Part shown: one piece after another, positions 1-64,000 of the stretch
How positions within the stretch are numbered: the stretch's first letter is position 1
Layout: each line of letters opens with the position of its first letter
Virus record (IMG/VR): IMGVR_UViG_3300025012_000054
Span: 1 to 64,000 of that record
Length of the DNA stretch: 64,000 nucleotides
Direction: 5' to 3' (one strand)
Source of the DNA: a virus
Position numbers and translations under genes: made by a program
Notes under the pieces: generated by a model
Told to the model about the DNA's origin: nothing
Databases searched by the model: none
Seen by the model: only the letters and a program-made list of their open reading frames with translations

Positions 1-104
1 ACACACAGAATATTGAAAATCTGTGGTGGTCAGATATTGAAGAAGAACAACTCGATAACTTCGTTCCGACCAGGATTGTTGAATATTATGCTGGAGCAAA
101 ACCT

Positions 105-2742
105 ATGACGCTCGAAGAGGCGGATGTCGAATCCAAAAGGCTATATGACGAGATTCTATCTGATGATTTTTGTCCCATTTGTGAATATGGTATTTGCCAC
201 TTTGCCATTGATAAAACGTGGGATGAAATTGTCGTAGAGGCCAAAGATTTGGCTGTGAAAGAGATGAAGAAATTAGAGTCTCATGTTGGAGATTTTTGGG
301 AATACGAAATAGAAGAATTACAAAAAATTATTGATATGTAACACGATAAAAGTTAGATTTCATTAACAGAAAGGAATAACAGATGCCCAAATATAATATC
401 AAGTTAGTAGATCCGCCAACCAATAAAGGCATATTATTTGAAGTAGACGGTACGGAATTAACCGATGTTCCTATCAGATGTTTTGTCCATCATAAAGTCT
501 TTGAAAATGAAATCATGAAATCTTGGATGGTATCGGAATTCTTTTCTGGTATGGCTATGACTTCAGAGTGGCCGACGAAAAACGCAGCCATAGATGCCGG
601 TCATAGGGTATTCGCTAAAATGCAATTGGCAGATATAAAAGAAATTGTAAATGGTCGTGTCAAAATATATGGATACGCTAATACCGATGGAACAGAAAGG
701 AGTAAGAAGAATGGATAGTTTTTACTCACCTGGTTTTGAGGCAAAATATCTCGAAAGATATCAAGAAATAGAATTTAGTGATGATGAACGATCTGTTAGA
801 ATTTTTGACGGTAAGTATATTCACCAGTTTCGCCAGTGGCTAGACAATTTGGATGATGAACTTAACAGGCGCAAGGTTTTGAATACCAATGGCGACCACG
901 AAGCACCAGAAGATATTTATGGTGCAGGAAAAATATCAGATAGTGTTGAATGAAATCAAAGTTTTATTAGGAGGATATAATGGGAATGTTTGTTAGGGGA
1001 TTTCTTGTGGGTGTGACTTGTATGCTTGGTTTTGTTGCTCTTGTACCTACGGCTGAATCTAGGGAATTGACTAGATGTAAAGATGCGGTAATTGCAAATA
1101 TTCCCATTGTTTGGGAAGAAAATTATCCGTTTTGCAAAGTCGAAGTAACAATAAACGGTAAGGTCAAAGAGGTAACGCTTAAAGAGTTTTACGAATATAC
1201 TAAATAAAATCATACTTTTATTAAGGAGAAAAAATGACTGACAGAAGTGTCGATATTACTAAAATAATTTCACAGCTTGTATTAAATGAAATACTTTCTG
1301 GGAAAATCAAAACGCCCAAAGAAATTGAATGGCTAACATCTTACACGACGGAAGCACTATCTAGGATGCTTGCATATGTTATACAAATACAGGAAGAAAA
1401 GATCGACATAAAATCGTGATTTTATTAAGGAGGTATGAATGAACGGAATAATGAACACATTTCCAAATATAAACAAAATAACAGAAGAGATGGCTATTCT
1501 TCAAGAGGGATATGATATTCTTGAATCCTTGTACCTTGCCATGGATTCATACCACCCAGCGATTGATGGAAAACCAGTAGATACTGTTTTAGTAAACAGA
1601 ATGCAGAGGTTGTTTGGGTTTGATGACGGTGAATAAAATGAGGATTCTATTAAGGAGGTAATAATGGAAAAAGATTTTGAGTATAACAGTTTTACAAATG
1701 AAGAACTGGCTAAACTACCAAAATGGGCATTAGAAAAAATTGAGGATTTAACACGAGAGCGAAAAGAATCCGTTAGGGAATTGAACGAATATTTAGATTC
1801 TCAAACTCCATCGTCTTTTTATACGGATGAATTTGCCTGTTTGGGATTAACAGAAAAAGGTACTCCAAATTCTCAAAGACGGTTTTTTCAAACTGATAGA
1901 ATTGAAGCCGATCACAAAGGCGTTCACTTGTCCGTTTATCTTGGTGTAGATGGAATTGAAATTAGTTGGGGGGCAGGAGCTAAACACGGGCGAGACGTTG
2001 CGTTTATTCCCCGAAGCTACCAACACGCATGGCTTATATCAAAAGACAGTATGCGATAGATAATGAAAGGAGTGTTTCATGATACTAGGGCTTTATTTTA
2101 GCGCAGATAAGATTGACCTCATCAAAAACACGTGCAAATTAGAACATTTATTGCTAAGCGATTTTGAACATGATTTCGCCAAAAAACATTTGCTCATGAA
2201 CGCCTATTTGAGAAATAGGGATTTCATAACATATATAAACGCTATGGCTGATAAATTTATTGAAACGGGAACTATATAATAAAAGCGATTTTCATTATAA
2301 AGAAAAGGAGAAAATATGGGAAAAATGTTTGTTGGTGCAATTTGGGGAGCAGTTTTAGTTTTATCCATCTGGGCCTTAACTGTTTATTCTTTAGAAAGTG
2401 ACAGTGCTTTATCTGTGCTTGCCGTGTTTGGTTTGATAGGCTGTGGAGTAGCGCTTGTATGTTTTGTCTTAAAATTGATAATCGATAATCGGGATTAATG
2501 AAACAGGCATTTTATGAGGAGGAATAATGGTTAAATATTTTTGTGATATCTGTAAGAAAGAAGTAAGCAATCCCGCTATGTCTTTAGATATGGCCGGAAA
2601 GGTTTTGTGCCACGAACATTTCTACCAGGCGCGAGAAGCCATGCATAAAACAATTTATACCTATACTAAAGAGGTAACAGAATCACCGTGCGATAATTGC
2701 GATATAGATTATCCCAGTTGCAATAACTGTATCGGTGCATAA
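105..2742 (+). CDS. Run of about 10 short hypothetical phage proteins (105-341, 383-718, ~711-953, 980-1207, 1234-1419, 1439-1636, 1664-2059, 2079-2279, 2316-2498, 2527-2742)
   Basis: Co-oriented ORFs, most with an AGGAG/GGAGG Shine-Dalgarno and separated by the ATRAAA-N6-TTTYAT dyad. No recognisable domains. Confidence 0.75.
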
Positions 2743-2768
2743 AACAAGAGTTTCATGGAGAATAATTT

Positions 2769-3473
2769 ATGAAATATATGGGATCTAAAAATCGTCACGC
2801 CAAAGAACTTTTATCTATCATCCTTAAAGATAGAAAACCCAATCAATATTATGTAGAACCTTTTTGTGGCGGATGTAATCTTATCGACAAAGTATCTGGT
2901 AATAGAATAGCAAACGATATTCACTTTTATTTAATAGAAATGTTTAAGGCTTTGCAAAACGGATGGCAACCGCCCGACAATATTTCAGAAAAAGAATGGT
3001 ACGATATAAAAGACAATAAAGATAAATACGATTCACGGCTAGTTGGTTTTGTTGGTTTCGGGTGTTCTTTTTCTGGCAAATGGTTTGGAGGTTATGCGCG
3101 AGGAAATCAGAACAACGGGCTACCACGCAACTATTGTTCAGAAAGCAAGAGAAATGTTTTGGCGCAAGTCCAAGGATTGCAAGGAATAGAATTTTTTAAT
3201 AAAAATTATTGGGAATTAGAAATACCGCATAACAGCATTGTGTATTGTGATCCCCCTTATGAAAATACCACGAAATACAAAGATTCTTTTGATCATAAAA
3301 AATATTGGGATTGGGTTAGGTTTGTTGCAAGAAGTGGTAGTAAGGTTTATTGTTCGGAATATGTCGCGCCAAATGATTTTGCTTGTGTGTGGTCAAAAAA
3401 GGTTAACAACACGCTAGATTTGAATACTGGTGCAAAACAGGGGTGGGAAAAACTGTTTGTTTTTACACAATGA
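2769..3473 (+). CDS. Dam-like (D12 class) N6-adenine DNA methyltransferase
   Basis: N-terminal KYMGSK, SAM-binding YVEPFCGG, catalytic YCDPPY. Confidence 0.9.
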   Translation: MKYMGSKNRHAKELLSIILKDRKPNQYYVEPFCGGCNLIDKVSGNRIANDIHFYLIEMFKALQNGWQPPDNISEKEWYDIKDNKDKYDSRLVGFVGFGCSFSGKWFGGYARGNQNNGLPRNYCSESKRNVLAQVQGLQGIEFFNKNYWELEIPHNSIVYCDPPYENTTKYKDSFDHKKYWDWVRFVARSGSKVYCSEYVAPNDFACVWSKKVNNTLDLNTGAKQGWEKLFVFTQ

Positions 3474-3499
3474 AAGACGAATTTTATTGAGGAGGTCTT

Positions 3500-4585
3500 A
3501 TGGCAAGGCAATTAGCAAGTATCCAAAAAATTATAAATATTGAACCCATTGAGGGTGCTGACGCTATTGAAAAAGCAACTGTTTTAGGTTGGCAGGTTGT
3601 AATTGCTAAAAAAGACAATTTTAAAATTGGTGATATGGCAATATATATTGAAATTGATTCAATTATGCCAGAAAAACCAGAATATGAATTTCTGCGTCAG
3701 CGTAAGTTTAGAGTGCGTACAATCAAGTTGCGCAATACGATTAGTCAGGGACTAATTCTTCCTTTATCTGTTTTGCCTAAAGGGAACTATCACGAAGGAA
3801 AAGATGTGACAGAACTTCTCGCGGTGAGAAAATATGATCCGCAGGCAGAAATCGAACAACGTTTATTCGATGAAAAAAACGCAAGGGAAAAGAATAAAAT
3901 TAAAAAGTTGTTGGGGAAAATGAAGTGGTATAGAAAACTTTTTGGAAAAAAGAGAGAGGGTTTTCCCTCTTTCATAAAAAAGACGGACGAAGATCGTATT
4001 CAATTATTTCCCGATATTTGCGAAGAAGAAAAAGATACGGCATTTCAAGTAAGCGAAAAAATAGATGGTCAGAGCGGAACATATTTTTTGGTCAAAAGCA
4101 AGGGGTGGTTTGGAAAAACCAAATTTGTTTTTGGGGTGTGCAGTAGAAATCTTTTATTGAGAAAACCCGATAATAGTTCATACTGGTCTATTGCGAGAAA
4201 ATATAATATTGAACAAGTGCTCAAAAACCTTATAGATAAAAGTAATTATGTTATTTTGCAGGGTGAAATTATCGGGACTAATATTCAAGGAAATAAATAT
4301 AAGGTATCGGACTATGAATTCTTTGCTTTCAACTTAATTTTTTCTGACCAAAAGCCAGATAATGATTTGGCAAAAAGCATACTTGAGTGGCACGCAATTA
4401 AGTTTGTACCACTACTTGATAACAACCTCAAATTAAGGTCTACAATTCAAGATATGGTTGAATATTCAAATGGAAAATCTCAAATATCTGACACGTTACG
4501 AGAAGGGGTTGTTGTAAGAAATTACGAAAAGGGAATTAGTTTCAAAATTGTAAGCCCAGAATTTTTATTGAAATATAATGAGTAA
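3500..4585 (+). CDS. ATP-dependent RNA ligase, DRB0094/Rnl2-like, with N-terminal OB-like domain
   Basis: N-terminus MARQLASIQKI..IEPIEGADAIE..GWQVV..YIEIDS; ligase motifs EKIDGQS, QGEIIG, REGVVVR, FKIVS. Confidence 0.88.
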   Translation: MARQLASIQKIINIEPIEGADAIEKATVLGWQVVIAKKDNFKIGDMAIYIEIDSIMPEKPEYEFLRQRKFRVRTIKLRNTISQGLILPLSVLPKGNYHEGKDVTELLAVRKYDPQAEIEQRLFDEKNAREKNKIKKLLGKMKWYRKLFGKKREGFPSFIKKTDEDRIQLFPDICEEEKDTAFQVSEKIDGQSGTYFLVKSKGWFGKTKFVFGVCSRNLLLRKPDNSSYWSIARKYNIEQVLKNLIDKSNYVILQGEIIGTNIQGNKYKVSDYEFFAFNLIFSDQKPDNDLAKSILEWHAIKFVPLLDNNLKLRSTIQDMVEYSNGKSQISDTLREGVVVRNYEKGISFKIVSPEFLLKYNE

Positions 4586-4617
4586 CATAATAAAAGATTC
4601 GTTTCATGGAGTAATTA

Positions 4618-5265
4618 TTGACTAAAATCGTAGCATTTTCAGATATTCATGGTCAAATCAGCAATAAATTAACGCAGTGGTTTTTTGATCATCCTGGCGA
4701 CATATTAATATTTGCTGGAGATATTCAAAAGAATCATTTCGATTACGGCGAAGATTTCCTATTCTGGATATACAATCTACCGTATACCCATAAAGTAATC
4801 ACATTCGGGAACCATGACGGCAATTTTCAAGATATTACAAATACGGCTAAAAAATACGAGGATATTTATATTCTAAACCATGACAGCATAACAATAGATG
4901 GAATAAAAATATTTGCATCACCATATTCTCTACCGTTTAGAGAATGGTGGTTTATGAAAACCGAACAGGAACTAGAGAAATTATACCAACAGATTCCAGA
5001 TGATACCAATATCCTGATTACCCATGGTGCAGCTTTCGGAATATTAGATGAGGCAATAGGTGGACGAGCTACAGGAAGTATTTCCTTGGCTAAAAGAATA
5101 ACAGAATTAAAGAAATTAAAATATCATATCAGCGCCCATATCCACGAATCAGCGGGAAAACTAAAAGTAGGACGGGTAACACATATAAATGCAAGTATCC
5201 TGGATGAGCGATACAGGGTTGTAAATAATCCCGTTATTATCAATTACAGGCAACCTAAGCCTTGA
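4618..5265 (+). CDS. Calcineurin-like metallophosphoesterase
   Basis: Motifs SDIHG, AGD, GNHD, ITHG, AHIHE. TTG start after GGAG. Confidence 0.9.
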   Translation: MTKIVAFSDIHGQISNKLTQWFFDHPGDILIFAGDIQKNHFDYGEDFLFWIYNLPYTHKVITFGNHDGNFQDITNTAKKYEDIYILNHDSITIDGIKIFASPYSLPFREWWFMKTEQELEKLYQQIPDDTNILITHGAAFGILDEAIGGRATGSISLAKRITELKKLKYHISAHIHESAGKLKVGRVTHINASILDERYRVVNNPVIINYRQPKP

Positions 5266-5290
5266 CAAGTAACAGAAATTATGATATAGT
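5262..5290 (+). promoter_or_regulatory. sigma70-type promoter
   Basis: TTGACA (5262-5267), 17 bp, TG-extended TATAGT (5285-5290). Confidence 0.85.
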
Positions 5291-5312
5291 TAGCATTAAG
5301 AAAGGATATCAT

Positions 5313-5684
5313 ATGGGAACGATTGAATTTTACGGCAAGCAAATGGATGATGTAGCCACTCTGAATACCGACACTATATTGGCATACAAAAAAGTTGTAC
5401 CCCATGCTTGTCATTGCGGAAAGCATGAGGATGATTATGTATCTGATTTTGGTGAATGGCAACCTGTTTTAGATCATAATCATACCTGGCAAGTTGTTAC
5501 ACTGCTCGAAAATTTTGGTTATACCGGATATGATTACGACACTGTTTTTTACACATTTTATCTGCAAGTTCCAGAATGTGCAAAACACGGCGAGTTTAAA
5601 TATGAGGGTGATGGGCTAAATTTTGGTCAAGCAGTTTGCAACACTCTGATTAAATTTGCCAGAGATTATAAATTTAGTAAATGA
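5313..5684 (+). CDS. Hypothetical protein (start corrected to ATG 5313)
   Basis: The ORF-track TTG at 5262 is the -35 box. AAGGA SD precedes in-frame ATG 5313. Confidence 0.7.
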   Translation: MGTIEFYGKQMDDVATLNTDTILAYKKVVPHACHCGKHEDDYVSDFGEWQPVLDHNHTWQVVTLLENFGYTGYDYDTVFYTFYLQVPECAKHGEFKYEGDGLNFGQAVCNTLIKFARDYKFSK

Positions 5685-5699
5685 AAGAAGGATTTTATA

Positions 5700-8231
5700 A
5701 TGAAAATTATAAGAGTTAGGAGATACTCTGGACACAAAGGCGGTAGCAATTTTTATCATCACGCTGATCTGTATGCGAATAATGCGAAAGAAGCAATTGC
5801 TAAAGCTAAAACCTGTACCAACTGGCGTTGGATTGATAAATTTGACGAATCAGACACCGATTATGTTAGATACGAATCTCTTGGCGAAATAACCCCAACC
5901 ACAGCCAAGAATCCACAATGAAAGAGAGATTTCGTGATGTATTATAAAATACACTGTATGGCTAAAGACTTTTTAGGAAAACCCGAAATTCTATGTGGAA
6001 CACCTGCTGCTAATTATTTTGCAGTTCACGATCAGGACGTAACGTGTCGAAGATGTAAAAACTCCATGGGCATTATCCATAAAATTCCAAAAAACAAGAT
6101 AATCTCTTGCATAGAATGTGGAGAAAAACATATACACAAAACCTGTTGTAGTAAATTTACTCAGGATTAATAAAAGGATGATTTCATGAGAAATGATTTT
6201 GACTTATCTTGGGGTGATATTATAGATATGTGTCACACTTGGGGCGTTTTTACCAGTCTGTCCTCAATCGTATTCGCAAAGGTTACACCGAAAGACACCC
6301 TTGAAGACCGGCTGACAAAGTTTGAGAAAAAATTATCCGAAACAACAAAGTTTCTAAGCAGTGTTTCAAATCAACTGAGTCAAAATAGTTTTTTAGCAAA
6401 TGCTCCAGACGATATTGTGAAGGGAAGAATTGATCAGTTGATGGAATTAGAAGAAACATATGAGGCGCAGTCTCACTTAGTTGATATGTTGAGATTTGCG
6501 AATCAATATAAATTACAGGAAGGGTGATTTTATGACAAAGATTATTAAGTTTAAACCGAGCTATCGTCTTATAGAAAACTGCAAATATTGCGCATTCTCA
6601 CACTATGAATACAAAAATAAGTGGTCTACGAAATCAAACTATTTTTGTTTACGATTGGCAACTGTTGCGACTATCGATGAGTTGAAAAAATTAAAAATTC
6701 CAGTTTATCAAGGCGATAAGGATGGTAAGTATGTTGACAAATTGACAGGCAATAGTTATGCGTATATTGAAAACCCAGATGAGATTTTGTCGGATTGCCC
6801 TCTGGAAGAATATAATGAAGCAGGAATTTCATGATGTGTAAAATTAAAATAAAACAATTATTGTGTAAACACCCTTCTTTAGAAGAGGTTGTCGCAGTTC
6901 TTTGGGCTCTTATGATTATGATATTGATGGTTTGGGCGCTAGAGAAACCAGTTTCAATAATCTTAATGTGGCTGTTTGGCGTATAAAATAAGTCTTTTAT
7001 AAGGAGAAAAATGAAAAATCTATTTATTATAACACTGTCAGATATTGTTGGGCTTGTATTTCTTGCTCTTATTCTTTTAAGCGCCCTAATTATTTTTGTT
7101 GGATCAAAACTTGAAGAGCGAAAACGCAGGAATCGTAGAAATAAATAAAATGATTCTTTAAAGAGATTGTTGTTGGTATTAGATTTATACACCGATATTG
7201 CCGTAAGAATCTTAGAATTTGTGGAAATGAAAAAAGAAGAAGATAAAATCAGCGTTTCATGAGGAAGTATGAATAAGCCAACAAGAAATCCAGAGTATGA
7301 TAAACAATTAAAAATCTATAATAGTGCGTTTGGTAGGCATCAGTCCATGGGAATAGTTTCAAAAAAAATAACTACCAAAGAAGAAATGCTTGTGGCTTTT
7401 GAACAAATGAAAATCGAATGGGATAAATTGATGGAAATTAATCTGTTTATAGAATGTACGGAATGTGGTGTTGAAAAATCAAAATGTATTGACTGTATTT
7501 ATGCTTTTTACGGTAAATAAAATAGTTGTTTTATGAAGCAGAATAAAAGGAGAAGAAAATGCAAGAATTTTGTAAAGTTAGTAATTTAAATGATTTGCTA
7601 TCGACGCTAGAGTTTTATTATGAGAAATATGGTAATCTTCCAATAGATATAGATTTGAGTTCGGGAAAAGAAGAAGGATGTTATAAGATTGATTCCGTTT
7701 TATATGCCACAGATGAAAAAGGGAACAGGTCAATTAGCTTTATTGTTTGGTAGCATAAAATGATTGTTTCATGAGGAGTGCTATGAATAAATTAGAATGG
7801 ATTGAAGAACTTGCTAGGATTAGCAAAATGTCAAAGCAGGAACGCCTTGCTTATGATCTTGAGCAGATACCAAAGATCCACTGGAGCGACGATGAAGAAT
7901 ATGTGGTATTCGTTGATCGTAAACTTGATGTTTTAATTGGTTCTTTGATGGAGTTTTTATCATAAAACAATTCTTTTATGTGGTAGATAAAATATTAGTT
8001 TTATGAGGTGAAAAAATGGAAATCATTCAATACAGCAACTATATAAATTTCAACCCAGACTGGTTTGATCCAACCATAGAAAAAGTATTTTTCGTTGAAA
8101 ATTTTGATGATAAATATGTGCGTGGTTTTAAATGGAATTATAATAATAACAATAAAATTCCAGTTAGAATATCTATGAAGAAATTCTTATCTGAATATCA
8201 ACCAAAACCAGAATTGGATTTTGGTGAATGA
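5700..8231 (+). CDS. Run of short hypothetical proteins (5700-5921, 5934-6170, ~6532-6834, 7269-7520, 7559-7753, 7771-7965, 8016-8231, plus sub-60-aa ORFs near 6.83-7.15 kb)
   Basis: Co-oriented ORFs, mostly bounded by dyad sites and SD motifs. Several are Cys-rich. Confidence 0.7.
6186..6527 (+). CDS. Small protein carrying a valyl-tRNA synthetase C-terminal coiled-coil (tRNA-binding arm)-like segment
   Basis: RLTKFEKKLSET..LSSVSNQLSQNSFLANAPDDIVKGRIDQLMELEE resembles the ValRS C-terminal pattern RL.K.....L.N..F..KAP..VV......L.E. Confidence 0.7.
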   Translation: MRNDFDLSWGDIIDMCHTWGVFTSLSSIVFAKVTPKDTLEDRLTKFEKKLSETTKFLSSVSNQLSQNSFLANAPDDIVKGRIDQLMELEETYEAQSHLVDMLRFANQYKLQEG

Positions 8232-8293
8232 AATCAACATTTCAAGTGAATGAACTTCGCGAAAACAATACTTTATTCGCGACAATGAATAAC

Positions 8294-8322
8294 TTGACAA
8301 AATATCAAAATTGTGGTAATAT
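8294..8322 (+). promoter_or_regulatory. sigma70-type promoter
   Basis: TTGACA (8294-8299), 17 bp ending TGTGG, TAATAT (8317-8322). Confidence 0.8.
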
Positions 8323-8366
8323 TATAACGTAATAAAATTATACTTTCATGAGGAGACAATAGTTCA

Positions 8367-8951
8367 ATGACTTTAATTATCGGCGTAGATTTTACTTTGA
8401 GCAAAGATAAATATCTTTATATGGCTGGTGACAAATGCGGGAGCGACGGATTTACAAAAGATTTATATGTAAAACCCAAAATTTTTAAAAGGGATGATCT
8501 GGCGTTTGGGTATACATCTTCTTTTCGCATGGGTCAAATTTTAGAATATGCTAAAATCTCTAAAGATCTGCCAGATTGGAAAGAAGAAAAGAACGTATAT
8601 ACTTCCTTTGTGGATTGGGCTAAAACAGCCATGAAAGACGGCGGTTATCTACAAGACGATAAGGGCGTAGTCAGGGGAGGCAATTTTATTTTTTATAATG
8701 GAAAATCTTTATATGAAGTCCAAAACGATTTTTCCATCCTAGTTCCAGAAGACGGATTATTAGCCGTTGGTTCTGGTGAATATCATGCAAAAGCAATTAT
8801 GCGCACTTATATGGCCCTGGTCAAAAAGGAACAAATCAAGTTTGATATAGGCTTAATGGTATCGTTGGTTTATGATACCGTTAGTTCGCTAGTAACATCT
8901 GTTTCTAAAGAACATGATTTGTTTGATTTATATAAACCTGATAAAAATTAA
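8367..8951 (+). CDS. Ntn-hydrolase (proteasome beta/HslV-like) peptidase
   Basis: Thr2 nucleophile position (MTLIIG), MAGD, KIF, and AVGSG motif typical of the proteasome-subunit fold. Confidence 0.7.
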   Translation: MTLIIGVDFTLSKDKYLYMAGDKCGSDGFTKDLYVKPKIFKRDDLAFGYTSSFRMGQILEYAKISKDLPDWKEEKNVYTSFVDWAKTAMKDGGYLQDDKGVVRGGNFIFYNGKSLYEVQNDFSILVPEDGLLAVGSGEYHAKAIMRTYMALVKKEQIKFDIGLMVSLVYDTVSSLVTSVSKEHDLFDLYKPDKN

Positions 8952-8968
8952 TTTTACAAGGAGATAAT

Positions 8969-10429
8969 ATGGATAAAATCAGGCGATGGAATAAACTTGC
9001 CGTGTGGCTTGCCATAAGTATTATAGACGTTGATGGCAAAACTCGCGACTATGGAACAGCGACGGATCATCGAGATTTGAGACAGCAATTGGAAACTTTA
9101 AAGTTGGTGCTGGATAAAATGCAAGAAATTGAAAAAGAAATTCCAGAGCCAGACAGTGAGTGACTAAGATGAAATATGAAGACCGCCACGATTTATTTCC
9201 GGACACCGTGATTATATCCTATCCTTTTCGATGGGGAGGGCAAAGAGGAGATGTTTGGATGTGGATGGCAGAAATGAACGGTGAGGTTTTAGACTATCAC
9301 AGCAAAGACATATTGATCATAAATGCTATTCTTGCAAATGAAAAATATGTGGTTTTACGAGTTCATAAAGATAAAGATATGACAATTACAGTAGTGGAAC
9401 ATAATGAAAACTAGATTTCATGAGGAGACACAATGTTGATGCAAGACATAAAAGCATATTGCCCTTTCTGTGAAAAAGAACAAACTTTTACCTATAAAGT
9501 TTATCTGAAGGATATTCACGGTGGCGACTATGAATATGGAACGCAACCTGGTTGTACCGTTGAGGTCGAATGGACTTGCCAAGACGGTTGGATTATAGAA
9601 ACAAAAGAATTTGATCTATAACATAAAATTATCATTTTATAAAGGAGAAAAATGAGAACTGAACTATTGGTCAAGCTAGAAAAAAACTTGTTAGAGTTTC
9701 TTGACGAGGCAAGCGGAGAATATTTTATACAAGTCAAAGAAGAACAGGTTCTTGCCAAAATTGTCGCAGATATTATAGAATCTATAAACAACGCTTATGA
9801 TACTGGCATAGAAGACGAATCATCATAATAAAATGCACATTTCATAAAGGAGAGATATGAGTGAACTAGATGAAGTTGTAAAACAGGGAGTTGAGGGATT
9901 CCTGGAATTTATACATGAACACGGATATTTCGTTTATCGTAATCGTTCGGGCGATATGCTTATTTCTGAGGATGGTAGTATTGCCACTAAAGAGACAATG
10001 AATGAGCTAATTGCTAAGTTTTTGGAAAGGCAGTAGAAGATGAAATTCGTACAAAAACTAATTGATGATACCAATAAAGGTGATTGGGACTTTAAATGGA
10101 AATATAGCGATGGATCACAAACATATACATTTAATCAACCCAAGCATTATCTCAACGGCTTGAATTTTTCGCTGGCAGCCAACAAGAAATTGCTGATATT
10201 CCCCAATGGCTATGGTCTGGAAACCACTCTGCTTGAAAATCTCAAGAAGGCTATTGATGTATCCTTGGAACGCACGGTAGATGAAAGTATGCGGCTATAT
10301 GTTGAGGGCAAAGAAATGACTCAGGAGCAAGAAGACCTGGCTGCTGAGCAGGAAGCGATGAAAGCCGCCGGTAAACCTGAAGAAAAGAAAGAACCACAAG
10401 ATAAGAAGAAAACAGTAAAGCCAGAGTAG
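8969..10429 (+). CDS. Run of short hypothetical proteins (8969-9163, 9160-9414, 9433-9621, 9652-9828, 9857-10036, 10040-10429)
   Basis: 9652-9828 (58 aa) and 9857-10036 (59 aa) fall below the track cut-off but have AAGGAG SDs and clean stops. Confidence 0.7.
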
Positions 10430-10458
10430 ATAAAATCTTTATTTTATGAGGTAAAAAA

Positions 10459-11373
10459 ATGCACTTTGAACCAGAAAAATATTTAATTTTTGAATGTATC
10501 GTTGGTTCAAGGCTATATGGAACCAACACGGAAAATTCTGATACCGACTATCGGGGAGTCTGCAATACTCCCTTAAATGTTGTTTTGGATTTATTCCAGG
10601 GCTTTGAACAAAAAGATGGTGGTTTTGCAGAAAAGGATAGAACTATTTATGATCTGGGAAAATTTATAAGACTTTGCGCTGATTCCAATCCCAATATCAT
10701 AGAGATGCTTTTTATTCCGTCTTCGCATACCCTGATGTCTACTCCGTTGTGGGAAAAACTGATTGAAAACAAAGATTTGTTTTTGAGCAAGAAAGCCAAA
10801 TATACGTTTTCGGGATATGCGATGTCACAACTGAATGACATCAAAAATCATAGACAATGGTTTATCAATCCACCTAAAGAAAAACCGACCAGAAAAATGT
10901 TCGGACTAACAGATTCGCCTAAAGTTTCAGGAGAGGGTATTCAAACCATATCTAATATTAAGTTTGAATATCTTCGTGCCGACGTAGCAGACGAACTTCG
11001 CAGAGAATTAGAATACCGTGAAGAAAAAAGAAAATGGGACAACTATGTGTCTTGGCGTGATAATCGGAATCCAGAACGTAGACGACTGGAAGAGTTATAT
11101 GGATATGACGTAAAACACGCGAGCCATCTTTTCAGACTTATGACCGAGGGCAAAGAACTGCTACTCAACGGAAATATTACTTTTCCTCTTCCTAACTGCG
11201 AGGAAATTCGAGCAATCAAAAATGGCAAGTACCAATATGACGAAGTAATTGCCCTGTCTGAAATTATGGATAATGAATTTATCTTGTGGTATAATCAATC
11301 TCCTTTGTCGCATTCACCCAATAAGGTTAAATTATCGGAATTATATTGCGAAATAGTTATGGACGTAAAATAA
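10459..11373 (+). CDS. Pol-beta superfamily nucleotidyltransferase (YcgL/RlaP-like, T4 NrdC.11-like)
   Basis: GSRLYG..SDTDYRG catalytic motif, NPNIIEMLF, GYDVKHASHLFRL. Confidence 0.85.
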   Translation: MHFEPEKYLIFECIVGSRLYGTNTENSDTDYRGVCNTPLNVVLDLFQGFEQKDGGFAEKDRTIYDLGKFIRLCADSNPNIIEMLFIPSSHTLMSTPLWEKLIENKDLFLSKKAKYTFSGYAMSQLNDIKNHRQWFINPPKEKPTRKMFGLTDSPKVSGEGIQTISNIKFEYLRADVADELRRELEYREEKRKWDNYVSWRDNRNPERRRLEELYGYDVKHASHLFRLMTEGKELLLNGNITFPLPNCEEIRAIKNGKYQYDEVIALSEIMDNEFILWYNQSPLSHSPNKVKLSELYCEIVMDVK

Positions 11374-12734
11374 TGGCTATTGTTATTCCAGAAGATGTTC
11401 AGAGTATTATAGATGAACTCAATGAAAGCGGGTTCAAGGCATATTTGGTAGGAGGCGCTGTCCGCGATTCGCTTTTAGGGAAGACCCCGAAAGATTATGA
11501 CATAGCGACTAACGCCAAGCCAGAACAACTGTTGGAAATTTTTGATGGTTTTCGCATTGTGGAAACCGGTTTAAAGCATGGTACAATCACCCTTGTCATA
11601 GATGAACGCAACTATGAAGTAACTACTTTTAGAGTTGATGGAAATTATTCTGACAATCGGCGACCAGATTCTGTTGAATTTGTAGATGATATTACCGACG
11701 ATTTAAGCCGAAGAGATTTCACCATTAATGCGCTGGCGTACAACCGAGAGGAAGGATTGATTGATCCTTTTGGGGGAAGAAAGGATTTGGCGGAGTCGCA
11801 TATCCTCTGTGTTGGTAATCCAGACGACAGGTTCAATGAGGATGCTTTGCGAATGCTAAGAGCTATTAGATTTGGAGCCGAATTGGGATTCCTCATAGCA
11901 GAGGAAACACAAGACTCAATTGCTAAAAATGCTAGGCTTATAGACAATATATCTAAGGAAAGAATAAATGCCGAATTGACTAGAGTTCTTATGAGCGACA
12001 ACAGTACATTCTTTCTTTGGCAATTGTATAGATTAAATCTGATGAAGCACATAGTTCCAGACCTGGATAAGTGTTTTGGTGTTGAACAGAAAAACAGATG
12101 GCACCATTTAGATGTCGGGACTCATATCCTTGGAACCATAGGCGATGCACCAAAGGATTTAGAGATACGCCTTGCGCTGATGTTGCACGATGTCGGTAAA
12201 CCAAACTGCAAAACCACAGACGATAATGGGTTTGATCACTTCTATCAGCACGAAATAGAATCTGCTAGATTAGCTACATCATGGTTGAAAGAGTATAAGT
12301 TTGAAAACGAAACCATAGAAAATGTGTCCAACTTAGTTTTGTACCACGACGGACTAATGAGTCCCACTAAGAAGAATGTGAAAAAATTATTAAACAAATT
12401 AGGAACTGCTCTGGTTGAAAAATTGTTTGAAATAAGAAATCAAGATATTTTGATGCATTCTTTGTATATGAGAGCAGAAAAGTTACAGGAATTGGATCTG
12501 GCTAAACATCTATTGGGGGAAATTGTTGTACACAATGAAGCGTTTCAAATAAAGGATTTGGCTGTCAACGGGGACAATCTAATCTCTTTGGGATATCAAC
12601 AAGGACGGCAAATCGGCGAGGCGCTCAACCAAATGCTGGATATGGTTATAGAATCTCCCGAACTTAATAAGAAAAAAGTGTTGACAGAGCTTGCTAAAAC
12701 GTGGTTATTACAGAAGAATAAAATCAGCCCTTGA
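11373..12734 (+). CDS. cca: CCA-adding tRNA nucleotidyltransferase with HD domain
   Basis: YLVGGAVRD, DYDIAT, EVTTFR, RRDFTINA, EDALRMLRAIRF, ISKERI, LHDVGKP. Start set at ATG 11373, overlapping the upstream stop. Confidence 0.9.
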   Translation: MAIVIPEDVQSIIDELNESGFKAYLVGGAVRDSLLGKTPKDYDIATNAKPEQLLEIFDGFRIVETGLKHGTITLVIDERNYEVTTFRVDGNYSDNRRPDSVEFVDDITDDLSRRDFTINALAYNREEGLIDPFGGRKDLAESHILCVGNPDDRFNEDALRMLRAIRFGAELGFLIAEETQDSIAKNARLIDNISKERINAELTRVLMSDNSTFFLWQLYRLNLMKHIVPDLDKCFGVEQKNRWHHLDVGTHILGTIGDAPKDLEIRLALMLHDVGKPNCKTTDDNGFDHFYQHEIESARLATSWLKEYKFENETIENVSNLVLYHDGLMSPTKKNVKKLLNKLGTALVEKLFEIRNQDILMHSLYMRAEKLQELDLAKHLLGEIVVHNEAFQIKDLAVNGDNLISLGYQQGRQIGEALNQMLDMVIESPELNKKKVLTELAKTWLLQKNKISP

Positions 12735-12759
12735 CAGAATGACGATTCTGTGGTAATAT
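12731..12759 (+). promoter_or_regulatory. sigma70-type promoter heading the glycan operon
   Basis: TTGACA (12731-12736), 17 bp, TAATAT (12754-12759). Confidence 0.8.
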
Positions 12760-13149
12760 CTATATTATATAAAGGAGGACGTGTGGACAAAAAATATGCG
12801 GTAAAATCATTTGCTTTTTATCTTGGTGTGGGGAAAGAACAGGGCTTGGTTATTCGCAAAGTAATTGAAATCGGTAAAGATCTCAAATGGGAAGACGCTA
12901 AAAAATTACGCCGAGAAACTAAAGATAGTTGGATTACAGGAGGATAAATGCATATCAAGCAGGTTTTTGATCAGAATGGTGTGGCTTATCGCTTGGGAGA
13001 ACAGGGCGTTACGTCTATTGAAGACGTAAATGCTAAGGACGTATTTATTCATTATCCCTGTTTTTTGATTTATAGGTTTGATAAGTTGTGGAAAACCGTA
13101 TATTTTCCGTATGCTACTGTGGAATTCGAAGACGAAAAGGAATAGCCCT

Positions 13150-13698
13150 TTGAAAATTATTGACACGGAGATACCGGATGTAAAAGTTGTTGAACTAGAT
13201 CCTTTTGTTGATTCCAGAGGATTTTTTGTAAAAACATATAATCAAAAAACATTTGAAGAAAATATTAGTAGTTGTCAATTTTGCGAATGCGATATATCTG
13301 GGTCTTATCATAATGTTCTTAGAGGACTGCATTATCAGATTGATAATCCTCAAGGTAAATTTATAACTGTGCTACAAGGAAAGATATTCGACGTGGCAGT
13401 CGATATTAGAAGGTCGTCCCCCACGTTTGGAAAATGGGTTGGGGTTGTTTTGTCGGGAGAAAAAAAACAGCAGATTTGGATACCGCCAGGATTTGCGCAC
13501 GGATTTTATACCCTGAGCGCTTGGGCGGAAATTTTGTATATGACGAGTCAGCATTATGATCCCGCAAGTTATTATGCCATACTATGGAATGACCCATCAA
13601 TTGGTATCGAATGGCCAATACCAGAAGGAATTTTACCGGTTGTTTCTCAGAAAGATTTGTGCGGGAAGTTATTACAAGACGCAAATTGTTTTGAATAA
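13150..13698 (+). CDS. rfbC: dTDP-4-dehydrorhamnose 3,5-epimerase-like (RmlC/RfbC family)
   Basis: DSRGFF, VLRGLHYQ, QGK, FDVAVDIRRSSPTFGKW, WIPPGFAHGF, WNDP..I.WP. TTG 13150 preferred as start. Confidence 0.92.
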   Translation: MKIIDTEIPDVKVVELDPFVDSRGFFVKTYNQKTFEENISSCQFCECDISGSYHNVLRGLHYQIDNPQGKFITVLQGKIFDVAVDIRRSSPTFGKWVGVVLSGEKKQQIWIPPGFAHGFYTLSAWAEILYMTSQHYDPASYYAILWNDPSIGIEWPIPEGILPVVSQKDLCGKLLQDANCFE

Positions 13699-13718
13699 AT
13701 AAGGAGTATAAATTTAAT

Positions 13719-14441
13719 ATGACTAAAGTTGTGCTTTTAGCAGGTGGCAAAGGCTCAAGATTGAACGACGTTAACCCTAAGCCACTGGTGCGTTTAGGTG
13801 AAATACCCATGGTTCAACACGTTATGAATAGTTATAATCATTTCGGTTACGATGAATTTATTTTGGCTACAGGGCATCGCCATGAAGATTTTGAAGAGTA
13901 TTTTAATAATATAGATTTGCCATATGTTGTGCGCCTGATAAATACTGGTGAAAACGCCAACACCGGAGAAAGAATTCAGCGCCTTAGATTTGAAATAGGC
14001 GCATATCCGTTTTGCTTAAGTTATAGTGACGGATTAAGCGACGTAAATCTCGCCGATGTGGAACATTGTTTTTATGCAGATAAATCTTCACCAGATTTAT
14101 TGATAACCGCCGTTCATCCTCCCGAAAGATATGGACTTATGGTTTTGGAAGAGGGCGAAGGAAAAACGTCTCCGATAAAAACATTCAACGAAAAGCCCCA
14201 AAGAGATGATTGGATTAATGGGGGTTTTATGGTATGTAGTCCCAATATTTTTGATTATATCGAGAAAGACGATAGTTTTGAAGGCGACTGTATTCCACGA
14301 ATTGTACTTCATCAAAAGATGGTTGGTTACAAACATCTCGGTAATTGGGGGAGTATTGATACGCAAAAAGATTTAAATCTCTTTATGGACTTGTGGAACA
14401 CTGGAAAGGCTTTTTGGACAAATGGCGGAAATAACTTATGA
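13719..14441 (+). CDS. rfbF: Glucose-1-phosphate cytidylyltransferase-like
   Basis: LLAGGKGSRL, PKPLV, TGENANTGERI, SDGLSDVN, F.EKP, WINGGF, H.G.W..IDT.KD. Confidence 0.85.
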   Translation: MTKVVLLAGGKGSRLNDVNPKPLVRLGEIPMVQHVMNSYNHFGYDEFILATGHRHEDFEEYFNNIDLPYVVRLINTGENANTGERIQRLRFEIGAYPFCLSYSDGLSDVNLADVEHCFYADKSSPDLLITAVHPPERYGLMVLEEGEGKTSPIKTFNEKPQRDDWINGGFMVCSPNIFDYIEKDDSFEGDCIPRIVLHQKMVGYKHLGNWGSIDTQKDLNLFMDLWNTGKAFWTNGGNNL

Positions 14442-15379
14442 GTAAAGTATTGGTTACTGGCGCTTTTGGATTTGTTGGGCAATGGCTTGTGCAGGAATTG
14501 TTAAACCAAGGAATAGAGGTCGTTGCTACAAGCCATGATAACATGGAATTGGTTCATTTGTGGGACTTGGATGATGTAATATTGGAGTCAGGAGATATAC
14601 GGAACTACGATTTTACAACAAAAATACTTCAACGCCACCAGGTTGATACAATTTTTCATTTAGCCGCACAAGCACTTGTATCTGAGGCACTACAAAATCC
14701 AAGAGAAACAATGGAAACCAACGCCATGGGAACCGTCAATCTTTTGGAATCCGCTAGAATGAATAGCGACGTAAAACGCATTGTTGTTGCTTCAAGCGAT
14801 AAGGCATATGGTAACGAACAAGCACCATATAATGAAAAGACGGCGCTCAATGGCAGATTCCCATATGATTGCTCAAAATCGTGTACTGATCTTATGGCTC
14901 AGAGCTATCGTGATACCTATGGTATGCCTATATCTATTTTACGTTGTGGCAATATTTTTGGCGGTGGAGACTTGAATTGGAACAGGGTTTTTCCAGAAGC
15001 TATTCGTTCTTGTTATGTGGGTAGACCAATGGATATCCGTAGCGATGGCGTTTCCATGATGCGAGATTACATTTATATCGAGGATGTTATTTCTGCCTAT
15101 TTATTTATTGCAAACCTAGGACGCAACGAAATAGTCAATGTTTCCTATGGTAAAGCCAAGAATGTTGTAGAAATATTATCGGTTGCACAAAAGTATACTG
15201 GTGTTTGTATTACACCAGATATAAAAAATACTGCAAAATGCGAAATCGATATTCAGTGTCTTGATGGTGAGCACATGAATTCTTTGGGGTGGCAACCATC
15301 TTATAATTTTGAAAAAGGCGCAGAAAAAACAGTAAATTGGTACTATGATTATTTTATGAGGAATTCCTATCGTGATTAA
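14438..15379 (+). CDS. NDP-glucose 4,6-dehydratase (RfbG-like SDR)
   Basis: VTGAFGFVG, FHLAAQALV, ASSDKAYG, PYDCSK (YxxxK), RCGNIFGGGDLNWNR. Confidence 0.85.
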   Translation: MSKVLVTGAFGFVGQWLVQELLNQGIEVVATSHDNMELVHLWDLDDVILESGDIRNYDFTTKILQRHQVDTIFHLAAQALVSEALQNPRETMETNAMGTVNLLESARMNSDVKRIVVASSDKAYGNEQAPYNEKTALNGRFPYDCSKSCTDLMAQSYRDTYGMPISILRCGNIFGGGDLNWNRVFPEAIRSCYVGRPMDIRSDGVSMMRDYIYIEDVISAYLFIANLGRNEIVNVSYGKAKNVVEILSVAQKYTGVCITPDIKNTAKCEIDIQCLDGEHMNSLGWQPSYNFEKGAEKTVNWYYDYFMRNSYRD

Positions 15380-16622
15380 TAAAGATCAGTCCTTGGTTCC
15401 AAAAAGAGACTACCTGCCATCTTCTAGCAAGCTAATTACGCAAGAGGATTTGCTTACAACAATTGATGCCGTTCTTGATGTTCATTTTACAGAGGGCAGA
15501 TATAATGATTTATTTCAGAAATCTCTGTCCCAAATTTGTAACCGAAGATATGCCACCAGTTGTAATTCAGGATCTTCTGCAAGTTGGCTTGCAGTAAGCG
15601 CTTTGAAAAAAGCGTATGCCGACATAAAAGATGGAGATGAAATTATTACCGTAGCCTGCGGATTTCCTACAACGGTAAATCCAATCGTACAAAACAATTT
15701 AGTGCCGGTTTTTATTGATGTCAACTATGAAACTCTCAATATCGATACGGCGTTAATCGAAGCCGCAATAAGCCCAAAAACAAAAGCCATCTTTGTGGCT
15801 CACACGTTGGGCAATCCCGTTGACATAAAAGCCATCTCCGAAATAGCAAAAAGGCATAATTTACACATGATGCTGGACTGCTGCGATGCTTCTGGTGGCT
15901 TTTACGACGGCAATCCTATCGGACATTATGGGGAGATGGCTACGTTTAGTTTTTATCCCGCACACCAATCTACTATGGGTGAGGGCGGTGCTGTTGTTAC
16001 AGACAACCCCAAGTTATTGATGATGCTTAATAGCCTGAAATCCTGGGGAAAGGATTGTTTTTGCGAAACCGGAAGAGATAATACTTGTGGACATCGTTTC
16101 GACAAACAATATGGTACTTTACCTGTTGGATATGATCATAAATATGTGTTTTCTGAAATAGGCATGAACTTAAAAATTACAGATATGCAAGCCGCGTTAG
16201 GATTTAGCCAATTAAAAAAACTACAGGAATTTAAAGAAAAGCGACAAAAAAATTATAACATATTATCGAATGGAATGGAGTCCTTGGCTGATATTTTTAT
16301 TCCCCTACAATCTTTAGAGGAATCAGATCCGAGTTGGTTTGGATATCCGGTTATTTTTAGATCTGACGATAATGACATCGGCGGGCTAATCAATCATTTG
16401 GAAAATAACCGTAAAATAGGAACCCGAAGGGTATTTGCTGGGAATCTCTTAAGACATCCCGCATATATAAAATTACCAGAAGGAGCATATCGTGTAAGCG
16501 GGGAACTTACGAACACCGATAGAATCATGAATAACGTTTTTTGGGTAGGTGTTCATCCCGCATTAGACGACGACTGTATGAATTATATTTTTGAATCGAT
16601 ACGCGATTTTTACGGGAGATAA
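15372..16622 (+). CDS. rfbH: CDP-4-keto-6-deoxyglucose 3-dehydrase (RfbH/DdhC, DegT/DnrJ fold)
   Basis: NSGSSA, FPTTVNPIVQN, AHTLGNP, SFYPAHQSTMGEGG (His at the Schiff-base Lys position), WGKDCFC...NTCG Fe-S motif, YDHKY, NLKITDMQAA. Confidence 0.92.
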   Translation: MINKDQSLVPKRDYLPSSSKLITQEDLLTTIDAVLDVHFTEGRYNDLFQKSLSQICNRRYATSCNSGSSASWLAVSALKKAYADIKDGDEIITVACGFPTTVNPIVQNNLVPVFIDVNYETLNIDTALIEAAISPKTKAIFVAHTLGNPVDIKAISEIAKRHNLHMMLDCCDASGGFYDGNPIGHYGEMATFSFYPAHQSTMGEGGAVVTDNPKLLMMLNSLKSWGKDCFCETGRDNTCGHRFDKQYGTLPVGYDHKYVFSEIGMNLKITDMQAALGFSQLKKLQEFKEKRQKNYNILSNGMESLADIFIPLQSLEESDPSWFGYPVIFRSDDNDIGGLINHLENNRKIGTRRVFAGNLLRHPAYIKLPEGAYRVSGELTNTDRIMNNVFWVGVHPALDDDCMNYIFESIRDFYGR

Positions 16623-16623
16623 A

Positions 16624-17334
16624 ATGGAAAAATATTTGGTATTGGGATATGGAAGACTGGGCAAAGAAATTGTTGCACAAACCCAATGGGATTATATCAG
16701 CCGTAAAAAAGATGATTTTGATATTTGTAATATAGCAACATATGAAAAACATCTTTATGATTATAACGTCGTTATAAATTGTATAGCCAATACAGGTACA
16801 TATGCTAATGACTATCAGACTATTTTAGACGTAAACTTTAAAGCGGTGTGCAATCTTGTTGATTTTTGCAATCACCACAACAAAAAAATTATTCAGATTT
16901 CAAGCGATTATATTTATGGCGGATCTGTTCCAAATGCTTCAGAAGAGGATGTTCCCGTACACGCACGAACCTGGTATGCGTATTCGAAACTGGTATCAGA
17001 CGCCTACGTACAATCTTTTGCTAAAAACTACTTGCTTATCAGAACTTCTTTTAAATCAAAGCCATTTCCATACGAAAGGGCGCCTGTAAAGCAAGTTGGA
17101 AATTTTGATTACACTGATGTTATTGCGTCTTTAATCATACGCCTGATAAAAAATAATGCCCAGGGCATATTTAATGTTGGAACAGAATTAAAAAATGGCT
17201 ATCAACTGGCAGTACAAACAAAGCCCGATGTGGTAAGTTTCGAAGGCGTTATTGATCCCAATATGCCCCTTGATGTTTCTATGAATTTGGAGAAAATGAA
17301 TGACTTTATTGAGCATAGCTCTTCCAGTTTATGA
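16624..17334 (+). CDS. RmlD-like NDP-4-keto-sugar reductase
   Basis: LGYGRLGKE, INCIA, QISSDYIY, YAYSK. Start ATG 16624 after GGGAG. Confidence 0.8.
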   Translation: MEKYLVLGYGRLGKEIVAQTQWDYISRKKDDFDICNIATYEKHLYDYNVVINCIANTGTYANDYQTILDVNFKAVCNLVDFCNHHNKKIIQISSDYIYGGSVPNASEEDVPVHARTWYAYSKLVSDAYVQSFAKNYLLIRTSFKSKPFPYERAPVKQVGNFDYTDVIASLIIRLIKNNAQGIFNVGTELKNGYQLAVQTKPDVVSFEGVIDPNMPLDVSMNLEKMNDFIEHSSSSL

Positions 17335-17989
17335 AATGCAGGGCAGAGGAGTTGAAATGCTTCAATTCTCTCTGGCAAAATTACAGCAGCAAACCTTTTC
17401 AGATTTTGAAGTCATTATATCTGATAGTTCAACCGATAACTCCATACGTAAATACGCAGCAACCATCAAAAACCTAAATATAAAATATATTAAAGATGAG
17501 GACAATAACACCTTATCTAGCAATGTGAACAATGCGTTTAAACATTCTTCTGGCGATATTATTCATCTTATGTGCCAGGATGATTATTTTTATAGCAATG
17601 ACTCTTTACAAAAAATCGTGAATAATTTTGACGTCAATATTGGCTGGATGACTTCTATGTATATGCATACCAACGATAGAGTGGGATTATTCAAACCCCA
17701 AATTCCGTCTTGGAACAATCAAATTTACTTTGTTAATACCATAGGTACTCCTTCTTGCTTGACATTTTTAAATGGTAGTAATTTATATTTCGATAAAAAT
17801 TTAAAGTGGTTTGTTGATTGTGAATTTTATTGGCAGCTATACAAAAAATATGGAGAGCCAAAAATATTGAATGATCTTATCTTTGTCCAATACCTGTGGG
17901 AGGGACAAACCACTCAAGGAATTACGCAAGAACTTGTAGATACTGAAATGCTACATATAAAAAATAAATATAAAGGAGAAATTATTTGA
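17300..17989 (+). CDS. Glycosyltransferase family 2
   Basis: SIALPVYE, QQTFSDFEVIISDSS, MCQDD, IGTPS, VDCEFY. Confidence 0.85.
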   Translation: MTLLSIALPVYEMQGRGVEMLQFSLAKLQQQTFSDFEVIISDSSTDNSIRKYAATIKNLNIKYIKDEDNNTLSSNVNNAFKHSSGDIIHLMCQDDYFYSNDSLQKIVNNFDVNIGWMTSMYMHTNDRVGLFKPQIPSWNNQIYFVNTIGTPSCLTFLNGSNLYFDKNLKWFVDCEFYWQLYKKYGEPKILNDLIFVQYLWEGQTTQGITQELVDTEMLHIKNKYKGEII

Positions 17990-18627
17990 AAAAATATTTG
18001 AAAGATGTTACTCTTTTAGCATATAGTTCTCATGAAGTACCGCAAACTATCGCGTCTTTACAAAAATGTCAAGAGGGGCTAGATTTTGCTGAAATAAAAT
18101 TATTAAGTCATGAAAAACCATTTGAACTACCTGAAAATATTGTGTATGAGTTTGCTCCTGAAATAAATAATATCAATGATTTTAATCATTATATGTTTTT
18201 GGAGTTGGGAAAACATGTAAACACATCGCATGTCCTGTATGTTCAGGCACATGCATGGACATTACATCCAGAGCTTTGGGATGATGCGTGGCTACAATAT
18301 GATTGGATTGGTAGTCCGTGGAAGGTGATTCCCAATGCTTATCTTACTGACGATGGTGAAAGAATTAGAAATGGTAACGGCGGGTTCAGTTTAAGATCTA
18401 AGCGCTTATTAGATGCTCCTCATATTCTGGGTCTGAAATTGGAAGAACGTCAAGGATATTTTAATGAGGATGGCAATCTCGCCGTGTATCACAGAGCCAA
18501 GTTACTAGAATATGGGATAAAATATGCTCCCGTAGAAGTAGCCGCAAGGTTCGCATATGAGAATGCCGTTCCTGAAAACATAGGAATACCTCCATTCGGA
18601 TATCACAGAAATTTGCCCCCATGGTAG
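17986..18627 (+). CDS. DUF5672-like putative glycosyltransferase
   Basis: HVLYVQ, YDWIGSPW, GNGGFSLRSK, NEDG, A.RFA.E, PFGYH. Confidence 0.7.
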   Translation: MKKYLKDVTLLAYSSHEVPQTIASLQKCQEGLDFAEIKLLSHEKPFELPENIVYEFAPEINNINDFNHYMFLELGKHVNTSHVLYVQAHAWTLHPELWDDAWLQYDWIGSPWKVIPNAYLTDDGERIRNGNGGFSLRSKRLLDAPHILGLKLEERQGYFNEDGNLAVYHRAKLLEYGIKYAPVEVAARFAYENAVPENIGIPPFGYHRNLPPW

Positions 18628-19280
18628 AAAAATTATTTGTAGTAAGCCGGTATAAAGAAGATTATAATTGGATAACTGAATATACCAATGATTATCTTAT
18701 TTATAATAAGGGTGAACCTATAGAAGATGATAATCATATTGTAAATATAGGAAATTTAGGCGGCAACCAAAGAGATATTTGTAAATTTATTGCTGATAAT
18801 TATGATAATCTGCCAGATGTTACAATATTCTGTCAATCTTTTCCTTATGACCACTGTAAAAAAGACGTGTTTGACAACCTGATTCAAAATACTGAATTTA
18901 CATCACTAGAATATTATGGTAGCACCCCAGCGAATGCTTGGGAAGCCAGAGATCAAAACGGGGGATTTGCCGAAATTAATAACGCATGGTACATTCAAGC
19001 GCATAATTCAACTCACAGCCAAGGTTGTCGCTACTCTAGTTTTGATGAATTTATGAACCGATATTTTGAAAATTATAATCATCTAAACTTTATACGCTTC
19101 GCTCCCGGCAGCCAATATTTAGTGCCTAAACAAAACATTCTACAATATCCACAGCACTTTTGGGAAGACATTATGAATGAATTAAATTCTAGAACTCCTA
19201 CCGAGGGACATATTGTTGAAAGATCGTTGTGGTATATTTTTACCGGTAGTTATAATCTGAGAGAGGAGTTATATGAATGA
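18621..19280 (+). CDS. DUF3431-like protein (glycan-cluster associated)
   Basis: VVSRYKEDYNW, IYNKG, FI.DNYDNLPD.TIF.Q..P.DH, FAPGSQY.V, GHIVERSLW. Confidence 0.7.
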   Translation: MVEKLFVVSRYKEDYNWITEYTNDYLIYNKGEPIEDDNHIVNIGNLGGNQRDICKFIADNYDNLPDVTIFCQSFPYDHCKKDVFDNLIQNTEFTSLEYYGSTPANAWEARDQNGGFAEINNAWYIQAHNSTHSQGCRYSSFDEFMNRYFENYNHLNFIRFAPGSQYLVPKQNILQYPQHFWEDIMNELNSRTPTEGHIVERSLWYIFTGSYNLREELYE

Positions 19281-19872
19281 TGCTGAAATAATTGCACATG
19301 CAGTATCTTTTGGACATGGCGGGATGTCTGCACCAGAACTAACGAAGTTGATGGAAATATGTAGAAACAAAAAAATATTGGAATTGGGTAGCATGATAGG
19401 AATGTCAAGCTATGTTATAGGATCTGTTGCTAAGAGTCTGGATTGCGTGGATGTTTGGAGCGATACTCAGGAGCACCTATCTCACGATGAAGGACAATGT
19501 AATGTTTATAAGGCACTGGCTCAAAAAATTCCCAATATGTATGAATCGTTTACAAAAAATTGCAGAGAACTAATTGATAGCGGTAAAATAAAAATGCATA
19601 GGGGAAAAACTTCAGACATAGCGTCTGAATTTTCCGATAGCGGTTTTGACGTAATTATATTTGATGCCGACCATTCTTATCAGGGCGTATCAACTGATTT
19701 TTATAATTATGAAAACAAATTAAAAGATGGTGGCGTATTTCTTTTTCATGATTATAATGATGGAATGTGGACATCTATTTCCAAATTCTGTAATGAAATG
19801 GTAGAAGCCAAAAGATTAGTTTATATTACAAATGTTGAAAGGCTGGCTGTATTTGAAAAACAACCCAAATGA
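19273..19872 (+). CDS. Class I SAM methyltransferase (Methyltransf_24-like)
   Basis: ILELGSMIGMS, FDVIIFDADHSY, LKDGGVFLFHDY. Confidence 0.85.
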   Translation: MNDAEIIAHAVSFGHGGMSAPELTKLMEICRNKKILELGSMIGMSSYVIGSVAKSLDCVDVWSDTQEHLSHDEGQCNVYKALAQKIPNMYESFTKNCRELIDSGKIKMHRGKTSDIASEFSDSGFDVIIFDADHSYQGVSTDFYNYENKLKDGGVFLFHDYNDGMWTSISKFCNEMVEAKRLVYITNVERLAVFEKQPK

Positions 19873-20800
19873 TTTATCTCAATACCGTCCAGGAATTTTA
19901 AAGCTGGTTCATCACCAAGAGCATCTGAGAAAAATAGAGGCAGGTGAAGTCGTTGGGCCAATTCATTTATCCGTGTTCCCAAATAACCGTTGTCAGTTAT
20001 CATGTCCGTACTGTTGCTTTAATAAGACGCTGAGGAATGATGCTGAATTATCACTAGAAGATTTTACAACCGCTATAGATGTGCTTAAAAAATATGGGCT
20101 AAAAGCAGTAGAAATGTCAGGAGGTGGCGATCCGCTGTTATGGTCACATTTTAGTCCAGCGGTTTCTTATGCCTATGATAAGGGGTTGAAATTATCTCTG
20201 GTTACAAACGGTTTAGCTCTTAAAGATATTTTATCGGATATATTGAGTAAATTCAATTGGATTCGCGTATCTATTCAGTCTTTTGAATATGCAAAAAAAT
20301 TAGATTTATCTAATATTCCAACGACAGTAAAAACAAGTATGTCATATATAGTATATGACAATAAAAGTATTGCCGAAATTTCTAAACTATATGATTATGC
20401 CAAAGAAAACGATGTCATCATTAGAGTAACATGTATACGTCCTTGCACATTAGAATTTGAACAACGAGTTTATGATGAAGTACAACGATATGGCAAACCC
20501 CTGATTATGTTCAAGAAAGAACCTGGCGTCGTTGAGGGTTGCTATATGCTGTGGATACGTGCTGCTCTGGATTGGAATGCCAACTTTCTTCCGTGTCCTT
20601 CTATAGAACTTTCTCCTGAATATGCGGGAAAAATTCCTGCTGATTTTGGAGTTTGTAAAGTAGGGGGGATAGAAGAATATCTAATTAATAATAAGCCCCA
20701 TGATTTAGGATATAGGTGCAGTTTTTGTAATTGTGGAAAAGATTCAAATGATTACATTCATAATTTATTACAAAGAATAGAGGATGTGGATTTTGTATAA
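19832..20800 (+). CDS. Radical SAM protein with SPASM/twitch-like C-terminal cysteines
   Basis: CQLSCPYC (CxxxCxxC), SGGGDP, VTNG, C-terminal C...PC...CSFC. Start uncertain. Confidence 0.88.
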   Translation: MLKGWLYLKNNPNDLSQYRPGILKLVHHQEHLRKIEAGEVVGPIHLSVFPNNRCQLSCPYCCFNKTLRNDAELSLEDFTTAIDVLKKYGLKAVEMSGGGDPLLWSHFSPAVSYAYDKGLKLSLVTNGLALKDILSDILSKFNWIRVSIQSFEYAKKLDLSNIPTTVKTSMSYIVYDNKSIAEISKLYDYAKENDVIIRVTCIRPCTLEFEQRVYDEVQRYGKPLIMFKKEPGVVEGCYMLWIRAALDWNANFLPCPSIELSPEYAGKIPADFGVCKVGGIEEYLINNKPHDLGYRCSFCNCGKDSNDYIHNLLQRIEDVDFV

Positions 20801-21434
20801 GGAATTTACTGGCGATTTTTATGATGAGGACTACTTCCAACGCGGGAAGCAGAGTAAAAAAGGGTGGTTGGAGAACTATAGGTTTTTGCCCAGAAGGACA
20901 TTCCGAGAAGCCTTTGGTTTCATAGATTATTTGGGATTAGATGACGACAGCTATGTTCTAGAGGTTGGATGTGCCATGGGGTTTTTGGTAAAATGTTTAC
21001 GAACATTAGAAATAAAAGCGGATGGCACAGATATCAGCACATACGCATTATCTTTTTCTCCCGAAAACTGTTGGAATAGTAGCGATCCTAAAACATGGGA
21101 CGAACATGCGGATACCGGTTATACACATATTATAATTAAGGATATGCTCGAACATTTATCTAAAGAACAACTTCCTGTGATGCTAGACAACTTCGCTAAA
21201 GTTTCTAAAAAGATGATGTGCGTAATCCCGATGGGGGATTTTGGGCGGTATAGGATACCTGAGTATCATTTGGAGATCTCACACCTCATTGCCGAGGATG
21301 AAAAATGGTGGGCTAATGTGTTTGAGTCCCATGGTTGGAAAATCGTTAAACATTGCAATCACGTTCAGTGGATTAAAGACAATTGGCAATATATTAGCAA
21401 CGGCAATCACGTATTTGTATTGGAGCATGAATGA
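20784..21434 (+). CDS. Class I SAM methyltransferase
   Basis: YDEDYF, VLEVGCAMG, GTDISTYA, DMLEHL. True start probably a few codons in. Confidence 0.82.
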   Translation: MWILYKEFTGDFYDEDYFQRGKQSKKGWLENYRFLPRRTFREAFGFIDYLGLDDDSYVLEVGCAMGFLVKCLRTLEIKADGTDISTYALSFSPENCWNSSDPKTWDEHADTGYTHIIIKDMLEHLSKEQLPVMLDNFAKVSKKMMCVIPMGDFGRYRIPEYHLEISHLIAEDEKWWANVFESHGWKIVKHCNHVQWIKDNWQYISNGNHVFVLEHE

Positions 21435-22285
21435 TCACAACTTGGCTAACAGGAAATATTTCAGACCAATTATTTAGGCTTGCTATTTGTCGCACAGTAG
21501 CGGAAAAAAATAATTATAAATATGGTGTAAATAAAAAAACAAGCCATGATTATTTTGGCGGTATAGAGCAAATGACTTTTTTTGAAGATATTAATTATGG
21601 TGAAGAAAATCATATGGAATATGGTGAAACTTTACCAGATGTCGATAATATTTGGGAGGAAAAAAGGGAAGTACATGATGGCTATAATTTCCATCCGTTT
21701 CAACCCGATATTTTTGATGTGTCTCCAAACACTCATATTACGATTTTCTGCGGTCAAGACGCCAACTATCTCAACAAAGAAAAAGTGGCAAAATGGTATG
21801 CGGTAAAAGAAGAAGTTATTAGGGAATCACAGCAATTATTACGAGTAGCGAATATAGAATTGGATGAAAATCTTTGCATCTTGTCTGCAAGGGGAGGGGA
21901 ATACAGAGGTGTTCCGTCCTTGTTTTTAGGTCATAACTATTGGGACAAAGCAATGCAGATTATGTCAAAAAGAAATCCTCAGATGAAATTTATTGTTATT
22001 ACGGAAGATCCGCAATTCTATAAAACATTTTTTGATATTCCCGTAATGCATTTTTCTTGTGCTACAGATTGGTGGATTATCAATAATTGTAAAAACATTA
22101 TTGCCGCTAATTCTGGATTTAATATTTTACCAACCTGGTTGAATAAGAATAATCCCTATGCTGTTGCCCCTTATCTTTGGGCTAATCACAATTACGGAAA
22201 AAATGAAGAATGGGCAAATTCGAATATGAGAAGTTGGGGTTGTTTTAATTTTATGAATAGGGAAGGCGATATTGTTAATATCTAA
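21431..22285 (+). CDS. GT11 (alpha-1,2-fucosyltransferase-like) glycosyltransferase, divergent
   Basis: SARGGEY (HxRxGD variant), VITED, IAANSGF, AP..W. Paralogous to the next gene. Confidence 0.7.
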   Translation: MITTWLTGNISDQLFRLAICRTVAEKNNYKYGVNKKTSHDYFGGIEQMTFFEDINYGEENHMEYGETLPDVDNIWEEKREVHDGYNFHPFQPDIFDVSPNTHITIFCGQDANYLNKEKVAKWYAVKEEVIRESQQLLRVANIELDENLCILSARGGEYRGVPSLFLGHNYWDKAMQIMSKRNPQMKFIVITEDPQFYKTFFDIPVMHFSCATDWWIINNCKNIIAANSGFNILPTWLNKNNPYAVAPYLWANHNYGKNEEWANSNMRSWGCFNFMNREGDIVNI

Positions 22286-23150
22286 TTTTACGGCGGGGTT
22301 CGGCAACCAAATGGCTGTATATGCTATTACTAGGGCTATAAGCGAGCGTAATGGCTACGAGTGGGGGTTTAACCCCGTACCTGAATATGATATGCCCCAC
22401 AACTATCAGTCTGTTCCACAATTTGATTTTCTCGATATTGATTACGGTAAACAACATGCTTATAAACGAGATGAAAATCCTCCATTTATACAACAATATT
22501 GGTTTGAGCGTGTGGAAGAAACTCGCTATCCCGATGGCGATCTATTCCGATATTTTCCCTATCAGCCGGAAATATTTGACATTCCAGATAATACAAAAAT
22601 GTTTATTTCCAACTGCCAAGACGCCCGATATTATGAACCTATAAAAGACAACGTTCGTGAATGGTTTAGAATCAAACCGGAAAATATTAATCGTTATGAT
22701 CAAATATTATCTGGTCTAAATATTGTCTTAGATGATAATTTCTGCGCTATTCATGTACGAGGTAAAGATTTTTGTGGCGACACCAGAATATTATTACCGC
22801 TAGAATATTATCAAAACGCCATGAATATTATGTTGAAGAAAAACCCCAGGATGAAATTTGGGGTCTTGACAGATGACGTAAAGTATGGTAAACTTTTATT
22901 TGGTGATAGCATTCCCGTTATGCAGAATGAATTGGGATGCGATTATTATATTTTTAATGTTGCCAAAAATGTTATATTGTCTAATTCTAGTTTTACCCTA
23001 TTTCCTACGTGGCTGAGTGAAAATCAGCCAGATGTTATTGCTCCCAGATATTGGTGGCGATATAATAATTCCAGAGGGTGGTTGTCTTCTGATATTTGGA
23101 CATTCGGCTATAAATTTTTAGATAAGGATGGCTTATTATATGACAAATAA
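22272..23150 (+). CDS. GT11 (alpha-1,2-fucosyltransferase-like) glycosyltransferase
   Basis: AGFGNQM, AIHVRGKDF, EYYQNAM, LTDD, ILSNSSF, VIAPRYW. Confidence 0.85.
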   Translation: MLISNFTAGFGNQMAVYAITRAISERNGYEWGFNPVPEYDMPHNYQSVPQFDFLDIDYGKQHAYKRDENPPFIQQYWFERVEETRYPDGDLFRYFPYQPEIFDIPDNTKMFISNCQDARYYEPIKDNVREWFRIKPENINRYDQILSGLNIVLDDNFCAIHVRGKDFCGDTRILLPLEYYQNAMNIMLKKNPRMKFGVLTDDVKYGKLLFGDSIPVMQNELGCDYYIFNVAKNVILSNSSFTLFPTWLSENQPDVIAPRYWWRYNNSRGWLSSDIWTFGYKFLDKDGLLYDK

Positions 23151-23880
23151 ATTCAAAATTTATTATCGCGTATCTAGTCGGGGTAATCCGTTGGGACGCA
23201 CAGAACTTTCTAATACGGATCTGTCAGGTATTACTAGGCAAGACTGTTTTCGTAACTTGGTCAAAATATTCGGAACAGAGAATTTAATTGTAATAGCCGA
23301 TAATGCTGACGATGATGTCATATCGTTTTTAGTGTCTGAGGGAATAAAAAATATTGAACGAACATTTTTTGGAAACACGCTTAGTTTTCGCTATATTGTG
23401 GATAGAGCAGTTACAGAATTACAAGATGAAGATATCGCATATTTTGTAGAAGATGACTACGTACACGATTATGACGCCGAGAGAATTATTAGAGAGGGCT
23501 TGGAAATTTCTGATTATCTATCTCTCTATGACAGCATGGACAAGTACAAAGATAGCGATAAAGGCGGCTACAATCCCTTTATTTCTGGCGGTGGAGAAGA
23601 TACAAAAGTAATGATTACAGAAAGTTGCCATTGGAAAAAAACCAATGCAACTACTATGACGTTTGCAGCAAAGATTAAAACGCTGAAAGAAGACTACAAT
23701 GTTATTACAAAATATTGTCCCAATGGCGCACCTCATCCCATGGATTTCTTGATGTTTAGAGAACTGATCACGCAGAAAAATCGCATTCTTATTAATTGTA
23801 TGCCTGGTAAATCAGCACATATTGGATTAGAGATGTCGCCGTTTGTTCCATGGATTTCATTACTAAAAGGAGAATTATGA
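23140..23880 (+). CDS. GT-A fold glycosyltransferase-like protein
   Basis: VIADN, YFVEDDYVH, YLSLYD..DKY, W..T..TTMTFA. Start (ATG 23140 after AAGGATGG, vs 23128) uncertain. Confidence 0.65.
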   Translation: MTNKFKIYYRVSSRGNPLGRTELSNTDLSGITRQDCFRNLVKIFGTENLIVIADNADDDVISFLVSEGIKNIERTFFGNTLSFRYIVDRAVTELQDEDIAYFVEDDYVHDYDAERIIREGLEISDYLSLYDSMDKYKDSDKGGYNPFISGGGEDTKVMITESCHWKKTNATTMTFAAKIKTLKEDYNVITKYCPNGAPHPMDFLMFRELITQKNRILINCMPGKSAHIGLEMSPFVPWISLLKGEL

Positions 23881-24509
23881 GCAAGGACGTTGCTGTTGAA
23901 ATTTTAAAATATTTGAAGTTTAATGACGGCGTGTTTTTGGAGGTTGGAGCGAATGATGGAATTTTCCAGAGTAATTCCTTAGCGTTAGAACGTAATCAAA
24001 ATTGGACAGGCATATTAATTGAGGCGTCACCCTACGCTTATAATCAGTGTTTAGCCAACAGAGATAATGAAAAAAATATTATTATATTTGGCGCATTAGT
24101 TGCAGATGATTATGTAGGAGATACAATCAAGGGCGATTTTAATGGTCATCCCATGGGTAGTATTGGTGGAAAGCGGCTAAATAATCAGGCGAATGCTAAT
24201 ATCGAAGTTCCTGCATATACGATTACACAGATATTAAGTTATTTTGAAATTGAAAAAGTAGATGCAATGTTTATTGATGTGGAAGGCTATGAACTAGAAG
24301 TTTTAAGGGGATTAGATTTCGAAACTTGGAAACCTTCCTTTTTCCTAATTGAGTGGAACAAGGGTGAAGACGAGTTGTTCCCATTTATGGAGTCCAAGGG
24401 ATATGAATGTGTTGGAAATATTTCAGATTTCAATCTTGTGGACGATCCTCAGTGGCCCCAAAACCACCAAGATTTTGGCTTCAAATTAAAGGAGAAAGAT
24501 AATGCCTAA
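23877..24509 (+). CDS. FkbM family methyltransferase
   Basis: FLEVGANDGIFQSNS, WTGILIEA, IDVEGYELEVLRG. ATG 23877 after AAGGAG. Confidence 0.88.
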   Translation: MSKDVAVEILKYLKFNDGVFLEVGANDGIFQSNSLALERNQNWTGILIEASPYAYNQCLANRDNEKNIIIFGALVADDYVGDTIKGDFNGHPMGSIGGKRLNNQANANIEVPAYTITQILSYFEIEKVDAMFIDVEGYELEVLRGLDFETWKPSFFLIEWNKGEDELFPFMESKGYECVGNISDFNLVDDPQWPQNHQDFGFKLKEKDNA

Positions 24510-25323
24510 AGTTTATGATGTAACCACGGGATTTAATGAATTGGATTTATATCTACTGCGTCTCCATATTTTAGATCCCTATGTAGATGAATTTATTTTG
24601 AATGAGTGTACAACAACTTTTACGGGTAAACCAAAACCACTTTTCTTTCAAGAAAATAAAGAAATGTTTAAGGAATTTGAGCATAAAATAATTTATCATA
24701 CATTTGACGAAAATCGTCCAGAATGGGATCAGTGGGATAGGGACAGGATTCATAAAAATGCTGCTATGCAAGCCTTGACAAATTTAGAAGATGATGATAT
24801 AGTTGTCTATGGCGATACGGATGAACTTTGGAATCCAGATGTGGTAAATTTTGATAATATCGATGAAGATACATTGTACATTTGTCATCAATCCTGTTAT
24901 TATTATTTTATTGATTGCCTTTGGGAAAATGTTGTAGATCCTACGGCAATATGGAGAGGTAATAGATATAGTTCTTATAAATTATTGAAACAACATAGTT
25001 TTGATGCCTTTAGAGCATACGATGGATATTTTTTCCAAAATAATTCATTCAAAAAAGAATATATAGATAAAGCGGGTTGGCACTTTTCATTTTTAAATGG
25101 TGCAGAAAATATTAAATTGAAACTAGCGTCATACGGACACTCCGAAATGAACATCCCCGTTATTACAGATAATCTTCAAGCCAACATCGATGCATTACGA
25201 GATCCATTTTTTAGACCTAATTTTAGAATTCGCCCAGTTCCTATTACAACGAAAACCCATCCAAAATATCTAGTTGATCATATTTCAGAATATCAAAAAT
25301 TTATTTATCAAAAAGGAGAATAG
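24502..25323 (+). CDS. GT17-like glycosyltransferase (beta-1,4-GlcNAc transferase type)
   Basis: FNELDL..LRL..L..YVD.F...E...TFTGKPKPL.F, GDTDE, AGWHFSF, KL.SY.H.E. Confidence 0.85.
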   Translation: MPKVYDVTTGFNELDLYLLRLHILDPYVDEFILNECTTTFTGKPKPLFFQENKEMFKEFEHKIIYHTFDENRPEWDQWDRDRIHKNAAMQALTNLEDDDIVVYGDTDELWNPDVVNFDNIDEDTLYICHQSCYYYFIDCLWENVVDPTAIWRGNRYSSYKLLKQHSFDAFRAYDGYFFQNNSFKKEYIDKAGWHFSFLNGAENIKLKLASYGHSEMNIPVITDNLQANIDALRDPFFRPNFRIRPVPITTKTHPKYLVDHISEYQKFIYQKGE

Positions 25324-25326
25324 TAA

Positions 25327-25905
25327 ATGTATCAAGTCAATGTAAAAGTTCAAGGAACATCAGTTATGTTGCAACACCGTTTTCCCATTCCTACTTATGA
25401 GGAGATGGGTTCTGGTGGTACTAAATCAACTGGAGCAAAAGATTATCGAGAAGAATGGCGACAGAGTTTATATGTAGATGATAAAAACGGCGTTTATCAG
25501 CCAGCAAACCATTTTGAATTAGCCATGGTAAAAGCCGCCGTTAACTTTAAGGTTACTGGTAAGCGAGGAAAATCTTATAAAGATATGGTTAGCGCCAATG
25601 TGGTAATAGATCCAGAAAAAATTCTATTTGGTATTGAAAATCCTAAAGATTTAGATACAGATGCAGATAAGCCACTGTATTTGGATTTGCGCCCCGTCGT
25701 AATACAGAGGGCAAGAGTTGTGCGTATTCGCCCAGCATTTAAGCCAGGATGGGAATTGGAGTTTACAATCAATGTTTTGGATAATGAATTACCTGCAAAT
25801 ATGTTACAGGACATTCTGGTTCTCGCAGGAAAAACTGTGGGCATTGGTGATTATCGCCCCAAGTTTGGCCGTTTCTCTGTTGTAAAATTTGATGTGGTGA
25901 AATAA
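25327..25905 (+). CDS. Stand-alone Cas7/RAMP-like RNA-binding protein
   Basis: RRM/RAMP-like order: beta1 VNVKVQGTSVML, GVYQPANHFELAM (cf. RAMP xIPxSSxKG), basic beta-hairpin RPVVIQRARVVRIRP, WELEFTI, helix, and C-terminal glycine-rich loop GIGDYRPKFGRFSV. Confidence 0.7.
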   Translation: MYQVNVKVQGTSVMLQHRFPIPTYEEMGSGGTKSTGAKDYREEWRQSLYVDDKNGVYQPANHFELAMVKAAVNFKVTGKRGKSYKDMVSANVVIDPEKILFGIENPKDLDTDADKPLYLDLRPVVIQRARVVRIRPAFKPGWELEFTINVLDNELPANMLQDILVLAGKTVGIGDYRPKFGRFSVVKFDVVK

Positions 25906-25906
25906 A

Positions 25907-26000
25907 TTTGAGGTTAAGGTGTGGCGAGACTGAAGTAGGTGGTGCCAGGTCAGGTGATGTCTGATAAGGTGTGTTCCGGTCAATTAAGGTATGGCGAGGT
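25907..26000 (+). ncRNA. Pentamer array 1: TTTGAGGTTAA leader + 17 GGY-like triplets separated by NN; candidate guide RNA
   Basis: From 25918: GGT gt GGC ga GAC tg AAG ta GGT gg TGC ca GGT ca GGT ga TGT ct GAT aa GGT gt GTT cc GGT ca ATT aa GGT at GGC ga GGT. Confidence 0.7.
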
Positions 26001-26015
26001 AAAATTTGAAATAAG

Positions 26016-26106
26016 TTTGAGGTTTTGGACTGGGTAGGAGAGTAGCGGTAGGTAGCGGCGAGGTTAGGCAGTGTCAGGTTTGGTCAGGTGAGATAAGGTG
26101 AGGGCA
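26016..26106 (+). ncRNA. Pentamer array 2: TTTGAGGTTTT leader + 16 x (GGN-like + NN); candidate guide RNA
   Basis: From 26027: GGA ct GGG ta GGA ga GTA gc GGT ag GTA gc GGC ga GGT ta GGC ag TGT ca GGT tt GGT ca GGT ga GAT aa GGT ga GGG ca. Confidence 0.7.
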
Positions 26107-26108
26107 AT

Positions 26109-26429
26109 ATAAAAAATAATATTACTAAAACATATTTTGAACTACCCGAATTTCCTGGTAAAAAATTTCCGTGGTATAAAAGACCACCAGTGGATTTATG
26201 GCGAATACTGCGGCAATATGTTTACGAAAGAGATTTGGGCAGATGTCGATACTGTGGCAATGAAACAGAATTAACAGATTGTCATACTCATCACGTATTA
26301 GAATTAAATCAAGGTGGAACCAATCACCCCAGTAATTTAAAAACATCTTGTCGAGACTGTCATAAGAAAAGACATCCGTTTATGATGGACGCCAGAGACA
26401 AGATGAGATTGATTGAGCAAGAAAATTGA
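26109..26429 (+). CDS. Small HNH endonuclease (McrA-like) between pentamer arrays 2 and 3
   Basis: VYERDLGRCRYCG...HTHHVLELNQGGTNHPSNLKTSCRDCHKKRH. The frame is open from 26097, so the start may be ATA 26109 (after AAGGTGAGG) rather than GTG 26190. Confidence 0.85.
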   Translation: MKNNITKTYFELPEFPGKKFPWYKRPPVDLWRILRQYVYERDLGRCRYCGNETELTDCHTHHVLELNQGGTNHPSNLKTSCRDCHKKRHPFMMDARDKMRLIEQEN

Positions 26430-26515
26430 GGTTATGGAGCGGCAGAGTTAGCCAAGGTTATGCTTGGTCTGGTGTGGTAGGGCATGGTTAGGAAAGACCA
26501 GACAAGACGAGGAAT
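26425..26515 (+). ncRNA. Pentamer array 3: ATTGAGGTTAT leader + 16 x (GGN-like + NN); candidate guide RNA
   Basis: From 26436: GGA gc GGC ag AGT ta GCC aa GGT ta TGC tt GGT ct GGT gt GGT ag GGC at GGT ta GGA aa GAC ca GAC aa GAC ga GGA at. Confidence 0.7.
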
Positions 26516-26539
26516 GAATATTTTTATACAGGAGCTTCC

Positions 26540-27157
26540 ATGAAATTAGATAATTTTTTTGAACTGGGATATGTGATTAATCTCGATAAAAGACGCGACA
26601 GATTAGGTGCATGTGAACCTGAGTTTTATAAATTAAACTATTATCCTGAGCGGTTTAGTGCTATTGAGCATGAAAATCCATCGGTAGGGTGTAGACTTTC
26701 TCATTTGGCTATTTTAAAGAAGGCGCTCAAAGAAAACAAAAGTGTTCTTATTATGGAAGATGATCTTCAAATAATAAATTTTGAAGAACATCTTGTAGAA
26801 AAAGTGTTGGATGAACTTTGGGGATTAGATTGGGCTATGATATATTTTGGTGGGAATCTCATGCGCCCATGTTTTCAGGTAAGTGAACATCTTGCCAGAT
26901 TGACACACGCCCAGAGTACGCATTTTTATGGTGTATCAAAACGTTATTTGCCACAAATAGTCGATGTTATAGAAAAAAATGATTATTTTATAGATTGCCT
27001 ATATGCGGATGTGATTGTACCTCAATTGCCTTGCTATATTTCGGTGCCGATGGTTGCCATTCAGAGGAGCGATTTTTCGGATATCGAAAAAATAAATATG
27101 AATTATGACGTTCCTGTAGCCAGATATAATAAACAATTGATTCGGATGAAAAAATAA
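26540..27157 (+). CDS. GT25 family glycosyltransferase
   Basis: YVINLDKRRDR, ERFSAI, GCRLSH, VLIMEDD, W.MIYFGG. Confidence 0.88.
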   Translation: MKLDNFFELGYVINLDKRRDRLGACEPEFYKLNYYPERFSAIEHENPSVGCRLSHLAILKKALKENKSVLIMEDDLQIINFEEHLVEKVLDELWGLDWAMIYFGGNLMRPCFQVSEHLARLTHAQSTHFYGVSKRYLPQIVDVIEKNDYFIDCLYADVIVPQLPCYISVPMVAIQRSDFSDIEKINMNYDVPVARYNKQLIRMKK

Positions 27158-27982
27158 ATGAAAAAAGTCGTTACTGTTATTTTTTCCAAGAATAGGGGTC
27201 TCCAGCTTGATTTGTGCCTGAGAACCCTGCAATTACACTGTGCAGATATCTACAAATCCGCATATGTGAATGTGTTGTATCGAGCAGATGATCATCACAT
27301 GGAATCATACGAAATATTAAAACGAGAATATCCACAGGTAAATTTCGTAGAAGAAAAATCATTTAAGGCGGATCTGCTGAATATTGTACGCGATAAAAGT
27401 GGTATTTTATTCTGTATCGTGGATGACACTGTATTCGTTGAAGATTTTCTTTTGGCTAATATCGTTAGTAATTTGGAAAGTAATCTAGATTGTTTGGGAT
27501 TCAGTTTACGTCTTGGCTTAAATTGCTCGTTCTGCTTTCCATACGGCAAACTCCAAGACATTCCTGCTACTACAAAAATAGACAATGGAGTTGTTAATAA
27601 ATATAATTGGCAAACGGCGCAACTGGACTTTGGCTACCCACTCGAACTATCAAGTTCTGCTTACAGGCTGGAAGATATAATGGAAATACTAGATAATTGC
27701 GATTATCATAATCCAAATTCCCTAGAGGATAGTATGACCAGTTGCCACATTCAGGTAAAACCAAATTTATTAATGTATGATAAAAGCGTGGCGTTTAGCA
27801 ATCCAATCAACAAAGTCCAACTTGATCATCCTAATAAAAGCGGCGATATAGATGCAGACGTATTGTTACAATATTTTATGGCTGGTTATAGAATAGACGA
27901 CAAGCTGTTCAATCATTATAAAAACAGCGGAGCACATGAATTAGTAGATATAGAGGTGAAGAAAATATATGAGCAGACATAA
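27158..27982 (+). CDS. GT-A fold glycosyltransferase-like protein
   Basis: IFSKNR.LQLD..L, F.VDD.VF, FSLRLG.N, DFGYPL, NPN.LE. Confidence 0.6.
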   Translation: MKKVVTVIFSKNRGLQLDLCLRTLQLHCADIYKSAYVNVLYRADDHHMESYEILKREYPQVNFVEEKSFKADLLNIVRDKSGILFCIVDDTVFVEDFLLANIVSNLESNLDCLGFSLRLGLNCSFCFPYGKLQDIPATTKIDNGVVNKYNWQTAQLDFGYPLELSSSAYRLEDIMEILDNCDYHNPNSLEDSMTSCHIQVKPNLLMYDKSVAFSNPINKVQLDHPNKSGDIDADVLLQYFMAGYRIDDKLFNHYKNSGAHELVDIEVKKIYEQT

Positions 27983-28802
27983 ACCAAAACAACACACTAA
28001 AGAAAGCAATCCTTTGATTTCTGTGATTGTACCAGTTTATAATCGCAAAGAGTGGATACCCTTAACGCTGGAATCCCTGCGAAGTCAAACTTACAAGAAT
28101 GTCGAAGTGGCAATTTGCAACGATGGCGGAGAACCTATTGATGATATTCTAAGTCAATTTCAGGACTTGAACATTATTTATACTGCACACGCCGAGAATA
28201 AAGGGCTTCCTGCTGCCAGAAATACTGCCCTTAAAAGCTGCCATGGTGAATTCATAAGTTTTCTCGATTCAGATGATCAATATATGCCTTTGGCGCTAGA
28301 ATTTAGAATGTGGAATATCAAAAAATTAAATGCGGAAATAGTTTATACACGATCTTTGAGGAATATATATGATCCCATCATACAAGATAACCAAAAGAGA
28401 TATCGTCTCAAACATCAGGAACTATACTGGAACTCAGAATTTTCTCGTGACCAAATATTATGGATGAATATCTGTCCTTGTTGCAATACTCTTTTTTCAA
28501 GAAAATCGTGGGAAAAAACAGAATATTGGCTCGATGAAACGTTAACGTCAACCGAAGATCATGATTTTTGGATTGCATTAAGCAGAAAATTCGATTTTTA
28601 CAATCTCTCATTGTTAGACGCGGAATGCAGTTATAGGTTAGAGCCTGGAGGACAAATGACCGGCAATCGTGATTTTTCACAGAATTGGATTAAAGTCTTT
28701 AAGAAATGGAGGAACACCGCCGAGAATCTGACCCTTGTTACAAATACCCAAAACGCAATTTTAAAACAGGCGGGAATCGACCCTGAAAAATATGGCTTAT
28801 AA
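27969..28802 (+). CDS. Glycosyltransferase family 2
   Basis: ISVIVPVYNR, QTY.NVE..CNDGG, NKGLPAARN, FLDSDD, EDHDFW. Confidence 0.92.
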   Translation: MSRHKPKQHTKESNPLISVIVPVYNRKEWIPLTLESLRSQTYKNVEVAICNDGGEPIDDILSQFQDLNIIYTAHAENKGLPAARNTALKSCHGEFISFLDSDDQYMPLALEFRMWNIKKLNAEIVYTRSLRNIYDPIIQDNQKRYRLKHQELYWNSEFSRDQILWMNICPCCNTLFSRKSWEKTEYWLDETLTSTEDHDFWIALSRKFDFYNLSLLDAECSYRLEPGGQMTGNRDFSQNWIKVFKKWRNTAENLTLVTNTQNAILKQAGIDPEKYGL

Positions 28803-29757
28803 AAGCAAATATATCAATCTCGACCTAACAGGGATGAGATTTGGAAAATTAACGGCAATAAAAAAATCGGAAACGAAAAAAACGCGAAAAACAACTTGGG
28901 AATGCTACTGCGATTGTGGAAATACCTCTTTAAGAACAGTTACAGAATTGCTGGTTTTAAATCTCCAAACATGTGGAAAGTGCCATAGAAATAAAGATAT
29001 TACAGGAAAGAGATTTGGTAGTTTGATAGTTCTATTCCTTGATCATTTTTATAGAAAACAGCCTTATTGGAAATGCAAGTGTGATTGTGACAACACTACT
29101 GTTGTTCGAGGGAGCAGTCTGGCGTCGGGATACACTAGGAGTTGTGGATGTAGGAGAATTATTGTTGGCAAAATGAGAATGATTGATTTAACTAACAAGA
29201 AGTTTGGTAGATGGACGGTGTTATCTTTAGCAGAAAGACCAGAAAATATAAAATCAGGAATATATTGGAATTGTATTTGCGATTGCGGAAATCCAGGTAT
29301 TATTAGAGGAGCAAATTTAGTAAACGGAAACACAATTTCTTGCGGATGTTACCTTAAAGACCATTTTGAGTCAGGACTCGAAAAAGCCAACATTCATAGG
29401 GCGTACATGTCATATAAAAAATCTGCAAGAAATAAAAATCAAGAATTCGAGTTAACTGAAAAAGATTTTTTATATTTGGCAAAACAAAATTGCTTTTATT
29501 GTAACGCTCCTCCTTCTAATATACAAAAAGGCGGAATGAATAGTGTTTTTTATTATTCTGGAATGGATAGGGTTGACAATACAAGAGGATATACTTTGGA
29601 TAATGCTGTTCCCTGCTGTAAAGAATGTAATATAGGTAAAAAAGCAAAAACCAAAGAAGAATTTTTAAATTGGATTAAGAGAATATATATGCATTCTATT
29701 CTCAATAAAGATGAAAAAGAAAATCCTGTAAGCCAATATAAAGCAAAGGAGAAATAA
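28792..29757 (+). CDS. Homing-endonuclease-like HNH protein with three tandem Cys-rich (W.C.CDCG..SCGC) repeats
   Basis: Three D.T..(R/K)FG.(L/W)..W.C.CDC repeats, then CFYC..GMDRVDNTRGYTLDNAVPCCKECN. Confidence 0.85.
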   Translation: MAYKSKYINLDLTGMRFGKLTAIKKSETKKTRKTTWECYCDCGNTSLRTVTELLVLNLQTCGKCHRNKDITGKRFGSLIVLFLDHFYRKQPYWKCKCDCDNTTVVRGSSLASGYTRSCGCRRIIVGKMRMIDLTNKKFGRWTVLSLAERPENIKSGIYWNCICDCGNPGIIRGANLVNGNTISCGCYLKDHFESGLEKANIHRAYMSYKKSARNKNQEFELTEKDFLYLAKQNCFYCNAPPSNIQKGGMNSVFYYSGMDRVDNTRGYTLDNAVPCCKECNIGKKAKTKEEFLNWIKRIYMHSILNKDEKENPVSQYKAKEK

Positions 29758-29759
29758 AT

Positions 29760-30875
29760 TTGGATATCGTAATGGTTTTCGCAGATTCGCCTGGTGAATT
29801 AAATTGTTCCATCCATAACATTTTAAATCCGGCAAAAGCAATTAATAAACTAGAAGGGCATCATGTCGATACATTTTTTATCAATGATTTTAATACCAAT
29901 ACAGAGGAGGTTCAAAAGGCTTGTGAAAAAGCAGATATTATCGTAATTGAACGCAATTTGTTTGGCGATGCCCTGGTAATGGAAATGTTTTGGTGGGTTA
30001 GAAATAAGACAATAGCGGTAATATTTGACGATGCCTATCATGTTATTGAGCCGGAAAACGTAGCCCATGGCTTCTGGCACGAAAGTCAGATAATGACCAA
30101 GAATGAAGACAATACGCTGAATACCCTGACTGTTGTGCCAAAGACGTTGACGCAGTTACGCAGGGGCGTTCGCACAGCTAAGGGCATGATTGCGCCATCT
30201 AAGGTGTTGACAGATGATTGGATGGCATATACAAAAACATATCGCACCCATAACTACCTGGATTTGAATCGCTACCCAGATGATACGCAGCCATTATTTC
30301 CCCACGATGACATTGTAATAGGCTGGTGTGGGAGTATGTCGCATGTTTCTTCTTTTACGGATAGTGGCGTTTTACCTGCTCTTACCTATGTGGGTAGAAA
30401 ATATCCTAATGTTAGAATTATGTGCGGTGGTGACAAAAGAGTTTACGATAAAATCAATCTTCCCGAAGGCAAGAAATTCTTCTCACCGTTTGTTCCAGAA
30501 GAACAATGGGCGTCCCTGTTGAAAAGCATTGATATTGGATTAGCCCCTTTGAGCAGTGAGTTCGACAAAAGGCGGTCATGGATTAAAGCCCTGGAATATA
30601 TGATAATGAAAACTCCATGGATTGCCACCAATTTCGAGACCTATCATGAACTCGGCGAGTATGGAACACTGGTGGAAAACGGCGTAGATAATTGGAAGAA
30701 GGCATTAGTGGACATGATCGAAAATATAGAAGATGCTCGTAAACTAGCAAACGGTAAAGCCTACGAATTTGCCTTGGAACAAACTTACGAAAAAAATATT
30801 CATAAACTATTGGATGTGTACCAACAAATTATCAGTTCTCCAGATCGTGATGACGTACATGATTACGGTAAATGA
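29760..30875 (+). CDS. GT-B (GT4-like) glycosyltransferase
   Basis: ADIIVIER, IFDD, IGWCGSMSH, IDIGLAPL...F..RSWIKALEY. Confidence 0.8.
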   Translation: MDIVMVFADSPGELNCSIHNILNPAKAINKLEGHHVDTFFINDFNTNTEEVQKACEKADIIVIERNLFGDALVMEMFWWVRNKTIAVIFDDAYHVIEPENVAHGFWHESQIMTKNEDNTLNTLTVVPKTLTQLRRGVRTAKGMIAPSKVLTDDWMAYTKTYRTHNYLDLNRYPDDTQPLFPHDDIVIGWCGSMSHVSSFTDSGVLPALTYVGRKYPNVRIMCGGDKRVYDKINLPEGKKFFSPFVPEEQWASLLKSIDIGLAPLSSEFDKRRSWIKALEYMIMKTPWIATNFETYHELGEYGTLVENGVDNWKKALVDMIENIEDARKLANGKAYEFALEQTYEKNIHKLLDVYQQIISSPDRDDVHDYGK

Positions 30876-31048
30876 TTGGATAATCAAAACAGATATACAA
30901 ATAGAAGAAAAACGTGCTCGTCATAAAAATTCACTCTATGTCATGGAAGCAAAAATAATAGAAGATGGAATTAGTATCGAAGAACGTATAAGCGAATATT
31001 ATGACGCCAAAAATATCTGTACTAAAATCAAACGATGCCCGCTAAAAC

Positions 31049-32121
31049 ATGCTTATGAAATCGCCCTGTGGCAGAAAATATAAGCCCCGAAGAACGTGTA
31101 AACATTGTGGTGGACTTTTGGTACAAATAGACGAGATGATGCTGCCCACTATTAGCCTGTTGAATAAGAAGGGATATCGTACCAGATTTTGTTGTAGCGG
31201 TCACGTATATGATGATTTTATTCATCCTTTTCTCTTGTTTCAAACATATGTGATTTTCGAAAAAAACATTATACTTCCATCAATACCTAAAGATTTTAGA
31301 TACGATGGCAACTATGAAGACGGAAGATCTTGCATTAGAAAAGATTCATATGATGGATGGACTGATAGTTATGCCCATTGCGAGTTACTAAGAGGAAATT
31401 TATCGCTGATAGAATGGGCAACAATGTTACCACAACATAATGAAAGCAACATTTTATAAAGGAGTTATATGTTGGAAAAAGATAAAGATCCAACCGGTAA
31501 AGATATAAAGAATATGCTATCAGATTTTCACGCTGAAACAGAAACAGACCTGGAAGAAAATCTGCTGAAAGATTGGAATATGGTAAGATGTGCGATATGC
31601 CATAGGCAACTGGATTTATTGGTAGCCGCTTATTTAGACGATGAACCCGTACACCAATATTGTTTATAGGATGCCGATATGATTACCTTGGATTCAATAT
31701 TACAAATGATATATGATAAGCATGAATCTCTGGAGCGCAAAATGTCCGAAGGCAAATCTCGCGGAATGACCCAGATGGAAGAATTCGGATTACTGAGCGA
31801 GGATGTAGCTACTATGGAAATCTACAACACTATAATGAAAGATGTTATTGATTGCAATAAAGATTTAAACAACTATTCGGATTGGCTAAAGACAGCCTAG
31901 GAGAAAAAATGGACACCATAAAATTTGAATTAAATACAGACACGGATTACCGCGTTGTTGCCGAAATATCTTTAAACGGCGTCAGTATTGATGACTATCT
32001 CATTGCTTTCAAAGCGTTTCTAATCGCTTGTAGTTTTACCGAACAAACAGTAGAAGAAATCCAAATGATGGAAAACGCCAGATATATTATCGACAGAGAA
32101 CAACAAGAAAACAATATTTAA
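31049..32121 (+). CDS. Hypothetical proteins (31049-31459 Cys-rich, 31469-31669, 31679-31900, ~31909-32121)
   Basis: Co-oriented ORFs. 31049 has CKHC and LNKKGYRTRFCCSGH motifs. Confidence 0.65.
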
Positions 32122-32124
32122 CCC

Positions 32125-32153
32125 TTGACAAGAACGGCAATTGGTGGTAATAT
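32125..32153 (+). promoter_or_regulatory. sigma70-type promoter of the recombinase gene
   Basis: TTGACA (32125-32130), 17 bp, TAATAT (32148-32153). Confidence 0.8.
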
Positions 32154-32175
32154 TTATATATTCAAGGAGATGATT

Positions 32176-33051
32176 ATGCGAGAATATAATGAATTTATCA
32201 AAAATAAAAGCCACTTATCACCACATACGCTAAGAAGTTATAGTAGTACCATATCTAAATTCTTGGTGCATTACGACGTTAAAGACATTGAAGATTATCG
32301 ACGGTTACAACTCATTGACTTTGAAAATTATCTCAGCGAATTACCGGTACAAAACAGCAGTTACAACGCACATCTGCGCAATCTTCAGGTGTTTTCTTCC
32401 TGGCTGCATGATCATAAAATGACCGCTGAAAACATCATCCAGAATATGAAACCCCGCAAGGAAGAGCGCAAAGATAAGATATCTCTTACAGAAGCAGAAA
32501 GACAGGCGATGATTAGTCATGCAGATTCTCTTGACTTCAAACTTAGTCTGGCGCTGATGTTTTACATGGGGCTACGTCGTGAGGAATTAATCGGAGTAAA
32601 AGTGTCGGATATCGGGGGCGATTTCCTGACGGTTTTAGGCAAGGGTAAAAAGAAAGTTAAGTTAGAAATGCCTCCGATTGTAAAAACGCTGGTAGATGCT
32701 TATTTGTCCTTGCGTAAAAGCGATAGCGAATATCTTATTCTTTCAAAGGTAGGAAAGCACTCACTGTCTAGCAGCGGATCTATTTACAAGCGCGTAAAGT
32801 CTGTGGCTAAAAAGGCAGGGATTGCGCCGGAACGAGTTGAGATGATTGCACCCCATACTCTCCGCAGGACGTTTGCTTGCTTGGCGGTACAAAACAATGT
32901 GTCGCCATATATTGTGAAGGACATGCTCCGCCACAGCCAGTTCAGTACCACCGAGAGGTATCTTAAAGCCATGGGTTCCGATGTGGCTAACACAGCAATT
33001 AGGAATCAGCCGATGCCCAGCGAGGAGGCAATGCAATGGTCGAAGCTATAG
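32176..33051 (+). CDS. Tyrosine recombinase (XerC/D-like, no arm-binding domain)
   Basis: N-terminal SPHTLRSY core-binding region; catalytic GLRREEL (R), GKGKK (K), PHTLRR (HxxR), LRHSQFSTTERY (H...Y). Start corrected to ATG 32176 after AAGGAG. Confidence 0.93.
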   Translation: MREYNEFIKNKSHLSPHTLRSYSSTISKFLVHYDVKDIEDYRRLQLIDFENYLSELPVQNSSYNAHLRNLQVFSSWLHDHKMTAENIIQNMKPRKEERKDKISLTEAERQAMISHADSLDFKLSLALMFYMGLRREELIGVKVSDIGGDFLTVLGKGKKKVKLEMPPIVKTLVDAYLSLRKSDSEYLILSKVGKHSLSSSGSIYKRVKSVAKKAGIAPERVEMIAPHTLRRTFACLAVQNNVSPYIVKDMLRHSQFSTTERYLKAMGSDVANTAIRNQPMPSEEAMQWSKL

Positions 33052-33493
33052 AAATACGATCATGCTTCCTGTGGCAAAACGCCGTCACCTGGTATGAGGA
33101 AAAGTATGGAAAGTGTAGTTGGATTGCTAGTGAAAGCGGAGCAAATGTTATCAATAGTCTAACTGGTGACTTGGTTGCATATAAAACACATTTTCCCAAT
33201 CAATATTTTCTCGTTACAGAATATTTTCAAAAATCCCCATGGGGGAAAAAGACACAATGAAACCTATCTTTTATTAGGAGTAAAATGGACGAACATATAA
33301 AGAATCTTTGGGAAATAATCATTGAAGAAATGCCTCAAGGCTGTATTATAACTGATATCAAAACGAGGGATGAGATTGTAATTGCGTCAATGCACGATGC
33401 CCTAGCGCTTGCTCAATCACTACTAGAAATGGTTAAGGCGCAAATAGAGAAACGCGGAATAGAATAAAAGACTGATTTCATTAGGAGAGAATA

Positions 33494-34045
33494 TTGGACA
33501 GAGCGCATAGTTTGGTAGGTTTTAATCCAACAGATAGACCCCAAGACGATTTTTATCCAACGCCAGAGAATGCCACCATTTCATTATTAGACATATTCAA
33601 GCCATCTGGTAATATTTGGGAATGTGCTTGTGGCAATGGGGCAATTTCAGAAGTCCTTATACGAAACGGATATGATGTTATTAGCACAGATTTATATGGA
33701 CATGGATATGGAAAAGTTGGCGTAGATTTTCTGGAAACTAAAGAAAAATTATCAGACAATATCATAACCAATCCTCCTTTTAATTTGGCAAATGAATTTA
33801 TTGACCATGCAATCAACGGATTGAAAATTAAAAATATGGCTTTACTCTTGAAATTACAAGCGCTTGAGGGCGATAAACGAAGTAAACTCTTGCAGCAAAC
33901 CCGTTTATCATCAGTAAACGTTTTTAGAAAAAGATTAACTTTAACGCGCAATGGCGAAAAGATGAAAAATAGTGGAATGATTGCCTTTGCTTGGTTTGTT
34001 TGGAAAGAAGATTATCTTGGTTCACCTATCGTGAGATGGCTATAA
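33494..34045 (+). CDS. Small N6-adenine DNA methyltransferase
   Basis: DFYPTP, WECACGNG, DFL, IITNPPF. Confidence 0.82.
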   Translation: MDRAHSLVGFNPTDRPQDDFYPTPENATISLLDIFKPSGNIWECACGNGAISEVLIRNGYDVISTDLYGHGYGKVGVDFLETKEKLSDNIITNPPFNLANEFIDHAINGLKIKNMALLLKLQALEGDKRSKLLQQTRLSSVNVFRKRLTLTRNGEKMKNSGMIAFAWFVWKEDYLGSPIVRWL

Positions 34046-34229
34046 TAAATCTTTGATAGCACAATGAGAAAAATGGAAGATTGGAATGATATTTTTAAGG
34101 AAATAGCAGAAATGCTTATTAGGCTTGCCAAACAAATGGACATCTCAGTAGAAGAAGTTATTGAAGGTACAAAAAAAATGGATTGATGAGGGAAAAGATG
34201 CCTCATAAAATCTTGATTTCATTGTACGA

Positions 34230-37200
34230 GTGTTTTCAACATTTGTTGAAAGGATATATAGTATGACCGTGCCGAATAAAGAATCGCGTGATTTATTTGA
34301 AGAACTCGTAAAAATCATTTTAATGCGGGGTACTATGTTTCCAAAAGAACATGGAAACTGGGCAAGGCTTCAAATTGGTGACGATGCGTATCTGTGTATG
34401 GATACTTGGAGTCAAGCAATTCACCTTAAGAAAAATGCAGAGTACAACAATAAATGGACTGGATTTGATGGAGAAGAAATGCAATATTTGGGACTGAATT
34501 TTGGCGGAATGGAACTCCATGTAGATGCTTATTATCTGGAAAATTTGTTAGAAGCAATAAAAAAAAGTACATGAAAGTAAAATTTTATTAGGAGATATTA
34601 TGAAGCAAGCGATAATTCATTTCAAGAATGGAACAAAAGATTGGGTAGATCCAATCGATGACGAAGAAAAAGACATTTTCTATGGGAACGCCACTATTAT
34701 CATAACCAACGGGGCAAATCAAAGATATGTTTATGATAGGCAGTCCATATCGCTGATCGAAATTGTACATATTGATTAATGAAATTGAACTTTCATGAGG
34801 TACATAAAACAATAATTTCATAAGGTTTTGAAATGGATAAATAAATGAAAATAGATTTTATATCAATTGAAAAAATGAAAAATCAAATACCAAATTGTAA
34901 TACGTTGCTGATATCACAGAAAACTTATGATGAAAATATTAAGAATTTTAAAAACGGATATTATGGTAAATTAAAAATAGAAATTGCAAAAAATGCAGAC
35001 GACAATAAGATGTTATTATATTGTTCGCCTAATGAGAAAGATATGACCGCCGGTAAATTATGAAATTTGATCTTTATTTTAAAAATAAAACTTTGTATAT
35101 TGGTTATATAAAAGGTTTTGACGATGGGTATATTGATGGAAAAAATGATTTGGGCTATAAACAAAAAGATAAAAATATAAATTTATATTGCCTAGGATAC
35201 TTTGAGGGGTATAATTATGGGAACAACCAATATAAAAAAATGGAAAGGTAAAATTTTGTTACTTATAAATAGGGCAATAGACATAAAACGCCTATTATCC
35301 TAAACAAAAACTTATTAGAAAATTTTAAATAACAAATAAGAGGAGAAGATTATGGCGCCAAGCAGAATAAGCATACTAAAAAATAAATATAATGAAGTGT
35401 CTTTATCTTTATATAATTGGACTTTACATGATTCTGTTCCAGTAATTACGATGGCATGTAATTCACCAGAAGAATTAATATCTGAGATAGATGAATTAAT
35501 TGAAAATTTAAAAGAAATAAAGATTAACGCTGAACAATATTTTATCACATAAAATATTCTTTTTTTATGAAAAATACGATAGGGTCTATAGATTATATTC
35601 TGGCAATAACCAAAAAATAAATGAAAGGACAAAATCATGCGCAAAGAAAACGGTAAATTAATTGTTATAAAAAAAGAATTTCCAACGTATTTTGGTTTTA
35701 CAAGAAATGATATAGTTGCCTTATGTTCAGAAAATAACATATATTCAAATGAGGAATGTATGAAAAGAAAAATTCGAAGATTTCTAATGGGTTTGGAAAT
35801 ATCGCTGTTCAAAACATTCTGGTATTTTGACAGGGCAGGATTTTGGTTCTTGTACCATGGCGATGAGGTCTGTTGGATTTACCCATGGCGTAGAACCAAT
35901 AAAGATGAGAAATGGATTTCTTTATTTTTTAGTGGAAGTGGACAATTTGGCGATGCGGTCTACAAAACATTAAAAGATATTGACGATGAATATGATGCGT
36001 TTTGTGAAGCACAATAAAATAACTGTTTCATAAGGTTTCAAATAGGTGGCAACAGAAAAGGTAGAGGTGAAGGAATGGGTGTTACAGACGGTGATGGTGA
36101 TTTAAAAGCAGTAGATACAAATTTTATTAAGTATGTTTATAACGTGGATTATCAGAAATGCTACAAAAATAATTTTGGGAATAATGTGGAGCGAGCCGTT
36201 AGATTTTACTTGTCTGCCGAAGAAAGAGGATTTCGCAGTGGAGGAATAAGTAGCGACTCAAATGAAGTTTTTTATACAACAGAAGCAACCGGATTTGTGC
36301 TTTATCCACAGGCGCTAAATCCGTTCTTGAAAATTATGGAAACATTGAAGTTACATGATAAAATAATTATTCTTCCCGCATATAATCAAGATGAAGGAAT
36401 TAATCTTCCAGCATATATTATTGTGTGCTTATCGGATGGATATCCAATACAGATTGTAACTAAGAATATTTAATTAATTTAGGTTGCCACCTATTTTAAA
36501 CCCAGGAGAAATATGAATAAACAATTTAATCCCTATGATTTGAATGATGTATCCAATATGGACAAGTTTATCAAAAACAAAAAGGAGAATAATATGAATC
36601 AGTTTCCAGAAATTAGATTTGATTTAGACGGTATTAAAGTAGGTATAATTCAAACGTTGTCAAAATACAATAAAGAGACGGAAGAATATGTCGGTGCCGA
36701 AATCGAGAAAATAATTCAATCTTATGATTTCGATAAAGTAATCCGTGAAACCGCCGCCGTTGCTATTAGATCTGGTATCGAAAAAGCACTTGAAGGTTAT
36801 TTTACTTATGGTGAGGGCTATAAGGCTATTCAGGATTTAGTCGCTAACAAATTATCACCTAGGCAATGAAATGACCGTTTTATGAGGATGATATGAAAGA
36901 TAATTACGAGTGTATGCCTGGTGAATACGACGATTGTAAAAAAGAAAAAGAAGTGTTGCTTCGCGCATACAAGTTTTATAAACACTTTTTTGGACTATAT
37001 ATTAAATATCACGAAATTTTAGCTGACGAATATTCACAACATGAATATTTTCAAAATAAATTAGGCAACATAAAGTAATCTTGCGTGAAGGAGCAATATG
37101 AGTAAAGAATACGATGATGTTCTGAAACAACTAATTGATCTCAATAAGCAAAATCGAGAAGCCAATAGCCACAACATGGAAATGTTTTCTCCGTCTGAAG

Positions 37201-39099
37201 CAGTATGGGAATACGGAGTAATACGTCTTGATATTGGTAGAGGCGTGGGTAAAACTACTTTTATTAAAAATAATGCCACATCAAAAGACTTAATAATTAC
37301 TTTTAACCGCGAGAGCCAAAAAACATTTGGTGAAATTCCGGCAAAAGTTATTGTTTCAGATATTGGAGAATTCCTTCGCGCACTACATCATGCAGAAGTG
37401 TTTGAGACGATTTATGTTGACGAGCCCATGCTTTCGTTTCGGCAATTAGATATGCGAGACGCGTTAAAAACACTTATTCATAACTACGATCAAACAATTG
37501 TCATTTTGGGTAAATAGAACAAGTATTTATGCCTTGACAAGACTCGGTTTGTGTGGTATAGTTACATTATAGAAAAGGAGAAAACATGATGAAAAAATTT
37601 AGTGAGGTAATGAACATTGTTACAAAAATGTGGAAGAAACTTAACGACGAAGAAAAGAATGTTTTGGCAATGCTCATTGCTGGCACTTATACTAAATGAA
37701 AGGTGGATTTTATGAGGTGGTATGAAACGATTTATTAGGCGCTTGCAGCTTCTATGGAATAGAATCAGATATCCTGAAAATATTTGGTATGGCGGTGGAT
37801 TAAAAAGAAAAACAGCTTTACACAGTGTGGGAGCAGGTTGGGCTAAACTTATTAACAATCTTTATGACGCCAAACCCAAACATGTCAAAGTGTGGCAGGT
37901 AAAAGAGAAATTCGCCGGACTCCGTTTTTACTTAGATTCTGCACCAGAATGGTATCATGACCTGATTGCTTATTACGAGAATCAGAGCTATAAAATTTGT
38001 GAACAATGTGGTGAAAAGGGTAAAGTGCGAGATGATTTAGGGTGGATCTTGACCTTATGTGATAAGCACTACCAGGAAACTATTGATCAAAGGAACATGA
38101 AACGGTGATTTTATTATGAATATTGAATTTTATAAAGAACCTTCTGGATTCAGTTGGAAGCCCCACTTTTTTAAGTGGACTGCAATAGATGAAGAATACG
38201 CTAATTATTCTGGATGGCATAAATATTATTTGATTTCTTGGTTATGGTTTAGTGTAGACATTTTGATAGGATGAAAGAGATATTTTATGATGGATGATAA
38301 ATATAATGAACTTGTAATGATTATTAGTTATTGGTGGCGCAGATTACTATGCAGATTGTTTGGATGCAAATTAGAATGGTGGTCAGAAAACGAATATGTA
38401 AATGGGGAATATTGTGTGAGATGTAGTGCTGCTGAAAGTCAAGCAGAGGGCGATACTCCGCATAAAATTATTTATAGAAGATGGAATAGTAGATGAAAGG
38501 AAGATTTCATGAGCAAATTAGATAGAATATTGTTTCAAGCCATGTATACTACTATCATCAAGGGTATTTGGGTTATCATTCTACTTTTACAAGGGCGTAC
38601 CCCAAAAGACGAGTTAATATTTTTCAGGATGGAAGACCAAAGTACTGAGAGCAGAGTTTACGATTGGGTAAATAAAAGCGAATAAAAGGAGTATTTCATG
38701 ATACACAAAAAAAGATTATATGTTATGTTCGAATATGTCGATACCATCAAATTCGAAGATAGTTTTTATATACTTCCAATTTTAAGTTTAGTTTTTCCAC
38801 CAAGAGATTCGCGTATTATTTTAAAATTTGGATGGCTTATTTTTAAAGTTGGAATCTTCTTTGATTATATATAAAAGGATGGGGTTATGATAACTAGTGC
38901 TACTATTGGTGGAATTTATAGCAATGAAGAAGAAATGGGCTTTCGTATAAGTTGGTGGGGCAGTAATGGATTTGGTCAAATTGGCATACGAAAATTTATA
39001 CATAGCGGTGTTATTAATATTGATTCTGAAACTATGTCCAGGGAATTTGTAAAAGAAGTCTTTGCAAAATTAGTTGATGATGCTCAGTATTGTGAATGA
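34230..39099 (+). CDS. Run of short hypothetical proteins (e.g. ~34263-34574, 34845-35063, 35060-35251, 35352-35552, 35637-36017, 36075-36473, 36513-36869, 36893-37078, 37722-38108, 38287-38496, 38887-39099)
   Basis: Co-oriented ORFs, largely bounded by dyad sites. 37722-38108 carries QVKEKFAGLRFY plus CxxC..C..H. Confidence 0.65.
36034..36502. repeat. 20-bp inverted repeat pair enclosing ORF 36075-36473
   Basis: GGTTTCAAATAGGTGGCAAC (36034-36053) vs GTTGCCACCTATTTTAAACC (36483-36502): 19/20 complementary. Confidence 0.85.
37098..37517 (+). CDS. Small P-loop NTPase-like protein
   Basis: GRGVGKTT (Walker A-like) and IYVDE (Walker B-like). Confidence 0.5.
   Translation: MSKEYDDVLKQLIDLNKQNREANSHNMEMFSPSEAVWEYGVIRLDIGRGVGKTTFIKNNATSKDLIITFNRESQKTFGEIPAKVIVSDIGEFLRALHHAEVFETIYVDEPMLSFRQLDMRDALKTLIHNYDQTIVILGK
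37534..37562 (+). promoter_or_regulatory. sigma70-type promoter
   Basis: TTGACA (37534-37539), 17 bp ending TGTGG, TATAGT (37557-37562). Confidence 0.85.
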
Positions 39100-39152
39100 A
39101 ATAGCGATTTTATTGTATAAAATGAGTGTTTCGTGATGTAGGAGGATGATTA

Positions 39153-39695
39153 TTGGACAGTAGATACTTGGTAGGATCGAGCGAAAAAGATAGAGAGATA
39201 CAAGATTTTTATCGCACTCCAGCATATGCTACAAAAGAGTTATTAAAGAAGGAAAAATTTTCTGGATCTATTTGGGAGTGTGCATGTGGTGATGGTGCAA
39301 TATCTGAATTATTACCAAAAGAAAATTTGATAATTTCAACAGATCTATACGACAGAGGTTATGGGCAACCTAGCATAAATTTTTTGGAGACATTCAAACA
39401 AGTAAATAATATTATTACCAACCCTCCATATAAACAAGCCGAACAATTTTTAATTCACTCTTTTGATTGCGCTGATCATAAAATAGCCATGTTGTTGAAA
39501 CTGAATTTTTTAGAAGGACAAAAAAGGCACGGACTATTTAAACAATACCCTCCAAAAACTATATATGTTTTTTCTAAAAGATTGAGTTTTGATAAGGGCA
39601 ATGATCAAGGAAGGGGGAGCGGGCTTCTGGCGTACACTTGGATGGTGTGGGAAAAAGCATATTCAGGAGACCCAATTGTAAAGTGGATATTATAA
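39153..39695 (+). CDS. Small N6-adenine DNA methyltransferase (paralog of 33494-34045)
   Basis: DFYRTP, WECACGDGAIS, IITNPPY, AMLLKL.FLEG.KR. Confidence 0.82.
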   Translation: MDSRYLVGSSEKDREIQDFYRTPAYATKELLKKEKFSGSIWECACGDGAISELLPKENLIISTDLYDRGYGQPSINFLETFKQVNNIITNPPYKQAEQFLIHSFDCADHKIAMLLKLNFLEGQKRHGLFKQYPPKTIYVFSKRLSFDKGNDQGRGSGLLAYTWMVWEKAYSGDPIVKWIL

Positions 39696-39728
39696 TAAAA
39701 CATAGATTCTATGTAGTAGGGATAACTT

Positions 39729-40196
39729 ATGAATTATGAAACCACAGCAGAAATGGAAATTGTTATTGCTAGATATTTTGATACTAGAAAAAACGTTATT
39801 GTTCCAAATGTAAGCCACGGCATGTTTAGATATGAAATGGATTTATGTATGCTTAATATGGTTGGAATGTATGCAAGCGAAGTGGAAATAAAAATTTCTA
39901 AATCAGATCTAAAAGCAGACGCTAAAAAACCACATCACCACGATTGCGCATCTATAAAATATCTGTGGTTTGCTATGCCTGAAAAATTAAAAGGCTGTGA
40001 GGAATATGTACCAGAACATGCAGGAATTTTATTTGTAAGTAGTAAGGGTATTGTTAGTGTTGCGAGAAAACCTGTATCTAATAAATCTGCACAAAAATGG
40101 GACTATAAAAAAGCATTCAGATTAGCCAGGTTAGGAACATTACGAGTTTGGAATTTGAAAGAATCCATTCATCGGATGATAAAATATAATAAATAA
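39729..40196 (+). CDS. PD-(D/E)XK fold protein (MmcB-like)
   Basis: E.D....EVEIKISKSDLKAD.KK, WFAMP, VPEHAGIL. Confidence 0.65.
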   Translation: MNYETTAEMEIVIARYFDTRKNVIVPNVSHGMFRYEMDLCMLNMVGMYASEVEIKISKSDLKADAKKPHHHDCASIKYLWFAMPEKLKGCEEYVPEHAGILFVSSKGIVSVARKPVSNKSAQKWDYKKAFRLARLGTLRVWNLKESIHRMIKYNK

Positions 40197-40506
40197 AATC
40201 GGTATTTTATTAAAAGGAGAAAAATGCAAAGATTTCAATTGAAAAAAGATAGCAAGAACAAATGGTTTATTTTCGATAATCAGCGCAAGACCGTTGTTAC
40301 AAGCCATATGGCTACTGGTATGGAGGGAGCAGAAACCTTAAAAGTTATCAAAACACTGCCTGAACCATTGCCTAAAATTAAAGAAGCGACTACCAATAAT
40401 GAACGAGTAGTAGCAGGACGATCTAAGAAAATGAAGATTTCTGTTGAAGAATACCGACGCAGGTTTCCGAAATCATAATAAAATGCAAGTTTCATGAGGT
40501 GAATTA

Positions 40507-41538
40507 TTGAACTACGATGAGATTATAAATACACCATATACTGTTCTGGAAGCATTATCAGAATCTGAAATTTACGATATTGTTTCAACTCTGATTGAAC
40601 ATTACCGTAAAACCGGATTTCCTTATTTTGAAATCGATGACAACAAGATTAAAAAAGAATGTTTGTCTTTATCAAAATCAGACAGTTCAAAAATAGAATT
40701 GCCAAATAATGAACTTCAACAGGGAATGTTGGGACTTGCAACATGCAACATGTTTCATCAAGAAATGTATGCTGTAAATTGTAAAAACGCAAAATCACCC
40801 ATGGATATTTTTCTTGATGATGGTCTATTCCGTACCGCCCTAACGAAAAGAATCAAGTATAATGATCGCAATCTTAATCCCTCGTGTGTGCGCAGAACGT
40901 TGAGTGCTTTTGGCGGACAAGCTGCTTCAAATTTTAGACCATCTATTGCCAGGTGGGTTTACCAAAAATATGCTCCAATTGGTGGCAGCGTCTTAGATCC
41001 CTGTATGGGATATGGCGGAAGATTGATGGGTGCGTTTTGTTCTCAGGTGCGTCGCTATGTTGCAACAGATCCAAACAAGGTTTCTATTGCTGGGAATATC
41101 AATCTGCACAATCATTTGTTCGAGGCTCGCCCAGACAGACCGGTTTTTGAATTATCAACTTCTGCCCTACCTTTTGAGGATTTTGTCACCGATGAGAAAT
41201 TTGATTTGGTGTTTACGTCGCCACCATATTTTAATGTGGAAAAGTATGCCGCAGATGAAAAACAATCTTATGCGAGATACCCAACATACGAAAAATGGGT
41301 GGAAGGATTTTTGACGCCATTAATCAATCATTCTTTCGATTACCTAAAACCCAATGGATATTTGGTTCTCAACGTAGGAAAGCCGATTGACGAAGATACG
41401 TATAGAATAGGCACAAAAGTTTTTGGCAAAGAACCTGAAACTTATCACATGCGATTGAGTAAGTTTTTAGGACAAGGAAATAAAAAAGATGTATCGCATA
41501 AAGTTGAACCGATTTTTGTGTGGAAAAAGACCACATAA
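40507..41538 (+). CDS. DNA amino-methyltransferase (N4-C/N6-A)
   Basis: NFRP, VLDPCMGYGGRL, FDLVFTSPPYFNVEKY, LKPNG. Confidence 0.85.
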   Translation: MNYDEIINTPYTVLEALSESEIYDIVSTLIEHYRKTGFPYFEIDDNKIKKECLSLSKSDSSKIELPNNELQQGMLGLATCNMFHQEMYAVNCKNAKSPMDIFLDDGLFRTALTKRIKYNDRNLNPSCVRRTLSAFGGQAASNFRPSIARWVYQKYAPIGGSVLDPCMGYGGRLMGAFCSQVRRYVATDPNKVSIAGNINLHNHLFEARPDRPVFELSTSALPFEDFVTDEKFDLVFTSPPYFNVEKYAADEKQSYARYPTYEKWVEGFLTPLINHSFDYLKPNGYLVLNVGKPIDEDTYRIGTKVFGKEPETYHMRLSKFLGQGNKKDVSHKVEPIFVWKKTT

Positions 41539-41588
41539 AACCCACATTTCATAACATGAAACTAAAATTTCATTAAGAAAGGAGTAAA

Positions 41589-41717
41589 ATGTTGGATACC
41601 ATTCTATTGATTTGCGCGTTTGTCAGTTTTCTTTTGAAAGCATTGGGCGTCCCCGTATGGCGACTTGACCTTATGAATCTTGGATTTGCTTTTCTAGTAT
41701 TGACTTTACTCGTATAG
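41589..41717 (+). CDS. 42-aa two-helix membrane peptide
   Basis: AAGGAG SD; MLDTILLICAFVSFLLKALGVPVWRLDLMNLGFAFLVLTLLV*. Below the track cut-off. Confidence 0.7.
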   Translation: MLDTILLICAFVSFLLKALGVPVWRLDLMNLGFAFLVLTLLV

Positions 41718-41856
41718 TAGAACATGTCTTAGCACAGGGGTAGTTATGCCGATGATGGCGAGTGGGTTCGCGGTAGGGATTGCTGGGCGAATAGGTATAA
41801 TGTTTCGAGCAGGAGACATCCTCAAAATACATGTGCAAATATGAGGAGCAATACCC

Positions 41857-41885
41857 TTGACAGATTTAAGATATTGTGGTATAGT
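41857..41885 (+). promoter_or_regulatory. sigma70-type promoter of the tRNA-ribozyme-rtcB transcript
   Basis: TTGACA (41857-41862), 17 bp ending TGTGG, TATAGT (41880-41885). Confidence 0.85.
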
Positions 41886-42023
41886 TATTCAACAGAACGC
41901 ATCACGCGATAGGGCGAGCCTAGCGAACCGAGATTGGGATAATTCTAGAATAACCTCCCACAGAGACCGATTATTTCTGGCGTCATATAGATAACAACTA
42001 GATCGGTAGTATGTTATCACCCT

Positions 42024-42095
42024 AGCGGGTTAGAGTAGTGGATCACTCACGAGTCTCATAAACTCGATACGTTCGTTCAAATCGAACACCCGCTA
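42024..42095 (+). tRNA. tRNA with CAT anticodon (elongator Met or Ile2); CCA not encoded
   Basis: Acceptor AGCGGGT/ACCCGCT; D arm GAGT-AGTGGATC-ACTC; anticodon arm CGAGT-CTCATAA-ACTCG (CAT 42057-42059); T arm GTTCG-TTCAAAT-CGAAC; discriminator A followed by CAA. Confidence 0.92.
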
Positions 42096-42098
42096 CAA

Positions 42099-42176
42099 GT
42101 GAGAGACAGGGGTTAAATTCCCCTATCTGTGAAAGCCCCAGCCCAAACAGATTAGCATAGTGCTAGTGCGCTCACC
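42099..42176 (+). ncRNA. Four-way-junction structured element in the tRNA 3' trailer
   Basis: Closing GTGAG/CTCAC around three abutting hairpins: AGGGG-TTAAATT-CCCCT, ATCTGT-N16-ACAGAT, TAGCA-TAG-TGCTA. Confidence 0.5.
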
Positions 42177-42229
42177 CAAAATGTAGTAAAATGTGATTTT
42201 ATGCAGTAAGTTAAAATAAGGATGGACGC

Positions 42230-42550
42230 ATGTATTCTAGTATTTGGGTTGAACATATCAATATTTGCAGAATAATCCAATATATATCTATGTTACATGG
42301 ATTCGATATTGCTTTGCGAGATGCCGAAGAAGTATGGGAACATTACTCCGAATCTTTATCTGCGGGGTGGATGGTGGAAACATATGGAGATCTAGATAAT
42401 ATGTGGCAATTAATTAAGAATCAGTTTATTAGCAGCAATGAAACAACCCCAGAGTTTGATATTAGAGTCAAGGAACAGATGGTAGACACTGCTGAAATGA
42501 TTGAGAACGACGACGAATGTAATATACAATTCGTCATAAAAAATAATTAG
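42230..42550 (+). CDS. Hypothetical protein
   Basis: ORF with AAGGATGG SD, no recognised domain. Confidence 0.6.
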   Translation: MYSSIWVEHINICRIIQYISMLHGFDIALRDAEEVWEHYSESLSAGWMVETYGDLDNMWQLIKNQFISSNETTPEFDIRVKEQMVDTAEMIENDDECNIQFVIKNN

Positions 42551-42576
42551 TGTTAATGAAATTGTGCTTTTATTAA

Positions 42577-42750
42577 GTTTGTTCACAAAAGGCGTGGGTT
42601 GCCAATGAGCCGATATGCAGGCAACATCTTGTCTGGCACTTAAAGCGTCTGAAGAGAGAGTAACGCCTCGAAACCCGAAAGGGTAGCGCGGAGTATCCCT
42701 AGCCAGAGAATAACTGGATACCAGTCGGCTCACGCCTTTTGTGAATAAGC
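42577..42750 (+). ncRNA. Hammerhead ribozyme (type I) enclosed in a 25-bp terminal stem
   Basis: Stem I GCGT(42645-48)/GCGC(42686-89); core CTGAAGA (42649-55); stem II GAG-AGTAACGC-CTC; GAAA (42670-73); stem III CCC-GAAA-GGG; cleavage triplet GTA (cut after 42685). Outer arms 42577-42601 and 42726-42750 pair fully when 5 G-U pairs are allowed. Confidence 0.88.
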
Positions 42751-42775
42751 AAAGTCATATATGGAAGGAGATAAT

Positions 42776-43918
42776 TTGAAAGTTATTGACAGCGAGAAAT
42801 TACCAATCAAAATGTGGCTAACAGATATTGAAGATGGCGCTTTACAACAAGCAAAAAACTTAGCCAATCTTCCATTTGTCTATAAATGGATTTCTATTAT
42901 GCCAGATAGTCACCAAGGTTATGGTATGCCCATTGGTGGCGTCATGGCTACCCAAGGCGTGATAGTCCCAAATGCGGTTGGTGTGGACATCGGCTGTGGT
43001 ATGGCTGCGATAAAAACTTCTCTGACAGATATTTCTACAGAAGAATTAAAATTGGTTATGGGTAAAATCCGTGATGTTATTCCTGTGGGATTTAATCATC
43101 ATCCAGAAGATCAAGAATGGGACGGATTCGATGACGCTCCAGATATTCAGACCATCCAGGATCAACTTCCGTCAGCCCGAAAACAGTTGGGAACGCTTGG
43201 GGGAGGAAACCATTTCATTGAAATTCAAAAAGGATCAGATGATCATATATGGATTATGATTCATTCTGGAAGCCGTAACTTTGGCAAGAAAACCGCTGAT
43301 ATATACCACAAACTTGCGCAAAAATTATGCGACAGATGGCATGTGCAATTACCGGATAAGGACTTGGCTTTTCTTCCTATTGAGACCTCGGAAGGAAAAG
43401 AGTATTTCCAAGCAATGAAATATTGCTTAAATTTTGCCGAGGGTAACAGGGATTTGATGGCTAGACGTACTCTACTTTGCTTATCTTCTGTAGTGGATTG
43501 CTATATGGAAGATGAAATTGATATTCATCATAACTACGCCGCATTTGAAAATCATTACGGCAAGGATGTTTTGGTTCATCGTAAAGGTGCCACAAAAGCC
43601 ACTCTGGGGCTACGAGGAATTATTCCTGGTTCTATGGGAACATCCAGTTATATCACCAAAGGATTGGGTAATCCAGAAAGTTTCGAATCTTGTTCCCATG
43701 GCGCAGGTCGTAGAATGGGACGCAAGGATGCCGTAAGAACCTTAAACCTGAAAGATGAACAAGATAAAATGACTGGTATTGTGCACGGCTTGCGAGATGC
43801 CTCTAATTTAGATGAAGCACCAGGTGCATACAAAAACATTGATGAAGTTATGAAAAACCAAGAAGATCTGGTTGAAATTAAAATATCACTAAAGCCTTTG
43901 GCGTCAATCAAAGGTTAA
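42776..43918 (+). CDS. rtcB: RtcB 3'-phosphate/5'-OH RNA ligase
   Basis: MPDSHQGYGMPIG, VGVDIGCG, LGTLGGGNHFIE, HSGSR, HHNYA, HRKGAT, IPGSMG, SCSHGAGR, DEAPGAYK. TTG 42776 after AAGGAG preferred. Confidence 0.95.
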   Translation: MKVIDSEKLPIKMWLTDIEDGALQQAKNLANLPFVYKWISIMPDSHQGYGMPIGGVMATQGVIVPNAVGVDIGCGMAAIKTSLTDISTEELKLVMGKIRDVIPVGFNHHPEDQEWDGFDDAPDIQTIQDQLPSARKQLGTLGGGNHFIEIQKGSDDHIWIMIHSGSRNFGKKTADIYHKLAQKLCDRWHVQLPDKDLAFLPIETSEGKEYFQAMKYCLNFAEGNRDLMARRTLLCLSSVVDCYMEDEIDIHHNYAAFENHYGKDVLVHRKGATKATLGLRGIIPGSMGTSSYITKGLGNPESFESCSHGAGRRMGRKDAVRTLNLKDEQDKMTGIVHGLRDASNLDEAPGAYKNIDEVMKNQEDLVEIKISLKPLASIKG

Positions 43919-43944
43919 TGAAATTAGGCTTCTATCGGAGGTGA

Positions 43945-44499
43945 ATGAAAAATAAATATATTATCGAAAACGGTATAATAAAAATAATTCTCCATAGGCG
44001 AGAAGACAATGATTTAATAACGATTATTGATAAAGAAGATTTTGATAAAGTGAACGCATATGATGGTACGTTTTATGCTAGTAGATATATTAAACTAAAT
44101 GGGAAATTTTATGTAAAAATAACCTTATATCTAGGAACCATTGACGGAAAACCGAAATATAAAGTAATTAGGTTTCATAGGATTATTTTGAATTGTGAAA
44201 ACAACGATATTGTTGATCATATAAATGGAGACACTCTAGATAACCGAAAATCCAATCTAAGAATAACTGATTTTGGAGGAAACACAAAAAACAGATGTGG
44301 CGAGAACGCAAATAACACTTCTGGTGAACGCAACGTGTCTCTTATAAATGGGCAGTACGTAGTTCAAATTCAAGTCAATGGAAAAAATACTGTTTTAGGA
44401 AAATTTAATAATATCGAACAAGCGAGAATTATAGCAAACCAAGCAAGAAAAAAGTATTATGGGGACTATTCTGGAAATAGTACCACAATAGCCCAATAA
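43945..44499 (+). CDS. HNH (HNH_3) + AP2-like homing endonuclease
   Basis: FHRIIL...VDHINGDTLDNRKSNLR; C-terminal NNTSG.RNV..Y.VQI..LGKF..IEQA..AR.KYYG. Confidence 0.88.
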   Translation: MKNKYIIENGIIKIILHRREDNDLITIIDKEDFDKVNAYDGTFYASRYIKLNGKFYVKITLYLGTIDGKPKYKVIRFHRIILNCENNDIVDHINGDTLDNRKSNLRITDFGGNTKNRCGENANNTSGERNVSLINGQYVVQIQVNGKNTVLGKFNNIEQARIIANQARKKYYGDYSGNSTTIAQ

Positions 44500-44794
44500 A
44501 AGTATTATTTTATTAAGGAGCAAAAAGTGAAAATATATAGATTGTATACCGGATGCGATGGTGAATACTCCTGCGATTATTATAGGGGTTTGTTTAAAAC
44601 AGTTGAACCTATGCTCTCTTTTGTAGAAGAATATATGAAAGAAGAAAGAGGCAAAGAAAATATCTCTGCTATATTAACTGATGATGGAAAAATATTCGTC
44701 AACGGTATTGATAACGAATGGCACAATCCTTTCGGATATGAGATTATTGATACTGACAACTTGCAATGAAATTATTATTTTATAAGGAGAAAAA

Positions 44795-45034
44795 ATGGAA
44801 CGATCAGAAGCATATCAACTAATCGACGAAGAACGCGAATATCAAAACAGCAAGCCCCCACGTCCCAAAAGCGATGCGGACACATCCGTTGGGGAATGGC
44901 TTATCTATATTGAGGAACAATTATCACGAGCTAAACATAACGTTTATAAATTAGATCAACTTCTTGCCATGGATAATGTGCTTAAGATTGCGGCGTTGGC
45001 TGTGGCTTGCATGGAAAACAACGAAGTTTCATAA
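44795..45034 (+). CDS. Small all-alpha protein, possibly MazG-like NTP pyrophosphohydrolase
   Basis: IDEEREYQ...W..YI.E...KIAALAVACME pattern. Confidence 0.45.
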   Translation: MERSEAYQLIDEEREYQNSKPPRPKSDADTSVGEWLIYIEEQLSRAKHNVYKLDQLLAMDNVLKIAALAVACMENNEVS

Positions 45035-45062
45035 TAAAATATGTCATTCATGAGGTTGTAAT

Positions 45063-45452
45063 ATGCTAACAGAAAAAGAAAAACTATTTGATAAAATATT
45101 TGACTTTTGGTTGAAAAAATTCAATTTAACCGAATGGGATATTCAACTAGATTTTCTTGATAAAGATGAATTCAAAGCGCTGTTCTTAAAAAATAATAAA
45201 TTGGTTGAACTTGCCCCTGCTTGTTGCGAATCTCTGTGGCAATATCAACAAGCGAAAATCGGCGTTAATACCGACAGGTTAGAAACCGTGGATGACTCAG
45301 ATATAGAAAAAGTTGTAATTCACGAATTCATGCATATTTTTTTGAGTGAAATGAGGAATAATCATAAAGATGGTGAGCACGAAGAACGTGTTGCTACCAT
45401 GCTTGCCAGGGCTTTTATTGGAATAAATAACTTCAAGGAGGCACATATTTAA
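45063..45452 (+). CDS. Zincin-like metallopeptidase domain protein
   Basis: VVIHEFMH (HExxH) followed by HEERVA. Confidence 0.6.
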   Translation: MLTEKEKLFDKIFDFWLKKFNLTEWDIQLDFLDKDEFKALFLKNNKLVELAPACCESLWQYQQAKIGVNTDRLETVDDSDIEKVVIHEFMHIFLSEMRNNHKDGEHEERVATMLARAFIGINNFKEAHI

Positions 45453-45521
45453 CAACATAAAATAGTATTTTTATTAGGTTGCACATATTTGTAGTAAGTC
45501 TATTTATAAAAGGAGAAATAA

Positions 45522-46463
45522 ATGAGTTTTATTAAAGCCGTAAAAGGCAAGAAGCCTGTTCGAGTAGTAATAGGCGGGCCGTCTGGCGCAGGAAAAACCT
45601 ATACAGCGCTTACTTTTGCAAAGTATTTGGAAACAATAACCAAGAAACCAACCGCTGCAATTGATACCGAGCATTTTCGTATGAGTTTGTATGCAGATAA
45701 ATTCGCGTTTGATGTTGATGATGCAGATCCCCCCTTTCATCCCCAGCTACTAATAGACAATATCCATAAAGCTGAGAAGGAAGGATATGGACAATTAATT
45801 GTAGATAGTTCAAGTCACTTTTATAATGGCGAAGGCGGCCTGCTTGAGGTTGTCAATGACGCCGCTAAGTCCAAATTCGGTGGCAATATTTACGCAGGGT
45901 GGGCTGTAGGTACTCCACTCCAGAATTCCCTAATCGATGCTATTATTCGATCTCCTTTGCACATGATTTTCTGTACTCGTGCCAAACAAGGTTATGCTGA
46001 AACAGAAAAGAATAACCGCAAGGTTTACGAAAAAGTTGGTATGGAACTCCAGCAAAGAGATGGTTTTGAATTCGACTTCGATTTTGTATTGATGATGGAC
46101 ATGGATAACAATGCCACTGTGGATAAAGGTATGGGATATGTTTCTACAGGAATGTATATCAAAAAACCTGACGAAAAAACCATCGAATTAATTATGAAGT
46201 CTATTAATGAAAATACCGTAGACACTCCCGCTGTTCCTGCCGAAAGCAAGGCTACTATTTTCAAGAAACAGGAAGAAGTCTTGGTAGATCTTCAGGGAAA
46301 AGTTATCACCGAATGCAAGCGCCTGAATGCCAAGACCAATGAAAAGGTTATGACATTGTTAAAAACATATGAGCCTAGTGGTAATCCTAGCAAGATGAAG
46401 GATCAGGCTAAATTGATTGAATTATTGGGTAAACTTATTGAGATACCGGCAGAGGGAGAATAA
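45522..46463 (+). CDS. AAA_24/Sak4-like ATPase (recombination/annealing)
   Basis: GPSGAGKT, IDTE, LIVDSSSH, QRDGFEFDFD. Followed by SSB. Confidence 0.8.
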   Translation: MSFIKAVKGKKPVRVVIGGPSGAGKTYTALTFAKYLETITKKPTAAIDTEHFRMSLYADKFAFDVDDADPPFHPQLLIDNIHKAEKEGYGQLIVDSSSHFYNGEGGLLEVVNDAAKSKFGGNIYAGWAVGTPLQNSLIDAIIRSPLHMIFCTRAKQGYAETEKNNRKVYEKVGMELQQRDGFEFDFDFVLMMDMDNNATVDKGMGYVSTGMYIKKPDEKTIELIMKSINENTVDTPAVPAESKATIFKKQEEVLVDLQGKVITECKRLNAKTNEKVMTLLKTYEPSGNPSKMKDQAKLIELLGKLIEIPAEGE

Positions 46464-46464
46464 T

Positions 46465-46875
46465 ATGAATTTTAATAATATCAAAACCAAAGTACTTGCA
46501 ACCAAGGTTGAAAAGCGAGAAGGTTATTCCCTCGTTATGCTACGCGATAGTCGCCACGATAAAAAGACAGATACGTGGAAACGCAGCCCCTATCCTGGTA
46601 TTCATTTTGCCGCCAGTGCTCAGGCTAAAATCGACGAACTTATTGATGCCCTTGAAGGCGCAGATAAGTTTGAAGACGGCAATTCCAAAGGCGTTTGGAT
46701 TGTTCTCAAGAGCGCGTCGCTCACCAACGAAGTATTCAAAAATAAAGAAGGTGTAGACGTATATCCGAAGCAATTTACTGTATGGGATTGGGAATTTTTT
46801 GTCCCTGAAGAAAAATCAGATGCACAAGATGAAACCCCTGTCGTAGAGGAATCATCGGATGACCTCCCCTTCTAG
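46465..46875 (+). CDS. Single-stranded DNA-binding protein
   Basis: Acidic C-terminal tail ending SSDDLPF; position between the Sak4-like gene and the primase. Start ATG 46465. Confidence 0.7.
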   Translation: MNFNNIKTKVLATKVEKREGYSLVMLRDSRHDKKTDTWKRSPYPGIHFAASAQAKIDELIDALEGADKFEDGNSKGVWIVLKSASLTNEVFKNKEGVDVYPKQFTVWDWEFFVPEEKSDAQDETPVVEESSDDLPF

Positions 46876-46896
46876 TAAGTTGTAGTTGCTATTAAT

Positions 46897-46925
46897 AAGG
46901 CGGAGCATAAAACCCTCCGCCTTTT
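46897..46925 (+). terminator. Intrinsic terminator-like hairpin
   Basis: AAGGCGGAG (46897-46905) / CTCCGCCTT (46915-46923), ending in a short T run. Confidence 0.65.
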
Positions 46926-46937
46926 AAAATAGAAAGG

Positions 46938-48884
46938 ATGTACATGCTCGTTCCGAAGGAAACTGTACTTGGCGCGAAGGAAAAATTAGGAGAACAAGCC
47001 GCTGAGATTATAGCGGCGGACTTACAATTAGAAGGATGTGTAGAACCAGACTTTAAAGCACTATGTCCTTTCCATGCCGAGGATACTCCAAGTTTTGTTT
47101 TTAGCAAAAAAGACAATGCTTTCAAGTGCTTCGGCTGTGGTCGTAGATATGGCATTATTGATCATTACATTCAGCACAATGGTCTAACCTATTTGGGTGC
47201 TGTTCAAAAACTATTTGAATTAACTGAAACAAAATTTTCTTTTGGCGAAAAAGGAATAAAAACCGAAAGAGATTATCGCTATCCATCGCGAGAGCAAAAC
47301 GATTCTCGTCAAGAAGTAGAAGAATATTTACAAACTCGAAGTATTTCTAAAACCACTCTGGATATGGTTGATGTTCAACAAGACGGCAATCACAATATCG
47401 TTTTTCATTATTATGATACCAATGATGTGTTGACCCTAGTAAAATATCGTCCTGCGCGTAAAGTTGATAAAGGCGAAAAATTTAAATCTTGGTGTCAAAA
47501 AGACACTGATACCATGCCGTTGCTTTATAATATGAATAGAGTTGATTTTACCAATGGCCCACTTCTGATATGCGAAGGGGAAATTGACTGTCTTGCCGCT
47601 ATAGAGTCTGGATATAAAAATTCGGTGAGCGTTCCTTTGGGCGCCAACAATTATGGCTGGATAGAAACGAATTGGGAATGGTTGGAATTATTTGATAAAA
47701 TCGTGGTGTGGTCAGATAACGATGAAGCAGGACTAAAAATGCGCAAAGAGGTGTGCCAACGCCTAGGTGTATGGAGAACATTATATGTGGACGCACCAAG
47801 CAGGGTAATTGGCAAAAATGGAACAGAAGTAAAAGTCAAGGATATCAACGAAATTCTCCATTATTGCGGTAGTCAAAAAGTTTTAGATTTTATTAATGAC
47901 GCCAAAGAATTACCCATTACTGGTATTGACGACCTATCAACCGTAGATGATTTTGATATAGAAACCGCCGAAGGTCTTTATACCAACCTTGCGCCCCTGG
48001 ACAAAATCGTATATAAAATTTTGTATGGTAGCGTGGCTTTAATTACTGGTAAAAGAGGTGCGGGTAAATCAAGTTTTGTCAACCAGGTGTTTGTGTGTGA
48101 ACCCTTAGATCAAGGGCAAGATGTCTTTTATTTTAGTGGCGAATTGAGCGCACCTGTTCTAAAATCTTGGATTGAACTTACCATGGCGGGACGCGAACAC
48201 GTAAAAATGAAAGACAATAGCGACTTCGTGCGTATTATGGATGTCGATGCGAGAAAAGAAATGCGCCAGTGGTATAAAGGTCGCGTGTGGGTGTACAAGG
48301 AAGTTGACAACTCCGAAACCATCATTCTTGAAAAAGCCATCAGCGTTACTCGCAAATACGGGGTCAAAGTATGGATATTAGATAACCTAATGACGATAGG
48401 CTTGAATAACGCCAGCGAAAAAGACTTGTTACAAAAACAAAAAGAATTTATTGTTAAATTGAATCGCCTGTCGTTATTGTATGGTGTTTTAATTGTGTTG
48501 ATCGCGCATCCGAGGAAAACCATGACTGGTCAGGAATTAGGCAGTGATGACATTGCAGGTAGTGGCGATATACCTAACCTTGCTCAATATATTTTTTCCA
48601 TCAAGCGCTATAGCCAAAAAGAAAAAGATGGAGAAAAAGATGGTAAGGGAGGATATAGAAAAGGCAAGGAGCCAACACCCTATGATACCGAAGTAGAAAC
48701 AATGAAAAATAGATATTCGGGTAGAATAGGATTGGCTAAATTATATTTTGATTATACAAGTTATAGGTTCTATAATAATACCAAAGAATTATTTCGGCGA
48801 TATAAATGGAATAAAGACACATCGCCGTTGCCTACTCAAGATCCTAACCATCACGAACAACTTCCTGACCTTATGAGAGAATAA
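46938..48884 (+). CDS. Primase-helicase (CHC2 Zn finger + TOPRIM + SF4/DnaB-like helicase)
   Basis: CPFHAEDTPSF..CFGCG; CEGEIDCL, SVPLGA, DNDEAG, KDINE; TGKRGAGKS, ILDNLM, IAHPRK, KNR. Confidence 0.92.
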   Translation: MYMLVPKETVLGAKEKLGEQAAEIIAADLQLEGCVEPDFKALCPFHAEDTPSFVFSKKDNAFKCFGCGRRYGIIDHYIQHNGLTYLGAVQKLFELTETKFSFGEKGIKTERDYRYPSREQNDSRQEVEEYLQTRSISKTTLDMVDVQQDGNHNIVFHYYDTNDVLTLVKYRPARKVDKGEKFKSWCQKDTDTMPLLYNMNRVDFTNGPLLICEGEIDCLAAIESGYKNSVSVPLGANNYGWIETNWEWLELFDKIVVWSDNDEAGLKMRKEVCQRLGVWRTLYVDAPSRVIGKNGTEVKVKDINEILHYCGSQKVLDFINDAKELPITGIDDLSTVDDFDIETAEGLYTNLAPLDKIVYKILYGSVALITGKRGAGKSSFVNQVFVCEPLDQGQDVFYFSGELSAPVLKSWIELTMAGREHVKMKDNSDFVRIMDVDARKEMRQWYKGRVWVYKEVDNSETIILEKAISVTRKYGVKVWILDNLMTIGLNNASEKDLLQKQKEFIVKLNRLSLLYGVLIVLIAHPRKTMTGQELGSDDIAGSGDIPNLAQYIFSIKRYSQKEKDGEKDGKGGYRKGKEPTPYDTEVETMKNRYSGRIGLAKLYFDYTSYRFYNNTKELFRRYKWNKDTSPLPTQDPNHHEQLPDLMRE

Positions 48885-48887
48885 TAG

Positions 48888-49673
48888 ATGCCAAAAAATA
48901 CTGATATCATCAACAAAATGACATTTAGCTACAGCAATATCAGCACATTTGAAACCTGTAAGTACGCATGGTTTCTTACCTATATAGAAAAACAAGAACG
49001 ACACACCAATTATTTTTCAGAATTTGGTAGTTATTGCCATAACATCTTGGAAGATTTTTTTCTTGATAAATTAGCAATTTATGAGTTGCTACCATATTAT
49101 AAAGAACATTATGCTGAAAATATTAAATCAGATAGTCCGTTTGGATTTGGTAAAAATTTAGGTGCGTTATATTATGATCAAGGATATAAATTTTTCGAAA
49201 ATTTTGATTTCGATAAAAGCAAGTTTGAAATTCTTCAAGCCGAAGAATTTACTATAGCACAAATCAGGGATATTAAAGTCACCATCAAACCAGATATTAT
49301 TCTGAAAAATAAAGATAATGGCAAAATAATTTTAATGGACTATAAATCCTCCAACCCATTCAATGCCAAGCGCCAAATCGTTCCTGCTAAAATCATACCC
49401 TACAGAAAACAATTAAATTTATATGCTGGTGTTTTATGGGCAAAGAAAAAAATCCAAGTGGACGAACAATGGCTATGGTTTTTTAGAACCGGAGGAATTG
49501 AAAGATTTCCTATTAGTGTAAAAAAAGTATCTGAAGATATTTTATGGTTTTTATCCGTAGTTGATAAAATCAAACAGGAAGAAAATTTTGAAGCCAATCC
49601 CAGTAATGAGTTCTTCTGTAATTCTCTTTGTTCAATGAGTTCAATTTGCCCCTATAAAATAGTCAAGGAATAA
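48888..49673 (+). CDS. Cas4-like PD-(D/E)XK exonuclease
   Basis: SYS..TFETC, FG..H..LE, PDII..MDYKS, QLNLYA, C-terminal C..C....C. Confidence 0.82.
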   Translation: MPKNTDIINKMTFSYSNISTFETCKYAWFLTYIEKQERHTNYFSEFGSYCHNILEDFFLDKLAIYELLPYYKEHYAENIKSDSPFGFGKNLGALYYDQGYKFFENFDFDKSKFEILQAEEFTIAQIRDIKVTIKPDIILKNKDNGKIILMDYKSSNPFNAKRQIVPAKIIPYRKQLNLYAGVLWAKKKIQVDEQWLWFFRTGGIERFPISVKKVSEDILWFLSVVDKIKQEENFEANPSNEFFCNSLCSMSSICPYKIVKE

Positions 49674-49674
49674 A

Positions 49675-52600
49675 ATGAATAATTATATCAATTACCATTC
49701 ACATTCTCAGTACAGCAACATCTCAACGCCCGACTCGACGATATCTAATCGAGATCGGGCAGTTCGAGTTTCTGAATTGGGACAATCTGTGTTTTCTGCC
49801 TTAGAGCACGGTTGGAGTGGGCGCGTAATTGAGGCGATGGAATTATCCAAAGAATTTAATGTTAAGCCACTGCTGGGAACCGAATCTTATTTTGTTAAAG
49901 ACAGGTTGGAAAAAGATAAAACAAACGCCCACCTTATTCTGTTGGCAAAAAATGAAAACGGTAGAAAAGGCATTAATCGTATTTTAAGCGAAGCAAATAT
50001 TTCTGGGTTTTATTATAAAGCAAGAATCGATCTTGAACTTCTGTTTTCTCTGCCAAAAAACGATGTGTGGGTTACAACCGCATGTATAGGTGGCATTTGG
50101 AAATATGAAGATGCTGAAAACTTATTACTACAAATGCAAGAATATTTTCAAAACAACTTTTTCCTAGAAGTCCAGAACCACAGTGTGGAATCACAAAAAG
50201 AATTAAATAAAAAAATATTAGATTTATCTAATCGATATCGTATTCCTATTATTGCAGGAATGGATAGTCACATGATATATCCCAACCAGGCTAAAGAACG
50301 AGATGATTACCTGCTATCACGTGGTATTGAATATCCAGATGAAGAAAACTGGTTTTTAGACTTTCCTTCTTATGAAGAAGTTCTTCAAAGATTTCAGGAA
50401 CAAGATGTTCTCAACAAAGTTGAAATTGGTGAAGCATTAGAAAACACGTTGATATTTGAATCAGTTGAACCATATGATTCCATCATATTCGATCCAGAAA
50501 TTATCAAGTTACCCACACTTTATCCTGACAAAACCCAAGATGAAAAAAATAAAATCTTGGAAAGTTTGGTATGGCAACAATGGAATGTCGAAAAAAATAA
50601 TATTCCCTTAAGTAGTTGGGCTTATTATGAAGGTGAAATCAAAAAAGAATTAGATACGGTTTGTGTTACCAATATGTCTGACTATTTCTTGCTTGATTAT
50701 GAAATTATTAAAAAGGGTAAAGCAATGGGCGGACATATTACCCTTACAGGACGTGGATCTGCTCCGAGTTTCTACCTCTCGAAATTGTTGGAATTTACCA
50801 CCATTGATCGTATCGCTGCTACCGTCAAGTTATTCCCCGAAAGATTCATATCATCAGAACGCCTACTGGAAACCAAGAGTCTTCCCGATATCGATTTGAA
50901 CCTAGGCAATCCAGAAGTTTTTGCTCAGGCACAAACTGAAATCTTGGGCGATGGACACAGCTATCCCATGATTGCTTTTGGCACGGTAAAAGCCAGTAGC
51001 GCTTGGAAATTATATTCTCGTATTTCCAACATTGATTTTGAAACCGCCAATATTGTGTCTGAACAAATTCGTAAATATGATATGGATATCAAGCACACAG
51101 AAAGCGAAGAAGAAAAAGAATCAATCAATGTTTTAGACTATATTGATAAAAAATATCACGATGTTTTTACAGAAAGCGAAAAATATCTTGGGCTGGTAAA
51201 CAGCCTGACTCCGCATCCATGTGCCCATTTAATGTATTCACATGGAGACATCAGAGAAGAATTTGGATTGATTAAAATCAAGACCGGCAACGTCGAACAT
51301 ATCTGCGTGTGTTGTGACGGTTTATTTGCAGAAAATTATAAGTTGCTAAAAAACGACCTGCTGAAAGTCAGCGTAGTTGAACTGATTTACAACACATATC
51401 ATCGTATTGGTAAAGAACCTCATACTATTCCAGAACTATTAAAATTGTGTGAAAACGACAAAGCGGTTTGGGATGTGTATGCCAATGGTTGGACTAAGGG
51501 CATCAATCAATTTGAGCAAACAGGAACTCGCGGTAGAGCTACAAAATATAAGCCACAAAACATATCAGATTTATCTGCATTTGTAGCAGCCATTCGACCT
51601 GGTTTCAAATCAAATTATTTCTTATTTGAAAGTCGTGAGCCATTTACTTATGGCATCAAATCTCTTGATGATTTGATTCAGACACCAGAATTTCCATATA
51701 GCTTTATGCTGTATCAAGAAACCGCTATGCAGGTTATGGCTTATGCCGGAATTCCGATTTCTAAAACATATGAGATTATTAAAAATATTGCAAAAAAACG
51801 TGTAGAAAAAGTCAAGAAATATAAAGATCAGTTTGTTGCCGGTATGAAAAAGAAATTAATTGAAAATGAAAATGCGGACGCCAAAGAAGCAAAACGTATT
51901 GCGGATATGACTTGGCAGATTATCAACGACAGTAGTGCCTATAGTTTTAATGCCAGCCATTCTTATAGCGTGGCAGGAGACAGTCTTTACGGTGCATATC
52001 TCAAGGCACATTATCCGATGGAATTTTATGAAGTATTCCTAAATATTCTTGAAGCCGATTCGGATAAAGACAGATTGTTCGAAGTCAAACTTGAGGCACA
52101 AGAAGCCTTTGGTATAAAGTTTCCATCTCTACAATTTGGTCAGGATAATCGTAAAATCGTAGCAGATGTAGAAAATAAAAGTATCACACAATCCCTGAAA
52201 ACTTTGAAGGGATTTGGAAATACAGTAGGCGATAGTTTTTATCAGTTGTCGCAAGTTTTTACCGATGGTGATTTTCTCGATCTGCTTATATTTGCAGAAG
52301 AAAACGATTATCTTTCTTCTAAATGGGCAACCCTGATAAAAATTAATTACTTCCAAAATTTTGGACACAATGGCAAATTGTTAAATATGTATAATGCATT
52401 TACAACTGGCGAAAATAAATATCAAAAGACCTATGTGGAAAAAACTAAAATTAAAAGACTAGATGCCCTCAAACAAATCTGGACGGAAACACCCAATTTA
52501 CGAATTCCTTTTTCTGATCAGTTGGCAAATGAGTTTGAAATACTGGGCACCATTCAATCCACCTATCCAGAACTTGATAGGAAATATGTTTATGTTAAAG

Positions 52601-52893
52601 AGTTAAAAATCCAGTTCGCAGACGATGGAAATCGTATTGCGCCAAGAATACAAATCTATGGGTTGCATAGTGGTAAACAAGCATCTTTAAAAATATATAA
52701 TAAAACTTATGACAACACGCCCTTTACGACTGGTGCTTTATTATATTGTAGAAATCTTGAAAGTCAATTTCCACAAAAAAAGATTGATGGGAAATTCGTA
52801 AAAGACACCCATGGAATACCACAATGGTGGATTACAAATTATAGTATCGTCAAACCAGAAGATCTGGATAAATTTTTAGAGGAGAAGAAATAA
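49675..52893 (+). CDS. dnaE: DNA polymerase III alpha subunit (family C)
   Basis: PHP domain HSHSQYS, EHG, HLILLAKN, DSH; GRGSA, PDIDL, KNDLL, RPG, LYQE, YSFNASHS..Y.KAHYP.EF. Confidence 0.95.
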   Translation: MNNYINYHSHSQYSNISTPDSTISNRDRAVRVSELGQSVFSALEHGWSGRVIEAMELSKEFNVKPLLGTESYFVKDRLEKDKTNAHLILLAKNENGRKGINRILSEANISGFYYKARIDLELLFSLPKNDVWVTTACIGGIWKYEDAENLLLQMQEYFQNNFFLEVQNHSVESQKELNKKILDLSNRYRIPIIAGMDSHMIYPNQAKERDDYLLSRGIEYPDEENWFLDFPSYEEVLQRFQEQDVLNKVEIGEALENTLIFESVEPYDSIIFDPEIIKLPTLYPDKTQDEKNKILESLVWQQWNVEKNNIPLSSWAYYEGEIKKELDTVCVTNMSDYFLLDYEIIKKGKAMGGHITLTGRGSAPSFYLSKLLEFTTIDRIAATVKLFPERFISSERLLETKSLPDIDLNLGNPEVFAQAQTEILGDGHSYPMIAFGTVKASSAWKLYSRISNIDFETANIVSEQIRKYDMDIKHTESEEEKESINVLDYIDKKYHDVFTESEKYLGLVNSLTPHPCAHLMYSHGDIREEFGLIKIKTGNVEHICVCCDGLFAENYKLLKNDLLKVSVVELIYNTYHRIGKEPHTIPELLKLCENDKAVWDVYANGWTKGINQFEQTGTRGRATKYKPQNISDLSAFVAAIRPGFKSNYFLFESREPFTYGIKSLDDLIQTPEFPYSFMLYQETAMQVMAYAGIPISKTYEIIKNIAKKRVEKVKKYKDQFVAGMKKKLIENENADAKEAKRIADMTWQIINDSSAYSFNASHSYSVAGDSLYGAYLKAHYPMEFYEVFLNILEADSDKDRLFEVKLEAQEAFGIKFPSLQFGQDNRKIVADVENKSITQSLKTLKGFGNTVGDSFYQLSQVFTDGDFLDLLIFAEENDYLSSKWATLIKINYFQNFGHNGKLLNMYNAFTTGENKYQKTYVEKTKIKRLDALKQIWTETPNLRIPFSDQLANEFEILGTIQSTYPELDRKYVYVKELKIQFADDGNRIAPRIQIYGLHSGKQASLKIYNKTYDNTPFTTGALLYCRNLESQFPQKKIDGKFVKDTHGIPQWWITNYSIVKPEDLDKFLEEKK

Positions 52894-53096
52894 TGGCAGA
52901 ATATCAATATCGATGTAAGGAATGTAAAACTGTTTTTACCGTTATAAAATCTATAACGGATGTAATTATTACATTTTGTCCCAGTTGTAAAAGCGATAAA
53001 GTACAGCAAAAATACTTTGCGCCTCATGTTCTGTATAAAGGAAAAGGTTTCTATAAAACAGATAATACCAAAAAGCCCTTGACAGAAACCGAATAA
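52893..53096 (+). CDS. FmdB-like zinc-ribbon protein
   Basis: YQYRCKEC...CPSC...YKGKGFYKTD. Confidence 0.82.
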   Translation: MAEYQYRCKECKTVFTVIKSITDVIITFCPSCKSDKVQQKYFAPHVLYKGKGFYKTDNTKKPLTETE

Positions 53097-53107
53097 TGTG
53101 GTAAACT
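53079..53107 (+). promoter_or_regulatory. sigma70-type promoter
   Basis: TTGACA (53079-53084), 17 bp ending TGTGG, TAAACT (53102-53107). Confidence 0.78.
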
Positions 53108-53531
53108 TTAGATAATAAAATAAGACTTTTATGTGGAGGAAAATGAAAGCAGACGACATTAAACTAAAATATGATTCTATGGAAGAACTAATGGCTGATA
53201 TGAATAATCTCATTGCCATGGGATTTGCCGAAGAAGTTGAAGATCCCAAGACCGGTAAGCCAGGTTATCGCATCACCCCTGCTGGTATCAAGATGTTTCA
53301 ATATTATCAGCAACTACAATCAGGGAAACTAAATTGAAAAAGGATTTTCGAGATAAGGTATTTCAGAAATTGGCTCATAAATTTCCATTGCGCCTGATTT
53401 GGTTCTGCATGTTCGAAGCCCTATCTATGCATCAACGCTTGACAAAGAATGCCAAGCTACCTAGTCAAGTCGGTATGATAGAAGCGATTCATCGCTTAGA
53501 TGAAAAGCGCTTCGATGAGTGGGAATAAATC

Positions 53532-53993
53532 ATGGACATAAAATCGGGCAACGGATACCCTTCTTCTGCTCTATCAAATTTTGCTCCCCATCCATTCGAA
53601 ATCGATGGTGTTAAGTGCTCAAGCATGGAAGGATTTTTACAATCGCTAAAATTTGAAAATCCAGAAATGCAAAAACACGTTTGCACACTCGTGGGGATGC
53701 AGGCAAAATATAAAGGCAAAGATAAGAAATGGTGGAAAACTCAAACTCTCTGGTGGCAAGGCAAAGAAATTGATAGGCACAGCCAAGAGTACCAAGACCT
53801 GCTGGACAGAGCATATAACGAGATTTCTAAAAACACCGGTTTCCAACGTGCTTTGTTGGCTACAAAGGATTCATCCATTACTCATTCTATAGGAAAGTCA
53901 GATGCCAGTCACACAGTCTTGACACAACGAGAATTTTGTGGTAGACTTGAAAAGATAAGAAAAATCCTACAGGATAAAACTAGCGTTTCATGA
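53532..53993 (+). CDS. T4 gp30.3-like protein (NADAR superfamily)
   Basis: DIKS...YPSSALSNFAPHPF.IDG....SMEGFLQSLK...TLWWQG....R.S..YQ.L..AY...F..ALLAT....H. Confidence 0.8.
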   Translation: MDIKSGNGYPSSALSNFAPHPFEIDGVKCSSMEGFLQSLKFENPEMQKHVCTLVGMQAKYKGKDKKWWKTQTLWWQGKEIDRHSQEYQDLLDRAYNEISKNTGFQRALLATKDSSITHSIGKSDASHTVLTQREFCGRLEKIRKILQDKTSVS

Positions 53994-54002
53994 GGTGAAA
54001 AT

Positions 54003-57000
54003 ATGAGATACGCACAAATTCATTCAGGAAATAAACTACATTTAGTCTATGAGCCAGGCGAAGGCGTTGATGATCAGCACCTTGTAAAAGCGGGGTATGT
54101 ATCTGCCCCTCTTTGCGGACAAAAATTCGAGGGCAATTATCGAATGACTATTAATGTTCCTCTTGCCCATGCTTGTAAAAGATGTTTAAAAGTTTATAAT
54201 AAAAGGAATCTTTTATCATGACTGATGACGGAAGTTTGAAATTTGCAATGGTGTTGTGGCTAGACAAACATGATGATCTACTCGAATATGAGGATGTTGA
54301 TATCGTAACCGAAAGCGAATGCGTAAACGAATATTTAGAAATTGAATACGACATTGTTCCTCTGCTAAAAGAATCTCCCGTTATAAAAGATTTGGCTGAT
54401 GGAAAATGGCGTGTTTATATTGAAGGAGAAATGTTTTTTAGTCATGATGATTATCCCGAAGGCGGAACAGAATATGATTACAACACCACGATAAATCTTA
54501 TTACGCCCGAAAAGACTGATGGTTGGATATAATAAAATGATGGTTCTATGTGGTATGGAGTAGTTATGGACAAACTATTTTGGAAATATGACAAAAACTT
54601 AAAGGCATATATCATTTATTATGACAAGCCCTGGCCAAAACCATATGCTGGCGACATTACGGAAGTCTGGCGATTAGCGATGGAGCCAAACCGCTTTAAC
54701 GAACTTACCGTGGACGAAATTGTTCAAGCGCTTAATCACTATAAAATGGTAGTTTCATAATGTGCAATATGTTGACTATTAACGTCATATTTAGGCAATA
54801 AAAGTCAATATGTTGTACGTTATTCGGAGGAATAAAAAATGAATATATGCAGTTGCGATGAATTTAAGAAGAATATGCCAAGAATAGACGGAGCGGTTTC
54901 TAATGCTTGGATTCATGGCTATGAATTGGGAAAAGAATTCGTGTATTTCCGTTATTGCCCATGGTGTAGTAAAAAGATGGTTGATGTATATGTAGGGGAT
55001 AGTGATCATGAGCACGACGATAGGATATTATAATGCCATATGTTAAAAAAGAATTAGACAAGTTACAAGATCATGTTTCTGATTTTGGCTGGGAATTAAA
55101 TTCAGTAGAGTTTGACTTAGATATGCTGCCCGACATCGAAGAACCTTCTGAAATGGAGTTGGCTGAAGCCGACGAGGTAGCGTTGTCATATGCGATTTCG
55201 GCATATTTTAGAAATCATTTTATCGGCTATGACAATAAAGGCGAGCCTAAATGGAATATAGGCAAGAAAAAACAAGCACTATTAAGAAAATTTAGTTAAT
55301 AAAAGCAATGTTTTATGAGGTAAAATATGATTAAATATTTCCACGAATTATCAATAGAAGAATTCGACGAGTTGGTTAAGTCAGGAATGACTTGGAGCGA
55401 ATGTGCTGAAAAATATCCTGCGCCAGAGTGGTGTAGCTATCCCCAAGCAGTTTTAGGCGATTTTGGATGTTGGTCACTCATGTCATTCAAAATAAAAAAC
55501 AGACGGAACTGTATGCTGTGTGAGCATTATATAAAAGTTAATAAAAGATAATTTCATGAGGAAGAAAAATGAAACGTGATAAAAACTGGTGGGCTAAATT
55601 TTCCAAAGAAGAACGATACACAATTTGGTGGTTCGAAAAAAACCAATATAAATCCGCAGGACTTGGTGGAGGTGGATATCTACCTTACGATTGTGGCGAA
55701 TGTGCTGTTTGCGGAAACACTTGCTATATGTATAGTCCTTGCCAAGACTGTTCAAATGAATATGATGCGTTAATTAATAGATCATAAAAGTACAATCTTA
55801 ATGAGGTGCTATGAATAAGGGATATCTTGCTGATCAAAAAACCATGGATATTTGGAACAATATTTTAGATTATAAAAAAGATATGGGTGACGTATCCATA
55901 CAATATCGAAGAACTTGGAATTCGTTTTGCCAAAATCTCATTCACAACGGTAAGAGAGTTGGATGCATTTATATTTTTGGGCTACAAGTAAATCCTCTTG
56001 ATAATCGATTTCATGGATATGTAGCCAGATTTTATATCAACAAAGAATTTAGGCACAGCGGATATGCTTTACAAATGATGCATGACATCATCGCGCATTT
56101 TGGTTTTTGTGTTTTGCACATGACTTCGGTAAGTCCAAACAGAATTGATGGTCTTGCTGATGACAACAGAGAAGAATATCGAAATCGACTTTATAAATTT
56201 TATGAACATTTTGGATTCAAGAGAACCAGCACAACTGCAACCGGAATGATTAGACAATGAAATTTAGATTCTATGAGGTAAAAATGGAAAAGACGTTTAC
56301 ATTAGAAGAAATTAAAAAGGCGTTCTGGCTGGAATTTCATGAAAGTGGAGAACTGTGGTTTCCGTATAGGCATGATGAAGATGATGCCGAAGGAATAAGG
56401 GAAGGCGAACAAGTAACCGAGGAATTTTGGAAAGAGTTTGTTGATTACCTAAGCGTCGATCATCAACAGGACAATGAAATTTAATTTCATCTTGACAGAA
56501 TCGAGATAATGTGGTATAGTTAGTTAATGAAAGGATGATCAATGGATGATTTTGAAAAAGAATTTTATCAGCGCCTAACAAACGATATTGACACATCGTT
56601 ATTGTCTGGATTTGCTACCACATCTGCCGCTGAACCAACGGCTACTCTTACAAAAGATGATTGGTTAAAACTAGTAGAAGATTTTCATAATAAGTATCCT
56701 AAAATGTTAGACGGCATCTATGTTACTACATACGATGTTTTACCAACCAATACCGAAATATATGAAGTGGAAACATTGGATCATAAAAAATATATGTTGA
56801 TGCATTCCGGTGTTTGGGAAAAATTGCTTGAAACACCAGGTATAGTAAAAGAATGGTTGGGGTATCCCACCATGTACGGTATTCCGGTTAAACTCAACGA
56901 CCCCGAACTGATAAAAATTTGGATGGATATTGTTGAAAGAAATTATAATAAGGTGGTTAGCCATGGAGCATGAAGACAAATTTAAAAATCTGAGAAATAG

Positions 57001-60000
57001 TATCGTTGATTTTAAATATATAAGCGCGGAAGAAGCACTAAGCCGTATCATTCTATTATGCGGAGAGGAAGAAGTTATTAATTATTTTTGGACATATTAT
57101 GGACAAAAATTTTTACCGTTTAGCTTCGAAACCTTTCTCGACGAAAATCAGCAACATAAAAGGACTATTTTATGAAGGATATGAAACTATCTACTTTGGA
57201 TAAGATTCTTATGTGGCTTGAAGATATTGCAAGATATATTTATCGCATATCCTGGAAATTATTACATTTGAAATTATATCGAGATCCCGAACAATATGTG
57301 CCAAAAAATACTATCTACTGCTATGAATATACGGGAAACATCGTAACAAAAAATCATATGGCTAGTTTTGGTAAATTAATAGAAAGCAATCCATATCAAA
57401 TGCCAGAAACCAAACCCTGCGTCTTTCATAATTTTTTATGGCACATGGATATCTGTATGCTAGATGGTGGCGACTGTATGATGGATAGTTGTAAGACTTG
57501 TGGTATTAGCGAAGGATGGGAAGATGAGATTCCCAATGATGTTTCTATGCAGGCTATCCAGGAAGCAGACGCAGGGATTGGAACTACTACCGTACACAGC
57601 GTTGACGAACTAATAAAAGCGATGGAGGATTAGAAGATGAATAAGGCGAAATATTTTTTAATCAATGGCGAAAACGTTATTGGTATTGTTTACGAAGATG
57701 AAAAATATGGTAGGACATTGATGATCAGAGAAAACCTTGATCCTAACTTTTCTCTCAAGATTTCAGATATTTTTGGTAATTTCGTTGACGATATTGACCT
57801 GATGAATTTTATCAGTAGTATGGTTCCACAATAGAAGGATAAACCTATGGATTTTTTAGACATCAAAGATGTAGACAGTCTGATACATGCGCTTCAAGTT
57901 CGCCGTCAGCAATATGGTAATCTTCCTGTTCGTATATGTCTGAGCGGAAATACAGAAGAAGGCGATTACGACATTGATGCCGTTCTTTACAGCACAGACG
58001 AAGATGGCGATAAATCAATCGATTTGATTATATGGTAGCGTCTTGATAAAACGTGGATTTCATTATATAAAAAAGGAGAATAAAATGAAAAAACAAAAAG
58101 TAATTGCCACTAAGAATTTTGGTGCTCGTAGCCCCATACTAATGACAGCAGTTGCATATTTATTTCTAGATAAGTTTAATGCTGTTGGATGGGTGTGGGG
58201 AGTTGTTGCCACTTTATTTGTAATACTTTGGATTGGATATTTTGTTACTCTCGCTACAAGTGATCCGGTGGATATTTTTGAAGATAAAAAACCTACATAA
58301 TAAAACACGAATTTTATTATAACGTAAAGGAGAAATAGATATGGGAGCAGATACGGATAGTGGTAATTGCAATATCGATGTAGAATTAGAGAAATTTGCT
58401 GAGTCGCAAGAAGTACGTTTCAAAGAGTTTTTTGACTTTTTATCAGAAGAAAGAATTGTTACTAACAAAGACGTTGCCCTTGAATGGATTTTAGATATTG
58501 GTGTTGACTATGATGGAAAAAGATCTCCAGAAGATTTGATGCAACTAATAGATGAATTACTCGCCTATGCAAAAATAGCATTAGAGAAACCTGAATGAAT
58601 GTTCCGATATGTTTCAAATGCAATTTGAGAATACCTGATTATAAATACCAGATGATACCATTGGAACGACCATATATGAATTTATTTTTTCATATTGATT
58701 GCTACAGACAGATTGAAAATATGGATGATTATTTGAAAGAAAATTCTGAAAGGATATTTGATTATGGGCAACCTACAGGTAAAAGCAATAAGAAGTAGAG
58801 AAAAGAAAAAGATTATTCTTCCCTGGATATTATACGATATTCAATTATTCTTTCGTAGAGTCATACAATTCTTCAAATGGATGCCTACGATTTGGGGAGA
58901 CGTCCAGTGGGATCACTCTTCTATTTTCGACTTGCTACAAAAGAAATTAGAATTAATGCACGAATTTTATTCCGGCGATATTCCTCATATTGCAGATAAA
59001 GATGATGTAGCCCAGGAGATAGAAGACGTGATTGTTATTCTTAGGCGCATCCGAGATAATAGATACCTTCTAGTTGCGTTGGAAGACTTTGACAAAAAAT
59101 ATCCTGATTACAATTGGAATCATTGGATGGACGAAGATGAAAACGGTTATTTGAGAATGGATAAAGATGACGCAGCCGATCAAAAGAAAATGAAGAATAA
59201 AGCATATCGACTATCTGACAAGATGGAAAAAGAAGATTTAGATAACTTATTTATTCTTTTGCGCAAGAATATTCAAAATTGGTGGGACTAGATAAAAGAT
59301 TACTTTCATGAGGTGAATATTGAATAAAAATTCCAACAAATTAAATTTAGATCAATATTATACATCTGAAGAAACTGCCTCCTATTGTCTATCTGTTGCT
59401 CGTAAAGTTCTCAAAAACGAAAAAATCTCGGAAGTAATTGAACCATCTGCTGGCAATGGAGTGTTTAGTAAAAAAATTAAAAATTGTATTGCATATGACA
59501 TTGATCCAAAAGATGAATCTATCCTTCAACAAGATTTTTTACAACTGAACATGCCGTATAAAACAGGCAGACTTTTTATAGGAAATCCTCCTTTTGGCAC
59601 TAGAAATACATTATCTGTAAAATTTTTTAAAAAGTGTATCCAATTAGGTGATTACGTGGCTTTTATTTTACCCATCAGTCAATTAAACAATACTCAACAA
59701 ATGTATGAATTTGATTTAATACACAGCGAAGATTTGGGCGATAAATTTTATACAGATAGGAATCTGCATTGTTGTTTTAATATCTACAAAAAACCAGGCA
59801 ATGGAAATAACCAAAAGAAAAAATACCAGTTCAAGGATTTTAAAGTTACAGAATATCGCCGAGGAGGAAGTTATAAGAAACCAGAAAATTATGACATTGG
59901 GTTTTGTGCTTGGGGACATTTAGGGAAAAAGATAGATTTTGTAGGACAATACGCACAAGAATTATATGTTATTGTATACAATGATAAGTTTAAATCAAAG

Positions 60001-62468
60001 ATATTAGAATTATTAACAGAAGAAAACTTAAAAAATATTAAATCACAGATAAGTACTCCCAAACTACAAGCATGGAGAATTTATGAATATATCAAATCTA
60101 ACATACCTGAAATTATATAATAAAATCACACTTTCATGGAGTAAAATATGACAATTGTTATCTGGATTGCATTAGGAATTCTTGGATGGGTTTTATTAGG
60201 CGCTATGATTTTATCATTTATTGATCATAAAGGCGAACTAGCCATCTGGAAAATGCAAGCACCGTCCTTATTGGTTTTTATTGCTAATTTGTTGTGGCCG
60301 ATTGTGGCGCTATTATATCTGACTAAAAAGGATAAATAATGTATAATTACCTCGCGGATATTATCGACAAATTAGGTGAACCAATTTGGTGGGATTCCGA
60401 AGCAGCTATTCCTAGGTATTGCCAATTCCATCCAGACGAGTTAAATAATATTTATGCCAAGGAAGCCGCATTAATATTAATTGAATGTCAGAATTGTGGG
60501 CATCGATTTAAAATATCAGAAGATTGGGAAATAATGGATGCCGTCCGTAATCGCAAACGCTTATCCGAAAGCATTAAGGAGGGATATACGTTGGGGTACG
60601 CAGATCCACCAAATATTAGATGCTGTGGTTCGGGGCCGACAATGACTTCCAACGTATTAAAAATCTTGGAATTTTGGAAATACGGTGAAGAAACAGGATA
60701 TTATTGGGCAAGATGCCCAGAATTAGAAATAATATTTGAACCATAAAATAAATGTTTCATGAGGTAAATATGGAAAATATAATTATTAGGGGATTCAAAC
60801 AATGTTTGCATTGTGGCGACTATGCTCCATATTCTGATTTTACCCTTGACGACAGAGAATGCGACTGGTGTGTTCGAGAACAGGAAGAAGACGATGAAAG
60901 AAACTATGAACGGCAAGAGTCAATACGAATTGGTGAAACGATTTTATAATAAAAGGATTTTTTTATTACAAAAGGAGATTGTTTATGGTTAAAAGAATGT
61001 TATCATTTTTATGGGGGCTCATGGTTGGTATTTCTATCCTTCAAACCATTCATTATCCAGTCGCCGTATCAGAGGATGGGGCTAACATTGTTGATGGTTG
61101 GAGCTTTTTTTGCTATTCAGTTATTATAGTTTCTTTTGTAACAATATTTATGTTTGCTTTGAAGCATATAGTTGAACATTGGGACGACAAATAAAATGAA
61201 TATTTTATAAGGATAATAAATGAAAAAAATTATATTGATAGTTGCTATATTGTGCGCATTGCTTTGTTCTTGTTCTAAGAATCCACCAGATTTTTGTTAT
61301 GGAGATTCGTTGGGAAAAATTGTTTCATTAGATATGAAGATGGGAGCATTCAATTCTTCAGATTATCTTATCATAAATCTAGATAGTGGTGATCAATATG
61401 TTCTTCCATCCGCTGGAAGAATTCATAGTACAAATGAGTTTTTATTTTATGATAAGGATTGCTCACCACATTATTATATATCAACAGATAGAGAACGATA
61501 AAATAGGTATTTCATAAGGAGATAATATGAGTCAAAGATATGAGGATTCGCTTGATAACCTCGATATAAAAACTGATTTAGAAATGCTACCCCATAGAGG
61601 TCAATTGCCGAAATTAGGTGAACTACCTGAAGGTCATTATTTTGTTTATTGGCGTAATCATACAGATGAATATTACGAAAGTATTGAAACCAAGAGTCGG
61701 GACACAATCAAAAAAGCAGTTGGTGTTTGGAATAAAACCATAAAGAAACTAAATAAAACACTCGTTTCATAAGGAGAACGATATTGATAGGATCAATTCT
61801 TAGTTACGACGACATCTCATTTTTATACGATGAATATTTGAAAACAGAAGATATAAATTTATTCGTCAAAAATACAGATGGCAAATTTAGAGTAAACCGA
61901 TCTGAATTGGAAATGATATGGCAAGCCTTCGATAAGGTTAGCGAATATCATCCGAGAAAGCAGTGGTGGAGCGACTCATGGTAAAATTTTATCACGAACT
62001 CACAATAGGTGAAAGATTCGATATTTATAATATGCGAGTGTCTTGGGACAGGACGGCTAAAAAACATCCACAACCTCCGTGGTGTGGGCACGAGAACGCC
62101 GTTGACGGATTACTGGGATGCGACGATCTGGTGATTCTGGGAACTGTAAAATCAGAAGCAGATTGTGAAAATTGTCCACTTCATAAAGGAGAGAAATTAT
62201 GATTACGCCAAAAGAGGCATATGATCAATCAACTGTGTCGAAAAAAGAAGTGATGGATAGATTTGAAATCGAAAATCCTGAAATTATAGAGAAAATTGAA
62301 ATAGCCATTGACGAAGGCATAAACAGCGGTAAGATCTATACCTATTTTGATTCTATAGGCTATAGTTCGGACAAAGTTAAAGAAATTACCGATTATCTTC
62401 ACTTTCTTGGCTATGATGCAGAGCATAATTTGCAGAGAGAATCTATTTGGATAAATTGGTCACAATAA
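54003..62468 (+). CDS. Run of about 25 short hypothetical proteins in dyad-delimited units
   Basis: Co-oriented ORFs with SD motifs. Several are Cys-rich or membrane/lipoprotein-like (61220-61501 has a signal peptide with LCSC lipobox-like motif). Confidence 0.65.
55811..56260 (+). CDS. GNAT family acetyltransferase
   Basis: FYINKEFRHSGYA (motif A) and LYKFYEHFGF (motif B). Confidence 0.75.
   Translation: MNKGYLADQKTMDIWNNILDYKKDMGDVSIQYRRTWNSFCQNLIHNGKRVGCIYIFGLQVNPLDNRFHGYVARFYINKEFRHSGYALQMMHDIIAHFGFCVLHMTSVSPNRIDGLADDNREEYRNRLYKFYEHFGFKRTSTTATGMIRQ
56492..56520 (+). promoter_or_regulatory. sigma70-type promoter
   Basis: TTGACA (56492-56497), 17 bp ending TGTGG, TATAGT (56515-56520). 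Confidence 0.85.
59320..60120 (+). CDS. N6-adenine DNA methyltransferase
   Basis: LDQYYT, IEPSAGNG.F, AYDIDP, QDFL, IGNPPFG, AFILP. Confidence 0.85.
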   Translation: MNKNSNKLNLDQYYTSEETASYCLSVARKVLKNEKISEVIEPSAGNGVFSKKIKNCIAYDIDPKDESILQQDFLQLNMPYKTGRLFIGNPPFGTRNTLSVKFFKKCIQLGDYVAFILPISQLNNTQQMYEFDLIHSEDLGDKFYTDRNLHCCFNIYKKPGNGNNQKKKYQFKDFKVTEYRRGGSYKKPENYDIGFCAWGHLGKKIDFVGQYAQELYVIVYNDKFKSKILELLTEENLKNIKSQISTPKLQAWRIYEYIKSNIPEII

Positions 62469-62493
62469 AATTTACATTTCATAAGGACATATA

Positions 62494-63327
62494 ATGGCAG
62501 ATATTAAAGCAGAATGTATTCTAAAGACAGCGCCACAGAAGGAATTAGATCAATGCGCTCTAATTACTTGTAAAATTACTGTGCCTTTGTACATTTGGAC
62601 AGAAATTTTGACTTCGAAACGATTTGCTCGTAATGCCAGTAGTAACCGCGCCATGACGGTAGAAAAGAATATCGACAGTCTTGGTTACTATATGCCGGAG
62701 ATGTTTTTCAATCAGGGTGAGGGAATGTCCAGCGGATTTCCAACCGATATGGAAACCCAAGAAGAAGCCGAAAAGATATGGCAATCGGCCTGGCGATATT
62801 GTAGCAAAAAAGCTAAGGCGTTAGCCGATTTAGGTATTGCTAAAGAACAAAGTAGCAGGGTTCTTCCTACTTTCAAGATGATGAGGGGCTTGGTTACTGG
62901 TACGGCAGATGCATGGCAACGATTTTACGACCTCAGATCTTCTCCTTTAGCCGATGCTGCTATGCAGGAATTTGCTCAAGCAGTAATGGGCGCTATTGAA
63001 AACGCTGAAACCAAGTATGGTGTTTTACACCTACCTTTCATTACCGCTGAAGAGTTAGACGCGGAAGTTTTCAGTGCGGAGGAAATTATCTCTGTAGGGG
63101 CTGGCAGAATTGCTAGGATTTCTTATGGCGATGTTTCTACCAAAAAGAACGACATGGAGTTGGGGCAACGCCTGAAAGCCAACGGGCACCTCAGTTGTTT
63201 CGAGCACAGCGCCGGATGGATTGAATTCCCATGGTCAAATGCATTATGCAGTAAGCCTGAAGACATGGATAATAATTGGGGATGGGAAAACGCCAGAGCT
63301 AGTTTTGAAAGGGAAGACAGTAAATGA
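62494..63327 (+). CDS. thyX: FAD-dependent thymidylate synthase (ThyX), phage type
   Basis: P.YIWTEILTSKRFARNASSNRA (variant of the ThyX motif), KEQ.SRVLP, W..F..LR....A, ARISY, H.S.FEH. Confidence 0.78.
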   Translation: MADIKAECILKTAPQKELDQCALITCKITVPLYIWTEILTSKRFARNASSNRAMTVEKNIDSLGYYMPEMFFNQGEGMSSGFPTDMETQEEAEKIWQSAWRYCSKKAKALADLGIAKEQSSRVLPTFKMMRGLVTGTADAWQRFYDLRSSPLADAAMQEFAQAVMGAIENAETKYGVLHLPFITAEELDAEVFSAEEIISVGAGRIARISYGDVSTKKNDMELGQRLKANGHLSCFEHSAGWIEFPWSNALCSKPEDMDNNWGWENARASFEREDSK

Positions 63328-63863
63328 CCATACTCGCGCTCGATATAGATGACGTCTGCGCCAGCCTCATTCCAGCCTGGCTTGAAATATACAAACTTCG
63401 TAGCGCCCATGTGCTAAAGCGCGAAGACATCACGGATTGGAATATTTCGTTATTTGTCAAACCAGAATTCCGAGAAGAGATATATTCATATATCGAAATG
63501 CCCAATTTATACAATATGGTAAAACCAGTTGAAGGTGCTCTGGAAGGATATAACTACCTAAAATTGATGGGATATGATATTGTGTTTGTGACACACGCAA
63601 CACCCGGTAGCGCTGGTAGAAAATTTGAATGGCTAATAGATAATGGATTTGATGTCAACCATAGAAATTATATCGAATGTCAGAGGAAAGAGTTGATTAA
63701 TGTGGATATTTTAGTGGATGATAAATGGGAAAATGTTAGAGACACAACTGGGGTTGGCATTCTTTTTAATACTCCGTGGAATGCCAAATACGACTGGTCA
63801 CTACGAGCGTCTGATTGGAAGCAGGTTGTTACTATCATCGAAGGAAAAGCGGGGTTGGCGTGA
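63324..63863 (+). CDS. 5'(3')-deoxyribonucleotidase (HAD, NT5C family)
   Basis: ALDIDDV, PVEGALE, K.EWL, DILVDD, F..PWN. Confidence 0.85.
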   Translation: MTILALDIDDVCASLIPAWLEIYKLRSAHVLKREDITDWNISLFVKPEFREEIYSYIEMPNLYNMVKPVEGALEGYNYLKLMGYDIVFVTHATPGSAGRKFEWLIDNGFDVNHRNYIECQRKELINVDILVDDKWENVRDTTGVGILFNTPWNAKYDWSLRASDWKQVVTIIEGKAGLA

Positions 63864-64000
63864 TTATTATAATCGGTTGTTCTGCTTCGGGAAAAAGTAC
63901 AATAGAAAAAAAATTAACAGAAAAAGGTTATAATCGGATTATTAGTTATACGTCTCGTCCAATAAGAAAAAATGAAATAAATGATATTGATTATCATTTC
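63860..64000 (+). CDS. gmk: Guanylate kinase, 5' part (truncated by window end)
   Basis: GTG 63860 frame reads IIIIGCSASGKSTIEKKL...IISYTSRPIRKNEINDIDYHF: P-loop plus the TTR..R..E.DG.DYHF guanylate kinase signature. Confidence 0.85.
   Translation, partial: MIIIIGCSASGKSTIEKKLTEKGYNRIISYTSRPIRKNEINDIDYHF

What the first reader, a model, noticed from the sequence alone, without database searches (positions are those of the whole stretch)
346..62482. About 60 copies of an 18-bp dyad ATRAAA-N6-TTTYAT punctuate accessory genes like integron/pdif-style cassette sites
Seen: about 61 exact copies and about 13 near-copies (hand count) sit at gene junctions. The left arm usually supplies or abuts the upstream stop (aTAAaa/aTGAaa) and the right arm abuts the next SD or ATG. 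The 6-bp centre is fixed in length but different in nearly every copy. I saw no intergenic copies in the glycan operon (~10.5-31.4 kb) or the replication core (45.5-53.1 kb). R and Y do not covary (A/C, G/T, A/T and G/C combinations all occur), which argues for a protein-bound DNA dyad rather than an RNA hairpin. Knowledge: inverted arms around a 6-8 bp spacer is the geometry of tyrosine-recombinase core sites (Xer dif/pdif), and Tn916-type integrases recombine across non-identical 6-bp coupling sequences. Inference: a phage gene-cassette capture/shuffling system in which single genes are the mobile units. The alternative is a genome-wide operator for one dimeric regulator.
Basis: partly seen in the sequence, partly recalled or inferred. 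Interest (0 to 1): 0.85.

Follow-up and report, generated by a model that had tools for sequence, protein, structure and literature searches.

The report
Addressed crossover joints between phage genes
An 18-base DNA palindrome with fixed arms and a six-base centre that is different at every copy sits between most accessory genes of this large SPbeta-like phage, and the statistics of those centres and comparison with relatives indicate that the copies are built-in crossover points at which related phages swap genes without breaking them.

Summary
ATRAAA-N6-TTTYAT occurs 62 times in the window against 0.3 expected. It fills about two thirds of the accessory gene junctions and none inside the glycan operon. 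The same site occurs 30-90 times in at least 15 other large Bacillota phages, including SPbeta, phi3T, Perkons, Geobacillus E3 and Sophrita. This scan has already noted it on at least eight other genomes.

It is not an RNA hairpin, not the SPBRE/MrpR operator and not the YonO promoter.

The main new result concerns the six-base centres. Within a genome no two sites share a centre in either orientation: 0 against 18-21 expected in ten genomes, and 0 against 9 in a replication set. One-mismatch pairs are cut by about a third. Palindromic centres are nearly absent. Between genomes, identical centres occur at the chance rate.

The window and its close relative share 18 colinear centres, and 17 of them have unrelated DNA on one or both sides. 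This is the pattern expected of recombination sites that need matching centres.

The recombinase was not identified. A Xer-like tyrosine recombinase in the late gene module, present across the clade, is a better candidate than the window's own enzyme. No enzyme activity was shown. The integron/pdif cassette model is only partly supported.

The parts
346..10447 (.). First accessory block: 22 exact 18-bp sites. Each site is start to start+17.
   Evidence: Starts 346, 950, 1204, 1408, 2063, 2498, 2739, 3470, 4590, 5681, 6170, 6983, 7243, 7517, 7755, 7962, 7987, 8332, 9404, 9623, 9828, 10430. 17 of them have the same centre at the colinear place in relative G001.
27393..27410 (.). Single exact site inside the glycan operon, lying within an open reading frame.
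   Evidence: The same centre (GTGGTA) is in G001 at 50990, with homology on the right side only.
31440..45474 (.). Second accessory block: 23 exact sites.
   Evidence: Starts 31440, 33257, 33464, 34205, 34571, 34779, 34804, 36014, 36866, 37696, 38097, 38271, 38493, 38682, 39096, 40193, 40478, 41535, 41556, 42556, 44496, 44766, 45457. Five centres are shared colinearly with the 4.6-kb relative L071.
53115..62482 (.). Third accessory block: 16 exact sites.
   Evidence: Starts 53115, 53974, 54199, 54741, 55299, 57156, 58046, 58300, 59292, 60120, 60743, 60949, 61191, 61498, 61753, 62465.
7962..8004 (.). 'Empty slot': two sites 7 bases apart.
   Evidence: G001 carries 1.6 kb between the matching places; homology stops in the left arm of 7962 and resumes at the left arm of 7987.
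34779..34821 (.). 'Empty slot': two sites 7 bases apart.
   Evidence: The linker resembles the one at 7980-7986.
41535..41573 (.). 'Empty slot': two sites 3 bases apart.
   Evidence: Relative L071 has a 0.69-kb gene between the same two centres, CCCACA and CTAAAA.
40478..41552 (.). Slot holding a DNA methylase gene (40507-41538) between two sites; the gene is absent in some population variants.
   Evidence: Contigs of two runs join 40496 to 41530 with one extra base, leaving both sites intact (table 5c). This is contig evidence only.
10430..31457 (.). Multi-gene slot: the 21-kb glycan operon lies between sites 10430 and 31440, with no junction site inside.
   Evidence: 0 of 28 junctions. G001 has the same centre at the operon's head but different first genes.
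45457..53132 (.). Multi-gene slot: the replication block between sites 45457 and 53115. It holds Sak4-like, primase-helicase, PD-(D/E)XK nuclease and Pol III alpha genes.
8290..8349 (+). Sigma-A-type promoter (TTGACA, 17 bases, TAATAT) followed after 9 bases by site 8332, then the ribosome-binding site.
   Evidence: Read directly from the sequence. It is identical in G001 except for one base of the centre, while the genes that follow differ in order.
2281..2297 (.). Decayed copy with a 5-base centre.
   Evidence: G001 has the intact 6-base version at the same junction.
32125..33051 (+).
   Evidence: Pfam Phage_integrase plus SAM-like N domain. Nearest solved relative is XerA 4a8e, and R, HxxR, H and Y are visible in the alignment. 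Its distribution does not follow the sites.
45522..46463 (+). Sak4-like (AAA_24) single-strand annealing protein. It belongs to the rival short-homology route, not to the site itself.
   Evidence: SPbeta YorG of the same block is annotated Sak4-like.
48888..49673 (+). PD-(D/E)XK nuclease, the likely partner of the annealing protein (rival route).

Best explanation
Proposed mechanism. The dyads are core-type sites for a recombinase that exchanges strands across the 6-bp centre and needs that centre to match in both partners. This is how tyrosine recombinases of the Xer, Cre and Flp kind work. The arms ATRAAA and TTTYAT would each bind one subunit of a dimer.

Every site in a genome has its own asymmetric centre, an 'address'. 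Sites therefore cannot recombine with each other, which would delete or invert genes. A site can recombine with the same-address site in a related phage present in the same cell, either a co-infecting phage or a resident prophage. Each such crossover falls between a stop codon and the next ribosome-binding site. Whole genes or modules are therefore reassorted intact and in order.

Most likely enzyme: the Xer-like tyrosine recombinase of the late gene module (YomM in SPbeta). In this record it lies at 80919-81932 on the minus strand, outside the window.

Shown here: the sites, their placement, their spread through the clade, the uniqueness and asymmetry of the centres, the conserved addresses with swapped flanks, and the presence of intact recombinases.

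Inferred: that a recombinase binds and cuts these sites, which recombinase it is, and that exchange happens between co-resident genomes.
For: 1. Uniqueness of centres. In ten genomes (565 sites of the 16-base core) no two sites of one genome share a centre in either orientation. Column shuffles expect 17.8 and the analytic estimate is 20.8 (Poisson about 1e-9).
2. Dose-response. Identical pairs are 0 against 9.3 (direct) and 0 against 8.7 (inverted). One-mismatch pairs are at 0.64 and 0.75 of expectation. Pairs with two or more mismatches are at about 1.0.
3. The null model holds between genomes: 161 identical pairs observed against 143 expected.
4. Replication on four further records: 0 against 9.1 identical pairs, and 99 against 138 one-mismatch pairs.
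5. Palindromic centres number 2 against 12.8 expected, and 0 of 240 in the replication set. That is a ratio of 0.16, against a background of 0.6-0.8 for palindromic hexamers.
6. The window and G001 share 18 identical centres, all colinear. Twelve have no homology on either side beyond 12 nt, five on one side only, and one on both.
7. The same holds in cultured phages. SPbeta and phi3T share 25 centres, 15 with a homology break at the site. SPbeta and BUCT082 share 24, 17 with a break.
8. Gene presence or absence falls between sites.
9. The sites are double-stranded DNA signals: there is no R/Y covariation, and 7 of 10 do not fold as RNA.
10. A tyrosine recombinase family with invariant R, K, H and Y is found in all 10 site-rich lineages tested and in 4 of 5 further ones; the miss is a 56%-complete record. 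It is absent from two site-free relatives. Its nearest solved relatives are the single-recombinase Xer enzymes XerA and XerH, which act on palindromic arms with a 6-bp centre.
Against: - No binding, cleavage or exchange was observed here.
- Only 6-7 bases per arm are conserved. Xer, Cre and Flp sites have 11-13.
- The late-module recombinase is also present in the Lactococcus 949 group, which has no such sites and no other over-represented dyad.
- Five members of that family have Lys in place of the second catalytic Arg.
- In SPbeta-group comparisons only 16-17% of homology-block ends lie within 25 nt of a site. That is about 2.2 times the rate for gene boundaries.
- Where the exchange point can be seen, it ranges from inside an arm to about 10 nt outside the site, not one fixed position.
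- Adjacent 'empty' site pairs are not explained by recombination between the two sites.
- Laboratory hybrids of phi3Ts and SPbeta crossed over inside long identical blocks, so ordinary homologous recombination suffices there.
Confidence: 0.55

Rival explanations
1. The dyads are operators for one dimeric DNA-binding regulator, phage- or host-encoded, that blocks or tunes expression of early and accessory genes. This would resemble the stoperators of mycobacteriophage L5 or the SPBRE/MrpR system of SPbeta. Gene swapping at the sites would be a by-product of their being the only conserved sequence at gene borders.
For: An 18-bp dyad with an uncontacted centre is the usual shape of a dimer operator. 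The sites lie between the promoter or preceding stop codon and the ribosome-binding site: window 8290-8349 and many Perkons early promoters. They are confined to the early/accessory strand and nearly absent from late genes. SPbeta's master repressor MrpR is itself a tyrosine-recombinase fold that binds a repeated element (PMC10516654), so a recombinase-like protein bound here could act as a regulator.
Against: A regulator gives no reason for centres to be unique within a genome, for one-mismatch pairs to be depleted, or for palindromic centres to be avoided. 'Empty' adjacent pairs have no gene to regulate. A phyletic search of 14 genomes found no DNA-binding family that follows the sites; the best non-recombinase match was a peptidase-like protein. 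MrpR's own site is a different sequence. One site per gene inside operons is more than a roadblock needs.
Confidence: 0.2
2. The dyads are conserved 'linker' sequences used by general or short-homology recombination, through the phage's Sak4-like annealing protein and nuclease or through host RecA. This would match the old modular-exchange model and the PeSL elements of T4-type phages. No site-specific enzyme would be involved.
For: The phage encodes a Sak4-like protein and a PD-(D/E)XK nuclease. Exchange points vary by about 10 nt around the sites. Conserved islands of 18-33 nt include the ribosome-binding site. Laboratory phi3Ts x SPbeta hybrids arose by crossovers in long identical blocks.
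Against: A linker for homology search should be one uninterrupted identical stretch, not 6+6 fixed bases around a centre kept different at every copy. Perfect identity of 18 nt is a very poor substrate for known annealing systems (general knowledge). Selection against rare slippage would then be too weak to remove all of about 30 expected identical pairs and a third of the one-mismatch pairs. Avoidance of palindromic centres is not predicted. The strict dyad symmetry and the symmetric rule at the first and last centre bases point to a protein dimer.
Confidence: 0.15
3. The dyads act in RNA, as a small hairpin or protein-binding element in the leader of each gene that controls translation, processing or stability.
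For: They sit 0-50 nt upstream of start codons on the sense strand in every genome examined. In this window they sit at a nearly fixed distance from the ribosome-binding site.
Against: There is no compensatory change at the R/Y pair, and the A-C mismatch class is the second commonest. Seven of ten copies are predicted unfolded, and the best folds at only -2.6 kcal/mol. The distance to the ribosome-binding site is variable in other genomes. An RNA role does not explain unique centres or swapped flanks.
Confidence: 0.04

Closest known systems
Heterospecific lox/FRT sites used for recombinase-mediated cassette exchange (engineered Cre and Flp systems; from general knowledge)
   Same: Palindromic arms surround a short asymmetric centre. 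Only sites with the same centre recombine. Sets of different centres keep sites in one molecule inert towards each other while allowing ordered exchange with a partner that carries the same set.
   Different: Those are laboratory designs with 13-bp arms and 8-bp spacers, and only a few sites. Here a natural phage genome carries 40-90 sites with 6-bp arms, and no enzyme has been shown to act on them.
Single-recombinase Xer/dif systems (archaeal XerA, Helicobacter XerH)
   Same: A homodimeric Xer-type tyrosine recombinase acts on inverted arms around a 6-bp centre. Both recombinases of this phage are nearest to XerA among solved structures.
   Different: dif is a single site per replicon, with 11-bp arms, used to resolve dimers. 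Here there are dozens of sites with short arms at gene junctions.
Integron attC/attI cassette arrays
   Same: A tyrosine recombinase system in which sites separate single, mostly promoterless genes.
   Different: attC sites are 57-141 bp, fold as single strands and differ in the arms. One integrase gene sits with attI and a common promoter at the head of the array, and cassettes move as circles. None of these features is present here.
pdif modules of Acinetobacter plasmids (XerC/XerD)
   Same: Gene modules are bounded by Xer-type sites and found in different contexts in related replicons.
   Different: pdif sites are 28 bp with distinct XerC and XerD arms of alternating orientation, and they use the host enzymes. 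The inner arm bases (ATAA, 6 bases, TTAT) differ from this site.
PeSL (promoter-early stem-loop) elements of T4-type phages
   Same: Short repeated intergenic elements flank small accessory genes in a large phage and mark where relatives have shuffled genes.
   Different: PeSLs are longer, carry a promoter and a stable stem-loop, and are thought to work through homologous recombination between like copies. These sites have no promoter, no stable fold, and centres kept unlike each other.
Stoperators of cluster A mycobacteriophages, and SPBRE/MrpR of SPbeta (PMC10516654)
   Same: Many copies of one short site lie in short intergenic gaps of a temperate phage. In SPbeta the binding protein has a tyrosine-recombinase fold.
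   Different: Stoperators are asymmetric 13-mers read by a monomeric repressor. SPBRE is a different sequence present about 10 times at promoters. Neither has a variable centre.

Membership tests
Tyrosine-recombinase core-type site (Xer/dif, lox, FRT kind) | Two inverted binding arms flanking a 6-8 bp crossover region | tested here: met
   ATRAAA, 6 bases, TTTYAT in 62 copies; the centre length is invariant.
Tyrosine-recombinase core-type site (Xer/dif, lox, FRT kind) | Arms of about 9-13 bp recognised by the recombinase | tested here: not met
   Only 6 bases per arm, plus a weak preference one base outside, are conserved.
Tyrosine-recombinase core-type site (Xer/dif, lox, FRT kind) | Recombination needs identical, asymmetric crossover regions in the two partners | tested here: inconclusive
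   Indirect support only. Identical and near-identical centres are missing within genomes, palindromic centres are avoided, and centres are conserved at the same position in relatives. No reaction was observed.
Tyrosine-recombinase core-type site (Xer/dif, lox, FRT kind) | A cognate recombinase with the catalytic R-K-H-R-H/W-Y set | tested here: inconclusive
   Two candidates exist. The late-module family follows the sites in 14 of 15 records but also occurs in the site-free 949 group, and has K for the second R in five members. The window's enzyme does not follow the sites.
Tyrosine-recombinase core-type site (Xer/dif, lox, FRT kind) | Binding, cleavage at the centre's edges and strand exchange demonstrated | not testable with these tools
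   Needs purified protein or genetics.
Integron | IntI-type integrase next to attI and a common promoter, with long single-strand-folding attC sites, one per cassette | tested here: not met
   The sites are 18 bp and do not fold. No attI-like head was found. Both recombinases are Xer-like, and IntI4 is only a weak match.
pdif / dif modules | 28-bp sites with distinct XerC and XerD arms, read by host XerC/XerD | tested here: not met
   The arms are identical to each other and only 6 bp long. Their sequence differs from the ATAA/TTAT inner arms of dif sites, as recalled for E. coli, Acinetobacter and B. subtilis.
PeSL elements | An early promoter plus a stable stem-loop in each element | tested here: not met
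   There is no conserved promoter signal upstream of the sites and no stable fold.
SPBRE / MrpR operator | The SPBRE sequence at MrpR ChAP-seq peaks | tested here: not met
   The motif shared by seven MrpR-bound promoter regions is AAATACAAAAAATATGTATA-like, which is unrelated to the dyad. MrpR homologues are in only 6 of 10 site-rich lineages.
Operator or stoperator array for a repressor | A sequence-specific repressor occupying the sites and lowering expression | not testable with these tools
   No candidate regulator follows the sites. No RNA run was listed.
Structured RNA element | Base pairs kept by compensatory change, and a stable fold | tested here: not met

The most novel reading that the evidence does not exclude
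SPbeta-like and related large Bacillota phages carry a natural genome-wide set of 40-90 mutually incompatible ('heterospecific') recombination sites. Each has a unique asymmetric 6-bp address, and one lies at nearly every accessory gene border. A phage tyrosine recombinase would use them to reassort genes position-for-position between related genomes in the same cell, while the genome stays safe from self-scrambling. This would be a dedicated molecular mechanism for phage mosaicism.
Probability: 0.45. Interest if true: 0.9.

Novelty: new variant of a known kind. Interest (0 to 1): 0.82.

Why it matters
Phage genomes are mosaics whose joints fall at gene borders. The standing explanations are random illegitimate recombination followed by selection, or recombination at conserved linker sequences.

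A built-in array of addressed crossover sites would be a third, dedicated mechanism. It would explain how very large accessory gene sets are exchanged without breaking genes or gene order.

The sites occur in SPbeta and phi3T, which grow on Bacillus subtilis 168. The idea can therefore be tested directly with standard genetics.

If the enzyme is found, its many natural orthogonal 18-bp sites would also be a ready-made toolkit for ordered DNA assembly and cassette exchange.

I found no description of these sites in the SPbeta, Perkons or YonO papers I could search.

Tried and rejected
- YonO promoter: rejected. YonO starts the late operon at one site upstream of yonK (PMC5467207). The dyads lie in the early/accessory regions.
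- SPBRE/MrpR: rejected. It is a different sequence.
- Phyletic search for a reader protein across 14 genomes (phmmer clustering plus one profile round): no DNA-binding family follows the sites. The best non-recombinase family (YorM-like) is peptidase-like.
- Window recombinase as the dedicated enzyme: its distribution does not fit.
- Another dyad in Lactococcus 949, PMBT24 or TR-TP1 that could stand in for the site: nothing comparable.
- Laboratory hybrids phi3Ts x SPbeta (MT366946-8, PP526179): k-mer painting places the crossovers in identical blocks of 1.4-18 kb, so they cannot be assigned to a site. Four of six block edges do sit on a site.
- Position of the mismatch in one-mismatch pairs: depletion at all six positions (0.57-0.88), no clear pattern.
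- Isolated exact-match islands: too noisy in the SPbeta pairs to use.
- RNA evidence: no RNA holder listed.
- Population variants from contigs of four groundwater runs: several joints end at sites, but their sides are short and likeness was set at 85%, so I treat them as weak.
- Close relatives: megablast and a peptide-pattern scan with the polymerase found none in the phage and IMG/VR collections. Relatives were reached by scanning for the motif itself.
- Host XerC/XerD as the enzyme: considered unlikely because the arms differ from dif. This rests on recalled dif sequences and was not tested.
- A restriction-like enzyme cutting in the centre to give unique overhangs: considered. It fits the uniqueness rule, but there is no candidate gene and it would be hazardous to the phage. 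Not pursued.

Full report
**1. The observation**

The pattern ATRAAA-N6-TTTYAT occurs 62 times in the 64-kb window. One hundred dinucleotide-preserving shuffles give a mean of 0.29 and never more than 3. Allowing one mismatch adds 18 copies against about 7 expected. Five of these share the right arm TTCTAT, and one further copy has a 5-base centre.

The window is the first 64 kb of a 91,455-bp virus record. The remaining 27 kb, which holds late genes on the other strand, has only 3 copies.

A position table shows that nothing outside the 18 bases is strongly conserved, apart from the ribosome-binding site that follows one base after the right arm. The first base of the centre is almost never A, and the last almost never T, which is a symmetric rule.

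With a simple + strand gene call, 56 of 98 accessory junctions carry an exact site and 10 more a near-copy. None of the 28 junctions in the glycan operon has one. The operon as a whole (10430 to 31440) and the replication block (45457 to 53115) each lie between two sites.

The upstream stop codon is the TAA or TGA of the left arm in 25 cases and ends on the arm's first base in 9 more. In five cases the centre is itself the ribosome-binding site, and the start codon is formed by the end of the right arm.

**2. What kind of phage this is, and how widespread the site is**

The window encodes:
- a Pol III alpha-type polymerase, a primase-helicase, a Sak4-like protein and a PD-(D/E)XK nuclease;
- RtcB, an RNA ligase and several methyltransferases;
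- a Xer-like recombinase.

Its polymerase is 37-39% identical to those of Geobacillus E3, Clostridium c-st, Perkons and the Lactococcus 949 group.

Scanning IMG/VR for the site plus the ribosome-binding site turned up contigs with many copies. Whole-record counts of the 18-mer are 69, 43, 63, 46 and 53 in five phages of 120-180 kb, against 0-2 for the reversed pattern. A 51-kb close relative, G001, has 50 copies.

All of these encode a YonO-type single-chain RNA polymerase, so they belong with SPbeta. Counts in cultured phages:

| Phage | 18-mer copies | 16-base core copies |
|---|---|---|
| Perkons | 38 | 52 |
| Geobacillus E3 | 24 | 42 |
| Sophrita | 19 | 30 |
| BUCT082 | 15 | 38 |
| SPbeta | 14 | 36 |
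| c-st | 14 | not counted |
| phi3T | not counted | 34 |
| Enterocloster PMBT24 | 0 | not counted |
| Thomasclavelia TR-TP1 | 1 | not counted |
| Lactococcus 949 | 2 | not counted |

A first-order Markov model expects 0.2-1.7 18-mer copies per genome.

In every genome the sites lie upstream of gene starts on the sense strand. The distance to the start codon varies from -2 to about 50 nt. Where a sigma-A-type promoter is present, the site lies between the -10 element and the ribosome-binding site (window 8290-8349; many cases in Perkons).

Earlier notes of this scan report the same site on at least eight other genomes, with similar readings.

**3. What it is not**

- Not an RNA hairpin. Oriented by gene direction and pooled over six genomes, the third and sixteenth positions give A/T 86, A/C 63, G/T 43 and G/C 42, close to independence. 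The mismatched A-C class is the second commonest. Seven of ten copies are predicted unfolded as RNA.
- Not the SPBRE bound by the SPbeta master repressor MrpR. From seven promoter regions reported as MrpR peaks (PMC10516654) I derived the shared element, which is AAATACAAAAAATATGTATA-like.
- Not the YonO promoter. YonO starts one late operon upstream of yonK (PMC5467207).

**4. The centres behave as unique addresses**

This is the main new evidence. I took the 16-base core (TRAAA-N6-TTTYA) in ten genomes, 565 sites in all.

Within a genome:
- No two sites have the same centre in either orientation. Shuffling each centre column within a genome expects 17.8 such pairs, and the analytic value is 20.8, for a Poisson probability near 1e-9.
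- The effect is graded. Identical pairs are 0 against 9.3 (same orientation) and 0 against 8.7 (inverted). One-mismatch pairs are at 0.64 and 0.75 of expectation. Pairs with two or more mismatches are at expectation.

Control between genomes:
- Between different genomes the same calculation expects 143 identical pairs, and 161 are seen. The null model is therefore sound.

Replication:
- Four further records give 0 against 9.1 identical pairs and 99 against 138 one-mismatch pairs.

Palindromic centres:
- Self-complementary centres number 2 against 12.8 expected, and 0 of 240 in the replication set.
- Palindromic hexamers in general are at 0.81 of expectation genome-wide, and at 0.59 in AAA-N6-TTT contexts outside the sites. 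The avoidance at the sites therefore exceeds the background. By my arithmetic P is about 0.002-0.02 for the first set alone.

A regulator's operator gives no reason for any of this. A recombination site whose centre must match its partner does. Identical centres in one genome would cause deletions or inversions, and symmetric centres would lose direction.

**5. Comparison with relatives**

The window and G001 share 18 identical centres, all in the same order:
- 12 have no detectable homology on either side beyond 12 nt;
- 5 have homology on one side only;
- 1 has homology on both sides.

The junction 'islands' are 18-33 nt of perfect identity in otherwise unrelated DNA.

Three adjacent pairs of sites in the window look like empty slots. 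For 7962/7987, G001 has 1.6 kb between the matching places. For 41535/41556, the small relative L071 has a 0.69-kb gene. Two neighbouring genes are in the opposite order in G001. Contigs from two groundwater runs join 40496 to 41530, dropping a methylase gene and leaving both flanking sites intact. This is contig evidence with short sides, so it is weak.

The pattern holds in cultured phages. SPbeta and phi3T share 25 colinear centres, 15 with a homology break at the site. SPbeta and BUCT082 share 24, with 17 breaks.

Two cautions apply:
- Taking all ends of homology blocks, only 16-17% in the SPbeta group lie within 25 nt of a site, against 7% of gene boundaries and 2% of random positions. 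Sites are favoured crossover points, not the only ones.
- Where the exchange point can be read, it ranges from inside an arm to about 10 nt beyond the site.

**6. Which protein**

The window's recombinase (32125-33051) is Xer-like, with the catalytic residues visible. Its homologues occur in the site-free phages PMBT24 and TR-TP1, and are missing from most site-rich genomes.

A second tyrosine recombinase family lies among the tail genes. In this record it is at 80919-81932 on the minus strand; in SPbeta it is yomM. Its distribution is as follows:
- present in all ten site-rich lineages first examined;
- present in four of five further site-rich records, the exception being only 56% complete;
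- absent from PMBT24 and TR-TP1;
- also present throughout the Lactococcus 949 group, which lacks the sites and has no other over-represented dyad.

In a ten-member alignment of this family the first Arg, a Lys, the His and the Tyr are invariant. The second Arg is Lys in five members. The nearest solved relatives are XerA and XerH, single recombinases that act as homodimers on palindromic arms with a 6-bp centre.

A clustering of all proteins of 14 genomes found no other family that follows the sites. The best non-recombinase family is peptidase-like. I therefore name the late-module enzyme as the leading candidate at roughly one chance in three. The reader protein remains unidentified.

**7. 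How it most likely works**

My reading is that the sites are minimal core sites for a tyrosine recombinase. Their unique asymmetric centres keep them inert towards each other. They can still cross over with the same-address site of a related genome in the same cell. Because the sites lie between a stop codon and the next ribosome-binding site, each crossover reassorts whole genes or modules in register. Repeated crossovers with different partners would give the observed picture of a conserved scaffold of addresses with variable cargo.

Shown: the sites, their placement, the clade-wide spread, the statistics of the centres, the swapped flanks and the presence of intact recombinases.

Inferred: binding, cleavage, dependence on matching centres, the identity of the enzyme, and how new addresses and empty slots arise.

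The operator reading and the short-homology linker reading remain possible, alone or as second roles. Each fails to explain the statistics of the centres.

**8. Comparison with known systems, and novelty**

In function, the nearest analogue is the engineered use of heterospecific lox or FRT sites for cassette exchange. In enzyme and site geometry, the nearest is a single-recombinase Xer/dif system.

It is not an integron: there is no attI, no IntI and no long folding attC. It is not a pdif module system: there are no paired XerC/XerD arms. It is not a PeSL: there is no promoter and no stem-loop.

I found no description of these sites in the papers I could search on SPbeta, its relatives, YonO or Perkons. 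I class it as a new variant of a known kind, namely site-specific recombination sites. The arrangement as a genome-wide set of mutually incompatible joints has no described natural counterpart that I know of.

**9. Verdict**

The finding is directly testable in Bacillus subtilis with SPbeta and phi3T.

Noticed in passing
window 8290-8349: A near-consensus sigma-A promoter (TTGACA, 17 bases with TG, TAATAT) lies 9 bases upstream of site 8332. Promoter and site are conserved in G001, while the two genes that follow are in the opposite order there.
   Followed up: partly
window 1633, 39695, 43918, 54532, 56257: Five near-copies share the same variant right arm, TTCTAT instead of TTTYAT. This suggests a tolerated or second class of arm.
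   Followed up: no
window 7980-7986, 34797-34803, and the population variant joining 40496 to 41530: The 7-base linkers inside 'empty' site pairs resemble each other (GTGGTAG, GAGGTAC, and GTACCAC, which is the reverse complement of GTGGTAC). They look like remnants of a ribosome-binding site. How empty slots arise is unexplained.
   Followed up: no
window 42574-42760: About 185 bases lie between site 42556 and the rtcB start. The relative L071 lacks them and has rtcB directly after the site.
   Followed up: no
window 33494-34045, 39153-39695, 59320-60120: Three paralogous genes match the same part of a phage DNA methyltransferase family (phrog_799, phrog_5172). Each sits in its own slot between sites.
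   Followed up: no
window 27393-27410: The only exact site in the glycan operon lies inside an open reading frame. It is shared with G001, where homology runs only to its right, so it may mark a within-gene exchange point.
   Followed up: partly
L114:1067-3826 (G001) and the record beyond the window: The close relative G001 encodes a YonO-type single-chain RNA polymerase (Pfam RdRP). The window's own 91-kb record lacks that region and is probably a fragment of a genome of about 130 kb or more.
   Followed up: partly
SPbeta NC_001884 99497-99514 (L165/L160): At the site upstream of yorE, the centre in SPbeta (TGATAA) is the reverse complement of the centre at the same place in phi3T and BUCT082. 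It is the only inverted address among about 25 shared ones.
   Followed up: no
SPbeta NC_001884, upstream of yorE, aimR, yonT, yonP, yonX, yopV, yopM (L160): The element shared by the MrpR-bound promoter regions could be read directly as AAATACAAAAAATATGTATA-like. It usually lies between the -10 element and the ribosome-binding site.
   Followed up: yes
Alignment A1 (late-module recombinase family): Five members (G004, G005, E3, Perkons, SPbeta YomM) have Lys instead of the second catalytic Arg, while the Tyr, His and first Arg are kept. This is an unusual natural variant for a tyrosine recombinase.
   Followed up: no

Follow-up and report, generated by a model that had tools for sequence, protein, structure and literature searches.

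A VIPR-based cassette with an HNH nuclease gene in a groundwater phage, a possible RNA-guided system of sibling exclusion or homing

VIPR systems and the groundwater phage locus

VIPR systems comprise a Vipr protein, vrRNAs and an accessory gene, vap, and have been described in preprints (bioRxiv 10.64898/2026.04.26.720920,.720927 and 2026.10.15.759431), with type II found in Escherichia phage SUSP1 and a Pseudomonas fulva prophage. According to the SUSP1 cryo-EM preprint, one Vipr protomer sits on each RNA pentamer, with the GGY triplet serving as the protein handle and the NN dinucleotides spelling a gapped target. The published target rule skips one nucleotide after every pair (NNxNNx), with a match threshold of 80%. 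The vrRNAs are about 100 nt long and co-purify with Vipr, internal degeneracy is frequent among working ones, and those of type II carry a 3′ tail with a pseudoknot. The characterized systems silence transcription on either strand without cutting, and the SUSP1 system represses its satellite. Rival phages, satellites, and further VIPR loci are among the targets, no self-targets of 80% or more are reported, and nuclease-bearing types are inferred there to destroy their targets.

The locus described here lies in a window of 64,000 nucleotides, positions 1 to 64,000 of the IMG/VR record IMGVR_UViG_3300025012_000054. The genome of this uncultured groundwater phage comprises 91,455 bp and encodes its own polymerase and primase-helicase. 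A megablast search with positions 20000–32000 against the phage collection returned no similar record, and the polymerase was at most 39% identical to any other. The features of the locus are as follows.

24502..25323, + strand: homologue of glycosyltransferase family 17 (GT17), upstream flank (Pfam PF04724, E 5.1e-24; alignment A2; tblastx synteny)
25120..25172, + strand: own, diverged version of the site matched by vrRNA1, KLASYGHSEMNIPVITDN (25/36 NN positions)
25324..26539, no strand: entire VIPR cassette, either found or lacking as one unit (alignment A2, tblastx)
25327..25905, + strand: vipr, 192-aa Cas7-like RAMP protein with G-loop GIGDYRPKFGRF (phrog_4652, E 4e-21; profile A1)
25908..26000, + strand: vrRNA1, leader TTGAGGTT and 17 NN-GGY units, guide AA.GT.GA.TG.TA.GG.CA.CA.GA.CT.AA.GT.CC.CA.AA.AT.GA
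26017..26106, + strand: vrRNA2, leader and 16–17 units
26121..26429, + strand: vap, predicted 102-aa HNH nuclease (Pfam HNH PF01844, E 5.9e-11)
26426..26515, + strand: vrRNA3, about 17 units, leader overlapping the HNH stop codon
26540..27157, + strand: glycosyltransferase family 25-like (GT25) gene, downstream flank (Pfam PF01755; alignment A2)
27116..27165, + strand: own counterpart of the weak vrRNA3 candidate site, 3′-terminal part of GT25 (22/34)

A preliminary description of this DNA had proposed a RAMP protein from the order of its sequence elements, and the comparison with solved structures bore this out. The family profile A1 matched the SUSP1 Vipr protein (PDB 36pp) over its full length with an E value of 3.7e-14 (residues 2–186 against 2–188), and the best Foldseek matches of the AF2 model (pLDDT 82.6) were Cas7/Csm3 proteins from type VII and type III complexes (E 1e-7, TM 0.5). 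Residues H17, R135, D175, Y176, and R177 aligned with the SUSP1 GGY contacts H17, R138, D177, W178, and R179, and the positions other than Y176 were invariant or nearly so across 31 homologues. The tryptophan of SUSP1 is replaced by tyrosine at this position, with its aromatic character retained. The protein was about 30% identical to Vipr homologues of the felixounavirus type. Phased arrays on the same strand were found beside vipr in 78 of the 80 homologous viral loci.

The arrangement read from the letters alone also held when the coordinates were checked. The leader octamer TTGAGGTT begins at 25908, 2 nt downstream of the TAA stop codon of vipr, and recurs at 26017 and 26426. Behind each leader, 16–18 units follow in a constant 5-nt phase and can be read as a free dinucleotide plus a constrained triplet, NN + GGY. 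The three arrays together contain 52 units by the present count, with GG in 32 and a full GGY in 25, the remainder being one-base variants; the leader GG is separated from the first array GG by 6 nt rather than 5. The G content of the arrays was 41%, compared with 20% for the genome. A phased-GG caller applied to the entire 91,455-bp genome returned three arrays, exactly those of this locus, compared with 0.15 arrays per genome in 20 block-shuffled copies. The proposal that one subunit would cover each pentamer, with the triplet as its handle and the NN letters as the target, matches what the SUSP1 cryo-EM preprint describes for the homologous system.

The 5′ leader was conserved ahead of every array, as AAATTTGAGGTT or, in relatives, TTTGTGGTT, and the NN letters varied among close relatives while the leader was retained. 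At their 3′ ends, the arrays run out into unrelated AT-rich sequence, with no invariable tail with a pseudoknot. An Rfam scan of 24800–27200 gave no match, and promoter-like and terminator-like sites did not exceed the shuffled expectation. The 91-kb genome contained no CRISPR-like repeats, in agreement with the preliminary description, and no cas genes were noted at the locus in a search that was not exhaustive.

As judged from these sequence comparisons, the locus is a genuine phage-borne member of the VIPR family. The missing 3′ tail and pseudoknot exclude type II, but not VIPR, because the architectures differ among types according to the preprint. Since VIPR was made public in the first two of the preprints named above, the kind of system is not itself new; the caveat on novelty in the preliminary description was therefore justified.

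The HNH gene and the mobility of the cassette

The HNH open reading frame sits between the second and third arrays. Its motif, CxxC..HH..N..N..CxxCH..H, was invariant among the 13 clade members aligned (A3), which argues for selection on nuclease activity. Translation probably starts at a noncanonical ATT, the first standard start codon being the GTG at 26190. Three relatives share ATT or ATA at this position, so the start appears to be a conserved feature rather than a lesion.

In the fetched viral contigs, all loci with a Vipr of about 55% identity or more had the HNH gene downstream of vipr; it was absent from all the more distant loci. A model of the Vipr-HNH complex reached an ipSAE of 0.62, compared with 0.02 for the best control; the mark used was attained by 58 of 80 solved complexes and by 2 of 110 mismatched pairs. 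The runs agreed in at least 92% of contacts, with a partner pLDDT of at least 81, and the model thus supports binding of the HNH protein by Vipr. The preliminary description had considered the nuclease an optional effector. Judging by the co-conservation, the invariant catalytic residues, and the predicted complex, it is a true partner of Vipr. We rejected the possibility of an unrelated selfish insert within the VIPR locus, because the conservation of the gene parallels that of Vipr, at corresponding identity, and its position is constant.

The 1.2-kb cassette was missing from six syntenic relatives, in which GT17 runs directly into GT25. In alignment A2, which includes L166, L167, and L170, the GT17 stop codon abuts the GT25 ATG, and the same interval here spans 1.2 kb. 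Synteny with the cassette-less relatives was upheld by tblastx, and neither Vipr nor HNH nor arrays were present in their fetched DNA. The alignments thus indicate that the cassette was inserted precisely at the junction of two glycosyltransferase genes, which adjoin in the siblings. Furthermore, the cassette occurred in at least 12 unrelated contexts, and 11 of the 12 other HNH-clade loci had nothing but vipr and HNH in common with this genome. By this distribution, the HNH-type cassette is mobile.

Targets of the guides

The gapped target foreseen for the arrays was recovered for vrRNA1, with a 1-nt gap and far above the shuffled controls, while vrRNA3 gave a weak candidate and vrRNA2 none. 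With one base skipped, vrRNA1 matched the GT17 gene of six cassette-less relatives at 29–30 of 36 positions (81–83%), whereas shuffled guides scored 20.3 ± 0.9 and none of 200 reached the observed value. The site lies at −193 to −245 from the GT17/GT25 junction in the six relatives, five of which have it at about 200 bp. Skips of 0, 2, and 3 gave 19–22/36 in the siblings; because the siblings were discovered with a 1-nt-skip seed from vrRNA1, neither the discovery nor this comparison of skips is independent of the rule. The guide spells the first two positions of each codon in the conserved GT17 stretch YGHQELNVP, and the skipped base corresponds to the codon wobble position.

The copy in the phage's own GT17 gene (25120..25172) scored 25/36, which was the best 1-nt-skip match within its genome, with mismatches that interrupt the central run. 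The own copy has thus been recoded and falls under the published 80% threshold, and the siblings lie barely over it. Two further GT17 homologues, P0243 and P0244, carry non-Q alleles. The computational match suggests that vrRNA1 addresses the neighboring GT17 gene as cassette-less siblings carry it.

That the target adjoins the cassette's own insertion site in the siblings had not been foreseen in the preliminary description.

Own-flank matches were also found for the guides of related HNH-clade cassettes, namely 33/46 in L033 (z 7.5–8.6), 28/40 in L009 (z 5.4–5.9), and 22/28 and 23/32 in L012 (z 4.7–6.1). Among the 223 guides of loci lacking HNH, a single one reached z ≥ 5. The best match in the whole contig lay within 300 nt of the cassette for 5 of 27 guides, compared with an expectation of 0.41 (Poisson P 7e-5). 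The G006 guide scored 36/46 (78%) in the empty-site contig G009 and 33/46 in its own allele, and the solo guide of L003 scored 24/30 in the empty-site L164 and 20/30 in its own allele. The fetched set contained no better-matching allele from a cassette-less relative for L009 or L012, and for L033 it contained only G009, at 78%. Among the relatives of the gene flanking L033, G001 (53% identical) was rejected as a target at 27/46; P0122 and P0194 are closer, and their peptides would permit up to 41/46. The majority of the other HNH-clade guides had no flank match. On the sequence matches, flank-directed guides are general in the HNH clade, though most guides show none.

The candidate for vrRNA3 lies where the GT25 gene of the siblings ends, with 23–24/34 in four siblings and 22/34 in the own copy; over the first ten NN pairs, the own copy scored 13/20, compared with 17/20 in L166 and L163. 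The match is only 68–71%, and we do not claim it as a real target. For vrRNA2, no target was found with IMG/VR seeds, with a 10-NN seed in the metagenome collection, or in the siblings. Exact seeds of 8–9 NN from each guide half, searched in IMG/VR and extended to the full guide, remained at chance level (best 26/36). In the genome_contigs set, the 10-NN seed of vrRNA1 gave no match; the 9-NN seed of vrRNA3 gave 41 matches, the best being 27/34 in Methanococcoides homologues, and these were judged to be chance. No self-target was found, and no target was found within the 80 homologous loci.

Interpretation and comparison with known systems

We give a probability of roughly 0.5 to the reading that the locus is a VIPR-based, RNA-guided sibling-exclusion or homing cassette of this groundwater phage. 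By analogy with SUSP1, Vipr protomers would coat each vrRNA, one per pentamer, holding the GGY bases and leaving the NN pairs exposed to read double-stranded DNA, two bases of every three. In a mixed infection, the vrRNA1 filament would bind the sibling GT17 allele, and the Vipr-bound HNH protein would nick or cut there. Repair off the cassette-bearing genome would then remove the rival allele and copy the cassette together with its resistant flank. This would amount to homing or marker exclusion of the kind that free-standing homing endonucleases bring about in phages, except that the address would be held in RNA. The locus has a nuclease-bearing insert with exact borders that is present or absent among close relatives, as expected of a homing cassette, and it has, in the form of a guide match, a site near the insertion point in the empty allele and a resistant variant in the carrier. 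The DNA identity to the siblings beside the putative cut site was 63–76%, a low value for homologous repair to be efficient.

More tentatively, HNH-type VIPR cassettes in general may be natural RNA-programmed homing elements, that is, gene drives, in which a guide is kept beside its own resistant allele, the Vipr filament leads the HNH nuclease to the allele that is still susceptible in a sibling of the same infection, and repair copies the guide and the cassette. Altered NN letters would then let the cassette, or a solo vrRNA as in L003, colonize new loci.

An appreciably less probable explanation is that the system only silences, the vrRNA1 filament blocking transcription of the siblings' GT17 gene, with an HNH protein that aids DNA binding or is unrelated, and with an incidental proximity of target and cassette. 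All experimentally characterized systems in the preprints repress transcription on either strand, and a coding-region target with the wobble base skipped agrees with the cases published there. However, the invariant catalytic residues of the 13 clade members point to selection on nuclease activity, silencing alone leaves unexplained why guide matches adjoin the cassette in several contexts that are unrelated (P 7e-5), and the preprint itself infers target destruction by nuclease-bearing types.

Slightly less probable again is a general weapon between phages, whose guides hit assorted competitors and whose cutting destroys them, in which case the cassette would spread only through ordinary recombination, and the flank matches would arise from close relatives being the main competitors. 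This would agree with the competing phages, satellites, and VIPR loci described as targets in the preprints, and with the lack of a flank match for vrRNA2 and most guides of related cassettes. Nevertheless, any part of some 90 kb could serve such a weapon, yet 5 of the 27 guides have their best match no more than 300 nt from the cassette, and the cassette carrier has the poorer-matching allele in three comparisons.

It is improbable that the partial own-flank matches are the real targets and that the filament tunes the phage's own glycosylation operon; although these matches (69–79%) are statistically real in four loci, the empty-site allele always outscored the own allele where both were available, the mismatches of the own GT17 site interrupt its central run, and the preprint reports no self-target of 80% or more. 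A decaying or inactive remnant, as the 20 of 52 units without GG, the canonical GGY in only 25, and the HNH gene without a standard start at the conserved position might suggest, is equally improbable, since the Vipr and HNH proteins are undamaged and retain every key residue, frequent internal degeneracy is reported for working vrRNAs in the preprint, the ATT/ATA start is common to three relatives, and vrRNA1 retains a target of 81–83%.

The locus goes beyond the consulted portions of the preprints in three respects, namely a nuclease-bearing VIPR in a phage genome rather than a host defence island, a discrete cassette with exact borders that recurs in many unrelated contexts, and guides aimed at the cassette-adjoining genes as cassette-free relatives have them. 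If the HNH protein cuts at the site, the system would be an RNA-addressed homing endonuclease, which would tie VIPR to the principle behind TnpB/IscB and phage homing endonucleases, as well as a small programmable nuclease for double-stranded DNA with a gapped code. The sibling and own alleles of one 53-bp site provide a natural pair for comparison.

Compared with type II VIPR, the locus has a homologous RAMP protein with conserved GGY contacts, GGY/NN pentamers on the strand of the gene, and a 1-nt-skip target with the wobble base skipped, and it is likewise phage-borne and directed at a competing relative. It differs in its conserved 5′ leader, where type II has a 3′ tail with a pseudoknot, in its accessory protein, which is an HNH nuclease here and a winged-helix protein there, in its guides of up to 17–18 units, compared with 9–16 in the preprint, and in a target that adjoins the cassette's own insertion site.

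The nuclease-bearing types III and V, as the preprint text describes them, resemble it in pairing Vipr with a predicted HNH partner and in guides that match viral sequences. From that text and the legend of its fig. S21, we infer that the HNH Vap is that of type III. In contrast to this locus and 13 fetched relatives, which lie in viral contigs, those types are described as mainly located in host defence islands and are read as antiviral host immunity.

The Cas7/Csm3 backbone of class 1 CRISPR systems shares the fold, the G-loop, and one subunit per fixed RNA step, but the step is 6 nt there and 5 nt here, and the present locus lacks a CRISPR array and, within a cas search that was not exhaustive, cas1, cas2, cas5, and cas6. 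TnpB and IscB of IS200/IS605 transposons reportedly cut the empty donor site, so that the transposon is kept. They resemble the cassette in that a guide RNA within a mobile element addresses the element-free allele beside the insertion point. However, the protein families are unrelated, TnpB and IscB being single effectors of the RuvC or HNH type whose guides are contiguous, whereas the cassette has no transposase and uses a gapped code.

Free-standing phage homing endonucleases, such as the Seg and Mob proteins of T4 (HNH class), are encoded by small nuclease genes between conserved genes, present or absent among close relatives. In the empty allele, their target lies in the adjacent gene, a few hundred bp from the insertion point, and the carrier allele is resistant. 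The cassette shares the insertion, the neighbor-gene target in the empty allele, and the resistant carrier allele, the last two as guide matches. The difference is that the address would be provided here by a separate RNA-protein filament, instead of by the nuclease's own DNA-binding domain.

Identity of the locus as a VIPR system

The locus is a Viral Interference Programmable Repeat (VIPR) system, a kind already known from 2026 bioRxiv preprints (10.64898/2026.04.26.720920,.720927 and 2026.10.15.759431). According to these, VIPR systems pair a lone ancestral RAMP protein, Vipr, with guide RNAs (vrRNAs) of 9-16 YNNGG repeats, with one protomer per repeat; the protein holds the GGY bases, and the NN pairs read DNA, one base being skipped per unit. 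Seven types are distinguished by their accessory (vap) genes, some of which encode nucleases, and a figure legend in one preprint names an HNH domain among them. The preliminary description had pointed to such a phage RAMP with GGY/NN RNA, and the system does exist; the gene, three phased arrays, leader octamers and HNH gene that it listed were confirmed in every particular.

Features of the VIPR cassette in the window
25327-25905: vipr ORF, 192 aa; the stop is followed by a 2-nt gap to TTGAGGTT at 25908
25908, 26017 and 26426: leader octamer TTGAGGTT, one ahead of each array
25908-26000: vrRNA1
26017-26106: vrRNA2
26121-26429: HNH gene (vap), probable extent
26426-26515: vrRNA3

Each leader was followed by 17-18 NN-GGY units in constant 5-nt phase, with GG in 32 and GGY in 25 of the 52 units, and the G content of the arrays was 41% versus 20% for the genome. 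A phased-GG caller returned exactly these three arrays from the whole genome, compared with 0.15 per genome in block-shuffled copies. The 5' leader reads AAATTTGAGGTT here and TTTGTGGTT in more distant relatives; it preceded every array, including the first, directly after the vipr stop. The distance from the leader GG to the first array GG was 6 nt, not 5, in all three vrRNAs (25908-25920, 26017-26029 and 26426-26438). This places the leader outside the repeat register, as a separate 5' element that may serve as a processing or capping site. The 3' tail with pseudoknot of type II was absent from the window arrays; since array architecture differs among VIPR types (VIPR preprint, bioRxiv 2026), this excludes type II, but not VIPR.

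A profile of 31 homologues matched PDB entry 36pp ('SUSP1 Vipr protein', from an Escherichia phage) end to end (E 3.7e-14), and the best structural matches of the AlphaFold model (pLDDT 82.6) were Cas7/Csm3 subunits of type VII and type III complexes, bearing out the RAMP/Cas7 fold proposed earlier. The residues gripping GGY in SUSP1, H17, R138, D177, W178 and R179 (VIPR preprint, bioRxiv 2026), aligned with H17, R135, D175, Y176 and R177 of the window Vipr, and these positions were invariant or near-invariant in the family, except the aromatic one. The expected pentamer arrays beside homologues were found, phased and on the same strand, immediately adjacent to vipr in 78 of 80 homologous IMG/VR loci. 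As previously claimed, the genome contained no CRISPR-type repeats, and Rfam gave no match at the locus. From the solved homologue, we solidly infer that Vipr would coat each vrRNA, with GGY as the handle and NN as the address, and that it would read its double-stranded DNA target with one nucleotide skipped per unit.

The window covers the first 64 kb of the phage contig, a single sequence of 91,455 bp with 37% G+C that encodes a phage-type DNA polymerase, primase-helicase, RtcB, RNA ligase and an integrase-like recombinase. Its exact DNA was found solely in groundwater metagenome runs of one study, a phage-collection search with 12 kb around the locus retrieved no similar DNA, and the polymerase shared no more than 39% identity with any entry of that collection, indicating an uncultured phage. 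An 11-unit guide at 25064 of G011, the related 122-kb phage contig to which locus L001 belongs, matched the window rtcB (43496-43527) at 19/22 positions (z ~3), a short, borderline match that may be due to chance.

HNH gene

The small HNH gene (Pfam PF01844, 5.9e-11) lies between arrays 2 and 3. A homologue was located just downstream in every fetched viral-contig locus whose Vipr was at least about 55% identical, with HNH identity tracking Vipr identity, and none was found in the more distant fetched Vipr loci. The motif CxxC..HH..N..N..CxxCH..H was invariant in all 13 HNH sequences. The start codon was ATG in ten relatives, ATT in the window and one further locus (L003), and ATA in another (L001). 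In the window (26097-26192), there was no ATG, GTG or TTG at the position of the relatives' ATG, and the protein was conserved upstream of the GTG at 26190. Since the 23 residues upstream of the standard start were conserved as protein, the gene probably spans 26121-26429 from a weak noncanonical start, which may keep the nuclease level low.

The predicted Vipr-HNH complex, with alignment input for each protein, scored 0.62 versus 0.02 for the best control. Of 80 solved complexes, 58 attained this mark, as did 2 of 110 mismatched pairs; at least 92% of contacts agreed between runs, with a partner pLDDT of at least 81. The modelling supports, as a prediction, binding between the two proteins. 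The HNH gene is a true partner of vipr.

Target of vrRNA1 and the empty insertion site

Guides were scored as in the VIPR preprints, with NN pairs joined by one wildcard, on both strands and against a shuffled-guide null. With 1-nt-skip scoring, there was no self-target in the phage's own genome and no target in the 80 homologous loci, and exact-seed scans of IMG/VR gave chance-level matches only. A metagenome scan with the nine central NN pairs of vrRNA1 returned 12 loci, seven of which lay in one gene, a homologue of the GT17 glycosyltransferase gene directly upstream of the window vipr. Upon extension, six of these seven matched at 29-30 of 36 informative positions, the seventh at 27. The matched stretch encodes K-I-x-S-Y-G-H-Q-E-L-N-V-P, and the base that is skipped falls on the wobble position of each codon, which is the pattern of natural VIPR targets (VIPR preprints, bioRxiv 2026).

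The six target contigs are syntenic relatives (siblings) of the window phage. Within 1.5 kb on either side of the junction, all six carried a 29-30/36 match to vrRNA1, located at -193 to -245, compared with 20.3 ± 0.9 for shuffled guides, none of 200 shuffles reaching the observed score. The gapped target anticipated for each guide was thus obtained for vrRNA1; vrRNA2 had no target, and the best that vrRNA3 gave was a match of 68-71%, where GT25 ends in the siblings. Because a 1-nt-skip seed from vrRNA1 had served to retrieve the siblings, the contrast with skips of 0, 2 and 3 is no independent test of the rule; the synteny and the empty site are independent of the seed.

The GT17 stop abuts the ATG of a GT25-like gene in three siblings (L166, L167 and L170), with about 65 bp there in a fourth (L164). 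In the window, the whole 1.2-kb VIPR block (25324-26539) lies between the same two genes, and no Vipr, HNH gene or arrays were detected in the fetched DNA of any of these relatives. The phage's own copy of the target (25120-25172, KLASYGHSEMNIPVITDN) scored 25/36, the best vrRNA1 match in its genome and below the 80% threshold, with mismatches interrupting the central run, which the siblings match perfectly. Its GT17 has S in the H-Q-E motif (25141-25146, codons H-S-E). Q occupies this position in 20 of the 26 nearest homologues, and among those with an alternative residue the two closest likewise lack Q. Besides the window phage, five close homologues carry S, T, I or V there. Judging from sequence, such non-Q homologues may be resistant alleles. 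These computations show that vrRNA1 addresses the sibling allele beside the empty insertion site, and that the carrier allele is recoded.

DNA identity between the window and L170 was 87-97% up to about 24430, 63-76% from there through GT17 to the cassette, 66% in GT25, undetectable to 28476 and 91-94% from 29745. The diverged tract (24430-29745) fits, without proving, a co-converted flank. The cassette is placed within this locally diverged part of a glycosylation island.

Mobility of the cassette and comparison with known systems

Eleven of 12 other HNH-clade loci shared vipr and HNH alone with the window genome, and their flanks had nothing in common with it, which shows that the cassette changes context. 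Several guides in these loci had strong partial matches to the gene abutting the cassette, all of them in an open frame in which NN falls on codon positions 1-2.

Guide matches to the gene abutting the cassette in HNH-clade loci (z 4.7 to 8.6)
L033: 33/46
L009: 28/40
L012: 22/28 and 23/32

For L033, the peptides of closer flank-gene homologues would permit up to 41/46, a peptide-level ceiling. Among non-HNH loci, one of 223 guides (67 loci) reached z of at least 5. On whole contigs, the best own-contig match lay within 300 nt of the cassette for 5 of 27 guides versus 0.41 expected (Poisson 7e-5). A guide of G006 (the L033 contig) matched 36/46 in G009 (the L013 contig) versus 33/46 in its own contig, and a G009 guide matched 32/52 in G006 versus 29/52. 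The VIPR-HNH cassette occupies different loci in these two related phages (G006 36626-38300; G009 48444-48740 and 56575-57800), and the guide of each slightly favours the cassette-free allele of the other. In L003, a solo vrRNA (3456-3540; leader and 15-17 units) with no adjacent vipr is inserted precisely between the stop of GT25 and the ATG of the next gene; the two genes adjoin directly in L164, L170 and the window. The guide of this solo vrRNA matched the next gene, 55-100 nt away, at 24/30 in L164 and 22/30 in L170 versus 20/30 in L003. Where an empty-site genome was available, the guide fitted its allele better than that of the carrier. Computation thus shows a mobile cassette with HNH as its conserved partner.

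We propose that, during mixed infection, the filament would bring HNH to the sibling's GT17 gene, and that repair of the break from the cassette-bearing genome would remove the rival allele and copy the cassette. We give this exclusion or homing reading a probability of about one half. Against it stand the missing target of vrRNA2 and the 68-71% match of vrRNA3, the absence of a flank match for most guides of related cassettes, and the identity near the cut site (63-76% to L170), which is low for homologous repair. Moreover, the characterised VIPRs silence transcription and do not cut (VIPR preprints, bioRxiv 2026). Silencing only is unlikely here. A general weapon without drive is likewise doubtful, and self-regulation or decay has small odds.

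In the first VIPR preprint (bioRxiv 2026), the nuclease-bearing types are interpreted as a form of host immunity located in defence islands, and the terms 'homing' and 'gene drive' are absent from the VIPR preprints and from a further preprint recovering VIPR arrays. Flank-directed, cassette-like behaviour therefore appears undescribed in the literature searched, and what appears new relative to the VIPR preprints is flank-directed guides in a mobile, cassette-like VIPR-HNH element. Whereas type II VIPR (SUSP1) has a conserved 3' tail with pseudoknot, the window arrays have a conserved 5' leader. The behaviour proposed here is the same as that of free-standing phage homing endonucleases, but the address would lie in RNA.

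Follow-up and report, generated by a model that had tools for sequence, protein, structure and literature searches.

We found that the hammerhead ribozyme in the leader of a viral rtcB gene is an optional insert in a conserved double-pseudoknot RNA of ∼110 nt. The gene lies in a 64,000-nt stretch of DNA (the window), positions 1–64,000 of IMG/VR virus record IMGVR_UViG_3300025012_000054. Knotted RNA and inserted hammerhead together form a 174-nt cassette (42577–42750, + strand; 172 bits and E 4e-52 with our model R1), which is placed between a 106-aa ORF (42230–42550) and rtcB. It is the sole copy in the 91,455-bp virus record. The most likely role of the element, predicted from sequence and pairing geometry, is that of a self-contained cassette for RNA processing and end protection, a reading to which we give about an even chance.

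Homologues were drawn from a sensitive blastn search of named phages, three pattern scans of IMG/VR and a search of E. coli. By blastn, the element matched Enterobacter phage SDFMU_EhYP and three Pectobacterium/Dickeya phages, with copies in gene-free gaps, which either lie directly before tRNA-Met or separate the capsid region from tail tube gene A. These copies begin with a canonical hammerhead, followed by the conserved blocks of the window in swapped order. In total, we collected 62 distinct cassette sequences from phage contigs and enterobacterial (pro)phages. Thirty have the order of the window with a hammerhead (type B), 22 are circularly permuted with the hammerhead first (type A; E. 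coli lambdoid prophages and Pectobacterium and Enterobacter phages are among them), and 10 have the window order without a canonical hammerhead. One of these ten, L037, has a degenerate core (GUAAAGAG). The ribozyme-free members retain every helix and the invariant loops. At each type A locus, model R1, which was built in window order, gives two hits whose order is swapped. The cassette is present, unannotated, in 282 of 5,426 complete E. coli genomes and it is additional sequence relative to phage lambda, in the leader of the late operon close to lambda coordinate 44,844. One type A cassette is placed after the capsid-gene terminator of an Autographiviridae phage. A pattern scan of bacterial genome contigs (16 fixed bases, variable gap), which proved too permissive, retrieved 80 loci, none of which passed R1; all were chance matches.

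The hammerhead and its homologues

The hammerhead (42645–42689, + strand) has type I topology, and its core was identified by direct reading of the sequence. CUGAAGA (42649–42655) is followed by stem II (42656–42660/42666–42669), which consists of GAG/CUC plus one G:C pair, with G42656:C42669 as the closing pair, A42659 bulged and a UAACG loop. The last A of GAAA (42670–42673) pairs with U42684, so that A42673 belongs to stem III (42673–42676/42681–42684; CCC/GGG with a GAAA loop). The cleavage triplet is GUA, with the predicted cut between A42685 and G42686, and stem I (42645–42648/42686–42689; GCGU/GCGC) has 4 bp. All conserved hammerhead nucleotides are present (C3 U4 G5 A6 N7 G8 A9 and G12 A13 A14), as are the required pairs A15.1–U16.1 and G10.1–C11.1, and position 17, which is never G, is A42685. 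A complete core on the + strand with this predicted cleavage site had been claimed in the initial annotation; direct reading, covariation and the 62 distinct relatives all bear this out.

Rfam did not recover the ribozyme. At gathering scores, the whole window yielded tRNA-Met alone and no hammerhead, and the Infernal check with Rfam hammerhead models that had been proposed for this region gave no match in a 301-nt search, even at E ≤ 10. Eight type B relatives likewise had no match to these models at E ≤ 1. We attribute the escape of type B hammerheads from Rfam to their stem I of only 4–5 bp. At the homologous position of L001 (type A), Hammerhead_1 scored 28.7 bits (E 3e-5; gathering score 34).

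Comparison of the homologues supports the assignment. Across 34 distinct hammerheads the core is kept, with N7 being U in 22, C in seven and A in five, and position 17 being C in 21, A in 12, U in one and G in none. Stems II and III differ in sequence among these 34 and retain pairing. In our 22-sequence alignment, stems II and III each have three pairs with changes on both sides. Pairing reaches 98.8% in stem III and 95.5% in stem I, the latter being nearly invariant. Eight members from divergent contexts share the exact stem II sequence of the window, bulged A and UAACG loop included; it is therefore a conserved variant, not the result of decay. Judged by its homologues, the window hammerhead is genuine, with self-cleavage as its predicted activity. 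The downstream cleavage product would begin with GCGCGGAG (42686–42693, + strand), the near-invariant start of the second half of the knot. Within it, GCGCGGA is invariant in the 22 sequences of this alignment (A1), and GCGCGGA(G) is kept also in members that have neither a hammerhead nor a pairing partner for it, such as L031.

Pairing and symmetry of the knot

Covariation shows a conserved RNA of ∼110 nt, composed of two similar halves that together form two intertwined pseudoknots. Helices were assessed in the 22-sequence alignment against 500 shuffles, and a pair was counted as covarying when changed on both sides. All lie on the + strand. Hairpin H5 (42598–42603/42620–42625) is 100% paired, with 4/6 pairs changed on both sides, and hairpin H1 (42693–42698/42716–42721) is 98.5% paired, with 4/6 covarying. 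H3 (42607–42613/42725–42731; 100% paired, 7/7 covarying) joins a strand in the H5 loop to the tail after H1, and H2 (42632–42637/42702–42707; 100% paired, 5/6 covarying) joins a strand in the H1 loop to the tail after H5. Besides this H2 strand, the H1 loop contains the conserved GAAUAACUG. The outer closing helix, H4 (42577–42594/42733–42750), has 18 standard pairs in the window, two of them G-U; in relatives its sequence and length vary, and it is loop-closed in type A members. Its 3′ strand ends at 42750, exactly 14 nt before the Shine-Dalgarno AAGGAG (42765–42770), as had been annotated. For the whole structure, 87.4% of cells were paired compared with 65.9% in shuffles, and 0/500 shuffles attained any of the measures. 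Sliding the partner columns brought pairing down to 36–44%.

The two halves resemble each other closely. Both start with GCGYGG (GCGUGGG and GCGCGGA), and each has a 6-bp hairpin with a G:C outer pair, a C:G inner pair and a pseudoknot strand three nucleotides into the loop. Two closing helices, H4 and the helix that is stem I of the hammerhead, would each lead from the end of one half into the start of the other and are probably symmetry equivalents. Either closing helix could open to the transcript or carry a cap, in the form of a small loop or a hammerhead core. In the window, H4 appears to be open to the flanking transcript, with the other closing helix serving as stem I of the type-I-topology hammerhead. 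This single arrangement would explain the ribozyme-free forms as well as types A and B.

The initial annotation had nested the hammerhead in a 25-bp stem with five G-U pairs. This stem can be drawn and is part of the minimum free energy fold of the 191-nt region, which is much more stable than that of shuffles (z = −6.85). However, the conserved fold accommodates no more than the outer 18 bp. The inner seven pairs occupy nucleotides of H5 and H3, show no covariation, are pairable at 70.1% (identical to the shuffle mean of 70.1%) and cannot form in L001. Since they compete with H5 and H3 and pair at shuffle level, we set the conserved outer helix H4 at 18 bp and rejected the inner part as a conserved helix. 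Two extensions of stem I had also been suggested. That through ACT/AGT overlaps the covarying H1 (G42693 and T42694). The UCUGGC/GCCAGA pairing is real and covaries, but it is the pseudoknot H2 into the H1 loop and not a plain extension of stem I. The alternative pairings that had been read as a conformational switch turned out to be helices H3, H5 and H1, which coexist in the two pseudoknots. In the window, the fold with the 25-bp stem has an energy of −71.9 kcal/mol, and the conserved fold −48.3 or −52.1 kcal/mol before the pseudoknot helices are added. Once these are counted, the two folds would be energetically comparable, and a transient alternative fold in this copy is conceivable.

Genomic neighbours and possible roles

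Upstream of the cassette are a tRNA-Met (CAT) gene (42024–42096, + strand; Rfam tRNA 58.4 bits, also found by ARAGORN) at a distance of ∼480 nt and, just before the cassette, a weak sigma-70-like promoter match (42501–42530, + strand; 10/12 hexamer matches) of a kind whose site count was not above that in shuffles. No intrinsic terminator was found between the cassette and rtcB. After transcription, the hammerhead would cut between A42685 and G42686 and separate the rtcB message, which would start with a 5′-OH, from the upstream RNA (tRNA-Met and the 106-aa ORF, or a short leader from the nearby promoter), which would end in a 2′,3′-cyclic phosphate. Both new ends would be locked in the knot by 35 bp (H4, 18 bp; H3, 7 bp; H2, 6 bp; stem I, 4 bp), and the Shine-Dalgarno, 14 nt beyond H4, would stay free on a structured 5′-OH rtcB leader. 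That an outer stem encloses the hammerhead and could hold both predicted cleavage products had been suggested before, and the pairing geometry supports it; we infer end protection solely from this geometry. The cassette would provide a host-independent processing site with both new RNA ends shielded from nucleases, and rtcB would simply be the gene that follows it in this phage. This reading extends the proposal of Perreault et al. (2011) that phage hammerheads, located between genes of phage operons, process long transcripts (PMC3088659). The bulged A in stem II, the stem I of only 4 bp and the failure of Rfam models to detect the window copy and eight type B relatives count against it.

Processing and end protection alone leave two features without explanation, namely the large number of invariant unpaired nucleotides in the knot and the retention of ribozyme-free knots in tRNA arrays. 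We tentatively suggest that the knot may be a structured phage RNA of a new class, which has a biochemical function of its own and takes the form of a fused pseudo-dimer (GCGYGG halves, 6-bp hairpins and swapped tails). Such a build would explain why both circular permutations occur and why a hammerhead may be present in, or absent from, one closing helix. Record G016 carries two hammerhead-bearing copies in tandem. If the RNA is a pseudo-dimer, tandem cuts of this kind would release a unit-length RNA, with its 5′-OH and cyclic-phosphate ends juxtaposed in stem I and ready for self-ligation or for circularisation by RtcB.

The main alternative, which we consider less likely, is that phage tRNA islands encode the knot as a trans-acting small RNA with a function of its own, and that the hammerhead only matures it, either by exposing the invariant 5′-OH GCGCGGAG end or by freeing the knot from the transcript. 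Roles could include binding or sequestering a host or phage factor, tRNA biology or counter-defence, and the adjacency of rtcB would be incidental or stem from a shared RNA island. Members of the family occur in lambda-type late leaders, in the capsid–tail gap and inside tRNA arrays. In agreement with a small RNA, tRNA ends directly bound the cassettes L030, L192, L047, L057, L002, L009 and L056, and 16/62 cassettes have a same-strand tRNA within 300 nt, but the other 46/62 have none in that range. The retention of all helices and invariant loops in ribozyme-free members points the same way, as does the conservation of GCGCGGA(G) without a pairing partner in L031. ROOL and GOLLD RNAs, which likewise have no known function and for which a role of this kind is suspected, share this niche (PMC12286853). 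However, in type B members with a hammerhead, cleavage would split the knot into two chains and not release it. The knot also has no known partner, and all-against-all clustering of 1,224 flanking ORFs revealed no conserved neighbouring gene, with families recurring only in near-identical lambdoid prophages. The same clustering also produced a spurious antisense ORF across the RNA itself.

The gene after the cassette encodes an RtcB that looks intact from its sequence. rtcB (42776–43918, + strand) has a TTG start 5 nt after AAGGAG, with an in-frame ATG at 42761 as the longest ORF start. Its product matches PF01139 over the full length (profile positions 1–426, E 1.4e-113). The motifs DIGCG, GGGNHF, IHSGSR, HHN and SHGAGR align with Pyrococcus horikoshii RtcB (1uc2), and the metal-binding Asp/Cys/His residues and the guanylylated His of the family are present. 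The initial annotation was therefore right to place a hammerhead in the leader of an apparently intact rtcB. Hammerhead cleavage products, with their 2′,3′-cyclic phosphate and 5′-OH ends, are RtcB substrates, and RtcB has reportedly been employed in one study to capture ribozyme cleavage products.

From this chemistry, a cleave-and-repair circuit had been proposed, in which RtcB re-ligates its own cut leader and rtcB expression reports ligase activity. Re-ligation of the predicted ends is chemically possible, the cut halves would remain paired and the enzyme looks active. Moreover, the cassette lies upstream of rtcB on the same strand, within ∼10 kb, in all three RtcB-bearing phages seen (the window, L037 and L034), which are too few to interpret; a loose association with RNA-repair or tRNA islands is conceivable. 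A dedicated functional link to rtcB, however, was not supported by comparison with the family. Only in the window, among the 62 distinct members, does the cassette directly precede rtcB. Few cassette-bearing phages encode RtcB at all: of 15 sampled records, two do, in neither case with the gene adjacent to the cassette, and 13 do not. Nine of the 15 are at least 90% complete, and RtcB is present in one of these and absent from eight. A tblastn search of loci L001–L065 with the window RtcB detected a single further RtcB, encoded 5.7 kb downstream of the cassette in L037, which is the member with the degenerate core.

The syntenic relative L017 amounts to a natural experiment. The order of its HNH, AAA_24 and primase-helicase genes is that of the window, and its cassette, at the same position, is 95.6% identical over 181 nt (42570–42750), compared with 67% for the primase-helicase gene 4 kb downstream. 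The genes after its cassette are Mom-like, unknown and ThyX-like, and not rtcB. The cassette is thus under strong constraint that is independent of rtcB. A ligase would also not be needed for repair, since a tightly clamped hammerhead can re-ligate by itself. We found nothing specific in the literature on a link between phage hammerheads and RtcB. Together, these results make the repair circuit improbable, and the placement of the cassette next to rtcB looks incidental.

We consider it slightly less probable still that the knot senses a ligand or factor and switches the hammerhead, as a natural allosteric ribozyme or through a conformational switch that uses the 25-bp stem. The double pseudoknot with its many invariant unpaired nucleotides is aptamer-like, and the comparable energy of the two folds in the window would suit a switch. 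However, knots exist without a ribozyme and in tRNA arrays with no gene to regulate, and the extended stem, with its shuffle-level pairability and no covariation, is impossible in type A members such as L001. Finally, a chance resemblance or a decayed, inactive relic, to which the lack of an Rfam match in the window, the short stem I and the bulged stem II might point, is highly improbable given the intact core, the identical stem II in eight members from divergent contexts, and the purifying selection indicated by covariation and by the identity of the L017 cassette relative to its primase-helicase gene.

Comparison with known RNAs

The window hammerhead shares its core, three-stem junction, triplet rule and intergenic location in phage operons with the bacterial and phage hammerheads (Rfam clan CL00010; PMC3088659). 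It differs in its stem I of 4–5 bp, which runs straight into a ∼110-nt double pseudoknot, in a scaffold that also occurs permuted and without a canonical ribozyme, and in that Rfam misses type B. The pseudoknots described in the 2011 hammerheads are short loop contacts and not an independent domain (PMC3088659).

ROOL and GOLLD RNAs resemble the knot in their genomic niche beside or inside tRNA clusters and in their elaborate pseudoknotted structure. They are found in phages and prophages, often near tRNA islands, and they have no known function or protein partner (PMC12286853). They differ in length, at ∼580 to >800 nt compared with ∼110 nt for the knot, and the cited passages mention no association with hammerheads (PMC12286853). 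For the knot domain in the window, L001 and L002, searches against the families of Rfam 15, with ROOL, GOLLD and Drum among them, gave only chance-level matches at E ≤ 10. Drum RNA was rejected as a relative, with no Rfam match and no ribozyme association described in its source paper.

Two further systems offer partial parallels. In T7-like phages, polycistronic RNA is cut at structured intercistronic RNase III sites, and stable structures remain at the resulting ends. The similarity in intercistronic processing would be a functional analogy only, because the cassette is predicted to cleave itself with no host enzyme, and both end chemistry and fold differ. Y RNA/YrlA is a structured non-coding RNA with a long terminal stem that is found next to rtcB in bacterial rsr-yrlBA-rtcBA operons, and it shares with the cassette its non-coding structured nature, the long closing stem and the rtcB neighbour. 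We rejected this assignment, since there was no Rfam Y RNA match and no Ro/TROVE gene (PF05731) in the 91-kb record, which is 68% complete. No T-arm-like GGTTCGAATCC motif was seen in the window element and, unlike Y RNA/YrlA, the cassette family has no link to rtcB elsewhere.

Knowledge of phage hammerheads goes back to 2011. Rfam 15 contains neither the knot nor its fusion to a ribozyme, and it lacks the circular permutation and the ribozyme-free members as well; the knotted cassette is widespread and apparently not previously described. Our literature search found no account of these features and nothing specific on a tRNA-array RNA of this shape; it may be one of the 10,006 unnamed candidates in a phage RNA catalogue (PMC10690425). 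The case is also a warning that function should not be read from one neighbouring gene. It also bears on the purpose of bacterial and phage hammerheads; in this family, the ribozyme is joined to a partner structure that is strongly conserved. Since that partner also occurs permuted and ribozyme-free, clear testable hypotheses follow, and the presence of the cassette in lambda-type E. coli prophages and in cultured phages of Pectobacterium and Enterobacter makes them testable in standard laboratory systems.

Transcription unit and downstream genes

In the window, the strongest sigma-70-like promoter match in the region lies at 41857-41885 on the + strand (11/12; TTGACA and TATAGT separated by 17 nt, with an upstream TG), ∼140 nt upstream of the tRNA-Met gene. 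A single transcript may run from tRNA-Met through the 106-aa ORF and the cassette into rtcB. Directly after rtcB is an HNH-type endonuclease gene (43945-44499, +), and an HNH/AP2 gene occupies the equivalent position in L017 (2990-3517), a syntenic relative of the window. In the interval from the cassette to the HNH gene, cargo is swapped: the window carries rtcB, and L017 carries Mom-like and ThyX-like genes.

Antisense reading frames over the cassette

A 107-aa ORF (42410-42733, -) overlaps the window cassette in antisense. Similar antisense ORFs from L006, L017, L051 and L063 group together solely because the RNA is conserved. The window ORF is spurious. Gene callers may annotate such an ORF over the cassette. 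In Pectobacterium phage Pappous, a 'hypothetical protein' is annotated over the cassette copy.

Variation in structure and hammerhead core

The variability of the cassette family exceeds the coverage of the search patterns used here. Four loci (L187, L189, L193 and L194) have an additional hairpin (GGUGGGG...CCCCACC) separating the H2 strand from hammerhead stem I, and their H5 loop has CA, not CAA. The hammerhead core also varies. In the L037 cassette (9462-9621, -), it is degenerate, with GUAAAGAG replacing CUGANGAG; this phage is among the few cassette-bearing phages that also encode RtcB, with rtcB 5.7 kb downstream of the cassette on the same strand. Core position 4 is C (CCGAUGA) in the L051 cassette (3541-3703, +), and in L036, L038 and L053 an A faces an A at the site of the expected G10.1-C11.1 pair. 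Ribozyme activity is uncertain for these four copies (L051, L036, L038 and L053).

Cassettes in E. coli and in tandem

A search of 5,426 complete E. coli genomes found the circularly permuted, hammerhead-first form (type A) in 282 of them, chromosomal in every case (e.g. NZ_CP042899.1:1499804-1500064) and without any annotation at all. Compared with phage lambda, the E. coli cassette is an additional block in the late leader, near lambda coordinate 44,844.

The virus record of L032 (G016) has two identical cassettes in tandem, each with a hammerhead (L200:1480-1770 and L201:1-125), with a period of ∼226 nt and the second copy crossing the end-start junction of the record. Since both copies are identical, the arrangement is possibly an assembly artefact at a repeat. 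In a genuine tandem, cleavage at both hammerheads would free a unit-length RNA in type A order, with its 5′-OH and cyclic-phosphate ends brought together in stem I.
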